From: Ramazzottius varieornatus
Taxonomy: Eukaryota; Animalia; Tardigrada
DNA: 63,847 bases
Assembly: GCA_001949185.1 (NCBI GenBank)
Contig: BDGG01000001.1
Coordinates: 8,279,220-8,343,066 of the forward strand
Direction: 5' to 3'
The notes under the pieces were generated by a model. It ran no database searches. It was not told where the DNA came from and saw only the letters and a program-made list of their open reading frames with translations. Both the position numbers and the translations under genes were made by a program. Shown piece after piece: positions 1-63,847 of the stretch; the first letter of the stretch is position 1, and each line of letters starts with the position of its first letter.

Positions 1-1388
1 AGTTCAAATCGTCGTGCCTTTTCAGCGTCTTCCATCCGCAGCTTGTCCCTGTCAAATTCCAGCAGTTCTCTTCGGACACTCCGTTCAGCAGCGTTGTCCA
101 GCATCGTTTCGCGATGCATCTTCAGCTTGATTTCTAGTTCCTTCACTTGCTGCGCTTTCTTAAGTTCCAAGTATTCGTCGACAGGTTCCGTTTTACGTTT
201 CTTGTACGGCGCAACTAGATGTAACTTCTTTGGGCTTGGTTTCTTTCTCACTGGTGAGCCACCGTCCTGTTCATCCGCTGTGTCCGACTCTAAACGCAGA
301 AACAAAATTTGAAAAGTATGGTACTTTGTGAGTAGAAATCGAGGGACTCATATGCTGAGCATACTGTGAACTGGGGTGATTACTATATTGTATAACACAT
401 GATGAATCAAAGCTCAAACCAATCAATCAACATATACCGTTAATCAAGACAGTGCGCTTTCTGATGGTGGCCAAGGCATCTTTCTGAATGGTCTGTACCA
501 GCACTTTGCTTTGCTCTTCCTTCTCCTTCTCAGCGCTGGCATTGTTCGTAGTAAAGTCTTCTTGTTCGATAAGGCTGTTCAGTAAGGTGTCTACTTCAGA
601 CAGGACAAGCGATCCGACTCCTGTAACTTTCTTTTCCGAATCGATACGACGAGCTTTCATCAACACCTTGACTCTTTCCCTGCAACGGCGATCGTCGAAG
701 GTTTCACCTTTGAAGTGGTCAGTCATCTCCACGGCTATCAAGCATCAGCTTTCCTTACGCTTGTTTAGGCTGTGACGGAATGGATTTTCTTTACTGGTAA
801 CACGCAAGAGCTGCGTATCCATACGCGACTGATAATCCACTGCAGTCTTCGCGGAAGTTTCTTTCTCCATCCTCTCGGCTTCTTTGTCGGCAGCAGATTT
901 CTTCGGTGGTCGACCACGCTTCTTCTTTGTCGACTCCGCCATGCTCCACCTAGATGTGTGAGTGAGAAGACACGGAACAACAAGATTCAAAACCAGTTAT
1001 CTTCAGAAAAGACTGAAATGAAATTGAGCATAAAAAATAGTGGTACTGGCAAAGAGTTTGCAGGCAGTAATAAGGCCACCAAGTTAAAAAAGTGTAGGCA
1101 AGCAAGCACTTTTGATTGCTTGCTTGATCGTTCTGACGGTCCGACGCTAACCGGGCACAATTCACGGTTGTCTACGGCTGCTGCCAGCAAAAGCAATTAT
1201 TCACGGGTATTAGTGCTCATTACAAATCGACGGAGAATTTCCTTCGTGATTCACGAACGAAACCCCCATTCGTTTCGTGAATAGCGACATGAATTACAAA
1301 TTCAAAATGTTTAAACATTTTTAATAGCAATCGTTTCGTTTGAAGCTTCGTTTGTTTGACCCGTCTCGTGAATTTTGCAAGGTCTCTA
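1..1388 (-). mobile_element. PIF/Harbinger-like DNA transposon remnant carrying a pseudogenised Myb/SANT-like accessory gene
   Basis: ORFs 745-990 and 427-741 are in frame and separated by one TGA (RKES*CLIAVEM, likely a former TGG). The joined text (DTQLLRVTSKENPF...W..IA..M...DDRRCRERVKVLMK...TG...SEVDTLL) fits Myb/SANT-like proteins of Harbinger elements. Subterminal CACGAACGA/TTCGTTTCG repeats at 1250-1370 end in GGTCTC-TAA. Confidence 0.55.
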
Positions 1389-4300
1389 ATATCCTCGAGT
1401 AATCCTTCAGCTGGCAGATGCCGTAGAGGAACGTAATTCGTGCCCGGCTAGCGTGGGGCTTCCGTTCCGGACAATCAAACGATCAAAATGCATTTTGGCC
1501 AGCTTTTCTTTAACTTGGTGGGCTAATTACTGCCAAGCAGTTCACCATGGCGGACTTGAATTCCTTTCACCCGTCGTTTCGCGCAGAGTGGTGCTAGCTT
1601 TGCAACTTCTGAAAGATTCTAACGAACGCTTTCCGAAACAATAATTTTTAAAATCCATTAGTGCTTGTTTTTTAAATTCTTCTATTAGTTTTGCAATTCC
1701 CCTATTCAGGCGCACGGACGCGAGTGCTCATGCGATGTATGTACTGTATTCAGGGTCTCAGTATGACTTGGCCGATTTTTGGGGGGTAACTTTGAAGTTT
1801 CTTTCTGTGTTCGTCCTGGGACTTTTCGATTAGTTTCGAAAAAGTATTCTGAGCAATGTATAGACTCTTTGTGTTTCTTTCGTATACAAGCGGATTTCTT
1901 ACGATTAGACTGGGAGGAGACAGCTGGAGCGAAAGAAGTCGAGAAAAGTCTTTGCTTACCTCCTCTTCTCTGTGATGTTTTGTGGTTGAAAGTAATCTGG
2001 CACGAGAAATAATTTAGTTCTTCAGATGCTCAAAGCCAGTATCATCCAATCGAGGCTCAAAACCTTCTAACTGCAACTCGTACAGTTTCTAAAAAACAAA
2101 TTTTTAAAAATGCTCCCGAAAAAACCGACCAGAGCGTTGCGCCACTTCAGTGAGGGTAATTATTTTTAATTCTTCTGCTTCCGAACTTATTCAAAGTCTT
2201 CGGCGGTAGTGTCAGAAAGTACCTCAAACTCCTAGATATCCATATGCGGAAACGAGTCTGGATCGTAGTCTCCGTGAGTTTAGGGGAACCCGCCTTTCAT
2301 GTGCAGGTTTCGTCTTACTTTTCGACTGGATATACCGGACTCTTTTGCAAAAGCTCTAACCGGGCTTTTGAGAGGATTGAGTATGGTGCTCTGTCTGCCA
2401 TATTTGGTAGACTTTTGAAGGCTCAGGCGTGGACAATAAAAATAGTTTCATTTTGAACCAAAATGTTTTCGAAACTATAGCGTCGACATAGCTATTTTTC
2501 TGAACTGCAGCCGCGACAGATTCAATTATCCACGAGCAGATCTAGAGAACAGAACCTTGTACTGTAGTGCAGAAAAGGAAGCGAAGAGGTAACTTAATTC
2601 ACTTCGGAGAAAAATTTAAAAAATTTACAAAACATTAAAAAAAAGTTTTAAAATTAGACGTGAAGAAACGGACAAGTCATACTGAAACCCCTCATATTTG
2701 ATTGTCTTGCCCTTCAGCGAGATGCGGTCATGTAACGCACTACCTTACAGGTGATGGGAGGAGGCACGCGCACTAATCTTAGGCTTGTGAACCAATCAGA
2801 GACTCTGGAGATCTCTGGTGCGGCACAGCATTATGGCTGTATTCGAATTTCCAAACTTTTACGAGGATCTGAGACTTGAAGTTCGGCTTCGAGGATCAAG
2901 TTTGATTGACTACTCAGCTGCGCCGTTTGGTGATCAGTGGTTCTTGATATACCACGTGTTAGGAGTGCCGGCGGCAACACTTTCCTACACGTACGCTGAT
3001 GAGGTATGGGCCAACAAAAATTTTAGGGCAGGCCTGTTCGCTACGGCGGCACGGGTAGATGCTTTTGCTGCGAATAACATTTCTTGCTTTGTTGGGTTCC
3101 ATGTTTGGACCGTTAGGGCCGTAGACTTTATTGTTTGATAGATAAAGAAGGTGCGCATTTGGGAAGCGTCAAATACCCACTTCTGGGAAAATTTCCCTGT
3201 CTCGCTGGAAAAGGTCCAATGCCTCGAGCAGGTAATAATCTGTTATCAGGAGGATCCTACTATAAGAAGCCTGAATGGGAAATTCCAGTTCCTGCTCCTG
3301 CAATTTTGCGGAAGTGTTTTGTTCAGAGTGCATTCCGGAGCAGACATGCCACAGTAGTGAGTCCCCTCCGTCAATTAATTTCGTTTGTTCAACGGGAAGG
3401 TTTCCATAAATAATGCCTGTTCCAAAGAGGACTAGAATAACGTTATCGCTTTGTTAGCTGAAAGAGACTTATAGCGGTCAGGCGTGTGAGGTGGCCATCA
3501 AAATACAACCATGATTCTCTTTCAGTGACGCTCACTGTTCGAACTTTTCTGTCGTGGTTTGCCTCTGACAAAACATACCATCTCTCGCTCAGAAATCTTC
3601 CATAGAGTGTCGGTGTTGTCCCGGATAGCAGTGCGGTCTGCTATCGGCTCGCTCTTGTTTGCAATCCGGAAAGGGAAAAAGGACAAAACGCTGCGTTATT
3701 TTCGGGGTGCGCGAACTAAGTGGGGCACTAAATTCTCACGTGTTTTCGCCCTCCTCATCTTATCTAAATTAACTATGAGACTTTAGGGAGGCCCAACTTA
3801 GTCCTGTAAGAATTACACCAAAGTGTGGGAAGAATCGGGTATGATATGATCGGTGAGCACGTTGTCGTCCACTTTCGATTTCAGTCTTCCGTAAGGGTAG
3901 CTTTTGAATGGAAAATCCCAAGAACGAAACCGATCGACCCGATAACCCAGGGTAAAACTGTTAGGTGTTTCATCATTCATCATTCATCTAACACTGATCT
4001 GATTTTGTCGGCGGTGCGAGATGCGTTCTGCCTCGATAAACTTCAAACACCAAAATCCTCGAAATTTCACTTATGCATGACTCCCGTCGAAATAATTCCT
4101 GGCACACTTCAGAGCTGATAAACCGCAGTAATAGTACTCGGACCAGGTACGCGAAAACAAACAAGAGAAGTACTTTAAAGTGCCAATGATGCGGGACAGG
4201 TTTGGGCCCGGGTGCGTGTAAAAAGACCGCGCGGATGGTGGGTGAAATATCTGGTCAACGTGTGTATCGATCAGCTGATCGCTATGACATTTGCGCATTT

Positions 4301-4779
4301 AAAAGTAAGACCTCAAGAGAACCATCACTTTGCTTTCACCTTTTAGGATCACAAACGCTGGACACCGCAGGAAAATATCCCCTCGATGGAACTCGTGAAT
4401 CCAGCCAAGACCACGGACATACGCGACCTTCCCATAAAACTTTCCTCACCAGCACCTCTTTACTGTAATCTGAGGATAACGATTCAAGGCAGCGGCGGGG
4501 CAGGATTATCCTCCGAAGTCCAAATTTGGGCGTGAGGGGGGACGCAATAGACGCTGGCTATTCGGACCGAAAAGGGGAGCGGGGGCAAAAAAGCCTACTG
4601 TTATTTTGCCCGGAGGAGCGAAACAGCCGGACACCATTTTGCCAAGAGTGGGAAAAATAGCCATTCCGAATAAATATCCACACTACGCGTGCGCATCTTC
4701 TTGCAGTTGGCATGCTCTGCTCATAGTGCGCCCACGTCGCTCCGTCCCCCGTTTCGAAAAAGATTGTGAGAGACCGTGG

Positions 4780-5300
4780 AACCAAAGTGGGGCTGCCTTT
4801 TCGTACAGCCACATCCTGGAATGCGAGAAAGCCTTCGACCGTGCCGACCATCGAAGGAGCCTTGAAGGAATCGGAACTGATGGATCGCTCATCGCCCTCA
4901 TCAGCAGTTACCTGACCGACAGAAAGCAAATCGCGTTGGTGCATGGTGTCCCTTCGGAGGAAGTGACAGTCACAAGGGGAGTGCCTCTGGTTCGATCCTT
5001 GGACCTCTGTTGGACAACCCCTTGGGGAACTCAGCCGAGGCCGTCGTTGGATCGTCGAGGACAGGGCTGAAGTTCTCCGCAGACGATAGCGCAATGTACC
5101 GTATCATTCGCGGTCAGAAAGATGAGGTTGAGCTACAGCAAGACCTGACAGCTTGGTGAGCTGGGCTGTCGACTGGAAGGTGAGATTCAACCCTTCAAAG
5201 TCTGTCCACCTTTGGTTCTCCGCACGAAAAAAAGCTCTCCCGCGCCACCGTACCTGCTGGGTGACTCGGTTGTTCCGCAGAAAGCGGGGCGTCAGCCCCC
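4780..5300 (+). pseudogene. Degenerate non-LTR (CR1/L2/jockey-like) reverse transcriptase fragment
   Basis: KAFDRADH, LISSYLTDRKQIALVHG...VTRGVP, then frameshifted FSADDSAMYR and WAVDWKVRFNPSKSVHL, which are LINE RT motifs. Confidence 0.75.
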
Positions 5301-6493
5301 TCCGGACAGATATATCTTGACCGACGCTTTCAAGTGCTGCAGATCTTTCCCAGTTACTGGTCGGAAAGTACTTGGTCGCGAGATGTTCGGCGACCAGATT
5401 TGGGTTAGAACCGACGGTGCGTCGTTCACCGGACAAACCTGGTCTTCAGACAGGGCGGAAACGTCCTTCCCCACCACTTTCACCTGGCACTCGCCTCGGT
5501 CATGGCATAAATTCCAGTAGGCATCTTAATTCTCCTCGGAAGGCAAAGTTGAGCTTGAAGAGCCGAACGTGTAGCGTACAGTGATGCAGAACCCTTCGGA
5601 AACCCGCTCGACAGACCATGGGATGACGAAAGACATGCGGAATGGACGATGGTCGAAAAGCATGCTTTACAATAATTCCAGAACGCCTTCAAAAAAGGCA
5701 GCACTACAGTAATGCTAGCTGTTCCCCGCCTCGACGTGTAGATAAGTGATTTGATGGTACCATAAGGCATTCTTGGAAGCAAGTTTATACCTATCCAATA
5801 GATCGGCGAACTCATGCCGTAAACAAAGCCACCAGTTTCTTTGCCAGGGCCACAATACGTTCATTTGGCATGGCGTACCTCCACCATCGTCATATCTGCT
5901 GCAGTTCCACTTACGGTCCATCGCGAAGGCAGCTTGTCTCCAAAACGGCGCTGATTCCCTGGATGGTGCAGCATGCCAGCGCGAACATACTCTGTAAAGA
6001 GAAGACTAGTAGAAGACCAGCAGATAGTACAGTATATGGACGCCTCACAGTATCGATAAATTTTCAATGTCCTAGTTTCAGTATCAGCTTTTACCATGGA
6101 AGATGCCGGCTAAACACGCGACTGGTATGGGCGAAGACTGGTAAGATCATAGGACTCTTGCGCCTCAAACTCCCTAACGTCTTGTTTGTCTATTCTAACA
6201 TATCTCGGTATCACCAGCGCTCCCGGAAGTGCCACGTTGTTGCTACAGAGGAAGTACAAAACAGCGAACGAACAGTATCAACGCTTCATGTTGTTCGGAG
6301 ATCGACAAGCTCTGTACGAGTAGTAAAACCTCAAAGCCTAGGAGATAAGCAAAAGGAAGAAGCCCATATCGAACGCAACACCACAAATGGAGACCACCAG
6401 TAAAGAAAGCGCTGCAACGAAAGAGCTACCCCATCTAAACTAATAACAAAAAAGCGACAAAGGAATATGCAAAGGTGTGGCATTCAACTCAAC

Positions 6494-9400
6494 CTAAAAA
6501 TGTCCAAGGTATGGCTTCTTCTCCAGACGGCTCTTCCCACTGAAAAGCAAAGAAAAACCACACCATGGATAAGGTTCCTACGTAGATTCAAGCAGGGTGT
6601 TCTTACTCATTGTCTTTGTAAATCTTGTAGTAGAAGTCGACAAGTGGCCCAGTGTTGGCCGTATTGAGGATATTGAGGAAGTCGGCGTCGTGGGTGATGA
6701 TGATCAGTTGGAACCTGTGACGTTGTTGTTCGTACTGCCGAGTTCGGATAAGCCTACGAAAAACAAACATATATTTCAGCTTACATAACAGCCAGCTGTT
6801 TTTGAACTAAGAGGGTCTCCAATGCGACTGACATACCGAGAAAGTGACTTCGCCAAGTGCTCGATGTTCTCGCGGTCCAGGTTTGTCGTCGGTTCGTCCA
6901 AAGCCAAAATGCCGCAGTTCAGAGCAAAAGCTTCAGCCAAAGCTAGCCGAATGATCAAGCAAGCCAACACCTGTCAACCAAGAATCCGAGATGAAAGGGA
7001 AGCTCGGCAGACGCATTCGACAGGATACTTTCTCCAAGTGGCGCACGCCTTTAGCCAACATCACCAAGAGCATGCGCCACTTGGGAGAACAATCAAACTC
7101 GACAGACTCGTCTTTCCAAGTGGCGCACGCTGTCAGTCAACGAAACAGAAAATGTGCGCCACCTGGGAGGACAATATTGTCGAGTTCGTTTGCCTAATTC
7201 TCAAATGGCTGGAAAAAATCCGATCAAGAGGGCCTTTATTTTATAAAGTCTGACTGCGATATTTTTCGCTTATGGTTCTGTGAATGTTACCCGTTGACCA
7301 GCACTGCAGCGACCTCGCATATCCAACGCTGTATCGCCACTGACCATCACAACCTGCAATGAAAAACCAATTTAGTTAGCTTTTAGCGAAAGTAGACTAC
7401 GGATGAAACGAGCAGTGGACAGGAGCTTACCCGATAGTTGTGGTTGCGTCGAGACTTCTCGCCTTCGATACCACTTTCGTCCGCGTCCGAGCGAATTTCC
7501 ACGTAGTCGATATCGTTGCCCTGATAGGTACTCTGCCACAATTCCCTCAAAATCTTGTTGATTTCCTCTACAAAACAACCCCTCAAGTATAAACTTACTA
7601 ATGTTGTTTTCAGCAAACCATAAAAAAAACTCACCCATTTTGACAGAGTGGAACTTCATAACAGCAAAGTCCAACGCCTTGTAAAACTTTTCCACGTCCT
7701 TCATCGCCAAATCTAGAACCTGCCCAACCAAAAAGACTTTAGTTTCATTCACCAACTATTTCACACTTCGATGTTTCTTTCTAACGGATTTGAGACCTAG
7801 CATACAGATTCGACCAGTTCATTTTTCTTCTGTGGCGCACAGCCCCAGCCAATAACACTAAGAACATGCGCCACTTCGACAAGCAACCAGACTCGAAACG
7901 ATAATTTTTTTCCAGGTGGCGTAAGTTAGCCGAAAACGTGCGCCACTCGGGAAAACTGACAAGATCGTCTACCCAAGTGGCGCACGCATTCAGCCGATAA
8001 CTGTGGTAACGTGCGCCACTTGGGAGACCGACCTGGTCGAATTTGTTCACTGGGCCGCAATTTGCCTCTTAGATAACTCACCTTGCATTTCTGGACAGCT
8101 TCGGAATGATACTTATCGGCATTCTTGTAGTAGTCCACTTCGAGCTCCTTCTGGCGCGACTTCATGGTCCGATCCAACTCTGTGAACCTTCCTTGCGACT
8201 TGTACAACTAAATCGGAACACAAGAAGGCCATTAGTACACAAGTCAACAACTTTCTTAGCTTCAAGAGAGTGCGCAAAGGGATGGAAGTAGGCGTGCCAC
8301 GTCTCAGTTCTCCAGTACCTCTTCGTTGCACTTGGTAAGACTGTCGAAAAGAGCCTTGCACTCCTCCTTCAGCTCGGGGATCTTGAACGTCTCAATGTGC
8401 TTGGTCAGTTCGTCAGATGTATGCTGATGCTTGGACAAATCGTCCCTTCGCTCGCGGAGTGTCAAGTTATCTTGCAGCGTCTGATCTCTCGTCTGTGAAA
8501 ATCCCAACACAAAAATATATCACGTATCAATCTTCATCGATTCGACAAGATCGTTTCTTCCAGTTGGCGCACACTCCTAGCGAATAAAACCAAAAACGTG
8601 CGCCACTTGAGGGAAAAATCTTGTCGAGTTTGTCTACCGGGATCTAAACACAGAAACAATTCAAGAAGCAAAAACTGTTTGGATTTTAGTGCATGACCTC
8701 ACTTTCGGGAAGACTTACCGCCACGTTGTCGAGTTCTTTTTCCGTCTTGTGCAGTTCCTCTTTCAGCGCCACTTGATCAGCTTCCTTGGCGGCAATGTCC
8801 GCCTTGATCGTTTCGGCATCTTCCTGGGCTGTCTTTAACTTGCTGGCAATATCCTTCCTTTCGTACCTGAAGACAGCAAAAGCACTATTAGATATTACAA
8901 TTTTCAGGAAGACGTTCGAAGCTTGCACTCACTCTTTCTCTCTAGCTGCGAACTTGGTCAAATCCTTCTGGCCGTCCTTCGAGGTCGACACCTTGTGCTC
9001 ATACTCCTTCAGATTCTCCGCAATGCGAGCTTGTACCATTCCACGATGCGTCGTGAACGTCTCGATGGACGTCTATTGAAAGAACATTCCACGAAGATGA
9101 ACAGAAATAACATACGACAGAAGGTATACTGCATACAGCGTACCACAGTGCACCCATCATCGCGCTGTATGCAGGCGGATGATTCATAAAAAAAACACCA
9201 CATGCATACAGGCACCGCAGTAAGTCTCATCAGAAGCTGTATGCAGGTGGGTGATTTCTGCACCGATTCTTACCTTCAACGGCTCGACTTTTGTCGTGTT
9301 ATCAGCCACTTCCTTCTCGGCGTTCTTGATCTCAGACGTCAGCTCGGTGATCTGGTGTTCCATCTTGAGGCGTTCTTGGAGCTTTTCGGAGATCTTGAGC

Positions 9401-12400
9401 TTCTGATCGCGGAAAGTGTTCAGCTCGTTCTTCAGCTTGTTCATCTTGTCCTCGTGCTTCGACAGAGTACTCCTGTCTTTCTCCAACGCTTCCTCAATCT
9501 TCTCGATCTCGGCCTCCATAGCTTCCTTCTCGGCTTTAATCACTTCTAACGTCCTCGGATCTAATAAGCGAACCAGATATCCAGGTTTAAGATACCATCA
9601 GCAAAGAAACTCAACAAGATCGTTTTCACAAGTGGCGCACACTGCCAGCCGACAGCACCGAAAGATTGCGCCACTTGGGAAAAACTAACTTGGTTGTTTT
9701 CCAAAGTAGCGCACGCTCTCGGTTCACAACACTAAACATGTTCGTCAAGAAATATTCCTCGAGAGATATTCGAATATGGTGTTATTTTAGAATTTTGAAT
9801 TCCTTTACCGGCTGATTTGTCGAGTTTGTTCGTCAGGTTGGTCATTTCCTTCTCGTTCTTTCTCAGGTCGTTCAAGAGACTGTCCAGCTTCATGGCGTCG
9901 GGTTGCGACGAAGCGCAGACCTGTTGCAAACGTCCCGAGACTTCAGCAGTGGTCTCCAAGTCTTCCTTCTCTTTCCTCAAAGCGCTAGCCTCTTCGACAA
10001 CTTTCTTCAGCTTGGCCTTCAGTTCTGCGTCCGTCTTCCTGAGACTGTCCAGCTTCTTGGCTTCAGGCATGAACGCCACAATCTTGTCGCGCTTCTCATT
10101 ACGGAGGGCGATCTTGGCTTGAAGCGTGCTAATCAGTGTGGGAACTTCCTTCAGTGTATTCTCAAGCTGGAAAAAACGAACAACATTCCAATCTCGTTCC
10201 CAAAATGGTTGATGAACGATCGCCTGTCATGTGAGAGATTCTCGAGCGGTAAACCTCCTTTGTCAGGAAAGCCGCATACACCGTGCGATACATTCAATAC
10301 GATACGCACGAGCATAGGTGCATGTCGCACCTAATGCGCCACATTGTGTGCACCTACCCGAAAACCGATCTGCATACATGCGCACCATGGCATTCGTACA
10401 ACTGAATGTATGCAGGTATGTGATATTTAATGGAATAACAATTTTCAGCTTCGCTGTTTCAGTTTGAGTTGTAGAGGATCGTTCTTACCTCTTCGGCCAG
10501 TTCGGTGGCTTCCGCAGGTTCAGCAAAGCCTCGATGGCAAGTAGGGCAGCACGGTTTCTCGACATCTTTCTTGAGCAAGATCTCTCGGTAGCCCTTCAAG
10601 ACGTGCGTCTTGCCCTGCCACTCGGCCAGTTCCTTCTGCGACTGCTGAATCTCATCGTCCAGCTTGCTCAGCGACTGATGAATGTCCACTCCGCTTGCGC
10701 TGGTCAGTTTTTCCAACTCTTCCTCGATGGTTTTGATTTTGGACTCGGTCTTCTCGATGTCCTTCTTCAAGCTAGCGCGATCTTGGTCTTTGAGGGCAAT
10801 CTTCGTCTCCGTCTTCGCCACAGCCTTCTTGGCTTCTTCCGCTGCCTTTGTCGAGTCTTTCGTCTCACGGTCCACTCGAGCTTTCAGTTCCTCGTTCGTA
10901 ACATTATCTGGAAATCAACCAACTTTAACTTTCAACCATCTGCATACCCCAAGTCCGCTGCCAATCATTATTGTTGTTTATGCAAGTGCGTGCAGAACGA
11001 AATGGCGACCACCTTACCGCCTATTCTGTCGAGGAAAGGTTGAAGTTTGCTTCGCTGCTTGTCCACCATTTCCTTCTTTTCAGCCTTCTGCTTCTCTAGC
11101 ACTTCAATCTTGGTAAAGAGTTCTTGCTGGCTTTCCTTCTTCTTGACGATGTCTTTCAGGTTCTTCATCTGCTCGTTGACGGCCTTCTTTCGGTCGGTCT
11201 GAGCGCTAATCTTTGTCTTCAACTCTTCGGTGTTGACCTCGCCCTTGGTCTGCTCGATCGTAGCCTCATGCGTCGCGATCTTGCCTTTGAAAAGTCAGAA
11301 GGCATGGTTAAATATCGAAACGCAAAAGAACGCCACCATCTCATAAACCTGCATACAACAAGTGCCGAGAAATTCGAGCATGCAGGTGCATGACAGACAC
11401 AAGCATTTTGCGTATTCTTACCTTCGAGGACGGTCAGCTTGCTGGTCTGGGCCTCCATGTCTTCCAGTTCCGCCTGGATTTCCTCTTTCTTCTGCTTCTT
11501 AGCACGGATATCTTTGTTGGTCTTGAGGATAGCCCTTTGCAGGTTTTCCAGCTCCTGTTTCTTGGACATGATGTTTTGAGTGATGGCTTCAACCTCCTCG
11601 TCGCCAGCTGCTTTCTGTTTCCTCAGCTCTTCTTCCGCTTGAGCCACGATCTCAGCGAAATCTTTACCGAAAGACTCAACTTCACCTGGCAAGTACTCCG
11701 GCGTATCCATATACACTACAAGAATATCAATTCACTTAGACCTGACATCCAGCACAACTCGCGCACACCTCCGAACACACAGCATCGGTTATGCGCAAGT
11801 TGACCAGTACTCGGCTATTCGTGACCACTCGCGCACAGTCCCGCGTATTGTGTAAAACAGTATGCGCAACCTCGTCCGAAATATCCATTTCCAGGAGAAA
11901 TTTAACAAAAACGAGGTGGTATATTTTTACACTGAACGTTTCTTAGTCCGAAAGGGAGCTTACTTTTCATGCCAAAGGTCGTGGCCAGCTGCTTCATCAA
12001 CGCGTCTCGTTCCTTTCCCATCTTCTCGTGCTGATCAGCGAGAGCCGAATACTGCCCGATCTCCGTGCTGGTAACCGAAGCTTTCTTCCGGAGCTCAATT
12101 AGTTTCTTGTCCAACTCGGTCGATCGCTTCTTTCCCTACCGAACCAAACCGTGAACACTCACACCACGTACAGAGAACTATTTCTGATTCCGAACAGAGC
12201 TTACTCGCTCAAGCGTCTTCTTCTGTTCGCCCACGACGTCCTTCGAGCTCTTGATCTCTTCTCGAAGTTCGTCCGTGGTCTTTTCGTACTCTTGACCAAG
12301 ACGCTTCTCCAAGTCAGCAATCTTGGCCTTGATGGTCTCCATCTGCATCTTCAGCTTGTCTGCAACCACACCAGACCTTCATAATAAACAGCATTTCTTC

Positions 12401-14183
12401 CTGGTCAATTCCGATGACAAAGTTTGGCTAGGACATACCGGACTGTTTCTCCAGCTTGGCAGCTTCGTTCAGCTTTCCAGTAACCTCGCTCTGTTTGGAT
12501 TCCAGCTCCTTCTTCTTATCCTTCAGCTCAGAGAGTGACTTTTCCAGTCCTTCGGCTTCTAATTTAGCCGCAGCCAGGTCAACACGTTTCTGTTGGAAGA
12601 AAGCAAGAGTTGCGAAAATCACATTCGGAAGGCGAAAAAACCACCCCAGAGGAACCTACGGCTTCTGCTTCTTTGTACCGAATGCGCTTCTCCTCTTTCC
12701 GTTCCTCTGCAGCCTTCAGCTCAACTTTCTGTACAGCGAATACCCCACTGAAAACTCTTACGACACAAGCTCCCTGGGAAGCCTGCCAAAACCTACGTCT
12801 CTTTTCTTGAGCTCTCTGAATTCCTCCAGAGCCTTGATGTATCTGAAAGGGAGATCGTTGGCATCAATTCTGCCATCAGCTCAGATCCCCGCTCACAAAA
12901 TCAACTTACCTGGTGGCAGAAAAGATTTCGTCAAACTTATCCTTCAGTTTGGCTCCTTGGTCCAAAGGCCTGTATGGAATACGAAAATGAACAAAGATAC
13001 AGAAGGCAGACGAAATAAACGGGACAATTATGATAAATCGAAAGGGATTAGAAGCGACGTACCAATCGGACTCTTCTTGATGGCAAAAGATGACGCTGTT
13101 GATGATGGGCTTCGATACTCCCAGAATGCTTTGTATCTGCGGTCAGCTGCACCATCAGCAAATGGAACTTGACAAACTTTCAAAGAGAAATCGGAGCTTT
13201 TCGATGCCATACTCACAGTGTTGTTGCTCTGTTCGACCGTGAACGGTGTAATCTGCTTCTTTCCATTCTCGAACCTATGAAGAGTCGACTCCAAAGTCTT
13301 GAACTTGACATCTTGGGGTCCCTACACGCCACAAGCAGTTGGGATAAATACCTCTCGTCCAACTTCTGTCATACAGTACTGAAATTAACTCTGAAAATAT
13401 CGCTGCGCTCACTTTTGCTCCTTTGGCCAGTTTGCCTTCTGCTGTCCTGGTCAAGAGGTACTCCTTGTTATCGGCTCCGATGAAACGCAGCGCTACTTGA
13501 CCACGGACTTGTTGTTCATGGCTCAGCTAAAGGGAAGATGAAACATCGCGGTGACAGACCGGAAATCGTTCAAAAATGCCCACACTCGAACCTTCCAGCC
13601 AGAATACTCACCTTTGGATCATGTACAAATGCAGATCCTCGGTTGCTATTGGGAGGTACTTCTCCGGTAGTTGCGAACTTTAGGCATTCGATCACAGTCT
13701 GCAAAAACAAAGAGCACCAGTGATGATTAGGACGGAACAAAAACTCACAAACTGATACATTTCAATCACTGGAGCAATTAGGTCAAAATTTGACTTGATT
13801 AATTTTTGTCGCCATAGTACTGCATCAACCTGGATTTTAGGAAATAACGGTGAAGCAATCAAATGCAGAACCAGAACAACACAATGTCAATGTCGACTGT
13901 TTGTCCACTTGATTGTTTTATTGGTTCTCACCGTTTTTCCCGTTCCATTTGGGCCAAGAATGAGAGTAACAGGCGACATCCAGTCGATATGGCCGACATC
14001 CGAAGCAGGTGATCCAAAGCTACGAAAACCCTGAATGTCTAGTGTACGAAGAGCAACTCCGAAGCGATGATCGTCGGAACTCGGCATCTCCTGCGTGAGA
14101 AGAGTGTCATCTTCCAGAACTTCGGCTGTCCGCTTCTTCGTCGTGCCAACAGCCGCCGGCCGAGCAGTAACGGTGGCAGACAT
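6494..14183 (-). CDS. RAD50: DNA repair protein RAD50 (multi-exon)
   Basis: IQGFRSFG, Walker A GPNGTGKT, long coiled coils, zinc hook CPTC (~10540), signature MRGRCSAGQ, Walker [18 protein letters not shown]-loop QLIIITHD; last exon [14 protein letters not shown]. Confidence 0.97.
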
Positions 14184-14507
14184 CGCGGCGACCCGGCAAT
14201 ATCCTTTGACCTAGAACAAGCGTAATCACACTGAATTACTCTGCACGGAAGGGGAAGATACGAGAACGGCAACGGCGGGAAAACCGGAGCAATCTCTGAA
14301 GAAATTGAAGAAAAGATGTCCAAAAATTTTCAGATGAACCCCTTGACCCGAGTTTCCCCTGGGGGATGATTAGGGTCAATGGTTTAATTCTTTTTAAATT
14401 TTGTAATATTTTGGATTTTTTACGATTTTCTTCCCTGGCTTGCGAACTAACAAGCTTCTGAATCTGTCCATGGTGGTACGCAACTTGTGTTTTTTAGGTA
14501 GAGTACA

Positions 14508-14993
14508 ATGTCGGAAAGCAAGGAGAGTCAAGTCGATCCGGAGCTGAAGGAGATGGTGATGAACGCTTTGGACAAAGCGGGGATCCTCGCCAGCCTTCGC
14601 GCTCAACTTCGCGCAGCCACATTTCTCGCTCTCGAAGGCCACGAAAAATTCCCGGCGTTCGGTCCGCGCATAAAATCAGTCGCCGAAACGGAGAACGGGA
14701 GGCTATGTCTTGAACTGGTCCAAGAGTTTCTTGTCAGTATGGAACTCGAACAAACCTACTCCGTGTTCAAAGCTGAAGCCAAGACGGAACCAGTCAATCG
14801 ACCGGAAGTAGCCGAAACCCTCAACCTGCAGGTTTCTGACGAACCTTTCCTCCTCCAGATGGTGAACAAAATCAGAAGTTCTGGCAAAGCACCGCGAAGA
14901 AACCATGCGGTAGCGGAAGTTACCGGAACAACGAAAGAACGGTCGTTATCGGAAGAGATTAAAGACGATTTCGACGATGAGCTTGGCTTTTGA
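14508..14993 (+). CDS. LisH/FOP-dimerisation domain centrosomal protein (FGFR1OP/CEP43 or FOPNL family), intronless
   Basis: LKEMVMNALDKAGILASLRAQLRAATFLALE and GRLCLELVQEFL...LEQTYSVFKAEA match the FOP N-terminal region. Confidence 0.8.
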   Translation: MSESKESQVDPELKEMVMNALDKAGILASLRAQLRAATFLALEGHEKFPAFGPRIKSVAETENGRLCLELVQEFLVSMELEQTYSVFKAEAKTEPVNRPEVAETLNLQVSDEPFLLQMVNKIRSSGKAPRRNHAVAEVTGTTKERSLSEEIKDDFDDELGF

Positions 14994-15185
14994 AAGTAAA
15001 AAATGACGTCACACAAAGATCCTTTATTATAACGGTTTGCAGTGACGTCAGGTGCGAGCTGGGGAATCGTTTTTGCTTTTTGGTTATTTTGTACATTTTG
15101 CTGTGATTTTTTGTCATCTCTTTCGTTGCTCGTCAAAGTCGTTCCTATCAAACGTTGTTTTTCAGTTTTATATTTTTTAAATGTT

Positions 15186-16880
15186 TTATTCATAGCCAAG
15201 AAGTTGTTTTGTAGTCGGATAATAATGCCCACGCGCGATAGATCGATCATAAGAATTAATCAACAAATTATTCACTAATTGGATCGACCGTGACAAGTCG
15301 CTCTCCTCGTCGATGGCGTCTTGTATACCACGTTTCAAATCTTTCATTGGGATGACATTGTCCCGATAGACTTGATGGATAGTATTTAGTTGATCCTTGA
15401 TTCTAGCATTGCTCTGGTCTTCTTCCTGATCCATGTTGGGCTTCTGTGCCCGAATGTCCAGTCGGGTCTCGGCCAGCATCAAAGGCCGGTTGTTGTCGTG
15501 GATGGCGTTCCGGAGGTTCAGGTAGTCCTTGGACATGCGTAACTTCTGCTCGTGGGTAGACTGTAACCGGGACATGTTGCAGTCTTTCCACTCGATGGCG
15601 GCGCGGCGACCCTTGATCACGTTGGCGATGACGTCGTCGCGAGCTTTCTGGATGCTGTCGGCGGTGAAAGCTAGGAGCCGGTCGCTGTCGCTGAGGTGCT
15701 TCAATGTGAGGTGCCGCATGCCTTGGGATCGTTTGATGGTTTCGTTTATCCGGTAGTTACTGTCGCCTTCCCTGCAATGAAAACCTCAACCGTTAAAAGG
15801 GCCTTATCCGAATAAGGGAAATGGGAGCTCGGCACACAAACCCATCAAAACTGCTTTTCAAGTGGCGCACGCTTCTGACCAATAACAGGGGGAATTGCGC
15901 CACTTGCGATGGTAATGTTGTCGAATTTCGCTTGCCGAGTACTCAAAGCAATAACAAACAATCTTCTTGACAGATTTCATGTCCATATTTCCGTTTATTT
16001 TCTTCAACTGAAATTTTCGGAAATTTCGAAAATTTTGGGAAGCAGAACTTGTGTATCGTACGGGTTATAATCCACGGATAGATTTCTGCCTTCGGCCAGA
16101 GGCTTGAAGGTGGGGAATCGTGAGTCGACTTTGAGAGCCAGCGATAGATGGTCGAGGTCCAGGGCGATCTTCTTGTCGCTCCACAGTTCTTCTAGCTGAT
16201 CGCGAATCTTATTAGCTTCCCTAAAACCAGACAGCATACTCGATCTTCGAGAAACATGCTGGAGACGCGAAACCCTGTCCGTTACATTTGTCGCTTCCGG
16301 TTCTCTTCTTGCATTTTGTACAGCTCATCGCTCCGTTCGATAATCGCATTGGCTTCCTGCAAACAGACGTCGTATATTCACTCTTCCAGATTTACCCTCT
16401 CCACCTTTCGAACCAACACTCGGATTCGATGTTTTGTAGTGTCAAGTGAGTCATTAGCGAAAACAAATCTCCGTTTCCACTTCTCTCCACGAGTGAACAT
16501 AACCCACGTTTTTGATACTTTGCATCATGTAGTCCGGAATGTCTTGATGGGCTTTGATCAGTAGGTTGACGATTTCATGGTTGATAGTCAGCGGTACTTT
16601 TGTCCAATGTATGGCTTCTCGAGCCCGGTTCGACATCACCTGCAGTATCTCGGTAATTGCTCCTGTAAATCACACACAGCCTCCCAGTTTATCTGCAAGG
16701 CAGCTCGGCCACTTCGCCAAACTTCGGTAACCCGGAATTCAGAGAAAACTTACGCCAAGCATAAATTTCAGCTGCCAACGCATTCTTCAACGTTCCGGAC
16801 TCCGTACATCGATTAGCCAGAGCATTTATTGTCTGATTTTCCTGCGTAGTCCACAGTCTTTTATAATCAGCGAGATCCAT
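15186..16880 (-). CDS. Tektin family protein (divergent, multi-exon)
   Basis: L...WSDKKIALDLD, LRNAIHDNNRPLMLAETRLDIRAQKPN (tektin PLK.A.TRL..R..RPN motif), C-terminal YYPTTKQLLGY. Confidence 0.8.
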
Positions 16881-17116
16881 AATATCACGAGTTAACGTCG
16901 GAAAGGTAAGAGATCGGAGTACGTAAAAAAAAGGTAAGTCGGGAGTACGAAAAAATAATCAGATATCTTCACATAGGAAGCGGCAAGAGTCTTGAGTATA
17001 TTTGCATACTGTTAAGGGATAAAAGATAACAATGTCTCATGAAATGTGTATATTCTAAATTTAGAAGCTGACTGTGGCTGACCTTCCAGGTTTCGAAGAC
17101 AACGCTTCGAATTCTT

Positions 17117-18766
17117 TCAAGTTCGACCTTCCGTGCGTCCTTTCGTCGGCTCAGGCTCCGGAACTTCCGTGAAGGTGTTTAGCAGGATGTACCGAGAGAA
17201 GAACATGTACAGCCAGCGGAACCATAACATCTGTGAAGAGTGGGCGATCATCGCGGTCTGAAAGAAGAAAATATCGGTAACGCAGAAACCTTCTTTCAAG
17301 CTGCAAAAATATCTTTCCATGCAGAAAAGTTCTGCAAAGCCATTCCTAAGAATAATTACTCCTTGCGTTGGCACTCTAACGTCTTACCTGAACCCTATGT
17401 TCGTTTTCACTGTTCGCGATGACGATTAGATCGAACCTTCGCGCCATCGATATTGCCACATCCAGGTACTTTGAGTACTTGCGGACGACGTTGACCGAAT
17501 CAAGAAGAAGTAATCGAACATCTGGAAAGAAAACGTATAGCAGGACGTCGGCAAGGCAGGAACTTCACATCAGGACCAAGTTTCAGCTATAGAAGGCTCG
17601 GCGAAGCTAAAATAAGCCGTTTTAGCCGTTCTTAGCCGTGGCTAAAAATATTTTGGCCGCGGCTAAAGCAGCTGAAATACTTTTAGCCACGGCTGGAATG
17701 TATTGTGCGTTCAATTGATTTATTGATGTTGAGTTGGTTGAAATAGTTTTGGCATCAATAAATCATTCAAACGCACAATACAATCTAGCCGTGGCTAAAA
17801 GTATTTTAGCTGCTCTAGCCGCGGCTAAAACTGCTTATTTTAGCTTCGCCGAGCCTTCTGTAGTTTCAGCTCGTACTTTTGAGAGAGCGATTGCGCTCTT
17901 GACGCATGCTGACCAACGCTGCTGACAGATCGCGATGGTTTCTGTGTCCGCTGACGCCTTTTGCGTCAAACGTTACTATCTGTGGAATAGAAACAACATC
18001 GATGCCTATCGGATCATTTTCACAGGTATATCGTGAACGAAATCACGTTCGGAATCTTCGATGGTGAGGTCCTTACCACATTAGGCTTGCACTGTTGAAT
18101 TTGGATTTCCAGCAATTCGGTCAATTTCTCAACGCTCCATTCGTTATCGGGACCATCAGGAAGCTCTCTGCAAAAAGAGCACAAAAGGTGTATGAGACTC
18201 AGATTGTTTAGCTCCGAGGAAAATGGCATGGCGAATACTTTAGGATGTTCAATTGTCAGTTTCTTTCCCATTCCAGATAGCCATCTGAATCCGCGCACTG
18301 CGTCAGGGTACCATGCGCAGAAGCCACTACGGACGTCATGCGCGACCCGAAGTGGTTAACATACTAATACACTTACGGATCGTCCACACAGTCGATGTTC
18401 TTTCTCGGGATACCAAGAACGTCGCATGCGTTGAGTAGCTCGGTTGACCGGATTCCCCCATCACCGTAATGGTTTCCTGTAGACATGCAGAAGGTTGAAC
18501 ACGAGAAGGAGCCAAGCGATTTTTGTCATTCAGAACTTACCGGATGAGCAACACAGAAGAAAGAATTCCGCCCTCCATTCTCGCACAGCATTGACGACGA
18601 ACGGTCCAAAGAACATGCACTCGTCATCTGGATGAGCAGTGACCAGCAGGATCCTGTCTTTACTCGTCAGCTTCCTCTTGGCCGACGGCACGTAGCCGTA
18701 GCTGTTCTTCAGCAGCCATGAGATGCAGATCGCCACAAAGACGACGACAGCAATTAGCGGCAGCAT
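17117..18766 (-). CDS. PIGL: N-acetylglucosaminyl-phosphatidylinositol de-N-acetylase
   Basis: N-terminal TM segment, LLVTAHPDDECMFFGP, ITFDAKGVSGH, AMIAHSSQMLWFRWLYMFFSRYILLN. Confidence 0.93.
17589..17861. mobile_element. 273-bp foldback MITE in a PIGL intron
   Basis: Long inverted arms (ATAGAAGGCTCGGCGAAGCTAAAATAAGC... / ...GCTTATTTTAGCTTCGCCGAGCCTTCTGT), internal TAGCCG repeats, identical 10-bp flanks AGTTTCAGCT at 17579-17588 and 17862-17871. Confidence 0.85.
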
Positions 18767-19192
18767 CCTTCCGTTCCAGTATGCGGCAAGCTTCAATCGG
18801 TTCTGATTCTCTGCCTGTGTTCGGAAAGTATGGATAAGACTGAATACAAAAGTAATGCAAATAGGATGAGAGAGGACAATGAAAGGGGAAAAAGAATGGA
18901 AGACGATGAATTTAATTTCGCTACAAGAAGAAGCTGAGAGTCTGCAGATTCACGTTTTCAGTGTAAAACCGTTATCCGGTTGCAATCCGGATCATCCGGT
19001 AGAGAAACCCAACCATCCAGCTTCTATCCGGATAGAGGTCCCATCCAACCAGCCGTAATCCGGACGGAAACCCCATCCATCCGCTCATCAATCCGTTTAA
19101 CCATTTAACCATCCATTAACAACCCTACTGATGAGCTGCTGTACGTCGCCTTGCCGGAGAGTGGGACACAGGCTTAAACGGTTGATTGATTG

Positions 19193-20346
19193 TAGTGATG
19201 AGCACTACACGCAGATGGTCCGTGTAAAGTAGATTGTAATGTAAAATGGTGTGATTGTAAAATTTTAATTACATTTTACACCAGTTTACATTTTACAAAC
19301 CGAGTTGTTTATAACGTATAAAAGTGATATGGAGCGAGTAAAATGTCAGACCAACAACTACTGCGTTCGCACAAAACAGTTCTGTGCAATCGTTTTCCAG
19401 AAATAGATAAAAATACGGGTTTCAGTAGACATAAGCTTACGAAATGGCCGTATTGACGAAGTTTTTCACGACTGTCTAGTGATGTTCTAATATAGGTCAA
19501 TGAGATCTAATATAATAAAAATAAATATCCGCCGTCCATCAAAGTTCTAATAAGTGACCACTACTATAGGAAAGCGTCTACCTGATCTAATAAAGATATT
19601 ACTATAGTAGAACTTCCGGGGGGGTTTGTTATCAATATATATTTTAATATCGGAGAGCTAGACGGGAGATCTGAAAATTCAGAATCACAACCATCAGATC
19701 AGCAAAATTACTGCAGTACAGCTTGCACCATGCACCTGGACACTGTAACATGGCCGGTTAAAGTGTCTGACTGTATGTAGGTGCACGATGTTTAAGGGTA
19801 TTTATTTTGCAGTAGCCCTACTGTGCTGCTGTAGGGGCATCCTTATGGTGTGGCGCACCTTATAAGGCGTGGTCGCACATCGACAAACCAACGCACACGC
19901 ATCAGAACTCAGCAAATCAGCCAGTTTTTCGAATCAGCGGTAGCGTTACACGTATTGAAATATATTTTACTATAGATGATGGACAACTTCATAATAATAA
20001 AATATCGCACGCCCGGTTTCAAGCTACTAAAATATAAATATTGGAATGCGGTGCCCAGTTCTGTTTACTAAGTATTCTTAAATATACTAGATGCTCAAAC
20101 CATCTACTGTCATCTACTTTAATATAATATTACTATGTTAGACCATCACTACAATTGTCCTACGTAAATCAGCCGGGTTTAGATTTTTCGCGGCAAAACG
20201 CTCAAACATACCACAGATTTCCGGCTTGTAAAACGTGTAATTACATTTTGCATTTACATTACAACTTCCCGGCGGTTGTGATGTTGTGCAAAAGTGTAAT
20301 CGTGAGGTAAAATGTGATGTAATGTAAAATGTAATGCTCATAATTA
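19193..20346. mobile_element. Possible old non-autonomous hAT-like element
   Basis: Imperfect terminal inverted match TAGTGATGAGCACTACAC / ATGTAATGCTCATAATTA, with TGTAA/TTACA-rich subterminal arrays at both ends; no clear target-site duplication. Confidence 0.35.
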
Positions 20347-21348
20347 GCTCTAGAGCGGACTAAGCTCTAATTAAATGACTCCGGTTTTTTAAAAATCAGT
20401 TTTCTGGTCATAATTCCTAATTCAATGGTTCTAGCTTCAGGTTGTAGAGAAAAGTTAGGGCTATCGAATGGTACCGACTGTCACGAAATGACATGACTAG
20501 TTTTGAAGTTATGAAATTTTCAAAGATTTTCACCTCTTCGGGAGTTTTAGAATGGCCAGTTCCACCTACCTCTTACGGCCTCGTACACCTCACGCATGAC
20601 ATCGCTTGTACGTGAATTTTATCCCGATGCATCCACCAGTTTGTACAAACTGCCCAAGGGACCTTTCCCGTGTACAATGACGTAAGGGGTGAATTCGGGG
20701 AAGAACTGGAATACTGGACATCAATCTGCTTCATCTCATAACTTTCCAACCAGTTGTCGGACAAAACTTTTGTTACGTAGGCTCGATAGCCCATTGAATT
20801 CTTTACAAGAACGTCAAAAGTGCAAAAACTTGAAAGTGGTTTCCTGAACAATTGGGTAATTCGCAAAAAAACTGATCTCTAAAAAAGCGAACCCAAATGC
20901 GATTCACTAAAGGACAGTTCGGAGTTTGCGACACTTGAAACCTGAGCAAGAACCAAGTAAGGCGGAGTAATTTATACAAAATCTGCGGTTTGTTTGGACG
21001 GATAGGCAAAGTACCCAATCAAACACTTGGCTACGCCTTGTTGTGGTTTGTAGCAAAGATTGGCAATTTTCCAGTTTCCCGTTTTTAACTTTTCGGATCT
21101 TCTCGGTATAATAAACGCAGTTTTTGGCACATGCCGCGAATCCCGTATTGCTGTTTGTTTCGGGAGTGAATGGTAGCAGCTAGTTATCGTAGGAGATGCT
21201 CGGTTTCCCCATCTTGAATTGGAAGACTTTCGTTTGGTTTTGGGTAAGTCTTTGCGTTCGGGCCTTGGGTTTCGAATCAAGTCTGCTCCTTGTATGCTCA
21301 CTGTTCATCGCCGCTTGATCGTTCTCGCTGTTGCAGATATACTTCTTC

Positions 21349-22091
21349 ATGTTCGCCTCCGTTCCCTCTTGTATGCCAGTGTACGCTAGCATCCACAGGC
21401 TCTTCCTCTCGGGCTACACCGTTTCCCGAGTCCTGACCCGCGCCATGTCGCAGACCATTTCGGATGACGTTCCTGTCTTCACCATCTCCTATGTCACGGC
21501 GCCAAACGACACCGTCGCCAGATTCATCGCCAGGTACAAACATGGCTGTTTCCACCGAAGGACATGTTGATTCGCTGTGCCGTTCTAGGGGACTTGTCAA
21601 CAAGAAGCTGGCTGCCTGTGTGAACATCGTACCCAGAGTGACATCCATCTACATTTGGCAGGTATGCATTCCACTTCCGGTGGGTGACTTTCCGTTGCTG
21701 TGACGCCTACTGTACAGTACTTCGTTGCAGAATGAAGTGAACGAAGACGAGGAAGTTATTATGGTATTGTCTACAAGTTCTGTCGATTTCGTGCTACGGT
21801 TTCGTCTCATAATTATTCGGATACTTTCCAGATGATCAAGTCAAAGACTTCCTTGTTGGAAGAACTAACAAAGTTCGTCCGTGACAATCATCCGTACGAC
21901 GTTTGCGAAGTGATATCGACGACGGTAAGGTGCTTCGTTCTGATTTATCATTTAGTCAGCCACGCCGATTCTCACTCGTCAGGGTAAAGTTGGACTCCAG
22001 AGGGCTCTTGTCTTTCCAGATAACGCAAGGGAACCCGCCATATTTACAGTGGCTTCAGAACTCTCTTCGCTCGGAAAACGACCCCGCCTGA
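21349..22091 (+). CDS. CUTA: CutA divalent cation tolerance protein homolog (5 exons)
   Basis: YVTAPN..VA..IA / RGLVNKKLAACVNIVPRVTSIYIW / EDEEVIM / MIKSKTS...FVRDNHPYDVCEVIS / ITQGNPPYLQWL. Confidence 0.93.
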
Positions 22092-22544
22092 ACCGGAGCG
22101 CTACTTAAGAAGCAACTTGTAATCTTGTACAAAGAAGTGGCAAACCTCTTGCTCACCGACTACAAAACATGATTATCATGGATAGAAGGATGGAGCTTTT
22201 TATCTTTTGCGACCTGAACGAAGTTGTCTCGCCGGCCAGAACGGAAGCTACATCATGTCCAACAGAATTCGTTAGTTTTCATTTTCATCTTGTTATCGTC
22301 TCTGTTAATGGTTAGCGTTGGATCTGTTGCTGGAATCTTCCTGAAGAAACTACGCGAAGTGCTCGGCAGTGAGAGCATCAAAAAGTACGTAACCATTGCG
22401 ATACCCGAGGTGCAGCTTCCAGACCTTAATGAACGACAGAAACCAAACTAGCCGTAGTGCAGAGAAACAACCAAAAAAGCGCCTGAGGTAGATGCTATCA
22501 GTAGGATTGTTTGCCAGAAAAAATAGATACGAACAACTGTTAAT

Positions 22545-23168
22545 TTAGATATCTGGTTTCGGTGAATGGACAGGATCGTGGTTCTGTGCTTCAGGACTAT
22601 CCGCTCGATCATCCGAATGTTTTATTCGTTTTGTCTTCTTCTTCTCAACATGGCCGCGACAGTGCTCGCACTCGTCATCGCTGTCCGAAGAACTCTCATC
22701 GAACGTCCGCGGTTTCTCGTAGATGCAGCAACCTAACATCGAACAAGAAAACCTGATTAAGCCACTTCGCGCATCTGCGATGACATTCTGCCGTAAGAAT
22801 ACGCGATCTGAAAACAGTACACACGGCCCAAGAAAACTCGCGCATGTGTCATGACACTCTGCTGTAGCAGTGCGCGATCTTCACAGGGTACGTACATTTC
22901 GATTTCTTCTTGCCCATTCCCTCATTGTCGACCGTTCCTTCTGCCCATTGTACTCCTCTGGAAGATCGAGGTTTCCTGAGTGTTAAGGTGACAGGCGCTT
23001 CCGTCTACAAAGAGAAACGAATACCATTCGTCATTCTGGGAAATTCGAAATTCAGAAAAATTCTACTGAGTAAGAGGAAAAGACTACCGCTTCGTGGGTT
23101 TCTTCCTTCGCAATGGTGATAGTTCTGCTACCCGCAACCACCACATCGCTTTCAGCTACAGACGCCAT
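22545..23168 (-). CDS. PPP1R11: Protein phosphatase 1 inhibitor-3 / regulatory subunit 11
   Basis: [49 protein letters not shown]. Confidence 0.93.
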
Positions 23169-23720
23169 GAAAGCTGCCATCCCGGGCTTCCCCTGATGAA
23201 AGGCGTCCGATCTAAACTAGGAGGAAAGATTACATCCGTCTAAATCGTCGATAGTCAGAATATTCCAAGCTCGCTCCTTATTTGCTTGCAAGCCCACGTT
23301 CCTAGAGTGTCGAGAATTACATAGCGATCAAAAGAGCACAGTAGTACAGAAAAGGACTGGCGGAATCCCTGTAGGGATGCGAGGAATAGTAATTTCGATC
23401 TCCAAATTCCAATCCAGTTTTCTTCAAAACGTTGGCATGAGTTACAGGACGTCTCGCCATAAGAATATCGGTTACGTCACGTGCTCGCATTCATGCGCAT
23501 ATCTCGTGGCAAGCCACACCCTGTTCAGAAGACATTTCCGTCAGGATTTACTTCGGACTTTCGGTGGATTTCTTCGGAGTTCGGACATCTTCTTTTTCGT
23601 CCTCCCGATAGAATCTTTCGGCTACCTGACTGATAGATTTAGATCGTGGGATTTATGCGTCCGTGAGCTGGATCGGCGCCTTGGACTAAACGACTGTTGT
23701 GCATGCACGTTTTCCTCAAG

Positions 23721-26146
23721 ATGGATAGTTGGCCCACGTGGACACTTCCGTTCGTCTTTCTCCTCTATTACTGCAGAAATGCCGTTCTCGGCTTCGATAC
23801 TCTGGAACGACTACGTCGCGAACACTCTTTAATGAAACCCTACCAAGGTGAGATGACGTGCGGCTTTGACCGTGCTCGTTTTAACTGGAACCTCGGCAAG
23901 CAGGATGGACTAGACTGTTTACCAAGTGACGCACGTTTACAGTGTTATCGGCTGAAAGAGCGCGTTACTTGGGAAAACGATCTTATCGAGTTTCCTTAGT
24001 GGCGCACGATTCTAGTCTGCAACACTGATACAGTACGCCACTTGAGGAGATCAGTTTGTTGCGTATGTTTGCCTAACTCCCAGATTTAGACATCATGGAT
24101 GTTTTGATTTCCAGGTGCGGGAATGGCCATCCCTCAGTGGGACTTTATCGGTTCAACGATGGTCACCAGCAACTTTATCCGTCTTACACCGGACATACAG
24201 AGCAAACAAGGCGCCTTATGGAATAACGTGGTGAGAATTTCGTATGTATAATTTTACGAAATTCTCCGTCCTTGATATACAAGGACAGAGTTCTTTCTTC
24301 ACGAAAGAACTCTGTCCTTGTATATCAAGGACGGAGGGTCCTTGTATACCTACCGGAGGGTCTTTGTGGACCCCAAAACGTCGATAAGCGTGTGTCGAAC
24401 ATTCTGTTACGATGCGGCGTGGAATTGAACGAGCATTTGCTGCGCCTGCGATATTTTGTTCGTTACATTTACGCAGAGCGGCTCAGAATGAACGTCCGTC
24501 AGCACGTACCTCTAGAGTTTTCTCTTTTTAGCCCTGCTACATAACCAAATGGGAGATGCACGTGCAGTTCCAAGTGCACGGACACGGACGAGACCTCTTC
24601 GGAGACGGCTTCACGATATGGTACACCAAGGAGCGCATGCGACTAGGTAAAGCACTCGAAAAACCGACATTGCTCTCTAAATTACCCCATTGACCTTCGA
24701 GATGAAAATAACATGCACTTCGTTGACAGGACCAATTTTCGGCAACCAAAACCCTTTCACGGGCCTGGCAGTATTCCTTGACACGTAAGAAGTATCTCAC
24801 TTCCGGTTCCTGCACACAATGTATTCCATCCCGTTACTTACTCGTATTCTCATCTTTTCTAGGTACAATAACTATAATGGAGCTCACAACGTGAGCTTTT
24901 TTCCTAAAAATTCCCGTGGAAGTAATTTTCGGAGGTATAATTAGGTTTTGTTGTTGTTGTTTATTTTCAGCACGATCATCCGTATGTGTCAGCAATGGTC
25001 AACAACGGCTCGGGAAGTTACGACCATGATCGCGATGGTACTCATACACAGCTGGCTGGCTGTACAGGTATCGTACTCTTCTGTCGTACCTTCGTAACTG
25101 ACAATGCTAAACTAGGAATTTCTAGGGAAATTTGTCTTTTTCAGCCAAGTTTCGAGGGAAGGCTCACCCAGCGAACATCGCTATACGGTACGAACCGAGC
25201 GTCCTTAGGGTATGTTGCTCGTTATAAGGACCTTGCTGACGCCCTGTGACATTCAAGACCATCATAGTATCGGGTTGGGGTTGCAGGTCTCGCTAGATAT
25301 CGATGGGAAGAGTGAGTGGACAGAGTGCTTCAAAGTGGAGAATGTGGAGCTGCCCACTGGATACTACTTTGGTATTTCAGCGGCCACCGGCGACCTCTCA
25401 GGTAAGAGGCATCTTGGATCAAAGCCAGGCATCTTGGATCAAAGCTGGACGGTGTTGGACCAGCAGAGTGGTAGTGAGCTGTTGCTGCTTTGCAGATAAC
25501 CATGATATCATTTCGTTGAAGTTTTACAACTTGGAAGAGCATCCAGACCCCGTAAGTCACCTCGAACGTAACAAGGGAAAATTACTGAGAATTTCTGGAA
25601 TAATCTGCTTGTAGAATTTATCGATGTCGAGATCTGACATCATACCTTCAGCTTTACATGCGGAGAAAGATCGAGGTGAGAATATATTTCAAGGTCAGAG
25701 ATGGGATCTCGGCAGGATAGTTTTTCCCAGCTGGCGCACACTGGCCTCCACTTGTACTGATAATGTGCGCCACTTGTGGCACCATCATCAAACTTGATAC
25801 GGTCATCCTGTCAAGCGGCGCACGCTTCCAGCCTGTAACACCACAATTTGCGCCACTTGGGGATGAAATGTTTTGCAGTGTCTTGCCGAGCTCCTAGTTG
25901 ACTTTGAGTTTTAAGGAAGTTCCCCAGGGAACGGTTGATTGTTGTGCGGAGACTGAGATCCCTATTTTTCGTTGTGTAGCTCACGTCAATGATGTCCCTC
26001 CGCCGTTGGCATCGAGAGTTGCTCACTCAGGCCTTAAAATTTTCGGATACGTCATTTTGGTGATTATAATAGGCATCATACTGGTTTTTGGCGGCATTTT
26101 TCTTTATCAATACAAAAAGGAGGACAGGAGGAAACGCTTTTATTAA
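23721..26146 (+). CDS. LMAN2: Vesicular integral membrane lectin VIP36 / LMAN2(L)
   Basis: Signal peptide, RREHSLMKPYQG, WDFIGSTMVT..IRLTPD.QSKQGALWN, GDGFTIWYT, VNNGSGSYDHDRDG, GYYFGISAATGDLSDNHDIISLKFY, TM segment and RKRFY tail. Confidence 0.93.
24264..24336. repeat. Perfect 34-bp inverted repeat with 5-nt loop in an LMAN2 intron
   Basis: CTCCGTCCTTGATATACAAGGACAGAGTTCTTTC-TTCAC-exact reverse complement. Confidence 0.95.
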
Positions 26147-26922
26147 ATGGGAAATTTTGAAGCTACTTGATGAAACCGAGCATTTTCTTGAAGCCTGATA
26201 CTTTTCTGAAGCCTCTTCGCCAAGTTGTGATCTTTCCTTTACATTCTTGTACTATGCGATACCGTGATTTGTTTTTTGAATTCTTCAAGCTTTCAACAAC
26301 TAGGAAATTAACCGTTGATTTTCTTACTGAGAACGATATATTTGTCGATCAGTCAAACCGGCTTTACATGTTGATACCAGTGCCTAGTCGATCACTACCA
26401 ACTCGGTGTTGCCACTATATCCAGTCCATCCGTTGGTACGCTTGTTCGTGACGTCGAGTTGCACCTCCAGTTCTCATCCGCTAATGAGGCGGTGGAGAAC
26501 TGGTCAGTGCACCTTTCCCAGCGGTTCTTCGACGAAGTTCGCCGCTCCAGTTTGCTGGTCTCCTTACCAGAGCGTTTTAAGTTATGGACAGACGACGTAT
26601 CGCGAGAGTCTTCGACTTTTCAACTCCACGCCACCGCCGACATGGTAAGCCTTCGTCCCGCATAGGTCCGCGTCTCGCTTTCAAATCCTTTTGTTTCCTC
26701 AGAATTTCCCGTTGTGTAAATTATCACCAATTATTTATCTCGTATAAAGTTTACCCCAGTTTGGGGTTTAGCAATTTAAGTCGACAAAATTGTCTTCACA
26801 AGTGGCGCACGTTTTCAGTGCTGTTGGCGGGAAGCAGGCGCCACTTGAAAAGACTTGCTTGTCGATTTTGTCAGAATCGCCTCTCGGTCTTGGGTATGGC
26901 CGATCAAAGTTTTGCTTTTTAG

Positions 26923-28172
26923 ATGAAATTGGCAAGTGGAATATTCTTGGTGATTCTGCCGTGCATCTCGGCAGCACTCGAGCTATCAATCAGCAAAGAG
27001 AATGAAGGCCGACATGGAGGACAGAATCTGACACTGGCCGCCCTTCAAGCCTCCGCAGCCGCCATGGAAAACCTCACCTCGACTCAACATGGAGCCAACA
27101 ATATGACCTTACTTACACCTTCTCTCGCTGCCTTGTCGACTCTGGAAGCCTTGTTAGCCTCGACCGTCTTGAGAAAGAGCAACAACAGTAACGTCCAAGG
27201 CCTCTTGGTATCCGCCTCGCAGTTCTTAGCCAACCGAACGGGGCGGGCGTATGATGGTATTTTTGGTGATCGACACGGTAAGGACTATTACTCGTCCAAT
27301 GCCGGCTGGGGATACAAGGCCTATGACTATAATTCAGGCGCCTACGGAAAGTACGGCGGCAACTCCGACTTGGGAATCAGCTACGACGATTCGTACGGTA
27401 GAGGACGAGGTGGTGGTTATGGCGGTCAGAGTTATGGTCCATCAGGGCACGGTGGGGGATACGGTGGATTTTATGGACAGAAGTCCTATGGTGGAGACTA
27501 TGGTGGAGGTTATGGCGGCGGGGCAGGTTTCGGTAGCGGTGGTTACGGAGGTGGCGGTTATGGGGGTGGTGGTTACGGAGGTGGCGGTTACGGGGGTGGC
27601 GGTTACGGAGGTGGCGGTTATGGAGGTGGCGGTGGTGGTTACGGTGGTGGCTATCAGCGACCCCGTCCTCTCCCTGTCCCGGTTCCAGTTGACGATGGCA
27701 CAGATGATGTAAGTGTGTTTCTTGGGTCCTCTAACGCTAACATAGTTCCACATGACCATCGCTGATGTTATGACGCATTTCATTTTTAGGCCCTGGCACT
27801 CATTCTACTTTTGAGGCTGCTTGAGGATCGTCGCGACGACGTAAGCATGAGACTATAAGCCAAGCATTCAGTCTGAAAAGTCCTTGTTATAAATTATCGT
27901 CTTGTTTTGAATTTCAGGACGAGCGGCAAAAAGTTTTTGTGCAGATGGCTGCCCCAGCTCCGGCGCCGGCACCTGCTCAAGGTGGTTTAGGCGGTCTGCT
28001 AAAAATTGGACTGGGGGTATGTGAGCGCTAATTTACAAACTCGTATCATTAAGACCCTCTTTCCGCAACCTGTCTAAAGTCTTTCAGAATTTGATACGTC
28101 GTATTGATTTTATGCTTTTCTGTACAGATTGCACCGCTGCTCGCTGGCATGCTGGGGACTCGGACTATGTAG
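26923..28172 (+). CDS. Secreted Gly/Tyr-rich structural protein (GGGGY repeats), about 4 coding exons
   Basis: Signal peptide MKLASGIFLVILPCISA, tandem GGGGY repeats, spliced tail ALALILLLRLLEDRRDD / DERQKVFVQMAAPAPAP / IAPLLAGMLGTRTM*. Confidence 0.75.
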
Positions 28173-28649
28173 GAACGTTCCTAACTTGGGCTCATCTCGA
28201 CTGGGGGAATACTTTGTTGTATTTAGATTGACGTAGTAAGCTTACAGCGGGAAATTGACTAAAGACTTGCGATGTAAAACTCCGCATGTCTCTGTTCCAC
28301 ATGTAGAGTTTTTTGTTTCACGAGAAGCTGAAAGTCCCTCAGTAAAGCAACTGATCTCACACTCCGGGTTCGCGCCCCAACAACTGCAATTATCGAGTGA
28401 TTCACCGGTAGACTTTAATTGTTCGGTCACGCTGGACAGATTTATTCGGTTAACGCCGCAATTACCCTGATCATTCTGATTTCAGCACAAGAACCTCGAC
28501 AGTATCACTTCTCTATAACTGATGCAAGACTCAAACAAAAACACCAAAACCAGTCTTGGGTTTTTTACCTGACAGGAGAATTCAATCTGTCGACAAGCGT
28601 TTTTTTTCTGGTTTCTGCACTGGTCTTTTTCCATAACCGGTATTAAAGG

Positions 28650-30000
28650 ATGAATCTTTATAGAAGCTGGCTACGTTTTTCCTGTGTATATATTTTTCAA
28701 ATACATTTTCAGCTGATAATACAGACTTATTTTTCAAGCCTGATATTTGTCCCCCATGTCGAGGCCAGGAGCGGACCTTTAAGCGATCCTGACGACTACG
28801 GCATCGTTACATCTGCACCAGCCGTAAAGACCACCACAGAAGCCAACATGACCGCTGTAGCCAGCAAGTTCCGTGACGCCTTCAGCCGAAATCGCGGCGC
28901 CCGCAGAGAGGAGGTTCTCTCCGCCCTCGAGTCCGGCTTCAAGCCCGTCAAGCTCTCCCTAAAACGTGACCCTCGCGCGGAGGAAGTCACGTTCGGAGAC
29001 GGCTACAACCTGGGCTACGTTCCTGCCGCCGGCGAGAAGGGAACTTTTATAGCCAGCACGGGTTCTAGCGGGACCTCGAAGGTACTGTCGGTGTCAGCCA
29101 GTAGTAAGGACTCGGCTCCGCTGTCGGCTGTTTCCGCCTTCGACGAACTGGATGGTCAACCCAGCGATTCGGGCTATAATCAGAACGGCGTGGACAGTGG
29201 ATGGTCCAAAGTCAACTATAAAGGGTCGGTTTACTTTTGCGCTTCCGCAGATCAAAAATTTCGAGCGTAGAATCGTAAACTCTCAGTAAACACAATTAAA
29301 TGTAAAAGTTAGCGAAACCTTACCGGAAGATTCAGAAACTTTCTCCAATCAGGAAGCCGGCAAGCACTTTCGCTCTGGATGGTCGTTATTTCAAGTGGCG
29401 CATTTTTTCTGTGGTCTTGGCTAAAAACGTGCGCCCCTTGAGAGGGCGATCATCCTGAGCTAGTTTTCCGGCCTTATAATTTTGTTGTGACAAATTTCAT
29501 CGTTCGTATTTCAGGTCTTCGGGGAAATATGCCAAAGCGGGGTATACAGCAGCGGCTTCCACTTATGGGGATAGCTACGGTGGGTGGGGAGGCGATAGTT
29601 ACGGGGGCCGTGGTGGTTATGGTGGCGGAAGTTACGGCGGCGATGATTCCTATGGAGGAGGTCCTTCGTATGGCGGATGGGGCGGTGATGGACAAGACAA
29701 CACGGTCAGTGGTCAAACTGGTTACTCTTCAGTGGTCATGTCACAACAGAACTAGATGTTTTATTCAGATTCATGTTGATTATCTAGTTGGTGTACGCGT
29801 TGGCCATCAAGCTGAAGCAGCTTCGAGAGGATTACGACTACGATATCGCGGTACAAGCGAATTTATGATTCAAAAGAATCATCAATGTTAGCGATTATGA
29901 TTACGATTATGATTGATCTCTGTTGCAGGCAAGAGATGCGTATATTGCAAGTATGAATTCTGGCGGTTCGAGAAGGGGAGGAGGACTTTTCGGACGATAA
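28650..30000 (+). CDS. Second putative secreted Gly/Tyr-rich protein
   Basis: Open exon to ~29225, exon 29515-29704 with YGG-rich repeats, short exons LVYALAIKLKQLREDYDYDIA and ARDAYIAS...GLFGR*. Confidence 0.6.
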
Positions 30001-30725
30001 TGGACCACTGTGAATTTTTCCCTTTTGTTTCAAGTCTCAACGGTCTGTTGTCGAACGAATCTTGCTTGTCTTCAGTCTTCCGTCTGTATAAGGTGTCGAA
30101 TTTTGCTGAAGGATTGTTAAGCATAAATTGTCTGCCTCTCAACGAGTCTCAAGAACTCCAAGAACCGGAAGGATATTTGTGTTGTTGAGGGCACGCGATT
30201 CTTTCTGACCACCGCCATCTGTGGGTGCACTTCTGCAAAGATTTTCAAAATGGTCGCTCCCCGCTCTGACTGGTCACAATCCACCGTAAGAGGCGGAGTT
30301 GAGTCGGAAGGCGTGGTTAATAATGAGAACGTAAGGTTGAAGTCAAGCGCATGCGTGTCAATCAATGCGAGCAGGCATGTGCCCTCAGTGACGTCATGGC
30401 GTGGCTTCCTGCTTGATTGCACAAGTAGGATTCCACGTGCGCTTGCGTAATTAATTAAACCGGATATAAATTAAATCCGTTCTCTGCGCTGATCTAATTC
30501 TGCCATTTCCCTCGTTTTTACCCGTACCCTCCTGGTCCTGGACTTTCTCTGATCCCACAGTTGCTACGGAAGAAACGTCGATCTTCCCTCAACTTTACAG
30601 AGGTCTCGTTGTTGAAGTCTGTTCCTAGAAGTTCCGTTTGTCCCCCAATTGTGCCTCCGTTGTTCCGTTCGTGTCGCGCTTGTTTTCCTTCAGCCTCCTC
30701 CTTCCTTTTCCTCACAGTTTTCAGG

Positions 30726-32345
30726 ATGGCCGATGTTGCTCTGGACGATTACATCAAGACGAAGCACATTACCCGCAGTGGAAAGGGGCCTCGTGGTGCT
30801 GCTCGAGGTGGTGCCCGTGGTGGAAGAGGAGCGTCGTCACGAGGTGGTAGCCGTGGGGGACGTTTCGGTGGCGGTATCGCCAAATCGCCTGTCCAACGTC
30901 GCAGTGGTGGCCTACCAAATGTAATGACGAGCTCTGTTTATCCTTGATGTTTCCCCGTGATGATGATGACGATACAAGCCAGAGAATGAGAAGGAATGGT
31001 GGGACTGACTGGGATTGTTTTTCTCTTCCATCCAGCTTCGTACTGCCAGTGCAGGAGGATCGGGTCAAGGCCGATGGCAACACGATCTCTTTGGGGCTTC
31101 GCCTGTTGGAGCCATGGGAGGACTACGATCACGAGGAGGATTTTCCGGAGGAGCCAAGCTGATGGTGTCAAATCTCGACTATGGAGTATCAGACAACGAT
31201 CTTCGGGTAAGTGACCGCAAGTCCCAGAAAATTACCCAGAACTGCCTATTCAAGCTAATCAATTGAATCATTCTCATAACGTCACTACTTGGCCATGTGA
31301 TTCGACCGCTCTGCCCACCATGTGGTGTGAGTTTAGATGGGTGTGGTGTGCCGTAGGGTAGAGATCAGTTGTTTGCCTGGTGACGTCAAAGCTGATAAGT
31401 GACCAGGCTTGGCACGGACTCGTACAGTCGGGCACGGCCTTGCTCCTGACGGCAGGCTACAGCGGATTCCAAAGCTGCTTGCTTTGGAAGCCTTCCTGAA
31501 ACCTGCTAGACCATAGAGAAATCTTACCAAAGGTCTTGGGTGACCACTCTGCTCCTTTAAGTAGATTTTCTGACATATCTTCTCCTTTCAGGATCTGTTT
31601 GGAGAACTGGGAACATTGAGAAAGGCTTCCATCCACTACGACCTGTCCGGACGCTCTCTTGGAACCGCTGAAATCGTCTACCAAAGCAACAGCGATGCCC
31701 TCCAAGCCCTTAAACGCTACAATGGCGTACCGCTTGATGGTATGTTGCTTTCTTGTCTCATTACTTTAGAGCTTGACGGGTTCAACGGTCGATTTTCTTC
31801 GCAGGTCAAGCCATGGAGATTCAGCTGGTCGCTCCAGGAATGGGCGCTGCGATGGCCATGGGAATGGGAGCTCCTGGAGGCCTTAATCTTCCTCGCCGAG
31901 GCATGGGCCGAGGTGCAGGAATGAGATCGGCTGGCGTGGGAGGACGGCTTGGTGGTCGCGGAGGAGCTCGGTAAGGAATATCTCGTTTAAACGCTGGTCA
32001 CGGCCTTTTATGTGCGGCACGGCCTTGTTCAGCCAAACTTCAAACTTCCTGATGGCCTCTTGGCTTTCCTGTGGAACTTTCATCTAATCGTTGTTTGGCT
32101 TTGTAGTGGTGGAGCTTCTGGTGCAGGGAGAGGAGGGCGGGGTGGTCAACGCGGTGGCGGCAGAGGGGCTCGTGGTGGTGCGGCTGGCAAACGGACTGCC
32201 AAGCCGGAGGTCACTCAGGAACAGCTCGATATGGAGCTGGACGCTTATCAAACCACCACAGCTTGTAAGTTACTCTGTTCTTCTCTGTGGATTCTCTGTT
32301 CTCCTCTCTGGTGCATTAACGAACTTGTTTTGTACTTTTGTAGGA
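30726..32345 (+). CDS. ALYREF: Aly/REF mRNA export adaptor (THOC4)
   Basis: N-terminal DVALDDYIK, RGG boxes, WQHDLF, RRM (KLMVSNLDYGVSDNDL-DLFGELG..RKASIHYD.SGRSLGTAEI..ALKRYNGVPLDG), C-terminal QEQLDMELDAY. Confidence 0.95.
31305..31429 (+). ncRNA. Candidate intronic box H/ACA sno/scaRNA in ALYREF
   Basis: Hairpin 1 (CTCTGCCC...GGGTAGAG, TGAG in the apical part), ANANNA H box AGATCA at 31362-31367, hairpin 2 (GCCTGGT...ACCAGGC), ACA at 31424-31426. The upper stems end 14 and 15 nt from the boxes. Confidence 0.55.
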
Positions 32346-32999
32346 GCACAGCGTCTCGAGCGAAGTCCCTGCATCGCACCACATTGAGTTTGCGGCGTTA
32401 CTAAACCGTGTATTTTTCCGTATGATACGATAAGACGCGCAGCAGAGTCCCTCGAAAGCAGCTCTCCTATACTTTTATCGTTTCTACCGTTATCTACTCA
32501 CCAAGTCACTCTTTTCTTCGGCGGACGAGCAGACCTTTGTTTTGTTGTGAGCTTCTTACATTTTCTTGAGTTTTTGTACATTGTAGTAAATTAGAAAGTG
32601 GACGAAGATGAACTGATGCATGTGTTGTTTGTTGCAGTTGGGGATGTTGGTGGCTGAACGGAGTTTCCGGATAGCCTGATAGACCACATCGTAGCTGTGT
32701 ACACAGTAAAGAAGCCTGTGAAGAGTGGAAAGTGACGTGAGACGGAAGTATGGGGAGGAAAATCCGAAAGTGGGAAGTGAGGCTGACGAATGGCGATGTT
32801 AACACACTGCCTTTCTTCGCGGCACCTGTTGACTTCGACCGAAGTGTTCCCAACAGATGAAGTGGAGAAAGTCGGCCTAGCAACGTCTGGGGGTGGTGTT
32901 TCAATCAAGCAACATGTCCTGTAGCGGGAAAGTCTGTCGAGTCACAATAATCGCCTGTAGTTTCCCTGAAGTTGGGTCGGCGGATGTTATGATAGGAAG

Positions 33000-34169
33000 A
33001 TGGACGAGAAGGAAGGCGAATCTGCCCTGGATGAGCTCAATCCAGATCCAGTCACGACCTCAGTACTAATAAAGTATGGCAGTAAGTTCTTCTGCAGTAT
33101 TTGACAGTAGGGCAACCGGAAGTTGGGTCAGCTTGCACGTGTTCGTTGCAGATGGTAAAAGTCTGGCAGTTAATCCGAATTCTGGTCTAGCTGGAGTGAT
33201 GGATTGTCTTCGGACTGCCATAAAGGAGACAGGTATGATGTATATCTCAGTTTTGATTTCTCCATACAGGGGACGTAGGCAAACAAACCCGACGAGTGTT
33301 TTCCCAAGTGGCGCATGCTTCCAGCCAATGAAACTGGAAACGTGCGCCACTTGGGAAATTGGACAGGAACGTTAGACGTTATTTCCAAATGGCACACGTC
33401 ATATGGGAGAACGATTCTGCCGAGTTTGTTCACCGAGTTTCCACATTTCTGGATGTCAAGAATACAGCGGAGATGAACCTGAAGGGTTGACTTTCAGGCG
33501 TATTAGACAAGGACCATTTAGAACTGTGTGATGAGTACGGAAAGCTAGTGAACCCGTCTGACTTTCCTCCCCTGATGATGCTCTCTTCCTTCTTGAGGCC
33601 GACTGTGACGGATGCCTTCTTCGTTCCCTTTCGAGTTGAGCGTGAGATGGACGACAATGCTTTTATCTGAGTATAACTCTGTGGTCGTCCGTGTTTGAAT
33701 GGGAAGATGTGTTAGGCGATGCGGGGAAGCAGATTCTTCGAGTTGAGCCTCTACTGAATGATGTCGAAAAGAACGAGCCTGAGATGATGCAAAGGCTGAG
33801 GAAGGAGAACCGCATCCCCCGAGAACGCAAGGGTGGAAACTTTGCGCAGAAGGATGACGGTAAGGACGATTTGGGCAGATGGGAGCTTTGCGGACAAACA
33901 CGGCAAAATTGTTTTTCCCGAGGTGGCGCACGGTTTCAGTGTTACTGACCTAGACCGTGCGCCGGTTGGAAGAACGATGCTGTCGCGTTTGCTTGCCGAG
34001 CTCCCCGATGTCTAGAAGACCTCACAAGTATCACCGAATCCTTCTGCTCGTTTTCGCAGGTCTTGGTACTCGACAGAATGGTCAGGAAGGTGAGCCACTG
34101 GCTCGGGGTGCTTCGGCAGCCAAGAGGAACGTTGGCAAGGTAGTGGCATCCAAATCTGGACAGAGATGA
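33000..34169 (+). CDS. C22orf15/CXorf65-like protein (5 exons; not visible as a single ORF)
   Basis: Manual splice gives MDEKEG...VLIKYG-NGKSLAVNPNSGLAGVMDCLRTAIKET-GVLDKDHLELCDEYGKLVN...VPFRVE-R..RVEPLLNDVEKNEPEMMQRLRKE, which resembles the family pattern; AATAAA at 34302. Confidence 0.65.
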
Positions 34170-34865
34170 GAACGTAGTCAACGTAAGATATTCGCTTCGA
34201 TCTTCGTTCGCTTATGACCTGTCTGTTATTGTAACTTCTTTTGGAGCACTGTTTGGTACGAGTAACAAACGTCTGTACACGTATGTAAATGAGAAGAACT
34301 GAATAAAGACTGGGAGGAAGTTGCTTTTGTTCTATGCAATCATAATGGTTCGTCCGTCAGAGGAACTCAGTACGTGCTAAGGGTGACGAAGCTTCCGCAA
34401 CTGACCAAGGTTTCGATCAACAACTAGCGACACTGTCTGAGTACAGAGAAATGGCGCGGGCAGTTAAATGTCCTGACAGTCGACAAGTAGGAGTGAGGAA
34501 ACCCAGGGAGGGTTCTGTCGTAACAAGGGAAATATGATGACGAGCGAACCGTCAAAGACACCAAGACAGTCTGGCGCATCACAACGTGAAGTACGTGTAC
34601 ACTAGATCCAACAAAGTGCGCGGCAGAGAATAGTAGAACGGTCTTAATTCATACTTCGAGTTATCCGAAACACCATTCTACCGCATAAATGGGTATCCCA
34701 CACATCATCGACACGTACACACACAGGCTAGTGACTGACATAGCTACAACACTCATCCAGAAAGGGGTATTACATCCGGTTCAAAGGAAAACTTCCGCGT
34801 ACAGTGCACCAAGATGAAAGAAAATCGACAGACTTGTAAAACTGAAGGGGAAACACAAGGAAGGA

Positions 34866-35659
34866 TCAGTGTCCCTTGTATCCATAGCCAGGCTTGTATC
34901 CTAAAAGATGACGGCGTCCAACGACTTCGCCCACGAAAAACCAGCACATCACTTCGACAGTCACGAGCGTGTTCAGCCACGCCTCCTGAAATAGACCAAA
35001 CAAGTTACGTCATGGGAGCCCGGTGAATCAACTTGACAAGATTGTTTTCCCAAGCGACCGAGTGTTGGTCGCTCTTGGTATGCAGAAATAATGAGGGGGA
35101 TACCTGGAAACTCGGCAATAAAACTCGATGAGGCCGTCTTTGAAGTGGCGCATGGTGCCGAAGTAACTAGCAACGAGCGTGCGCCGCTTGACGAGATTTT
35201 TGCCAAGTGGCGCCCGCCTTCGGTGCTATAGCTGGAAGGGTGCGCCACTCGGAGAATCGATCTGGTCGAGTTTGTCTGCCGAACTTCCAGCCTTTTTCCA
35301 CCACTATTTCTGCATTTCGAAGACCGGCCGACACTCAGCCCGAACTTCGACCACCACATCTTTGAAGGTTACCTTAACGGTTAGATGCCTCCATGGTTGA
35401 CGTCCCCATCTCGTGGCAATGCTCATCAAGCCAGCGATGCCTTTGGGGATTTCGGCCGGGGTTGGTGGACGTAGCTCGCTCTTTGCGTACTTCCATGCGG
35501 TGTTCAGACCTGGTCTAGCAGCTACCATGGCTTCTGCAAAGAGCAAACAATACGGTAACATGGCTGGATACCAGCAGAGCAGAAGGAAAGCTGGGATCCA
35601 TGAAGATCACACTTCTCACCTTGCGCCATGGCAGGTATTCTGGCGAACATCCTGGCCAT
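34866..35659 (-). CDS. ATP5MG: Mitochondrial ATP synthase subunit g
   Basis: WKYAKSELRPPTPAEIP...WRHLTVK-EAWLNTLVTVEVMCWFFVGEVVGRRHLLGY. Confidence 0.95.
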
Positions 35660-36220
35660 CGTGAATACTCAGCTCAGCCAACAGCTCCAAGGATAACAGT
35701 ACAAGGTTATGACGCGCCAGCAAGAGTGTCAAGAAGAAGTTCGGGACGATGGAAAGGAGGAGATGATTCCAAGGAGGGGGAAAGAACATTTCAAACAGCT
35801 GACGCCTTTTCGCATGTAGAGGTACCTTGTCTTGCCATACAACCGAACTACAAGACCACGTGGAAGTTTGTACGTATTACCAGAGGAGAGCACACGTGAT
35901 CCGTGGTCACCAGACGGCTGTCAGGCCGCAGGGTTCAGCCGGATCGGCAGCCATCAGCCTCATGATGGCCCGCATCAGTCGAAGTCGGTTGATTGAGACC
36001 GGAAGTTGATTCGGGATTAGTTTACGTTTTCTGTTTGGCTTTTCTTCTGATCTTCTTGGGGCTTCTTCCATAAATTTCCCTGGTCTCTTAACTCTCATTC
36101 TGGTTTCTTCATTCGTCAGACATCAACGTCTTACTGCTGTAGCTTCGTCAGCTCAAACTCCTGGAAGACTGTGCATCGTAGCTGGCCGCGGCTCGAGTTA
36201 GGGAGTACTCGTCAGTCATC

Positions 36221-37699
36221 ATGGCGAGGACATGCTTACAATGCGCCACCAAAGGTACGTTCCTGGTTTTATCAGCACAACTTGTTGGACACATGCGTGA
36301 ATTGCTGTTCTAGTATCGAGGAGGATGCATGATTTCCTGGCAGTCATGTCAGCGTATCGCACAGTGCAGGTAGCGGGACTGAAGGATTACAGGCCACCGA
36401 ATACTTACACAGGTATCGACCGCAGTCAGAACACGGTTTCTCGGTTACTTGGTTAATTTTCCTGCAGAAATACCGTCATCGACATGAGGTGCGAATGTTA
36501 AATGACGATGTTTTGCAGATGTGGATTTCCCACCGGCGGACCTAACGAGAGACAACAAGCTGAAGGGTACGATGAAAGTTCCGCTGCCACCGCCCAACAT
36601 GAAGTCTCCGCGCTTCAACCGAGGCCTGGATCTCATGCGTGGTCCCGAAGAAATTCACAATACCTTCACCCACAAGCAATTTGGTATCGTGGTAAGTCAG
36701 ATTGAAGATTCCGGAACCGTAATCTCGATAGACGGAAGAAACTGCTTTAACTCGTAATGCGAGTGAAGGAAATGATCCCCTTTCTCGAACCTGCATACCT
36801 CGAACCATGTTTTGTGCGGTATGCTGATGTATGTAGGTCCGGAAGATGGTTGATGTTTTCACGAACCTGCATACAACAGACCGCGCACTCCACGTGGAAC
36901 TTGTGGATGCAGGTGTTTGAACATGTTGAGTGCGTTCGAACTGGACCGATGTACACATTCTTCTTCTTGTAGGCTCTCCAAGGAGGAAGACTAAGGCATG
37001 GCCATTTCGAGATGATTCGCCAAACTATCAACCGGAACTTGGACGCCAGTCGAATGTTCGCCATCTGGCGTGTGGATCCTCCGTGGTTTTCCGTCACGAA
37101 GAAGGGCCAGGGAACCCGCATGGGTGGCGGAAAAGGTCCCGTTAATCACTACGTAACACCCATCAAAGAAGGTCGGGTCATCATCGAAGTCGGTGGAAGA
37201 CTACAGTATGAAGAAATCCGACGTTGTCTCGAAGACGTACGTTTTCCATGCATGTAAATTCAAGAGCTTCGCAAACAAACTCGGCAAGATTGCGTTTCCA
37301 GGTGGCGCACTTTCTCAGTCTTTTCGGCTGAGAGTGTGGGCCACTTGGAAAACGAGCGGATCAAGCGTGAGTGTTTTCCCAGGTTGCCACTGTTATTCGC
37401 TGAAGTTCTGCGCCACTTGGGAAAATATTCGTGTCGAGTTCGCTGGTTCAATTTTCAGTTGTCAGTACTTCACTGCATGTGTTTCACCATTTCTTCTTTG
37501 GCAGGTGGCCGCTAAACTTCCGGTTAAAGCCATTGCGACGACGCACAAGCAGATGGAACACGATAGACAGGAGGAGCAAAGACGAGAGCAGTTGAACTTG
37601 AACCCTTTCAGCACTGAATATGTCTTGAAGAATAACATGGTCGGTTGCAACAAGTGGACCAGTCCTTACGATTATTTATGGTTTGGCAAATACAAATAA
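36221..37699 (+). CDS. MRPL16: Mitochondrial ribosomal protein L16
   Basis: LMRGPEEIHNTF.HKQFGIV-ALQGGRL, FAIWRVDPPW..VTKKGQGTRMGGGKG.V.HYVTPIK.GRVIIEVGG, SPYDYLWFGKY. Confidence 0.95.
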
Positions 37700-37876
37700 A
37701 ATTATTCCCTTTACGGCTGCTCACATCGTGGCTCATCGTAGCTCTTATTGTTATCACTCATTCCCGTTTTGTGTTTCTCCTTAAAGAAAACTAGAAAAAA
37801 TAGTAAATTTGTAAATTTGAAGAAACTGGACAGAAAAAATCGAAATGTGGAAAGCAACACCGACTACGGATTGCCC

Positions 37877-39828
37877 TTATGACATTCCGAAGGGATCGAC
37901 GTACTGGAACGTATCCTCGTTTTTCAACTGGATATCACAGGAAAGACACCTGTGAAAAACAAACGAAGCGTTTTCAAGTCAGGTTTTTCCAACACAAAAC
38001 AAGATGTTAGAATTTTGTACTTACGGTTGGTCGGCTGAAATGTTCAGGATGTCTTCGAGTTCGACCAGGTACTTAACCGGTTTGATTTCGCGGTTCCCAC
38101 TCAGGAACTCTGTCACCAAGATATCTTCCGGCTTTCGCTCTAGCAAGTCCCAGCGATGACCCGGCGTCGATATACAGGTTTCTTGGGGGCAAACCTTGAA
38201 CTGAATAGTCGACGGTTAATTAATGTGATTTCTCAGTGGTAGTTTTTGAGAATATTTCGAATTTCTACCAAGTCTTTCAAAGTCTTTTTGCTGGTCTGTG
38301 TGATTCGTTCCAGAAATTCGAGCGCGTAGTACGTGTAGCGATCGATGACGTACACTCCGATGGCGGTATCGTGGTGATGCTGCAACAAGAAGAAAGCTGG
38401 TTAAGATTCTTTAGGGGCTTGGCAAGCAAAACGACAAGACTGTTTTCTCAAGTGGTGCACGTCTTCGGTGTTACTGGCTAAACTCGTGCGCCACTTTAGA
38501 AAGACGATCCTGTCGACTTCTCCTGGAAGCTTTAAGGCAAGGAGAGCGGACACCGACGAACCGAGAAGGAGTCTTGGCCAACTTGGCTGCTGGCAATACT
38601 GACAATGTTGGGCGAATAATGCTTCTTGTACATGCTAGCGGCCTGACAAGTGTCGATCATGAACAAGATTTGGTTATAACGCTTCTTCTCCCACATTTGC
38701 TGGAAGGCGTCGGCCAGCTCGATGTCGGAGATCTCTTCGTTGTCTTGAAACTTCAAGAACCCATCTCCTCCGTGACCTACGGGTGAAAACGAAACCTTGA
38801 CACACAATTACACAAGCTCGCCAAGATCGATTTCCAAAGTGGCGCACGCGTCCGGCCATTAACGCTGATAACCCGCGCCACGGGGGAAACACCGCAAACG
38901 TGCGCCACTTGGGAACAACAACTTGTCAAGTATGTTTACCGGATCCTCAAATCCTTCTGCGCAGTCAAACCAGAAGGGTTGTGAGTTCAAAGATGACAGG
39001 AGAGTACATACCGGTCATATAGATGAAAATATTGCTGCCATCATCTGTTAATAGCTGTTTGCTTCGTGGAGTTCCTGGCGGAAGTCTTCCCGTCAACAGC
39101 CGAATAAAATTCTCAACTGTCACCTAAATTCGGATAAGAATCAAGAAAACCATACAAAGCACAGAATCAGATCTTAAGTGCAGGAAGAAGAAAAGTACGG
39201 TACTTCGTAGCCTCGATAATCGACCTCGACGTCGTCTCCGTAAACGTTGATGTGTTGATGGGCGTTATTGAATACCGCTCCTACAAGATTCAAAAAAAGA
39301 TTCGAAACCAGGTTCAGTTAAAACGTGTACGGAACTGAGAATAGTAGAAGGTTGTTCTGTCACCTGGCCGCGGATTTCTGGGGTTGCACGGCATGTCATC
39401 CGCCAGCATGAGGATAATTTGGCTGTCGGGAATGCCCAGTCGCTTGACACTACGGTACATGGACAAGGCGTTGGCCACGTGCCGATAGTTGAACCAAAAG
39501 CGGGAGGTGCAGACGATCACCACCCAGTTGTTCGTATGATGTGAGGTAGTCTTCTGGCCGTTGTTAGATGTTGACTGTGCAACCACCGGAAGCCAGGACA
39601 GAATGATGGCGCAAAACAGAGCAACCTAAAACAAGACCAAATAGTCATAAGCAAGTTACTTCAATCGAGTCGGCGCATGACGTCATAAACAACATAGAAC
39701 GCCACGACACCAATACGGCTAAATGGGGAAAATGCGCTAACGTCAAAAGTGAGTTAACGAATTTTCACCATGATAATTGTGGTGCAGATATTTTTGATGT
39801 CCAGTCGTGGGGAGGTTTCTGGAGCCAT
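37877..39828 (-). CDS. PIGK: GPI-anchor transamidase catalytic subunit (GPI8)
   Basis: [80 protein letters not shown]. Confidence 0.96.
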
Positions 39829-40506
39829 TCTATCACGCGAAGACGGTCACACTGCCTTATCTGTCTCAACCTGGAACGGAAGAGACACTTTTGCGAGCAT
39901 GAGTTCGGATGGCTTTTGATCACCAGCCAAGCAGGCAACTTACCCGTTCAATCCGTCCTCACACGGTTTCCCACCGGTACTGGGCTGATATGTGATAGGA
40001 AGAGGCGAGAACTTCTTCGGCTACTCGCATCTTTCGAGTAGTCCGCACTAAATATTCAGCAGTGAAGTAACCGTGAAGAGGTACTGGTTGAAGCCTCGAA
40101 GGAAGGATGAAACGGGGAAATTTAAGACTGTGACACTGTGGCCTGCAAGTACCGGGAAGGAATTGTGCTGTATCACACTGCTAAGCCTGGGATGGGAAGC
40201 CGTCTGGTGGAAGGGGCTCCATTGTTTACGATTGGTGGGCCATGCCGTGCCGACCATCTGTCGTAATGTCATCAGCTGTTTCTTCCGGAAGCGGGGGAAG
40301 GGGAAGCCCAAGATTTCTTCTCGATTCCTTCCGAATCCTTGCCTATTCTGTGACGGAATTCCGGAAACCTCTTTTCACAATTATACATCAAGCCTCAAAG
40401 CCCCGAACGACGCTAGGACTGTGGAAGTCAGACCGTTCTTCACGACATGGACGCCACGCCGAGCATGACCGCGCCAATTGTGACATCCACTCAGCTATCC
40501 AAGAAC

Positions 40507-42024
40507 ATGAGCACGAAAGTGTTCAGCGACTCAGCCAAGAAGCAGAAGAAGAAAGCTGCCAAGATGCTCTTGGGAAGCTTCGAAGGACTCCAACCTCAAT
40601 GGTAAGCTAACTTAGACCGCCTACTAATAGGGTTTGTCCGGTCACTCCGATGAACGCGACCGGAAGTGAGAGTGACGATATCATAGTCGTTTCTTGCACC
40701 CACAATGCAAAGTGAACTTGCACTGAATTATGTCGTTTTATTTCTTGTAGGCCACCTATATCCAAAGAAGCTCAGCAAAAAACTATGTTCATCCTGTCAA
40801 AGTACGAACGATTATGCAAGCAAACAAGAAGATCGTTTTCTCAGGTGGCGCACGGCCACAGCTAGTAATATTGAAATATGCTCCACTTGGCTGAACAGTC
40901 TTGTCCACTTTGTTCGCTGAGCTTCCAATGTTCTTCTTCTAAGTTGTAATCCCTTCTGTACGTTCTCCTATTTAGTTTCTTCGCGGAACGAAACTTCAAG
41001 ATGCTGTCCACTAAAGAAAAGACGTTCATGAAACGAGAACACGTAGAAGATGAAGATGAACCGAGAGCCGAGAAGCTACGAGCTCAAGAAAAGTCCGCCG
41101 AGTACGAAGAGTATCAAGAATTAAAAGAAAATATTTCGTCTGACAAAAGTTACCATAATTATGGTTTGTTGGACGTTTTACAGATTACTGAGGCCGGAAC
41201 TGGTCTTCGGCATTAACGGAGTGACGAGAAGTCTAGAAAAAGACACGCTCTGTCTGGTCATCGCCGACCGTTCGGTCAAGCCCTTCTCCATGATCAGCCA
41301 TCTTGTCGGCTTGGCTGCAAGCCGCAAATGTCCAGCCGTCGCCGTTGAAAACCTGGCTACGAAAGTCGGGAACGAGATCGGTGTCACTTCCCTCGTTGCT
41401 TTCGGGTTCAAAGTACTTAATGTTGTCTTCGAGAAAATAGTGAACAGAGAAAGGACGATTCCCAAACAAACTCGGCAACCTTTTTTCCCGAAGCGGCGCA
41501 AGTTTCTAGTTGTTGGCTAAAGCGTGCGCCACCTGGAAAAATAATATTGCCGAGCATGTTTGCATTCCTAAGCGGCGAAAGCTCACAGTGTTGTTGGCTG
41601 AGGAAACGATCATTTCGAGTACTTTCGCTCAGAACTTGATTACCGTTTTCCCTTACAGAGAGTTTCTCCTTCCTGCCGAACAGTGGTGACAGCTGTCTTG
41701 TCACTGCTGGGAATCTCTGCTACCGACATCTTCAGACTTCCCGAGCCCTTTCCGAAAGATGGGCTGGGTACTCAGCTGAACGAGCAGCTGAAGATCGAAG
41801 AAAAGCCGGAAGTACCGAAGGAAGTCAGTAGAAGAAGTCAGGCGTACAAGCCGCTGTTGATCAAGTCCCAGTTTAAAGACCCGGAAAGGGCTCAGAAACT
41901 GGTCAAACGTCAGAAGAAGACACCAGCGGTCATGAGTGTTACTGAAACGAATACTAAGAAGAGAAAGGCCAAGACTGTTAAAATAGGCAAGAAGCATCGA
42001 AAGTCTCTAACGACAACCTCATAG
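40507..42024 (+). CDS. RPP38: L7Ae-domain protein, RNase P/MRP subunit p38-like
   Basis: LRPELVFGINGVTRSLEKDTLCLVIADRSVKP...SHLVGLAASR.CPAVAV..L....GVTSLVAFGFK, plus a basic C-terminus. Confidence 0.7.
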
Positions 42025-42369
42025 ACCTGCATACCGATTTTGTACAGTAGCTTCTTTGCTGACATTTTGCCACTCGACTATCACAGTATTCGATTATACA
42101 AATAAGTGATAAAACCAGAAAAGAAGTATGAAATCACAAATCAGTTCAAATCACAAAAATTAAACATTAGATGGACACATTCTTCCGTTTAAAACTCGAA
42201 GAAAATTAGGGTATCCAAGGAAAAGCGATCTGACGTCGGTCTCACAAGCCGATAACTCCTGGGCGTTCTCGGTATTTCTTTTACTCACGGCTCTCTCATG
42301 TGGCTACGCGGTGTCTAGGAGCGTTCTTCCGTGTCGGACCGGCATATGTTTGGTGTCGAGTGACAGTTT

Positions 42370-44556
42370 CTAGAGAACTTGGCTGAGGTCGAACGCTTTA
42401 ACCGGATCACCGGTTCTCAGCTCCAGCTCTTTCTTGAAGTAAGCCACTGTCTTCCGCAGACCATCTGCTAACGAAACCTGTAGAAGTAATCGTTGAATAC
42501 AGAATCGACAAGGCAGAAACATAAACGACATTTCAGGAAAGAAACGACTACTACTAGTATCCTTCCAAGTGGCGCGCCTTCCCCCCAAAAAGACTGAAGG
42601 CACGCGCCACGTGAGAAGATAATCCAAATCGACAGAATGTGTTGTTTCAGGTGGCGCAGGCTTCCAGCCAATAACAATGATACTGTGCGCCACTAAGGGA
42701 AACAATCTTGCCAAGTTTATTTGGTCAACTCCCGGTGTTTGATTTACCCTTGGTTTCCAACCGAGGACTTTGTTGGCCAAAGAGATGTCAGGTTTTCGCC
42801 TTTTAGGGTCGTCCATGACGGCCTTCTTGTTGACGATGGAATTCTTGCCGCCCACCACATCGCGAATCATCTCGGCGAACTCTCGGATGGTGTGTTCTTC
42901 GGGGTTGCCCAGGTTGACTGGCTGGGAGTAGTTGCTGTTCATGAGGAGAATGAGGCCATCAACGAGGTCGGAAACGTATTGGAAGGAACGAGTTTGCTGT
43001 CCATCACCGTAAATCTGGGAGAAAGCACCGTATCGAAAATATTTACAAACAATCGAAATTCAAAAATCCTGAATAATTCAGCAGAGAGAAACACAGCTGC
43101 ATTTACCGTCATAGGTTCGTTCTGGAGCGCTTGAAGGATGAAATTGCTGACGACTCTTCCATCATTCATATGCATCCGTGTGCCATACGTGTTGAAGATC
43201 CTGGCGACCCTCACCGCCACATTCTCCTGCTTGGCGTATGAGTAGCAGAGCGTTTCAGCTACCCGCTTACCCTCGTCGTAACAGGCGCGAGGTCCGATGG
43301 GGTTGACATGACCCCAGTACGTCTCAGCCTGAGAACTGTCACAATTCGGTAAGTTGTAGATGGCCAAGAAAGTTCCGCTCACCTGTGGATGGACTTCCGG
43401 GTCGCCGTAGACCTCACTGGTCGAGGCCAAGAGCAGCGTAGCTCGCGTCCGTTTGGCCAGGCCGAGCATGTTGATGGTGCCTACCGTGTTAGTCTTGATC
43501 GTCTTGACGGGGTTGTACATGTAGTGAGGAGGAGAAGCGGGCGACGCTAGATGGTAAACTTGGTCCACTAAAAAACAGGAAAACAAAAATAAGGTGTAAC
43601 AAGTAGAAGTCCGGCAGACAAGCTCCAGAAGACTGTTTCCCCAAGTGGCGCACATCGACAGTGTAATCGGCTAAAAGCATACGCCACTTGGGAAGACGAT
43701 TTCGACGAGTTTTCCCAAGCGGCGCAATCTCTCAGTGTTCTTGGCTGAAAGCGTGCGCCAGTTGAAGACCGATCTTGCCGAGCTCGAACTACGCTTTGAA
43801 ATTCAAAAAGTCCACGAGCTTTTAATTTGATTACCAAATATGATATTTAAGAAAGCATAGTTGCACCTTCGATAAAGAGGGGGTTGACGATATCGTGGTG
43901 GATCAGCTCAAAATTCTCGTGGCCGATCCAGTGCCCGACGTTCTTTTTCCGGCCGGTGAAGTAATTGTCCACCACGATCACTTCATGCCCGTCTACCATG
44001 AGACGATCAACCAAGTGAGACCCTACGAAGCCCGCACCACCAGTCACCTGCAAAGCCAAACCATGGTAGTGACATGGAGACGATCTAGAGCAGATAATAT
44101 CCCTTACAAGAATTCGTTTCCGGTCTTTGTAATTCAACTTCCGTACTTCGACAAATTCGTGCTTGGCCCCACTCTGTAGGTTTTCGATCTTCTTCTCCAG
44201 TGCGGCAATTCGGAACTCGTGCTCATCATTTTCCTTCCTGTTGAAACGCCAACACGCCCATTGAGAATATTAATCGCTATCGTTTTTCCGAGTGGCGCCC
44301 GTCCCCAGCCTATAATACTGAAAACGTGCGCCACTTGGATGAAGAGTATTTTGAAGTGACAAAAATTGCCACCTTACCTGACAGTTGGGTCGGACGCACA
44401 GAACGCTACCATGAGCAATCCTTCAAACAACAAAATGTAAACGTGATTTCCACGAAGCATGATCAGTGTTTCAGAAAGTTAGAAGGTACCTGTTAGAGAG
44501 GTGACGGCGATCGCGGCGAAGAAGACAGTCTTCAACGATAGATGTTTCACCATCAT
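42370..44556 (-). CDS. UXS1: UDP-glucuronic acid decarboxylase (UDP-xylose synthase)
   Basis: [73 protein letters not shown]; N-terminal TM segment. Confidence 0.97.
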
Positions 44557-44953
44557 CCTGTTTTCGCAGCTTACAATGAGCCACGACAGATGTTTCCGCT
44601 AGATGTAGCGCCCTCGGAATAAGGTCTGTCCACATGACCGATCAAACGAGAACCCGTGAAACATGTCGCTCTCCACAGAGCGGAACGAAGCTCAAATCGA
44701 GAGAAAGAAACGAGAAACGTAAAATTCAGACAACCAAAACAAGAAAATATGTTATAGAAGGAAGATTGCGATCAAAGCTAGTTTTGCACCGTGGTTTATC
44801 GCAATGTTTGTCAACGGTGTTTGATTTTAAAATTGAATTTTCATTTATTTCCAGAGTGTTTCCGTTTCATATTCTTCTTTCTGCGGAAAATTTCCTGGCT
44901 GTCTTCCTGTTGCTCGTCCCGGGGTTCGACTTATTGGCTAAGCAAGTTGAGGA

Positions 44954-45977
44954 ATGACGACTGCGGCTCGGCCAACTTTTAACCCCGCTGTGGGAGGAAC
45001 ACAGAAGAACGAAGGAAACTTGGCCTACCATTCCGTCCAGTACAGCTCCCAAGATCTACCTTCCCACAAGAAACTCAAACACAGGTACTGTACTCTCTCT
45101 GTTCTTCCCTGAGTGCATAGGTCTGACTATGCTTTCACTGACAGGCAGTCAGGTCAAGGCACAATCGAAGAAGTTCGCCAACGGAACTTTCGAGAAGAGC
45201 TCGAGGATCGCGAACAACGTCATAAGTCTGGCAGGAAAGATGGAGCTTCTTCCCGAGGTTAATATTCCCTTCTTAACGATGGTTTCGCAGGATTACGAAA
45301 GCTTTGTGTGTGTTTCAGATGAGCCAAGCTACGGAGGAGCGCCTCTCTCGATTGAATCGTCTACTAAACGCCCGAGACCTGATGCTCCTGTTTCCCTGAT
45401 CAACTTGGACGCTGACGAGCCTCTCAACAACGCCAACGACGATACAGATGACGAAGACCAGGATGATACTGCTGAGTTGATGGCTGAACTCAACAGAATA
45501 AAGAAGGAACGAGAAGCCGAGCAGGTATGTCAGTTACAGCTCCATCTGAATCGAAGTACAGTTTGGGCACGCACTTGGATACCCAAAGCCTGTTACTCGA
45601 CCGGTCAGCTGTATGCAGGTTTCTGATGGTCGAACACCTGCATACAAGGAAGTGTCCTTTTTGATGCAGTTGGTTGTATGGAAGGTCTGTGACGGTTATC
45701 GTGCTGATCGGGTTGATTATTGATTGATCTGTAGGCGAAGAAGAATGAAGCAAAGCGCATCGAAGACGAGAAAATTCGGATGGAGAACCTGCTTCACGGG
45801 AACCCCCTACTGGCCAAGAAGGCAGGTGACTTTACTGTCAAACGACGCTGGGACGACGATGTCGTCTTCAAGAACTGCGCCAAAGGCCAAGACGACAAGA
45901 ACAAAGCCAAGAACTTCATCAACGACTCACTTCGATCCGAATTCCACAAGAAATTCATGGATCGATACATCAAATGA
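44954..45977 (+). CDS. CWC15: Spliceosome-associated protein CWC15
   Basis: [85 protein letters not shown]. Confidence 0.97.
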
Positions 45978-46121
45978 AACCATTCACCTATGTAAAGAAC
46001 TAAAAGCTAAGAAAATGTTCTAATGAACAAACGCAGTTAAAAAGGAAGAAAGACAGTTAAAATGACAAAGACTAACAACATTTATGTACACAAACGGGGA
46101 AAGATTTTCATCACCGTGTTT

Positions 46122-49100
46122 TCACGACTTTGACTCTTTGTCCTTGTTGGGATCTTCTTGATCGATGTTTCTGAGCATATTTTCATCACTGAACTTCTGT
46201 AGATGGTCTAGCAGCATTTCGTTGGCTGTTAGGAGACTGAAATCAACCGAAGTTAAACTTGCGATACTCTCGCTGTCGTTGGGATCGTCATCTTCCTGGT
46301 TCGTGGCCCATTCAGCGAAGACGTCGTCGGTTTCCTCGCTGATGGTCCTTGTCCGTCTTTGGCTCTGTAGATCTTGAAGGGACAGCTGGATGGCTAGATC
46401 GAGGGCTGGATCACTTCCGCTGGGCGTTGGTTGAATTTCTGTCAATGAAAAATAATACTCGAGTAAATTCATTTCCCGTTCCACTCACCCATTTCAACTC
46501 GCGCACAAGTCCAGATAGTTTACTGCTCATGCGCGCAGGTCAGCAAAGTGGCCAAACACGCTGTGACCCAGCAAACTTGCGCATAAAATTCTTTATTGTA
46601 CCGTGGATGCGCGCTAGTTCACAAGACAAAGAAGGCTTTGGGAAAAATCTGCGGTAAGCGGAGTGGTTCAAAAAGTTGGCTACGCTTTCCTTACCTGCGG
46701 CAAGCAGTTTTAGCGGTGAACTTGATTCTTCGCCAGAGGAACTGGAAGAGAAAGACGACGCTCGGTTCTCCAAGTCCCGCTGCATCTGCAACCGTGATAG
46801 CTCCATGGCTATTAGAAGGTCCAACTTGTGCGAAGCCCGTTCACCGGAAGTGGTGGAGGTCGAAGGTTCTATAATACCATCATTCGTCTCATTACGGGTA
46901 CACTACTAAAACATCTTGCAATGTTTCTGGTTCCCCTTTTTGGGCTCTAGAAATAAGCAAACTTTACCTTGGTCGTCGATAAGGGCTGAAGCGGTCTCCC
47001 GTGCCAGGCTTTCGTGAAGTTTGTTACACCGGTACGAGCAATGACGATGAAAGATTTCCGTTCTTGGGTTCCTAACACACGGTCGACTGCATCCTGGACG
47101 AGCACAAGTGTTGCCTGAAATGAAGCAAAAATCCGTCGCCCTCGATATCTCAAAAATCGACATGAAACCGCAGAAAGTAGATATCACCTTCTACGGTACC
47201 GTAGACGGAAGTAGCAAAGAAGGAGGCAACGTCCTCATTCTCTTCGTATTCTGGCCAGTCATACAGCGCAGCCACATTAGCATGACGTCCGCGCTTGTCA
47301 ATCACCCAGGCGTTCTTCCCATCCAACATGGGCAGATCGGTCCCCGAAGCGCTATTACCTTCTTGTAGAACCTAAAAAAACAGAAAGAAACTCTTCAAAA
47401 ACAGGAAAACCCCGACTCTGGACGGTAGAATAGTGAAATCACAGAATTTCCCACCACATGCATACAAATAACTAGTGACACGCAGCAAAGATCTGTGTGC
47501 AGGTTCATGACAAAGCTGTTAACTTAAAGCTTAACCTGCATACAGATTACCAGTGGAACATGCGACCAGTCCGTATGCAGGTACGTGAGTGGATCATCAG
47601 CATTTTCGAAAAAGTTCGACCCAAAAGCTAAACCAATTACCACGTCGTCGAAGTCCATGCCGAAGAGTCCCGGCAAGTGTCTCTTCCTCTTCTTCCTGAT
47701 ACTGGGTGGCGTTTCGGGTATGATGAGACCTTTGCTGACAGCGACCACGAACTCGTGTCGTTTCCGTCGGACCAGCCTTGTTGCTCTCAGCACATCCTCC
47801 TTACAGGTCCGCAGGTATCTCACGGATATCATCTGGTCCAGCTTGTCGACGGCGGTCTCCAGTTCAGTCTGCATATACTCGAACAAAACGCGGTGGTCCT
47901 CGAGGTAGTACGCGTAAACGTACGAGCCTTTGAGGACTTTTCGGGCTTTGAGGAGCTCGAAGGAGGCGTCACGGAGAAAGACCAGCTGGTCTTCGGGAAC
48001 TTGCATGAAAGCGGAAAGAAGCATGATCTTGGTTTCGGTGTTATCGATGAAGGGCATCGATCGCTGAAGAAGGGAAAAAAACGTTTGGAAGGTGGATACA
48101 CCGGCTAAGACATGGTGGTTGTCCCAGGTGGCACACAAAGTCGGCCAACAACACAGAGAACGTGCGCCACTTCAGAAAGCAATCGTATCAAGTGGCGCAT
48201 ACTACCAGCTAAAAATACCAAGGCCACGCGCCATTTGGAAGAACATATCTGAAAAGATCGTTTCTTCAAGTGGCGCAAACTAGCATACAATAACATCAGA
48301 AACGCAGTCACTTGGGAAAAAACATCCTGGTTTGCCGAAAGTAGCAGTAAGATGGTTAGATGCGACTCTCGACCTTCCCCCATTTGTTGGAAACTGGTCA
48401 AGATGCAGACTCAGAGAAGCAGTATGAACATGCGAACGGATCAGATCTCTGTTAAAGTTTGTTGAGACAGCATTACTGTTCCCCGAAACAAACTCGACCG
48501 CGGTGGCAATTGCATGCGATCCATAGTCATATCCGTTTTACTGTTGCTGGACTCTGGGGTAGTACGACAGAAATTCACATACTACAGGATGACCATTGCC
48601 GTAGCAACGGTGGGGAGCATTATTCCCTCCATTACAAAATCCCGGGGTGAAACGCCGGCTGTATCGCATCCCGGGAGAACCTAATCCCGTGCTACACATA
48701 TCCCGGGATGGATAAATACCGTGATTAATACAAAAAACCCGGGAGCATGAGATATCGGGGAACCCTAATCCCGTGCTACGTATATCCCGGGATCGACAAA
48801 TCCCGGGGTATGTACAAAATAACCGGGAGGTTGAAATCCCGGAGGAATTTGATCCCTGTGTTTTTGTTCAGACCACCTCTGGAAACCGTAAAGCTCATTT
48901 GAATTTTATACACCGACTGTGGCTTATATCAGCTGTGTGACTTCGTTTGAGACTTGAGGGTTCGCACTCCCTCTACCTATCAGGTTTCCTTCACACTGAC
49001 ATGTTTCGGACCAGCGCGCTGACTGCTGTTGTACCGAGTGCGACCGTTGTAAATCGAATTCGTCACTTCATCCGGATATCCTTCATTCGGCCTCATCGCC

Positions 49101-52100
49101 TATCCTCAAAACGCTTCTGCAGTTTTCTGTCGTTTTTGTTTTGTGACTCTTCGCCACTTACTCTGTTTGAGTTTCTCCTGCAACTGCTGTGGGACATTTA
49201 CAATGTCTGACGATAGTGTACTGTATTCCCCCGATATCTTCGCGAACCCCGTTACTCATGGCGCCACCTACATGTTGTACATCATCCATACATACGCGCC
49301 CTATCTGCCGTACGTCATTTACGTTTCGTAGGTGGCGCCATGGGTATCAGGCTTCGCGGAGATATCGGGGGAATACAGTAGTTGTAATGGCCAACGATAG
49401 CGATCTAGACTGCATGGGTGAGCTGAAATTGCCGTCTGTTCCCGCGGCTCCAGATAGCTCTGAAGTTTTGACGTTCATCAAGTCTCAAAAAGCTGGAAGG
49501 ATCGCTTTCTACGCTGCTCAAAGCTACAGCAAAAATCAGGCTCTGGCGCAGGGAAGAGTCGCGGGGGAGTGATCCCGAGATTTTAGTCCACCGGGATTTT
49601 CGAAAATTACCGGGATTTTCGAAAATTTCCGGGATTTGAGTTTTACGAGATTTGCTGTCACCGGCATTAGCTATGTCCGGGATTGTAGTTTAACGGGATA
49701 TTTTATGATTTCACGGGATCTGGGTTACCCGAGATTTACTGCCACCGGGATTGCATCGCGGAAATAATGGGTCACGGGATACTGGAATCCCGGGATTTCG
49801 AACCGGTACCGTAGCAACATCTTCTGTTAAGTGGGTTGCAATAAGTTGCCAATAACCTTACTGGGTATAAGTTAAGTATTCGTAATCAATTTCCAATTTC
49901 AGTGGGTACCAATAACTAAAGTGGGTTGCACTGGGTGACAATAACCATTTCCAAAAAGAAATCCTGAAAGATTTTCGACCGAGCATTTTTCGACTAACCT
50001 TCAAAGCGTCGTCGCAGCTCTTAAACTTGCCGTAGTATTGGACAAAGCGGTTGAGTTCGTTCAGCCGTCGGTTCTTTTCTTCGGCAGCACTGATGAGCTT
50101 GCCGGCTTCTCCTTGGGCCTTGTTGACAGCGTCGAACCTTGTGCACCGGAAGTACCCGCCAGTCGCTGTGTTGTGCTTCTTCCAGGCTTCTGAGCAAATC
50201 CAGCAGAAGTCGTGCTTGCACTTTAGACACTTCATATGGTTACAACCTACCCGCAAAATCCAACCCTTCAATTTTGGACACCACGAACATTTTAGAAAAT
50301 TGACCAAAATATTCAAAATATATCCCTTGCCCAAAATTTGCCAAAAAATAGTACCGTCGGTTTTCTGAATGGGCGATTTGCATCCCGGACAAGGCTTCGA
50401 ATTTGTCACCAGCCACTGAAAAATGGAAGCGTCAGCTGAAATTTATGTGCTGTAATTATGAAAACTCTGCGAATAGACGCCACTCGGTATGACTGTTTTC
50501 TAGAGGGGCGCATGTTTGCAGTGTTATTGGCTGAAAGCGTGCGCCAATTGGAGAAAACGCTCTTGTCGAGTTGTTTGCCTAGAGCTCGTATCATGTCGAT
50601 TATTGAGTCGATGTTCACGTGGAGCTATGGATCAACTTACGAGCGAGTTAGCAGCTTCTTCGAGCGCTTCGCGAGTTCCGCGGACTGTAAAGAAGGCGTC
50701 GTTATGATCGCTATCAGTGATTATAGCTGGGTATTACGTGGCTAATCATGCGCGACTGTTTAATGGTCTCTTACTTTCTTCTGGTTTAACATCGACGATG
50801 CGCTGGTGCCACTCGCCCCACTTGCCACAGCTGCATGGCTCGTGCGCGTCGCCCGCACAGCCCCAGCAGAAGTAATGACCGTTACCGCAGTCAACTGCCT
50901 GCGAAGTTTCCAACGGTGGCTTCATATGCGGGACAGGAACGATGTTTGGAACGGGCACTTCCGGTCGACAGACTGCGCGACCACAACCCGCGAAGGGACA
51001 CCACTTCATGCTCGGGTTACTCTCTACAAACGCCTATCACAAAGAGCAATGATATCCTGAACTGAGACATCGAAATACCCAACAAAACACATCAGGCTAT
51101 CGGAAGCAAGGATAAATCTGAATAAACGGAAGCTCGACAGACAAGCTCGGCAAGATTGTCTACCCCAGTGGCGCGCGTTTCCTCTGTATTCCGCCGAAAG
51201 CGTGCGCCACTTGGAAAGACAATCTTGACGAGTTTGTTTGTCGAGCTCTGAAATTTCGATTTAAGTTTTTTGAATGAAAGAAATACTGTAATGTGCGTAA
51301 AGCATTTTGAATGTAAGAAAACAGACAAACCTCAATGTCGAACTGAAGGTATTTTCTGGCCACATCGCGAGAAATCAAACCTTCGACCACATCACAAGGA
51401 ACCAAGATTGAGCAGGCGAAGTCGGGACAAGTAATCGGGTAGATTTGACCAGTTTCAATCTTGATGGTCAAATACCTACAAAATCCACAAACCCATACAA
51501 TGAGAAACAAGGACGGAGACTTGCTGGGAATATGGATACTTACTCTCTCCAGCAAGTGCGACAAAAGTCATGTTCGCAGGCCAAGTATACGGGTTCTTCG
51601 TCCTGAGGAACCTCGTTGGCGCAGATGGTACACTACGGAACACAATTCAATTACGGAAATCATCCCTTAACAAAATGAGACTCTGTAGCGGAGGCCTGCG
51701 TCGCTTACCATTGTGTTGAGTTTTCTGATGAGGACACGCTTGGGACTTCCCAGTTCCAGGTCGGGCGAATCCACAGCTGAGAACTTCTTGCGTCTGCGTA
51801 GGCTCTCCGGAGGTTTCACCCCGGCATTCGTGCAACACAACACGGCGTTACTTAACCATGCGTCAAGCAAGGTCTGTCGAGACCATTCTAGAACGGATAA
51901 GCACATATTCGGAACGCTGACATGAGACTTGAAACGAGCGTTCTGCCAAGCGGCGCACACAGTCATTCATCCACACTGGAAAAGTGCGCCACCTGGGAAA
52001 ACAATCAAACTGGATAGAATCGTCTTCCCAAGTGGCGCACGGTTTCAGCCAAGAACAGCGCAGACTCGCGCCACTTAAGATAATTCGAACTTACGAAAGG

Positions 52101-53271
52101 TTCGAAGGAGCGCCTCCGCTGTGAAGAGTGGAACATGCAGCATGTCGGAAGTCTCCACCACCAACTGATCCTTCTTATGCTGAATTTCCTGAGCTTTCAT
52201 CCCGTCGAAGGTCTAAAGAACAAGCTCAACAACCCATTAAAATGAAATCTCGGTATTAGGAGTTTAGGAAAGGATTTTACCGCTGTATGGTTGATGGCCC
52301 AGTCTTCCACTTCTTCCTCGTCCGGGTTTTGCGATGTCAAAACGAGTATCTTCGACTCCAGATACCTCGCCACCGATTCTTGCCCGTATCGGTCGGCTGT
52401 GTCGATGGGTGTATCACCTACATCGTTCTTTGCTCGGAGCATTTCGGGAAGTTCACTCACGATTTCCTGAATCGCAAAGTAAGAAATTAATACTATTCAC
52501 ATCACAAATGATGCGGCAGTTCATCTGGATCACAAACAAATGTCGGTGGAAATCCTGTGCCCATAATCAGGGAAGAGAACGACACACCAACCTCGGCAAG
52601 TTCCAAAAATCCATGAGCGGCTGCGTTATGAAGAGGAGTATTCCCATGCTGGGAAAAAACCACAAAAAGAAACAACTGCAAAAGACTAAAAAGAAACAAA
52701 TATCTTGAGATCGTTTTTCCAAGTCACGCACGTTTCCAGTTAACTCACTGAAAACATGCGCCACTTAGAAAACAAGTTTTCTAGAAATAATCTGGTTTAA
52801 TTCGCGCCTACCAGATCTTTAGCCAAGTAGGCTTCCCGAACGGCTACCACACCGTCTATGGTTCCTCTCGAAGTCAAGATCAACTTCAAGCATTTATGTT
52901 TCGTATCGCCGCGGTACTGCGGATGGTCCTTCAGCAGCCACGACGGCAGGCGACACAGGCAGTGCAACGGATTCTCCTGCAGCGCGTTGGTACGGGCTAA
53001 GTCCACCGGATACTCGTTCAAAAACGTCCTGCGAAGAGATCACAACTTCATAACTCATTTGGGCGGAAAAGGAGGGAAACATGTACCTCATCAGCGTCTC
53101 CATTCCATGTAGACAGACCAGGTGGAATGGTGAGCAGCCATCATTCTTCTCATAATTCTCTCGGATGTCCAAACGCTTCCGAAACTCATCGTGGGCTTTG
53201 AGTAACTCCAAAGCACCTGGCTCGTCACCTTGGCTCAGCCTCTTGCGGAGTTGAGAGCGATGATTACCCAT
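46122..53271 (-). CDS. ANKIB1: Ankyrin repeat and IBR domain-containing RBR E3 ligase
   Basis: MGN..LRK.L..GDE start, ankyrin repeats ([12 protein letters not shown]), RING1, IBR ([12 protein letters not shown]...[10 protein letters not shown]...HEPC), RING2 ([31 protein letters not shown]), Ariadne domain, UIM-like LAIQLSLQD. Confidence 0.9.
48609..49808. mobile_element. 1.2-kb non-autonomous Mutator/foldback-like element in an ANKIB1 intron
   Basis: Direct repeat CCGTAGCAAC at 48599-48608 and 49809-49818; ATCCCG arrays at the left end mirrored by CGGGAT arrays at the right end; internal FLYWCH-like fragment [22 protein letters not shown]. Confidence 0.75.
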
Positions 53272-55514
53272 TTTCTTTGGAGATGTGTACGTACTACCAG
53301 AGGGTACTACAGCGAAGCGCGAATCAGCTGATCACGTTCTCCTGCGGAATCGTTGACCAGCTGCTGGCTGCTGCTTGAAAGGGAAGCGTTTCATTCACGA
53401 AGATTCGCCGTGAATCTCCTTTATCCATCGTCTCCCGAACCGTGAGAATATAAGCATAAAACCATAGTGAGGACAGAAAGGGCACGAAAAATAAATGATC
53501 TTCTTTGTTGTGGTCCGGGAAATAAATGGGTCATCCAATCAGCAGAGTGAATCCAGTTTAGTGATCAAGGTTTGGTCAATCAACTTCTAAATTATCCCAG
53601 CTTTCATCAAACACAGCTACAAGGATGTGCCGCACCTGAGATCTCCAGAGTTTTGATTGCTTGATAGGGGCCGATGCGGCATTGCATCAGACTTCAGCTG
53701 TTTCCCGCGATTCTCCTACCATCATCTGGTCATCTTCCCTGTTTCCTCGTTGTTCCTGTTGTTGGGCTGGATAACGGTAAGTCGCTGACCGTCCACATAG
53801 TCACCATTAGGTTGGTAGCGGATCATTGGACTGACCGGGCCACTATTGTTTCAGGTTGGCTGTCGATGCCAAGCGATCTTCGCTGCTATTGTCTACTGTC
53901 CGCTGCTGATCTCCTTCGCGACTTTGTCTCTCCTCGATCTCTTTCATGCTTCGTACAGCTCTTCTCTACGCCCTGCTCCTCCTTTTTGTTTGTTTCTGGC
54001 AGGTAGGTGACTACTGAGCGGAGTTATCCGCCGATAGTCTCCTTGTATGCATGTGCGCGTCTCCGCTCATTAAGTGTATGGTGTTGCATGAGAATTATGG
54101 GCTATATCAGAGGCGCGACACGAACCTATACGCACCTTGAAACATGCGCCTCTAGGGGGCGTGTCGGTTGCTGCGTACTGGTGTCCGTGCTGTGTGTGTG
54201 TGCGTGTCGCGCCCATGCTAGAAAACTTGGGCTCTTATGGACCACGATACAACTCAGGGAAACGGACGCCGTAGCCATGCATAATTCTTTTCAGACTTTT
54301 TCATCTTACACTGTGACTGTTCCTGTTTTACGATTTATTTTTAATAAAGTGTGACGTCATCCAATGCGATGGGCGTGTCGAAGTCTCCGGGCTTTCGTCC
54401 AATCAGCGTTCAGACCGTTGTTCGACGTTTTCGTCATTAATCTTGTATTAACCTTGACTACTATTATGAACCCACTCTGATATCAGCATGGACGGAGCGC
54501 ATCCGAACAGCTGTCTGCCCGTTCCGTTCGCTGCCGCGCTGATACAAGTCACAAGTGAGTGGATGCCAATACAAAATGGAAACTTGGAAGACCACAAGGG
54601 AGAAAACATGACGTCAGAATGCTCCACAATCAGTTAGTTTCGGCAGGGCCAAAATATCAGCTGTTTCCGTTATGGTGATCGAATCAGCGAGGTTGAGGAG
54701 GCGGGGAGCAAAAGTTCCATCTTCTAATGGCATCATGTTCCCCCCTTTGCGCATTTGTGACCAATGGCCTATCAAGTTTCCTCTTTCTAATGGCACCTAC
54801 TCAAGCGTTACAGCATGCTGACAAGGGATTTACGCCAGTCTGTCCGCTCTGATCCCTAAACGAATACGACAAAAAGATAGAGGAGAGTTTGCTCAACAAA
54901 CTGATACAGACTGAATCGGCGGTATGAAAACCTGGAAGACACCGCAGGAAGCGGAAGTGACGTCAAAGTTTGATATCGTTGGCACGTTATCAAACAAACG
55001 TGGTGAACGGGGAAGATTTAGCTGCCACCGAACTTGACTCTGCGAGCCCCTATATCATACAATGCGTGACACCATATCAAGCAAATGTTGGAACCTGACA
55101 GAAATATCTGTCAAACTGGAAAACGACTTATGGCGGCGATGGCCGCCCATATTCGAGAGCGTCTCTGGAAGGAAGTAAATAAACAATCCGCAGCCTCGAA
55201 GTGCAAAAGCACAGTGCATTATTAAGCGTTGCTTAGTCGAAGGAATCTGCTATTGCCTTTGCTCAGAAGAACGGCTGGGAGTTCGTCGTCGAAGAAGTCC
55301 AACCGGTATGGCAGTACAAGCACAAGTCGTACGGGTACTCATACAAATTTTCATGGAACAAACAGACAAGAGTTGAATTCACAGTTTCTCGGTCCAGGTA
55401 TTCTGTGCATAAGTCAGCGTGTGCGATTCAGTGTGTAAACTTTTCTGTTGGAAACATAGATCTCCCCAGCGTTGTAGCGCGTATTTTATTAAAAAAGTAC
55501 TTTGCAATAAAAAG

Positions 55515-55860
55515 TTAGACACCTCGAGATAGACACCTCGGGACGGAAACAGCTGGCAGAAGTTCGTCGTCAGGGACATCCCGCAATATTTCATTCTCTT
55601 CTGCTGTGCTGCTCAGTGTTCCGCTGAAGATGGGATTCGGGATCAACCCGGCGCCAGCTGATTTCAACCTTCTGACTTCATCTTTTAGTTTCTTCCAATT
55701 ATTGATAAGAACAGCCAAGGCCAACACGGCACCGCACAGAAAGACCGCGAGAACTACGACTGCTGCAGTCAGACCGGCGCAGTTGCTCGTTTCAAGCGCC
55801 TCTGCGCCAGGAAAGTTTGCGAGCATAAGAACCATCCAGAAGCAAGCCTCTGCAACACAG
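55515..55860 (-). CDS. Small putative single-pass membrane protein (last exon)
   Basis: Hydrophobic leader, TM segment [24 protein letters not shown] followed by a basic stretch; the upstream splice could not be resolved. Confidence 0.35.
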
Positions 55861-56184
55861 AAACACGACATAACAGATGAGAGGTCGGGAAACGATACGT
55901 ATAAGACCGTTGTCGTAAGTGGCGCACGCCACTAGCCTAAGACAATGACAAAGTGCGCCATTTGAGCCACGATATGATCGTTTTTATAAGTGGCGAACGC
56001 CACCGCTGACAAGTAGCTTGCGCCATTTGAAAAACGATTTTGTGGAGTTCTCCAGTGTTGCACATTAACAATGTTCCAGACTGAAAACGTGTGCCACTTG
56101 GCGAGTTTGTTCGGCTCGGTCTCATTTCCCTTTTTACAAACCTGCAAGACCAGTCGCACCATCGACTATCTTCCGAGCTCCGCC

Positions 56185-56920
56185 TCACGTGGCGATGACG
56201 CCCCGCAGGTCCTGAAGCTCCTTCATCATTCCACCGATCTCCAAACGGATGGACAGGATCTGGTCTTCGTAGCTGTAAAAGAAGTAAGCCAGGACCCCAA
56301 CAGATGAAACCGCGAAGATGTGGCGCATTATCCAGGCTTCTTCGTGGAGGAACTGCGAGATGAACCGCGCATCCGGCATCCCATCAGGCTCACTCTCGAC
56401 GTCCGCCAAAGTTTCTGTTGCAACCCATACTCAAGCACGGCGAAGGCACCGAGAAGAACAACCAACCATACACGAGCCTCTGAAGAACGAAAACACGGAA
56501 TTACGGTACTACATCAAGATGTCAAGTTAGACGAGTAAATAAACTGAACTACAGTATTTCTCACTTCCGGTTGGAACAGTAATCCGAATATTCCACCAAA
56601 ACTATGTGGACTTACTTTCGGTTCTTCGAATCCCCGTAAGCATCCATATCCCCAAAGCTGAAAAGAAATAGAAGACACTGGTCCAGAAGCCCGTAAAGCC
56701 ATCCACGGAGTAACTCTTCAGCTCGGATATTCTATCGGCGATGTCAGCTATCCAGAACCACTGTTCGATCGTCGCTTTCTGCAAATCCTGAAAATTGGCC
56801 ACTAGAGCACGTTGCTGAGCCATCAACGTCTCGTTCAGGCGCTCCGCGCTCGTTATGCGCTACCAACGCCTCCGAATGAACCAACGCGTTTTTCTGTGTA
56901 TCGAGGATGGTCGACCTGAC
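56185..56920 (-). pseudogene. GEX1/brambleberry/Kar5-like C-terminal fragment, probably disrupted
   Basis: Coiled coil followed by three TM-like segments (FWTSVFYFFSALGIWMLTG; WLFFSV; WIMRHIFAVSSVGVLAYFFYSYED); apparent frameshift near 56855; no N-terminal Cys-rich domain found nearby. Confidence 0.5.
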
Positions 56921-58250
56921 TACATACCATGATGGATGATGGCAGGAATGTCAGGGACTCTCTATTCTAGAAATCTTTCTCAGAAGACAGGGCGAGACAA
57001 GAAAAGAAGCGACAATCGTCTAGTCGATACAGAGAACTGTATCATCATCAGCCACCTTTAGTGACTGCGCTTCTGAAAGCGCTTACTCATCCAAACGGGA
57101 AAATAAGGCCGAATTGGGCAGTTTCCCTGTGTCTCTGTCTGTGTTCAGTGCCACGTCGCATTGATTGTACGTTGTTGATTAGACTTCCGGTTGAAACCTC
57201 AGTTAAACTCTGTTCTTTCAGATTGTTGTGATTTTGCTTGTGCCTAATTGTGGCTCTCAGAATCTGTAGGCACCTGGAACCTGGAACAGCCTGGCTGCTT
57301 GAGGATCACAATGGGGAAGAAGCAGCATCAAAACGACAAGCTGTACTTGACGACGACAGAATGGAGCACGACATACGGAGGTCGAGCAGCGAACTGGCCA
57401 GTCTTCCTGGACAAAGCACGTTCCTTCGCTTCAAAAGGATACCTTCCAACTTCCGTGCTTGGTCACTTCATCCATTCGAGAATCACTACATGGCACCGGC
57501 TAGTTACGTTTTTGACCTAACGTTAGTACAAGATGTATACCTCCCGTAGAAACGGTAAAATGGCAGCCAGGTAATAAAAAGTTGACGAACCAAGTTTATT
57601 GATAGTTCATTTATCTGCATACCATTGTATCAGTTTTTCGCGTCTCTGTGTATGTAGGTACCGGATCATCACATCGTGCATAAGACTCAGCCTTATTATT
57701 TTACGTTCCAGAAACATTTTGCCCTCTGTAGAGAAATACGGAACTCATCCCGTAACCGGCGAACCTCTTTAGGCAAAATCCTTGACAAGTTAAACCAGGA
57801 CAACAATTCTGAAGGTATTGCGGAAAGGCGAAAAAGTCGCTCGTATGGTCAGAGAATCGTCACCGATCGTTTACAATATGCAGCCATGGCGCTGCGCAAT
57901 AGCCAATGTGGCAAAGATTGGTTCCCGTCAGTGTTATTTTATTATGACTTGCGACTGTGCGAACTGACGCCTTTGTTTTGCTGGTATGATGAGAATCGGA
58001 TCATGGTGGTATGCGCTGCTACAGTACAGACTTGACAACAGTGAAGCAAAATGGCGTACGCGACGAAGAGTGAACATATGAGCGTATTACTGTAAATTCA
58101 AAATGGCGCTAATGGGATAAAGCATGGACTGAGTGAAACTAATGATGAACTGAAAATTCCGCCGGCGTAATAATGGCTCCAGGCTATGACGAAAATCTGA
58201 AATAAATAAATACATTCTTTTTATCACATTTGAAATACAGACATATACAG

Positions 58251-58898
58251 TAGAGACCGGGATCTGGCCGCGTGCGCTGCACTGCGTGGCAGCGCAGTTG
58301 CAGTATTCAGTTTGACCTTTGTGTGCAGCGCAGCACAGTATGCAGCGCAGCACAGTATGCAGCGCAGCACAGTATGCAGCGCCTGACAAGCTACGGTAGC
58401 GCAGCTGCAAATGATACGAAAAGAGAGTTTTCGATTTTCAAACTAAGGATCTCCCGGTTAGCGGCCGTTATACAACCCTTGTTTGCTAGGTGTATTCTGC
58501 TTCATAAAACAACGACCGGTCGCGGAAGCTTTCCTTGAAATAGTGCTTCGCCCAACCGTGAAGGGCTTAGTGGTTAAGCTGTCACTGTGACCGGAAGTTT
58601 CGGACTTTGACACAGTTAGGTCTGTAGGTAGCTTCAACGCACTTTGCTGTGAACTGCTTTTGTTAGCCGAATGATTAGAGCTCTATAACGGAGGATCACG
58701 TGTTATCTGACAATTCTCTAGAGGAAAGCAGAGGAAATTTGTTATTGAAACCGCAGCGCAGTTGCCTCGCACGTACAGTAAGGTGCAGCGCAGCTACACC
58801 GTCCCTCCGGTCCAGATTTACGCAGCGTACTTGCCGAGTACCAGAAAAGGAAGCAGCGCAGATGCAGCGTACTTTTTGACCTGCGGCCCAGGTCTCTA
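58251..58898. mobile_element. hAT-like MITE
   Basis: Termini TAGAGACC / GGTCTCTA, 8-bp flanks ATATACAG / ATGTACAG (1 mismatch), internal 17-bp tandem repeat GCAGCGCAGCACAGTAT x3. Confidence 0.7.
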
Positions 58899-59099
58899 AT
58901 GTACAGTGGTCTTTGCAATAACTTCAATACGTCACAGTACGACCGTCGCATCAGATCGCTTGCGTAGAATTTACTCGAGAAAAATCTGACGTCAGAGAGT
59001 ACACAGTATTACTGCCTAGTGAGAAGTATTGCAACGAATTACCAAAATTACAACACTCAGAACAAAACAAGTTCGCTTTCTGTGTCGTCGTCAAACAAA

Positions 59100-59260
59100 A
59101 AATATTGCTGGATGCCTTCTGTATCCAATCCGGAGGGGCAACATCACTCGGAGCGTCAGTGGCAGCAACTTCTGATGAGACTTCTTCGTTGTACACGATT
59201 CCACACTTTCGGAAACAATTCTGAATGATTGATGTTTTTACACATTTGAGCATCATATTA
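59100..59260 (-). pseudogene. pogo/Tigger-like transposase C-terminal remnant
   Basis: VKTSIIQNCFRKCGI resembles the V...TI.NCFRKAG motif that follows the DDE_1 domain. Confidence 0.4.
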
Positions 59261-61839
59261 TCTGAACTGTTCCAGTACCTTTGGAGCGTTCACGACCTTT
59301 CGCCATGTCAGATTTCAGAAAACTTTGTAAGAGCACCGAGAATTCAGAACCGTACGAAATGACGGGGCCTTTGTGTTGCACATGGTCAAAGTCTGGTTCG
59401 GTCTGTACTGTTTGTGACGTATCACCTTGTGTGAATTCAGGATGATTCGCGGCAACTTGCCCTCGGCGCTCGTGTTCAAATCCGGTCTCTGACGTATTGA
59501 AGTTACTGCAGAGGACATTGTATACAGTGAAAACTGCAGGATGAAAATAGTACCTTTGATGGGGAAGTTCTTGCTGGCTCAAGCGCGTGCAACCTGTCCA
59601 GGGCGTGACGCTGCGGGAATGTGTTTCCATTACGTTCAGTTCTATAAACTTAGTTGATTAATTACAACAGCAGTTTTGGGTTTCAGCGCTAGAGTGGATC
59701 AGTGTTCCTACCACGTGTGTACTTATGCTTACTCAGTTCTCATGTTTACGTACATTTCAGTACGAGGTAGCCGGCATGGAGATGTCCAGCGAATTTTTTC
59801 GGCGTGGAGATATCCAGGCCTGATCGTAGCAATTATTGCCTCACACTACCTTTTCTCGGTTCCTGAATCAAGAAAGACTTGTCTTTATTCTTCTACGACA
59901 AATCAGAAGCTCAGAGGTAGCAAAACTGGTGAGATATCTACCTTGGAAGGGATACAATGTTAAAGGGGGTGGGATACAATGTTAAAGAGCCTATTTGACG
60001 TACTATGATCAAACAATCAGACCTTTGGAGAAATGCTCCGTGGATATTTCCATGCCGGAAATTTCACTGGACATCTCCATGCCGGCTACCTCGTGTTGTT
60101 TTCGTATCCACCGCCAAATTTTGGCGAAATTATCTTCCCAAAAATAATTTCTGTAAATCCCACATAGGGGAAAATCTTCCTTCGCAAAGGGGCAGGTGGT
60201 CAACCAAAGGGCGACGACTGGTCAACCGTCAATTGTGGGTGCGCAGAGGTGCGCGTTGCTTATTGAATGCCCCTCATCAAACCCAACAACTTGATCTCTT
60301 TAGACGCGATCTGGGACTCACACAAGGAAAGTACCAAGTCCGAAATGATTTTTTCTTATGTCATGTGGCTTTTCTTGCAGATAACTCTTATGGTTACAGT
60401 GATAATCCTCACTTCTTTAGTACGTCACAAAGCGGGTTTCGACACGCTCAAGTGTGCCAGTTAGTAGTTTGCGAATGGCAAACTTATATGCGTCATCACA
60501 GTCATGCGACAACTGGCCGTGCTGACGAGCGGCATCACCGGCTTTTTTCTACGCTTGTTTGAGTCTCTAGAAACAAATTTGAAGCTCTTCGCACATTCTT
60601 TAACACGCGGCTCTGCCTGTGACGTACTAAAGAAGTGACGATTACTACTGTAGTGGTCACTACAATTCTGTCGGCAGACTTTGAAGGCTTATGCTACAAA
60701 CCTTTACTTCACCTGTTGCAGTTGTTCAGAGACACCAGAGTGGTCCTCCGTCAAGCTGCAACGGACAGCGTCAACGCGGCCAACTTCTCCACCGGCCATG
60801 TCGCGGCAGGTTTCACCTCCACCGTCATGGTACCCATCACATACCAGACAGCAGGTAAGCAATACAGCCTGTTCCAGTCAGGTTGTCCGTTCCGAATTTG
60901 CGTTACCCTTTCATATCAACTTGTGCTCTGTATGATACAATCGGTCTGCGAACGTAGAAGACCGCTTTGGAAACCTATCTTGAAACAAGGTCGTTTTGAC
61001 ACGTCAACTCACTCTGCTTGTACGAGTAGCCGTAAAACAGAATTCAGAGTTCTCACTCCGTCAAAACAAACATAATTTTTTTGTATACGCAGTTAAGAAG
61101 ACAACTGTTTTCGTAGTGTGTCGAAAGAAAAGTTTTGGTTAGAAAGTCAAAACGACGCGAGATGTGAAATACAAATTAAAATATTGAAGTGCCACCCCGA
61201 TCAACTGGCGCGCATTTTTTTGCGTCGGGCAGTAAACAGACGTGGAACTTTTCCACCTGTCTCCTGACCCACATTATCGATAGCTTTTCGGCCGTTCTTG
61301 TTCTCAAACGGTTCCAGAGGGCTGAAGCAACGATGAAAACACTTGAAAGAGGCGGAAACATCATTTGGTCAGAACAAGCGAATTTTTGATTGAGCGGGAA
61401 TAACTTGGCTGGAACGGGCTGTAATATCCTTGACTAATGATCTTGAAATACTGTCCAGTTTGATTATACTGGTGTAATGAATTGAGCATGATCGTCTGCT
61501 CAAGTGGCGCAGGCTTCCATTGTTACTGGCCGGCAGCGTGCGCCGCTGGAAAGGCGATGATGTTTCTAAGTGGCGCGCATCTTTAGCCACTAACAATGGA
61601 GGCGTGCGCCACTCGAGATGATGGTCGTTCAATTACAGTACATGATAGTGGTCCACGATAGTGAATTATATTGATGGTGTTGAACTGATAGTGCTCAGTT
61701 ATGGATAGTGTGTGATTGATGGAAGTATGCTGGAGTGGAGTGTTTTCTTAGGTTTCAAAGACTTGTGATAATTTCATCAAGAACTGTTGAAGTGGATACT
61801 ACACCAACACGATATTCTACCAAGCTTCCTTGCCCGTTA

Positions 61840-62780
61840 GTATGGAAGGTCTGGGCATCAGACGCACAGAGCGGATCGCGCTTCATGGCTTCGATCTACT
61901 CCATGCAGGCGGGGGTACTCTCCATCTACCCTGAACGCGACCTGGATAGCGTCGTTAACCGCGGAATGGATCACTGGCCTCTCCTAACTTCCGCTGAGTT
62001 GCCATTTCTTGCACTGCGCCAGCAGCAACGTGCCTGGGACCTTCCTGTGGTGACGGAAGAATTCGAAGAGCTGCTGAAGAGCGACATGACGAATGAGGCA
62101 AGGCTGATGGCGGTTTTACCCACGTCTTCTGCCGGGCTCTTCACTGAAGAATTTTCTGGACCACAACACGCTACGGATCATCGTTGGGCTGCGCTTAGGA
62201 TCGAGACTCTGTCAGCCTCATCGGTGTCGATGTGGAGTAGTCGACGAAGATGGGCTTCACGGTCTGAGCTGTTTAAGGAGCGCGGGACGTCTCAGTAGGC
62301 ACGCCAGCGAGTCGGTACGGAGAGCCCTGTTTCAGCACAAGTTCCCGCGGTTCTGGAGCCACTAGAACTTTCACGAGACGACGGACTCAGACCCGATGGG
62401 AAGACCATGATACCTTGGGAGAGTGGGAAGGAGTTGGTCTGGGATGTGACTGTTGTTGACACATGGCGAAGTCTTACGTCGGCAAGACCAGTGAGAAAGT
62501 TGGAGCTACAGCGGAAGATGCAGAGGAGAGAAAGATTTAGAAGGACCAAGGTATCGCGTCACAATACCTCGTCGTTCCAGCGGGATTTGAGACCCGCGGA
62601 TGGTGGGAACCAGCTGCGACGGAGCTGATCAACGCGATCGGGAAGAAGCTTGTTGAGTTTTCTTTCGAGACTAGATCTTTTCAATATTTAAAACAACGTC
62701 TCTTGGCATTCAGCGAGGAAATGCTTTTTGTGGTATGGGTACTGCGAAGGAGACTAAAGGACTTGAAGAGATATCAGGTG
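61840..62780 (+). mobile_element. 3' fragment of an RLE-type (CRE-like) non-LTR retrotransposon, frameshifted
   Basis: Cys/His knuckle (PHRCRCGVVDEDGLHGLSC..SAGR.SRH) and restriction-like endonuclease motif [30 protein letters not shown]. Confidence 0.8.
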
Positions 62781-63847
62781 CGGAAGTATGACTTGTCCCT
62801 TTTCGAAGGGACACATTCAAGATTTTTGTCAGAGTTTGTTTCTGGTCTACTCTATTCTCTTCAATGTAATGTGTTGTTCACCAAAACTCTTCTTATCACG
62901 GCAGCAGAAACTAGGTCTGTGCGTTGACAACGGAAGGAGAAAGCCGGGTTTAAAGTCAAAGGGGGAAATTATTTTCGCTGTTTTTCAATTTTTTTCTTCC
63001 GGCACTGGCCTCATCAACTTCAAAGCGAATTTTGTCACGTTGTGGACCATTGTTGGGTCTTTATTATGGCCGTCAGAAGTTTCCCATTGCAGCTTGTGGA
63101 ATTTGAAAAGCAAGAATTTCCGTTTTTTCCGGGTGTAAACCCAGCTTTCAAAGTGCGCCACTTTGGTACGGTAGTCAGAACTAAATCTTTTTCGTACGGC
63201 GGACTTGCTGAAAACCTTTGGTAGAATGTTCGGCAGATGCATCAGGCTGTGCTCTATTTCTGACCGAAGTTGATAAGCGATCAGACTCTCGGAACCCTCG
63301 CGAAGATGTAATGTCTAGAGTTGTTTCAAGTTTCTACTCGGATAAATTTGTTGCCCCCTACTTCAAAAAGAAATTCCTGATATTGGTTTTGAGAAAACGT
63401 TTACTAGAGTAAGTTTTTCAGGCATTATCAGATTTGCAAAGAGATTTGGGCGCTCGAAAAGTTTGTTTTCCCGAAAGTGACGGGCTTTTCATAAGGCAGT
63501 CACTTTCGCCAAACTGAATTTGTTTCTTGACGAACACCGAAGATTAGAATATCGATGAATATGTTTAAAAGCCGAATGATCGTACATCCTACCGTAAAAA
63601 GTTTGGGACAAAACACTTCGCTCAGGCAGAAGAAAACAATTTTTGAAGTTGGTGCTCGGAATCGAGGGACAAGTCATACTTCCGCACCTGATATTTATGC
63701 AAATCTCAGAACCTTTTCCTCGTAATTTGTTGAATCTAATTGTGTCTCCTGTTTTCCATCGCTGTCTTCTTTCGGAGAAAAAGTTATTAGTCTGAATAAG
63801 ACATCCATCTCGATATTTCACTGACTGATTAACAACTTCATGACAGA

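What the first reader, a model, noticed from the sequence alone, without database searches (positions are those of the whole stretch)
7003..61620. Three-class system of fixed-spacing inverted motif pairs that fills the introns
Seen: three families of inverted 10-mers share the pattern AnnnGCRYAC (A: AGTGGCGCAC, B: ACCTGCATAC, C: ACTCGCGCAC). Each has a characteristic gap counted by hand: 25 nt for A, 29-30 for B, 24 for C. They occur singly or as doublets/triplets with a period of about 70-80 bp. They are present in introns of most multi-exon genes here, account for most introns longer than ~150 nt, and are nearly absent from the TE-rich flanks and the promoters. A given intron generally holds only one class. 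Inference: conserved half-sites and spacer length with freely varying spacer sequence is the signature of sites for a dimeric DNA-binding protein or a recombinase/transposase, or of a selected pre-mRNA hairpin, rather than neutral decay. This could be an undescribed gene-body marking system (chromatin, germline licensing, splicing) co-opted from MITEs. An established analogy is the MITE-derived fixed-spacing motif pairs at Caenorhabditis germline promoters.
Basis: partly seen in the sequence, partly recalled or inferred. Interest (0 to 1): 0.9.

Follow-up and report, generated by a model that had tools for sequence, protein, structure and literature searches.

The report
Old intron-dwelling palindromic repeats with protected cores
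Two families of very old, tiny palindromic jumping-gene relics fill the longer introns of this tardigrade's genes, and their paired inner motifs have decayed about three or more times more slowly than the rest, so they are probably still recognised by something in the cell.

Summary
The motif pairs are real. Genome-wide there are 1,143 exact class A pairs, 916 of them at gap 25, and 245 exact class B pairs at gaps 27-32; reversed controls gave 0. Class C is marginal, about five loci genome-wide.

Class A is the inner part of a ~123-bp palindromic MITE with a 4-bp AWWT target-site duplication, in roughly 13,500 units. It is ancient: about 27% diverged, star-like, with no close relatives anywhere in the genome. 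Its 10-mer cores are only about 10% diverged. A decay simulation and one-arm ascertainment show this is not a detection artefact. The A spacer is not free; it keeps a ~70% consensus. Class B spacers are at random-level identity, yet the arms are ~87% identical and the spacing holds to ±1.

Copies are strongly intron-enriched by my rough gene models: 70% (A) and 92% (B) of non-exonic copies, against a 24% baseline. They explain about 58% of window introns over 150 nt.

I found no orientation bias, no transcript-arm asymmetry, no wobble excess in the cores and no compensatory changes there. This favours sequence-specific recognition of kept sites over a selected RNA hairpin. Function is unproven.

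An earlier follow-up in this scan (s1-789778) reached the same core result on other DNA.

The parts
7001..7196 (.). class A doublet (AA) in a RAD50 intron (gene on - strand)
   Evidence: nhmmer 71 and 88 bits; core pairs at gap 25; predicted intron 6971-7290 or 6971-7430
7800..8052 (.). class A triplet (AAA), RAD50 intron 7720-8081
8540..8641 (.). class A single, RAD50 intron (about 8493-8718)
   Evidence: 76 bits; RNA fold -42 kcal/mol, z -4.9; sequence read
9129..9255 (.). class B doublet (BB), RAD50 intron 9073-9273
9598..9747 (.). class A doublet, RAD50 intron 9561-9808
10363..10424 (.). class B single, RAD50 intron 10167-10488
   Evidence: 34 bits, gap 30
10932..10992 (.). weak class B-like unit, RAD50 intron 10908-11017
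   Evidence: 12 bits only
11341..11394 (.). class B single with shortened spacer (gap 21), RAD50 intron 11285-11421
11757..11875 (.). two class C units (A-like variant, gap 24, imperfect partner arms), RAD50 intron 11716-11963
   Evidence: fold -27 kcal/mol, z -4.2; class is rare genome-wide
15826..15939 (.). class A single, intron 15772-16061 of a tektin-family gene (-)
19729..19786 (.). weak class B-like unit outside any predicted gene
   Evidence: 14 bits
23891..24077 (.). class A doublet, predicted intron 23848-24114 (+)
25705..25892 (.). class A doublet, predicted intron 25552-26380 (+)
26769..26871 (.). class A single, predicted intron 26645-26922 (+)
29357..29473 (.). class A single, predicted intron 29225-29514 (+)
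33275..33437 (.). class A doublet, predicted intron 33233-33497 (+)
33885..34002 (.). class A single, full length, predicted intron 33860-34059 (+)
35017..35285 (.). class A triplet, predicted intron 34986-35372 (-)
36783..36920 (.). class B doublet, predicted intron 36692-36972 (+)
37266..37443 (.). class A doublet, predicted intron 37237-37504 (+)
38418..38520 (.). class A single, predicted intron 38380-38561 (-)
38812..38941 (.). class A doublet, predicted intron 38777-39011 (-)
40816..40923 (.). class A single; no gene predicted by my model, but long + strand ORFs flank it
41463..41630 (.). class A doublet; no gene predicted by my model, flanked by + strand ORFs
42558..42723 (.). class A doublet, intron 42465-42761 of an NAD-dependent epimerase/dehydratase gene (-)
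43609..43786 (.). class A doublet, intron 43568-43866 of the same gene
44279..44347 (.). class A single (core part only), predicted intron 44238-44377 (-)
45568..45680 (.). two weak class B units, predicted intron 45525-45734 (+)
   Evidence: 15-16 bits
46497..46545 (.). single class C-like unit
47450..47589 (.). class B doublet, predicted intron 47372-47640 (-); no BLAST relative elsewhere in the genome
48109..48338 (.). class A triplet, no gene predicted there by my model
50482..50581 (.). class A single, intron 50416-50640 of an IBR/RBR-type E3 ligase gene (-)
51131..51247 (.). best-kept class A copy in the sample, predicted intron 51034-51708 (-)
   Evidence: 96 bits; folds as a ~55-bp hairpin, -82 kcal/mol, z -12; best other copy in the genome is only 79-83% identical
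51926..52083 (.). class A doublet with the same 37-nt linker as 7001-7196, predicted intron 51888-52094 (-)
52698..52775 (.). class A single, predicted intron 52467-52811 (-)
55882..56105 (.). class A triplet, predicted intron 55937-56188 (-)
57613..57659 (.). weak class B pair (one mismatch per arm, gap 27)
61476..61626 (.). class A doublet, no gene predicted there by my model

Best explanation
Class A is an ancient, non-coding, ~123-bp palindromic miniature DNA transposon (MITE). It has GGG...CCC termini and a 4-bp AWWT target-site duplication. It amplified essentially once, as monomers and as a dimer form, to about 13,500 units, roughly 2-3% of this 55.8-Mb tardigrade genome. It entered pre-existing introns, and its copies now lie mostly there.

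Since that burst every copy has decayed independently by about 27%. The inverted inner cores (effective core TGGCGCA within the 10-mer) have decayed only about 10%, and the 25-nt spacing has suffered about half as many indels as the arms. Class B is a second, smaller family of roughly 2,000-4,000 units. It shows the same signature more strongly: arms ~87% kept, spacing 29/30 kept, spacer at random-level identity. I infer that it is older. Class C is a rare A-like variant.

The most likely reading is that the inverted cores are kept recognition sites for a sequence-specific, symmetric (dimeric or tetrameric) nucleic-acid-binding protein. That would make them MITE-borne cis elements retained by the host or protected by occupancy.

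Shown: the anatomy, copy number, age, star-like descent, slower core decay, kept spacing and intron enrichment. Inferred: that a protein recognises the cores, and any downstream role.
For: Anatomy. The consensus and HMM give a 117-nt model plus GGG/CCC ends. Flanking 4-mers match at 2.22 of 4 positions against 1.71±0.15 for shuffled pairs, with 0 of 500 shuffles as high, and only at the offset just outside the termini.

Copy number. There are 8,676 exact half-sites, and about 32% of cores are exact in the sample. That gives about 13,500 units.

Age and descent. Non-core divergence is 0.28 (sd 0.063, binomial expectation 0.048), and no copy is below 0.14. Pairwise identity is 0.562, against 0.561 for a simulated star phylogeny. 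The best genome-wide relatives are 77-83% identical. The same search finds 88-100% copies of younger repeats in the window. The 29 best hits to a 33%-diverged copy carry the consensus state at 67% of its 32 private variants. They share those variants at 18.6%, against a 13.2% background.

Slower core decay. Identity is 0.893 in both cores, 0.73-0.74 in the outer arms, 0.72 in the 5 nt next to the cores and 0.695 in the spacer (118 copies). A uniform-decay simulation with the same detection gives no contrast. When one arm is exact, the other is 91% identical, and the gap is 25 in 90 of the 102 partners with at most 2 mismatches. The core CpG is 1-5% diverged, against 15-44% for CpGs elsewhere. 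The transition/transversion spectrum is similar inside and outside the cores. Non-core G/C columns are not better kept than A/T columns.

Spacing. The spacer is indel-free in 75% of copies, against 58-59% for equal-length arm segments.

Symmetry. Loop orientation against gene strand is 27:31. Core decay is 8.7% on the transcript's 5' arm and 9.4% on its 3' arm.

Class B.

Intron location. Counts (intron/other/exon) are 58/25/1 for A and 12/1/0 for B, against an intron baseline of 24% of non-exonic bases (p = 2e-18 and 4e-7).
Against: No binding, chromatin, expression or cross-species data could be obtained. The sample for fine analysis is 264-353 kb, holding 84-159 class A copies and about 22 class B copies. 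The ratio of core to non-core decay is the same in predicted introns and elsewhere (0.34 against 0.39), so the constraint is not visibly tied to being intronic. A centre-to-centre distance of 35-40 bp is long for a simple dimer. Purifying selection on about 13,500 sites is a heavy demand. An unknown local mutation or repair bias, such as protection by an occupying protein without function, would give the same pattern. My gene models are home-made, so the intron shares are approximate.
Confidence: 0.5

Rival explanations
1. Ordinary decaying MITEs with no present function. On this view the better-kept cores reflect constraint at the level of the element: only copies with intact inner sites could be mobilised during a long period of activity. 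Alternatively they reflect a local mutation or repair bias. The intron excess would come from insertion preference for transcribed DNA, or from faster loss of old DNA between genes in a shrinking genome.
For: The units are transposon-derived, with a TSD and terminal palindrome. The dimer form was itself amplified. Core decay is not bimodal: the mean is 1.9 mismatches per 20 positions with variance 1.2, so there is no class of 'released' copies. The core to non-core ratio is the same inside and outside predicted introns. Divergence among copies is somewhat over-dispersed. The genome is half the size of its relative's (PMC5531438), which fits preferential loss of old intergenic DNA.
Against: The descent is star-like and variants are private, which leaves little shared lineage time in which element-level selection could act. 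No sister copies were found genome-wide with a method that does find young repeats. CpGs and G/C columns outside the core are not protected, and the substitution spectrum is unchanged. Class B arms and spacing are kept although the spacer is saturated.
Confidence: 0.28
2. Selected pre-mRNA hairpins. The transcribed palindromes fold in the intron. They would then shorten the effective intron, hide cryptic splice sites, or feed a small-RNA or RNA-binding-protein pathway.
For: Copies lie mostly in transcribed introns. Well-kept copies fold into long, very stable hairpins (-82 kcal/mol, z -12), and the kept cores form a GC-rich apical stem. A perfect inverted repeat gives the same arm sequences in either orientation, so the lack of orientation bias does not exclude this. 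On the sense strand of the non-core stem, G-U pairs slightly exceed A-C (179 against 131, p = 0.007).
Against: In the cores the counts are G-U 33, A-C 24 and other mismatches 35, with no significant wobble excess. Compensatory double changes in the core are essentially absent. Overall there are 128 against 87 expected, mostly in the outer arms. Outer-arm pairs are broken in a quarter to a half of copies, so the basal stem needed to bring intron ends together is not kept. There is no 5'/3' arm asymmetry of the kind a processed small RNA would give. The small non-core wobble excess is what transcription-associated mutation bias would give (my inference). There is no Rfam match in the window.
Confidence: 0.15
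3. Introner-like elements. On this view the insertions created the introns they sit in.
For: Earlier first-stage notes on this genome propose such cases for other elements (for example s1-806941). Introns with a copy are much longer than those without.
Against: Copies sit inside introns, a median of 84 nt from the predicted 5' splice site and 56 nt from the 3' splice site. After subtracting the copies, the intron remainder has a median of 120 nt. That is close to the 102-nt median of element-free introns. The element consensus ends well inside the intron and carries no splice sites at its termini.
Confidence: 0.03

Closest known systems
CERP2/CELE2 MITEs carrying m1m2 motif pairs in Caenorhabditis (Carelli et al. 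2022, PMC9757741)
   Same: These are high-copy MITEs whose inverted repeats carry a motif pair at characteristic spacing. There are thousands of copies, and the motifs are under purifying selection relative to their neighbours. They are bound by a transposase-related (THAP-domain) protein, HIM-17.
   Different: In Caenorhabditis the functional copies are germline promoters upstream of genes, and two different motifs are 12-28 bp apart. Here the copies are intronic, the pair is one motif in inverted orientation 25-30 bp apart, no binding factor is known, and no promoter activity has been shown.
Sola-superfamily MITEs, the classification given by the earlier follow-up s1-789778
   Same: Class A is a short non-autonomous DNA transposon with terminal inverted repeats and a 4-bp flanking duplication. 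Sola elements are reported in tardigrade repeat libraries (PMC11071193).
   Different: I could not retrieve the defining description of Sola1 termini and TSD. I found no autonomous partner with matching ends, so superfamily membership is not established here.
Bacterial REP/REPIN elements
   Same: They are pairs of short inverted palindromic units separated by a spacer. They are dispersed in hundreds to thousands of copies, and the cores are better kept than the spacer. This comparison rests on my own knowledge and is an analogy only.
   Different: REP/REPIN elements are bacterial and intergenic, and they are maintained by ongoing mobilisation by a RAYT transposase. Here the copies show no recent duplication and lie in eukaryotic introns.
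Introner elements and introner-like elements
   Same: Both are repeated, structured elements associated with many introns of unrelated genes.
   Different: Introners make up the whole intron and supply or recruit the splice sites. These copies sit in the middle of otherwise normal-sized introns.

Membership tests
MITE (miniature inverted-repeat transposable element) | Short (<~600 bp), non-coding, with terminal inverted repeats | tested here: met
   Class A is a ~123-bp palindrome with conserved complementary ends. No ORF is possible at this length.
MITE (miniature inverted-repeat transposable element) | Target-site duplication flanking each copy | tested here: met
   For class A, 4-bp AWWT flanks match at 2.22 of 4 positions against 1.71±0.15 for shuffled pairs, only at the correct offset. 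Class B was not tested: too few copies and no defined ends.
MITE (miniature inverted-repeat transposable element) | High copy number from amplification of one or a few sources | tested here: met
   About 13,500 class A units with star-like descent. For class B, common descent cannot be shown, because the spacers are at random-level identity.
Sola1 group of DNA transposons | Group-specific TSD and termini, and a Sola1 DDE transposase in autonomous relatives with the same ends | tested here: inconclusive
   A 4-bp TSD and GGG...CCC termini were found. The published definition could not be read, and no autonomous partner was sought or found.
Introner / introner-like element | The element spans the intron and provides its splice sites; the intron is absent before insertion | tested here: not met
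   Copies are internal to introns. The remainder has a median of 120 nt, against 102 nt for element-free introns. Ancestral absence of the intron could not be tested.
Co-opted MITE cis-regulatory motif pairs (CERP2/CELE2 type) | Motifs evolve more slowly than the surrounding element | tested here: met
   Core identity is 0.89 against 0.70-0.74 elsewhere, with controls. This rests on within-genome copies only and not on orthologous sites.
Co-opted MITE cis-regulatory motif pairs (CERP2/CELE2 type) | Bound by a specific factor and required for a regulatory output | not testable with these tools
No ChIP, ATAC or reporter data are available.
Structured RNA family (miRNA-like or other Rfam family) | Match to a curated model, or covariation that keeps the pairs | tested here: not met
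   No Rfam match at gathering score in the window. No compensatory changes and no significant wobble excess in the cores. No arm asymmetry.

The most novel reading that the evidence does not exclude
The inverted cores of classes A and B are the working sites of a genome-wide cis-element system unique to this tardigrade lineage. Two waves of MITEs seeded some 15,000 symmetric binding sites, mostly in gene bodies. Dedicated, perhaps transposase-derived, proteins still read them, for example to mark or insulate transcribed genes, license germline expression or organise chromatin. This would be a gene-body counterpart of the MITE-derived germline promoters of Caenorhabditis.
Probability: 0.3. Interest if true: 0.85.

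Novelty: new variant of a known kind. Interest (0 to 1): 0.6.

Why it matters
The repeat libraries of this model extremophile are still mostly unclassified (PMC11071193), and I found no description of this family in the searched papers.

These units are a main determinant of intron length here. Introns with a copy have a median of 268 nt, against 102 nt without.

If the slower decay of the cores reflects recognition by a protein, this would be one of the largest sets of transposon-seeded, still-constrained sites in a compact animal genome. It would also sit in introns and not at promoters. The factor could be identified directly with a 45-bp probe, and the sites could be tested with the genome editing already established for this species (PMC11175437, listed).

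If it reflects only a repair or mutation bias, it would still be a clean natural example of site-specific mutation protection.

Tried and rejected
- **RNA reads.** There is no evidence on expression, splicing or small RNAs.
- **More genome sample.** One genome search still yielded thirty 3-kb loci; later ones did not.
- **Metagenome scan.** The scan for the class A pair returned two unrelated contigs, one at 64% GC, with no flank homology. It gives no information on other tardigrades.
- **Gene-structure proxies.** Three proxies failed before the final one. Codon-bias windows were too sparse. Self-training collapsed. ORF bridging across each element gave a 73% hit rate on reversed sequence. Anchor exons gave significant but uncalibrated enrichment.
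- **Final gene models.** The final home-made splice-aware parser has a 0.4% exon and 1% intron false rate on reversed sequence. It finds only 21% exon, against 35% published (PMC5531438). The intron shares are therefore lower bounds.
- **Joined proteins.** Pfam was run exon by exon, by reference.
- **Sola1 definition.** I could not find it in the held papers.
- **Rejected: biased gene conversion or GC content** as the cause of core conservation. Non-core G/C columns are not protected.
- **Rejected: arm-to-arm correction within a palindrome.** It would give compensatory doubles in the core, and none are seen.
- **Motif resemblances recalled from memory** were left as leads only: CTCF-like GGCGC, an NK2-like site, an E-box and a Su(Hw)-like TGCATA in class B, and CCAAT in the class A loop.

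Full report
**Where the window lies.** The window is G000:C1:8279220-8343066 of a 55.84-Mb, 200-contig assembly. Earlier notes of this scan identify the animal as a tardigrade. The size matches the 55.83-Mb Ramazzottius varieornatus assembly in PMC5531438.

Exon-wise Pfam hits identify ordinary host genes in the window. I saw the RAD50 ATPase signature by eye.
- RAD50 (zinc hook), about 6.5-14.2 kb on the minus strand
- a FOP-dimer protein
- a tektin
- a FoP-duplication protein
- an NAD-dependent epimerase/dehydratase
- an IBR/RBR E3 ligase

**1. The observation.**
- The three 10-mers occur 25, 10 and 3 times exactly in the window, against 0.13, 0.05 and 0.09 expected.
- Allowing one mismatch per half-site in 264 kb (the window plus 200 kb from C1:1.0-1.2 Mb), inverted pairs pile up at gap 25 for A (35 of 42 pairs within gaps 22-27). 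For B they pile up at 29/30 (10 of 12). Everted and direct arrangements show no such peak.
- Genome-wide, the A 10-mer occurs 8,676 times, against 47 for its reversed control.
- Exact A pairs at gaps 10-40 number 1,143, of which 916 are at exactly 25; the control gives 0.
- Exact B pairs number 245, control 0, at gaps 27-32 and mostly 29 or 30.
- An unbiased scan for any 8-mer paired with its reverse complement recovers only A and B.
- Class C does not hold up as a class. A relaxed pattern finds about five loci in the genome. Its 10-mer differs from A at two positions, and its partner arms in the window are imperfect.

**2. What class A is.** Aligning copies with their flanks shows that the motif pair is the centre of a long palindrome.
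- An iterated nhmmer model of 117 positions finds 84 copies in 264 kb, 47 of them in the window.
- The consensus extends three more bases at each end (GGG...CCC). It is then flanked by A-W-W-T, beyond which composition is background.
- The flanking 4-mers of a copy match each other at 2.22 of 4 positions, against 1.71±0.15 when partners are shuffled (0 of 500 shuffles as high). This happens only at that offset. It is a 4-bp target-site duplication, so class A is a MITE.
- The spacer is not free. Once copies are oriented it has an asymmetric consensus kept at about 70%, and the two orientations are equally common.
- About 32% of cores are exact in the sample. The 8,676 exact half-sites therefore imply about 13,500 units.
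- 47 of 52 exact half-sites in the sample lie inside detected copies.
- Doublets and triplets outnumber singles in the window: 12 AA and 4 AAA against 11 A.
- The doublet with a 37-nt linker recurs at 30 or more loci at 72-78% identity over about 180 bp. The dimer was therefore amplified as a unit.

**3. Age and descent.**
- Non-core positions are 28% diverged from the consensus. The range over copies is 0.14-0.40, with sd 0.063 against 0.048 for pure sampling. This indicates one old era of amplification.
- Pairwise identity among copies is 0.562, against 0.561 for a simulated star phylogeny. The nearest neighbours are no closer than simulated ones.
- In the whole genome, the best relative of the best-kept copy is 79-83% identical, and that of a doublet is 77%.
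- For a copy 33% diverged outside its cores, all 39 candidates were scored, and the best reach 78% over the central 87 bp.
- I fetched the 29 best hits to that copy. At its 32 private non-core variants they carry the consensus state 67% of the time. They share the variant 18.6% of the time, against a 13.2% background. The variants are therefore private.
- The same search method readily finds copies at 88-100% identity for younger repeats in the window.
- The divergence of class A copies therefore arose in place, after insertion.

**4. The cores really are better kept.**

| Region (118 copies not selected by similarity) | Identity to consensus |
|---|---|
| Each 10-mer core | 0.893 |
| Outer arms | 0.73-0.74 |
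| The 5 nt next to the cores | 0.72 |
| Spacer | 0.695 |

- Simulated copies with uniform decay, detected with the same model, show no contrast.
- With one arm required to be exact, the other arm (not selected) is 91% identical. It sits at gap 25 in 90 of the 102 partners with at most 2 mismatches. The eight ungapped positions just outside the core are about 70% identical.
- The CpG in the core is 1-5% diverged, while CpGs elsewhere in the element are 15-44% diverged.
- Non-core G/C columns are not better kept than A/T columns, and the transition/transversion ratio is alike inside and outside the cores.
- The spacer is indel-free in 75% of copies, against 58-59% for arm segments of equal length.
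- The slowest positions are TGGCGCA.
- Given the star-like descent, element-level selection during transposition cannot easily explain this.

**5. RNA or DNA?**
- The asymmetric loop faces either way relative to the gene, 27 sense and 31 antisense.
- Read on the sense strand, imperfect core pairs split into 33 G-U, 24 A-C and 35 other, which is not significant. Non-core pairs give 179 G-U against 131 A-C (p = 0.007). That is a modest skew of the size expected from transcription-associated mutation bias (that reading is my inference).
- Compensatory double changes total 128 against 87 expected, almost all in the outer arms. There are 0-2 per pair in the core.
- Outer-arm pairs are broken in a quarter to a half of copies.
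- The core on the transcript's 5' arm is 8.7% diverged and the one on the 3' arm is 9.4%.
- Well-kept copies fold into very stable hairpins, but nothing indicates that pairing as such is what is kept.
- What is kept is a specific sequence, symmetrically. That fits recognition by a symmetric protein on DNA, or on a duplex stem, better than a selected RNA fold.
- Because the arms of a perfect inverted repeat read the same in both orientations, sequence-specific recognition of the RNA cannot be excluded.

**6. Class B.**
- The arms are about 18 nt, with the 10-mer in the middle and a weak TCA further out.
- With one arm exact, 19 of 25 sites have a partner with at most 3 mismatches. Partner identity is about 87%, and the gap is 29 or 30 in 14 of 15.
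- Spacers of equal length have a mean pairwise identity of 0.34 against 0.31 for shuffled ones. This rests on few copies. The flanks show no palindromy.
- A B doublet has no BLAST relative anywhere in the genome, though common words are skipped by that tool.
- By eye, the roughly 50 exact-pair spacers listed share at most a faint trace of common sequence.
Either it is a much older family whose arms and spacing alone were kept, or its origin is unknown.
- It is the least explained part of the finding.

- On reversed sequence it.4% exon and 1% intron. On the real 264 kb it genes, 21% exon and 19% intron. The published figures are 35% exon and 22% intron, so genes are missed.
- By these models, 58 A copies lie in introns, 25 elsewhere and 1 in an exon. 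For B the counts are 12, 1 and 0. Introns make up 24% of non-exonic bases (p = 2e-18 and 4e-7).
- Several 'elsewhere' copies are flanked by long same-strand ORFs, so the true shares are probably higher.
- Introns with a copy have a median of 268 nt, against 102 nt without. After subtracting the copies, the remainder has a median of 120 nt. The copies therefore entered normal introns and did not create them.
- In the window, 25 of 43 predicted introns over 150 nt carry A or B, against 3 of 58 shorter ones. The RAD50 intron with the two C units adds one more.
- No intron mixes classes, but only about 2.5 mixed introns were expected.
- The ratio of core to non-core decay is similar inside and outside predicted introns.
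- The cause of the intron excess is open: insertion bias, better survival of old DNA in introns of a shrinking genome, or function.

**8. Comparison and novelty.**
- The closest described system is the CERP2/CELE2 MITE pair of Caenorhabditis. Its m1m2 motif pairs are under purifying selection, are bound by the THAP-domain protein HIM-17 and act as germline promoters (PMC9757741). The tardigrade units differ in being intronic, in pairing one motif with itself in inverted orientation at 25-30 bp, and in having no known factor.
- The tardigrade repeat-curation paper leaves most R. varieornatus consensus sequences unclassified and does not mention introns or this family (PMC11071193).
- Within this scan the thing has been found before. 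Follow-up s1-789778, on other DNA of the same genome, called class A an abundant Sola1-type MITE of about 12,000 units whose inner motif decayed about three times more slowly. My independent numbers agree. I could confirm the 4-bp duplication but not the superfamily.
- Many first-stage notes describe the same palindrome in other windows.
- What this report adds:
  - the test of private variants and the genome-wide search for relatives
  - one-arm ascertainment
  - the wobble, arm-asymmetry and orientation tests
  - the intron statistics
  - the demotion of class C
  - the description of class B

**Verdict.** The claim of slower-evolving, fixed-spacing inverted cores is supported by several controls. 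The functional reading is plausible but untested.

Noticed in passing
window 1-2686: Positions 1-1400 have copies 99-100% identical on four other contigs, which points to a recently active repeat. Positions 1388-2686 have a 95% copy at C1:7953483.
   Followed up: partly
window 3175-4124: A ~950-bp dispersed repeat family with 30 or more copies at 71-86% identity.
   Followed up: no
window 19476-20153: A ~675-bp dispersed repeat with 40 or more copies at 83-92% identity. It is much younger than class A and lies outside predicted genes.
   Followed up: no
window 26923-27765 (+): A 280-aa ORF that contains a 15-bp tandem repeat (6.2 copies, 27541-27633) and so encodes a Gly/Tyr-rich repeat. It has no Pfam match.
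   Followed up: no
window 48672-48847, 49590-49637, 58324-58382: Three short tandem arrays: 84 bp x2, 19 bp x2.5 and 17 bp x3.5.
   Followed up: no
window 6500-14200 (-): The RAD50 gene is split by 21 or more predicted introns. Five carry class A, four carry class B and one carries the two class C units. Its element-free introns are 66-111 nt.
   Followed up: partly
window 7082-7118 and 51994-52030; L003 around 2380: Class A doublets share one junction type. A truncated right outer arm is fused to a left outer arm through a 37-nt linker. The same dimer recurs at 30 or more loci genome-wide.
   Followed up: partly
L021-L050 (30 loci of ~3 kb around class A copies): Besides the 30 targeted copies, these 92 kb hold about 45 further class A copies, roughly 0.5 per kb. 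The unselected 200 kb holds about 0.18 per kb. Copies are therefore clustered in certain genes or regions.
   Followed up: no
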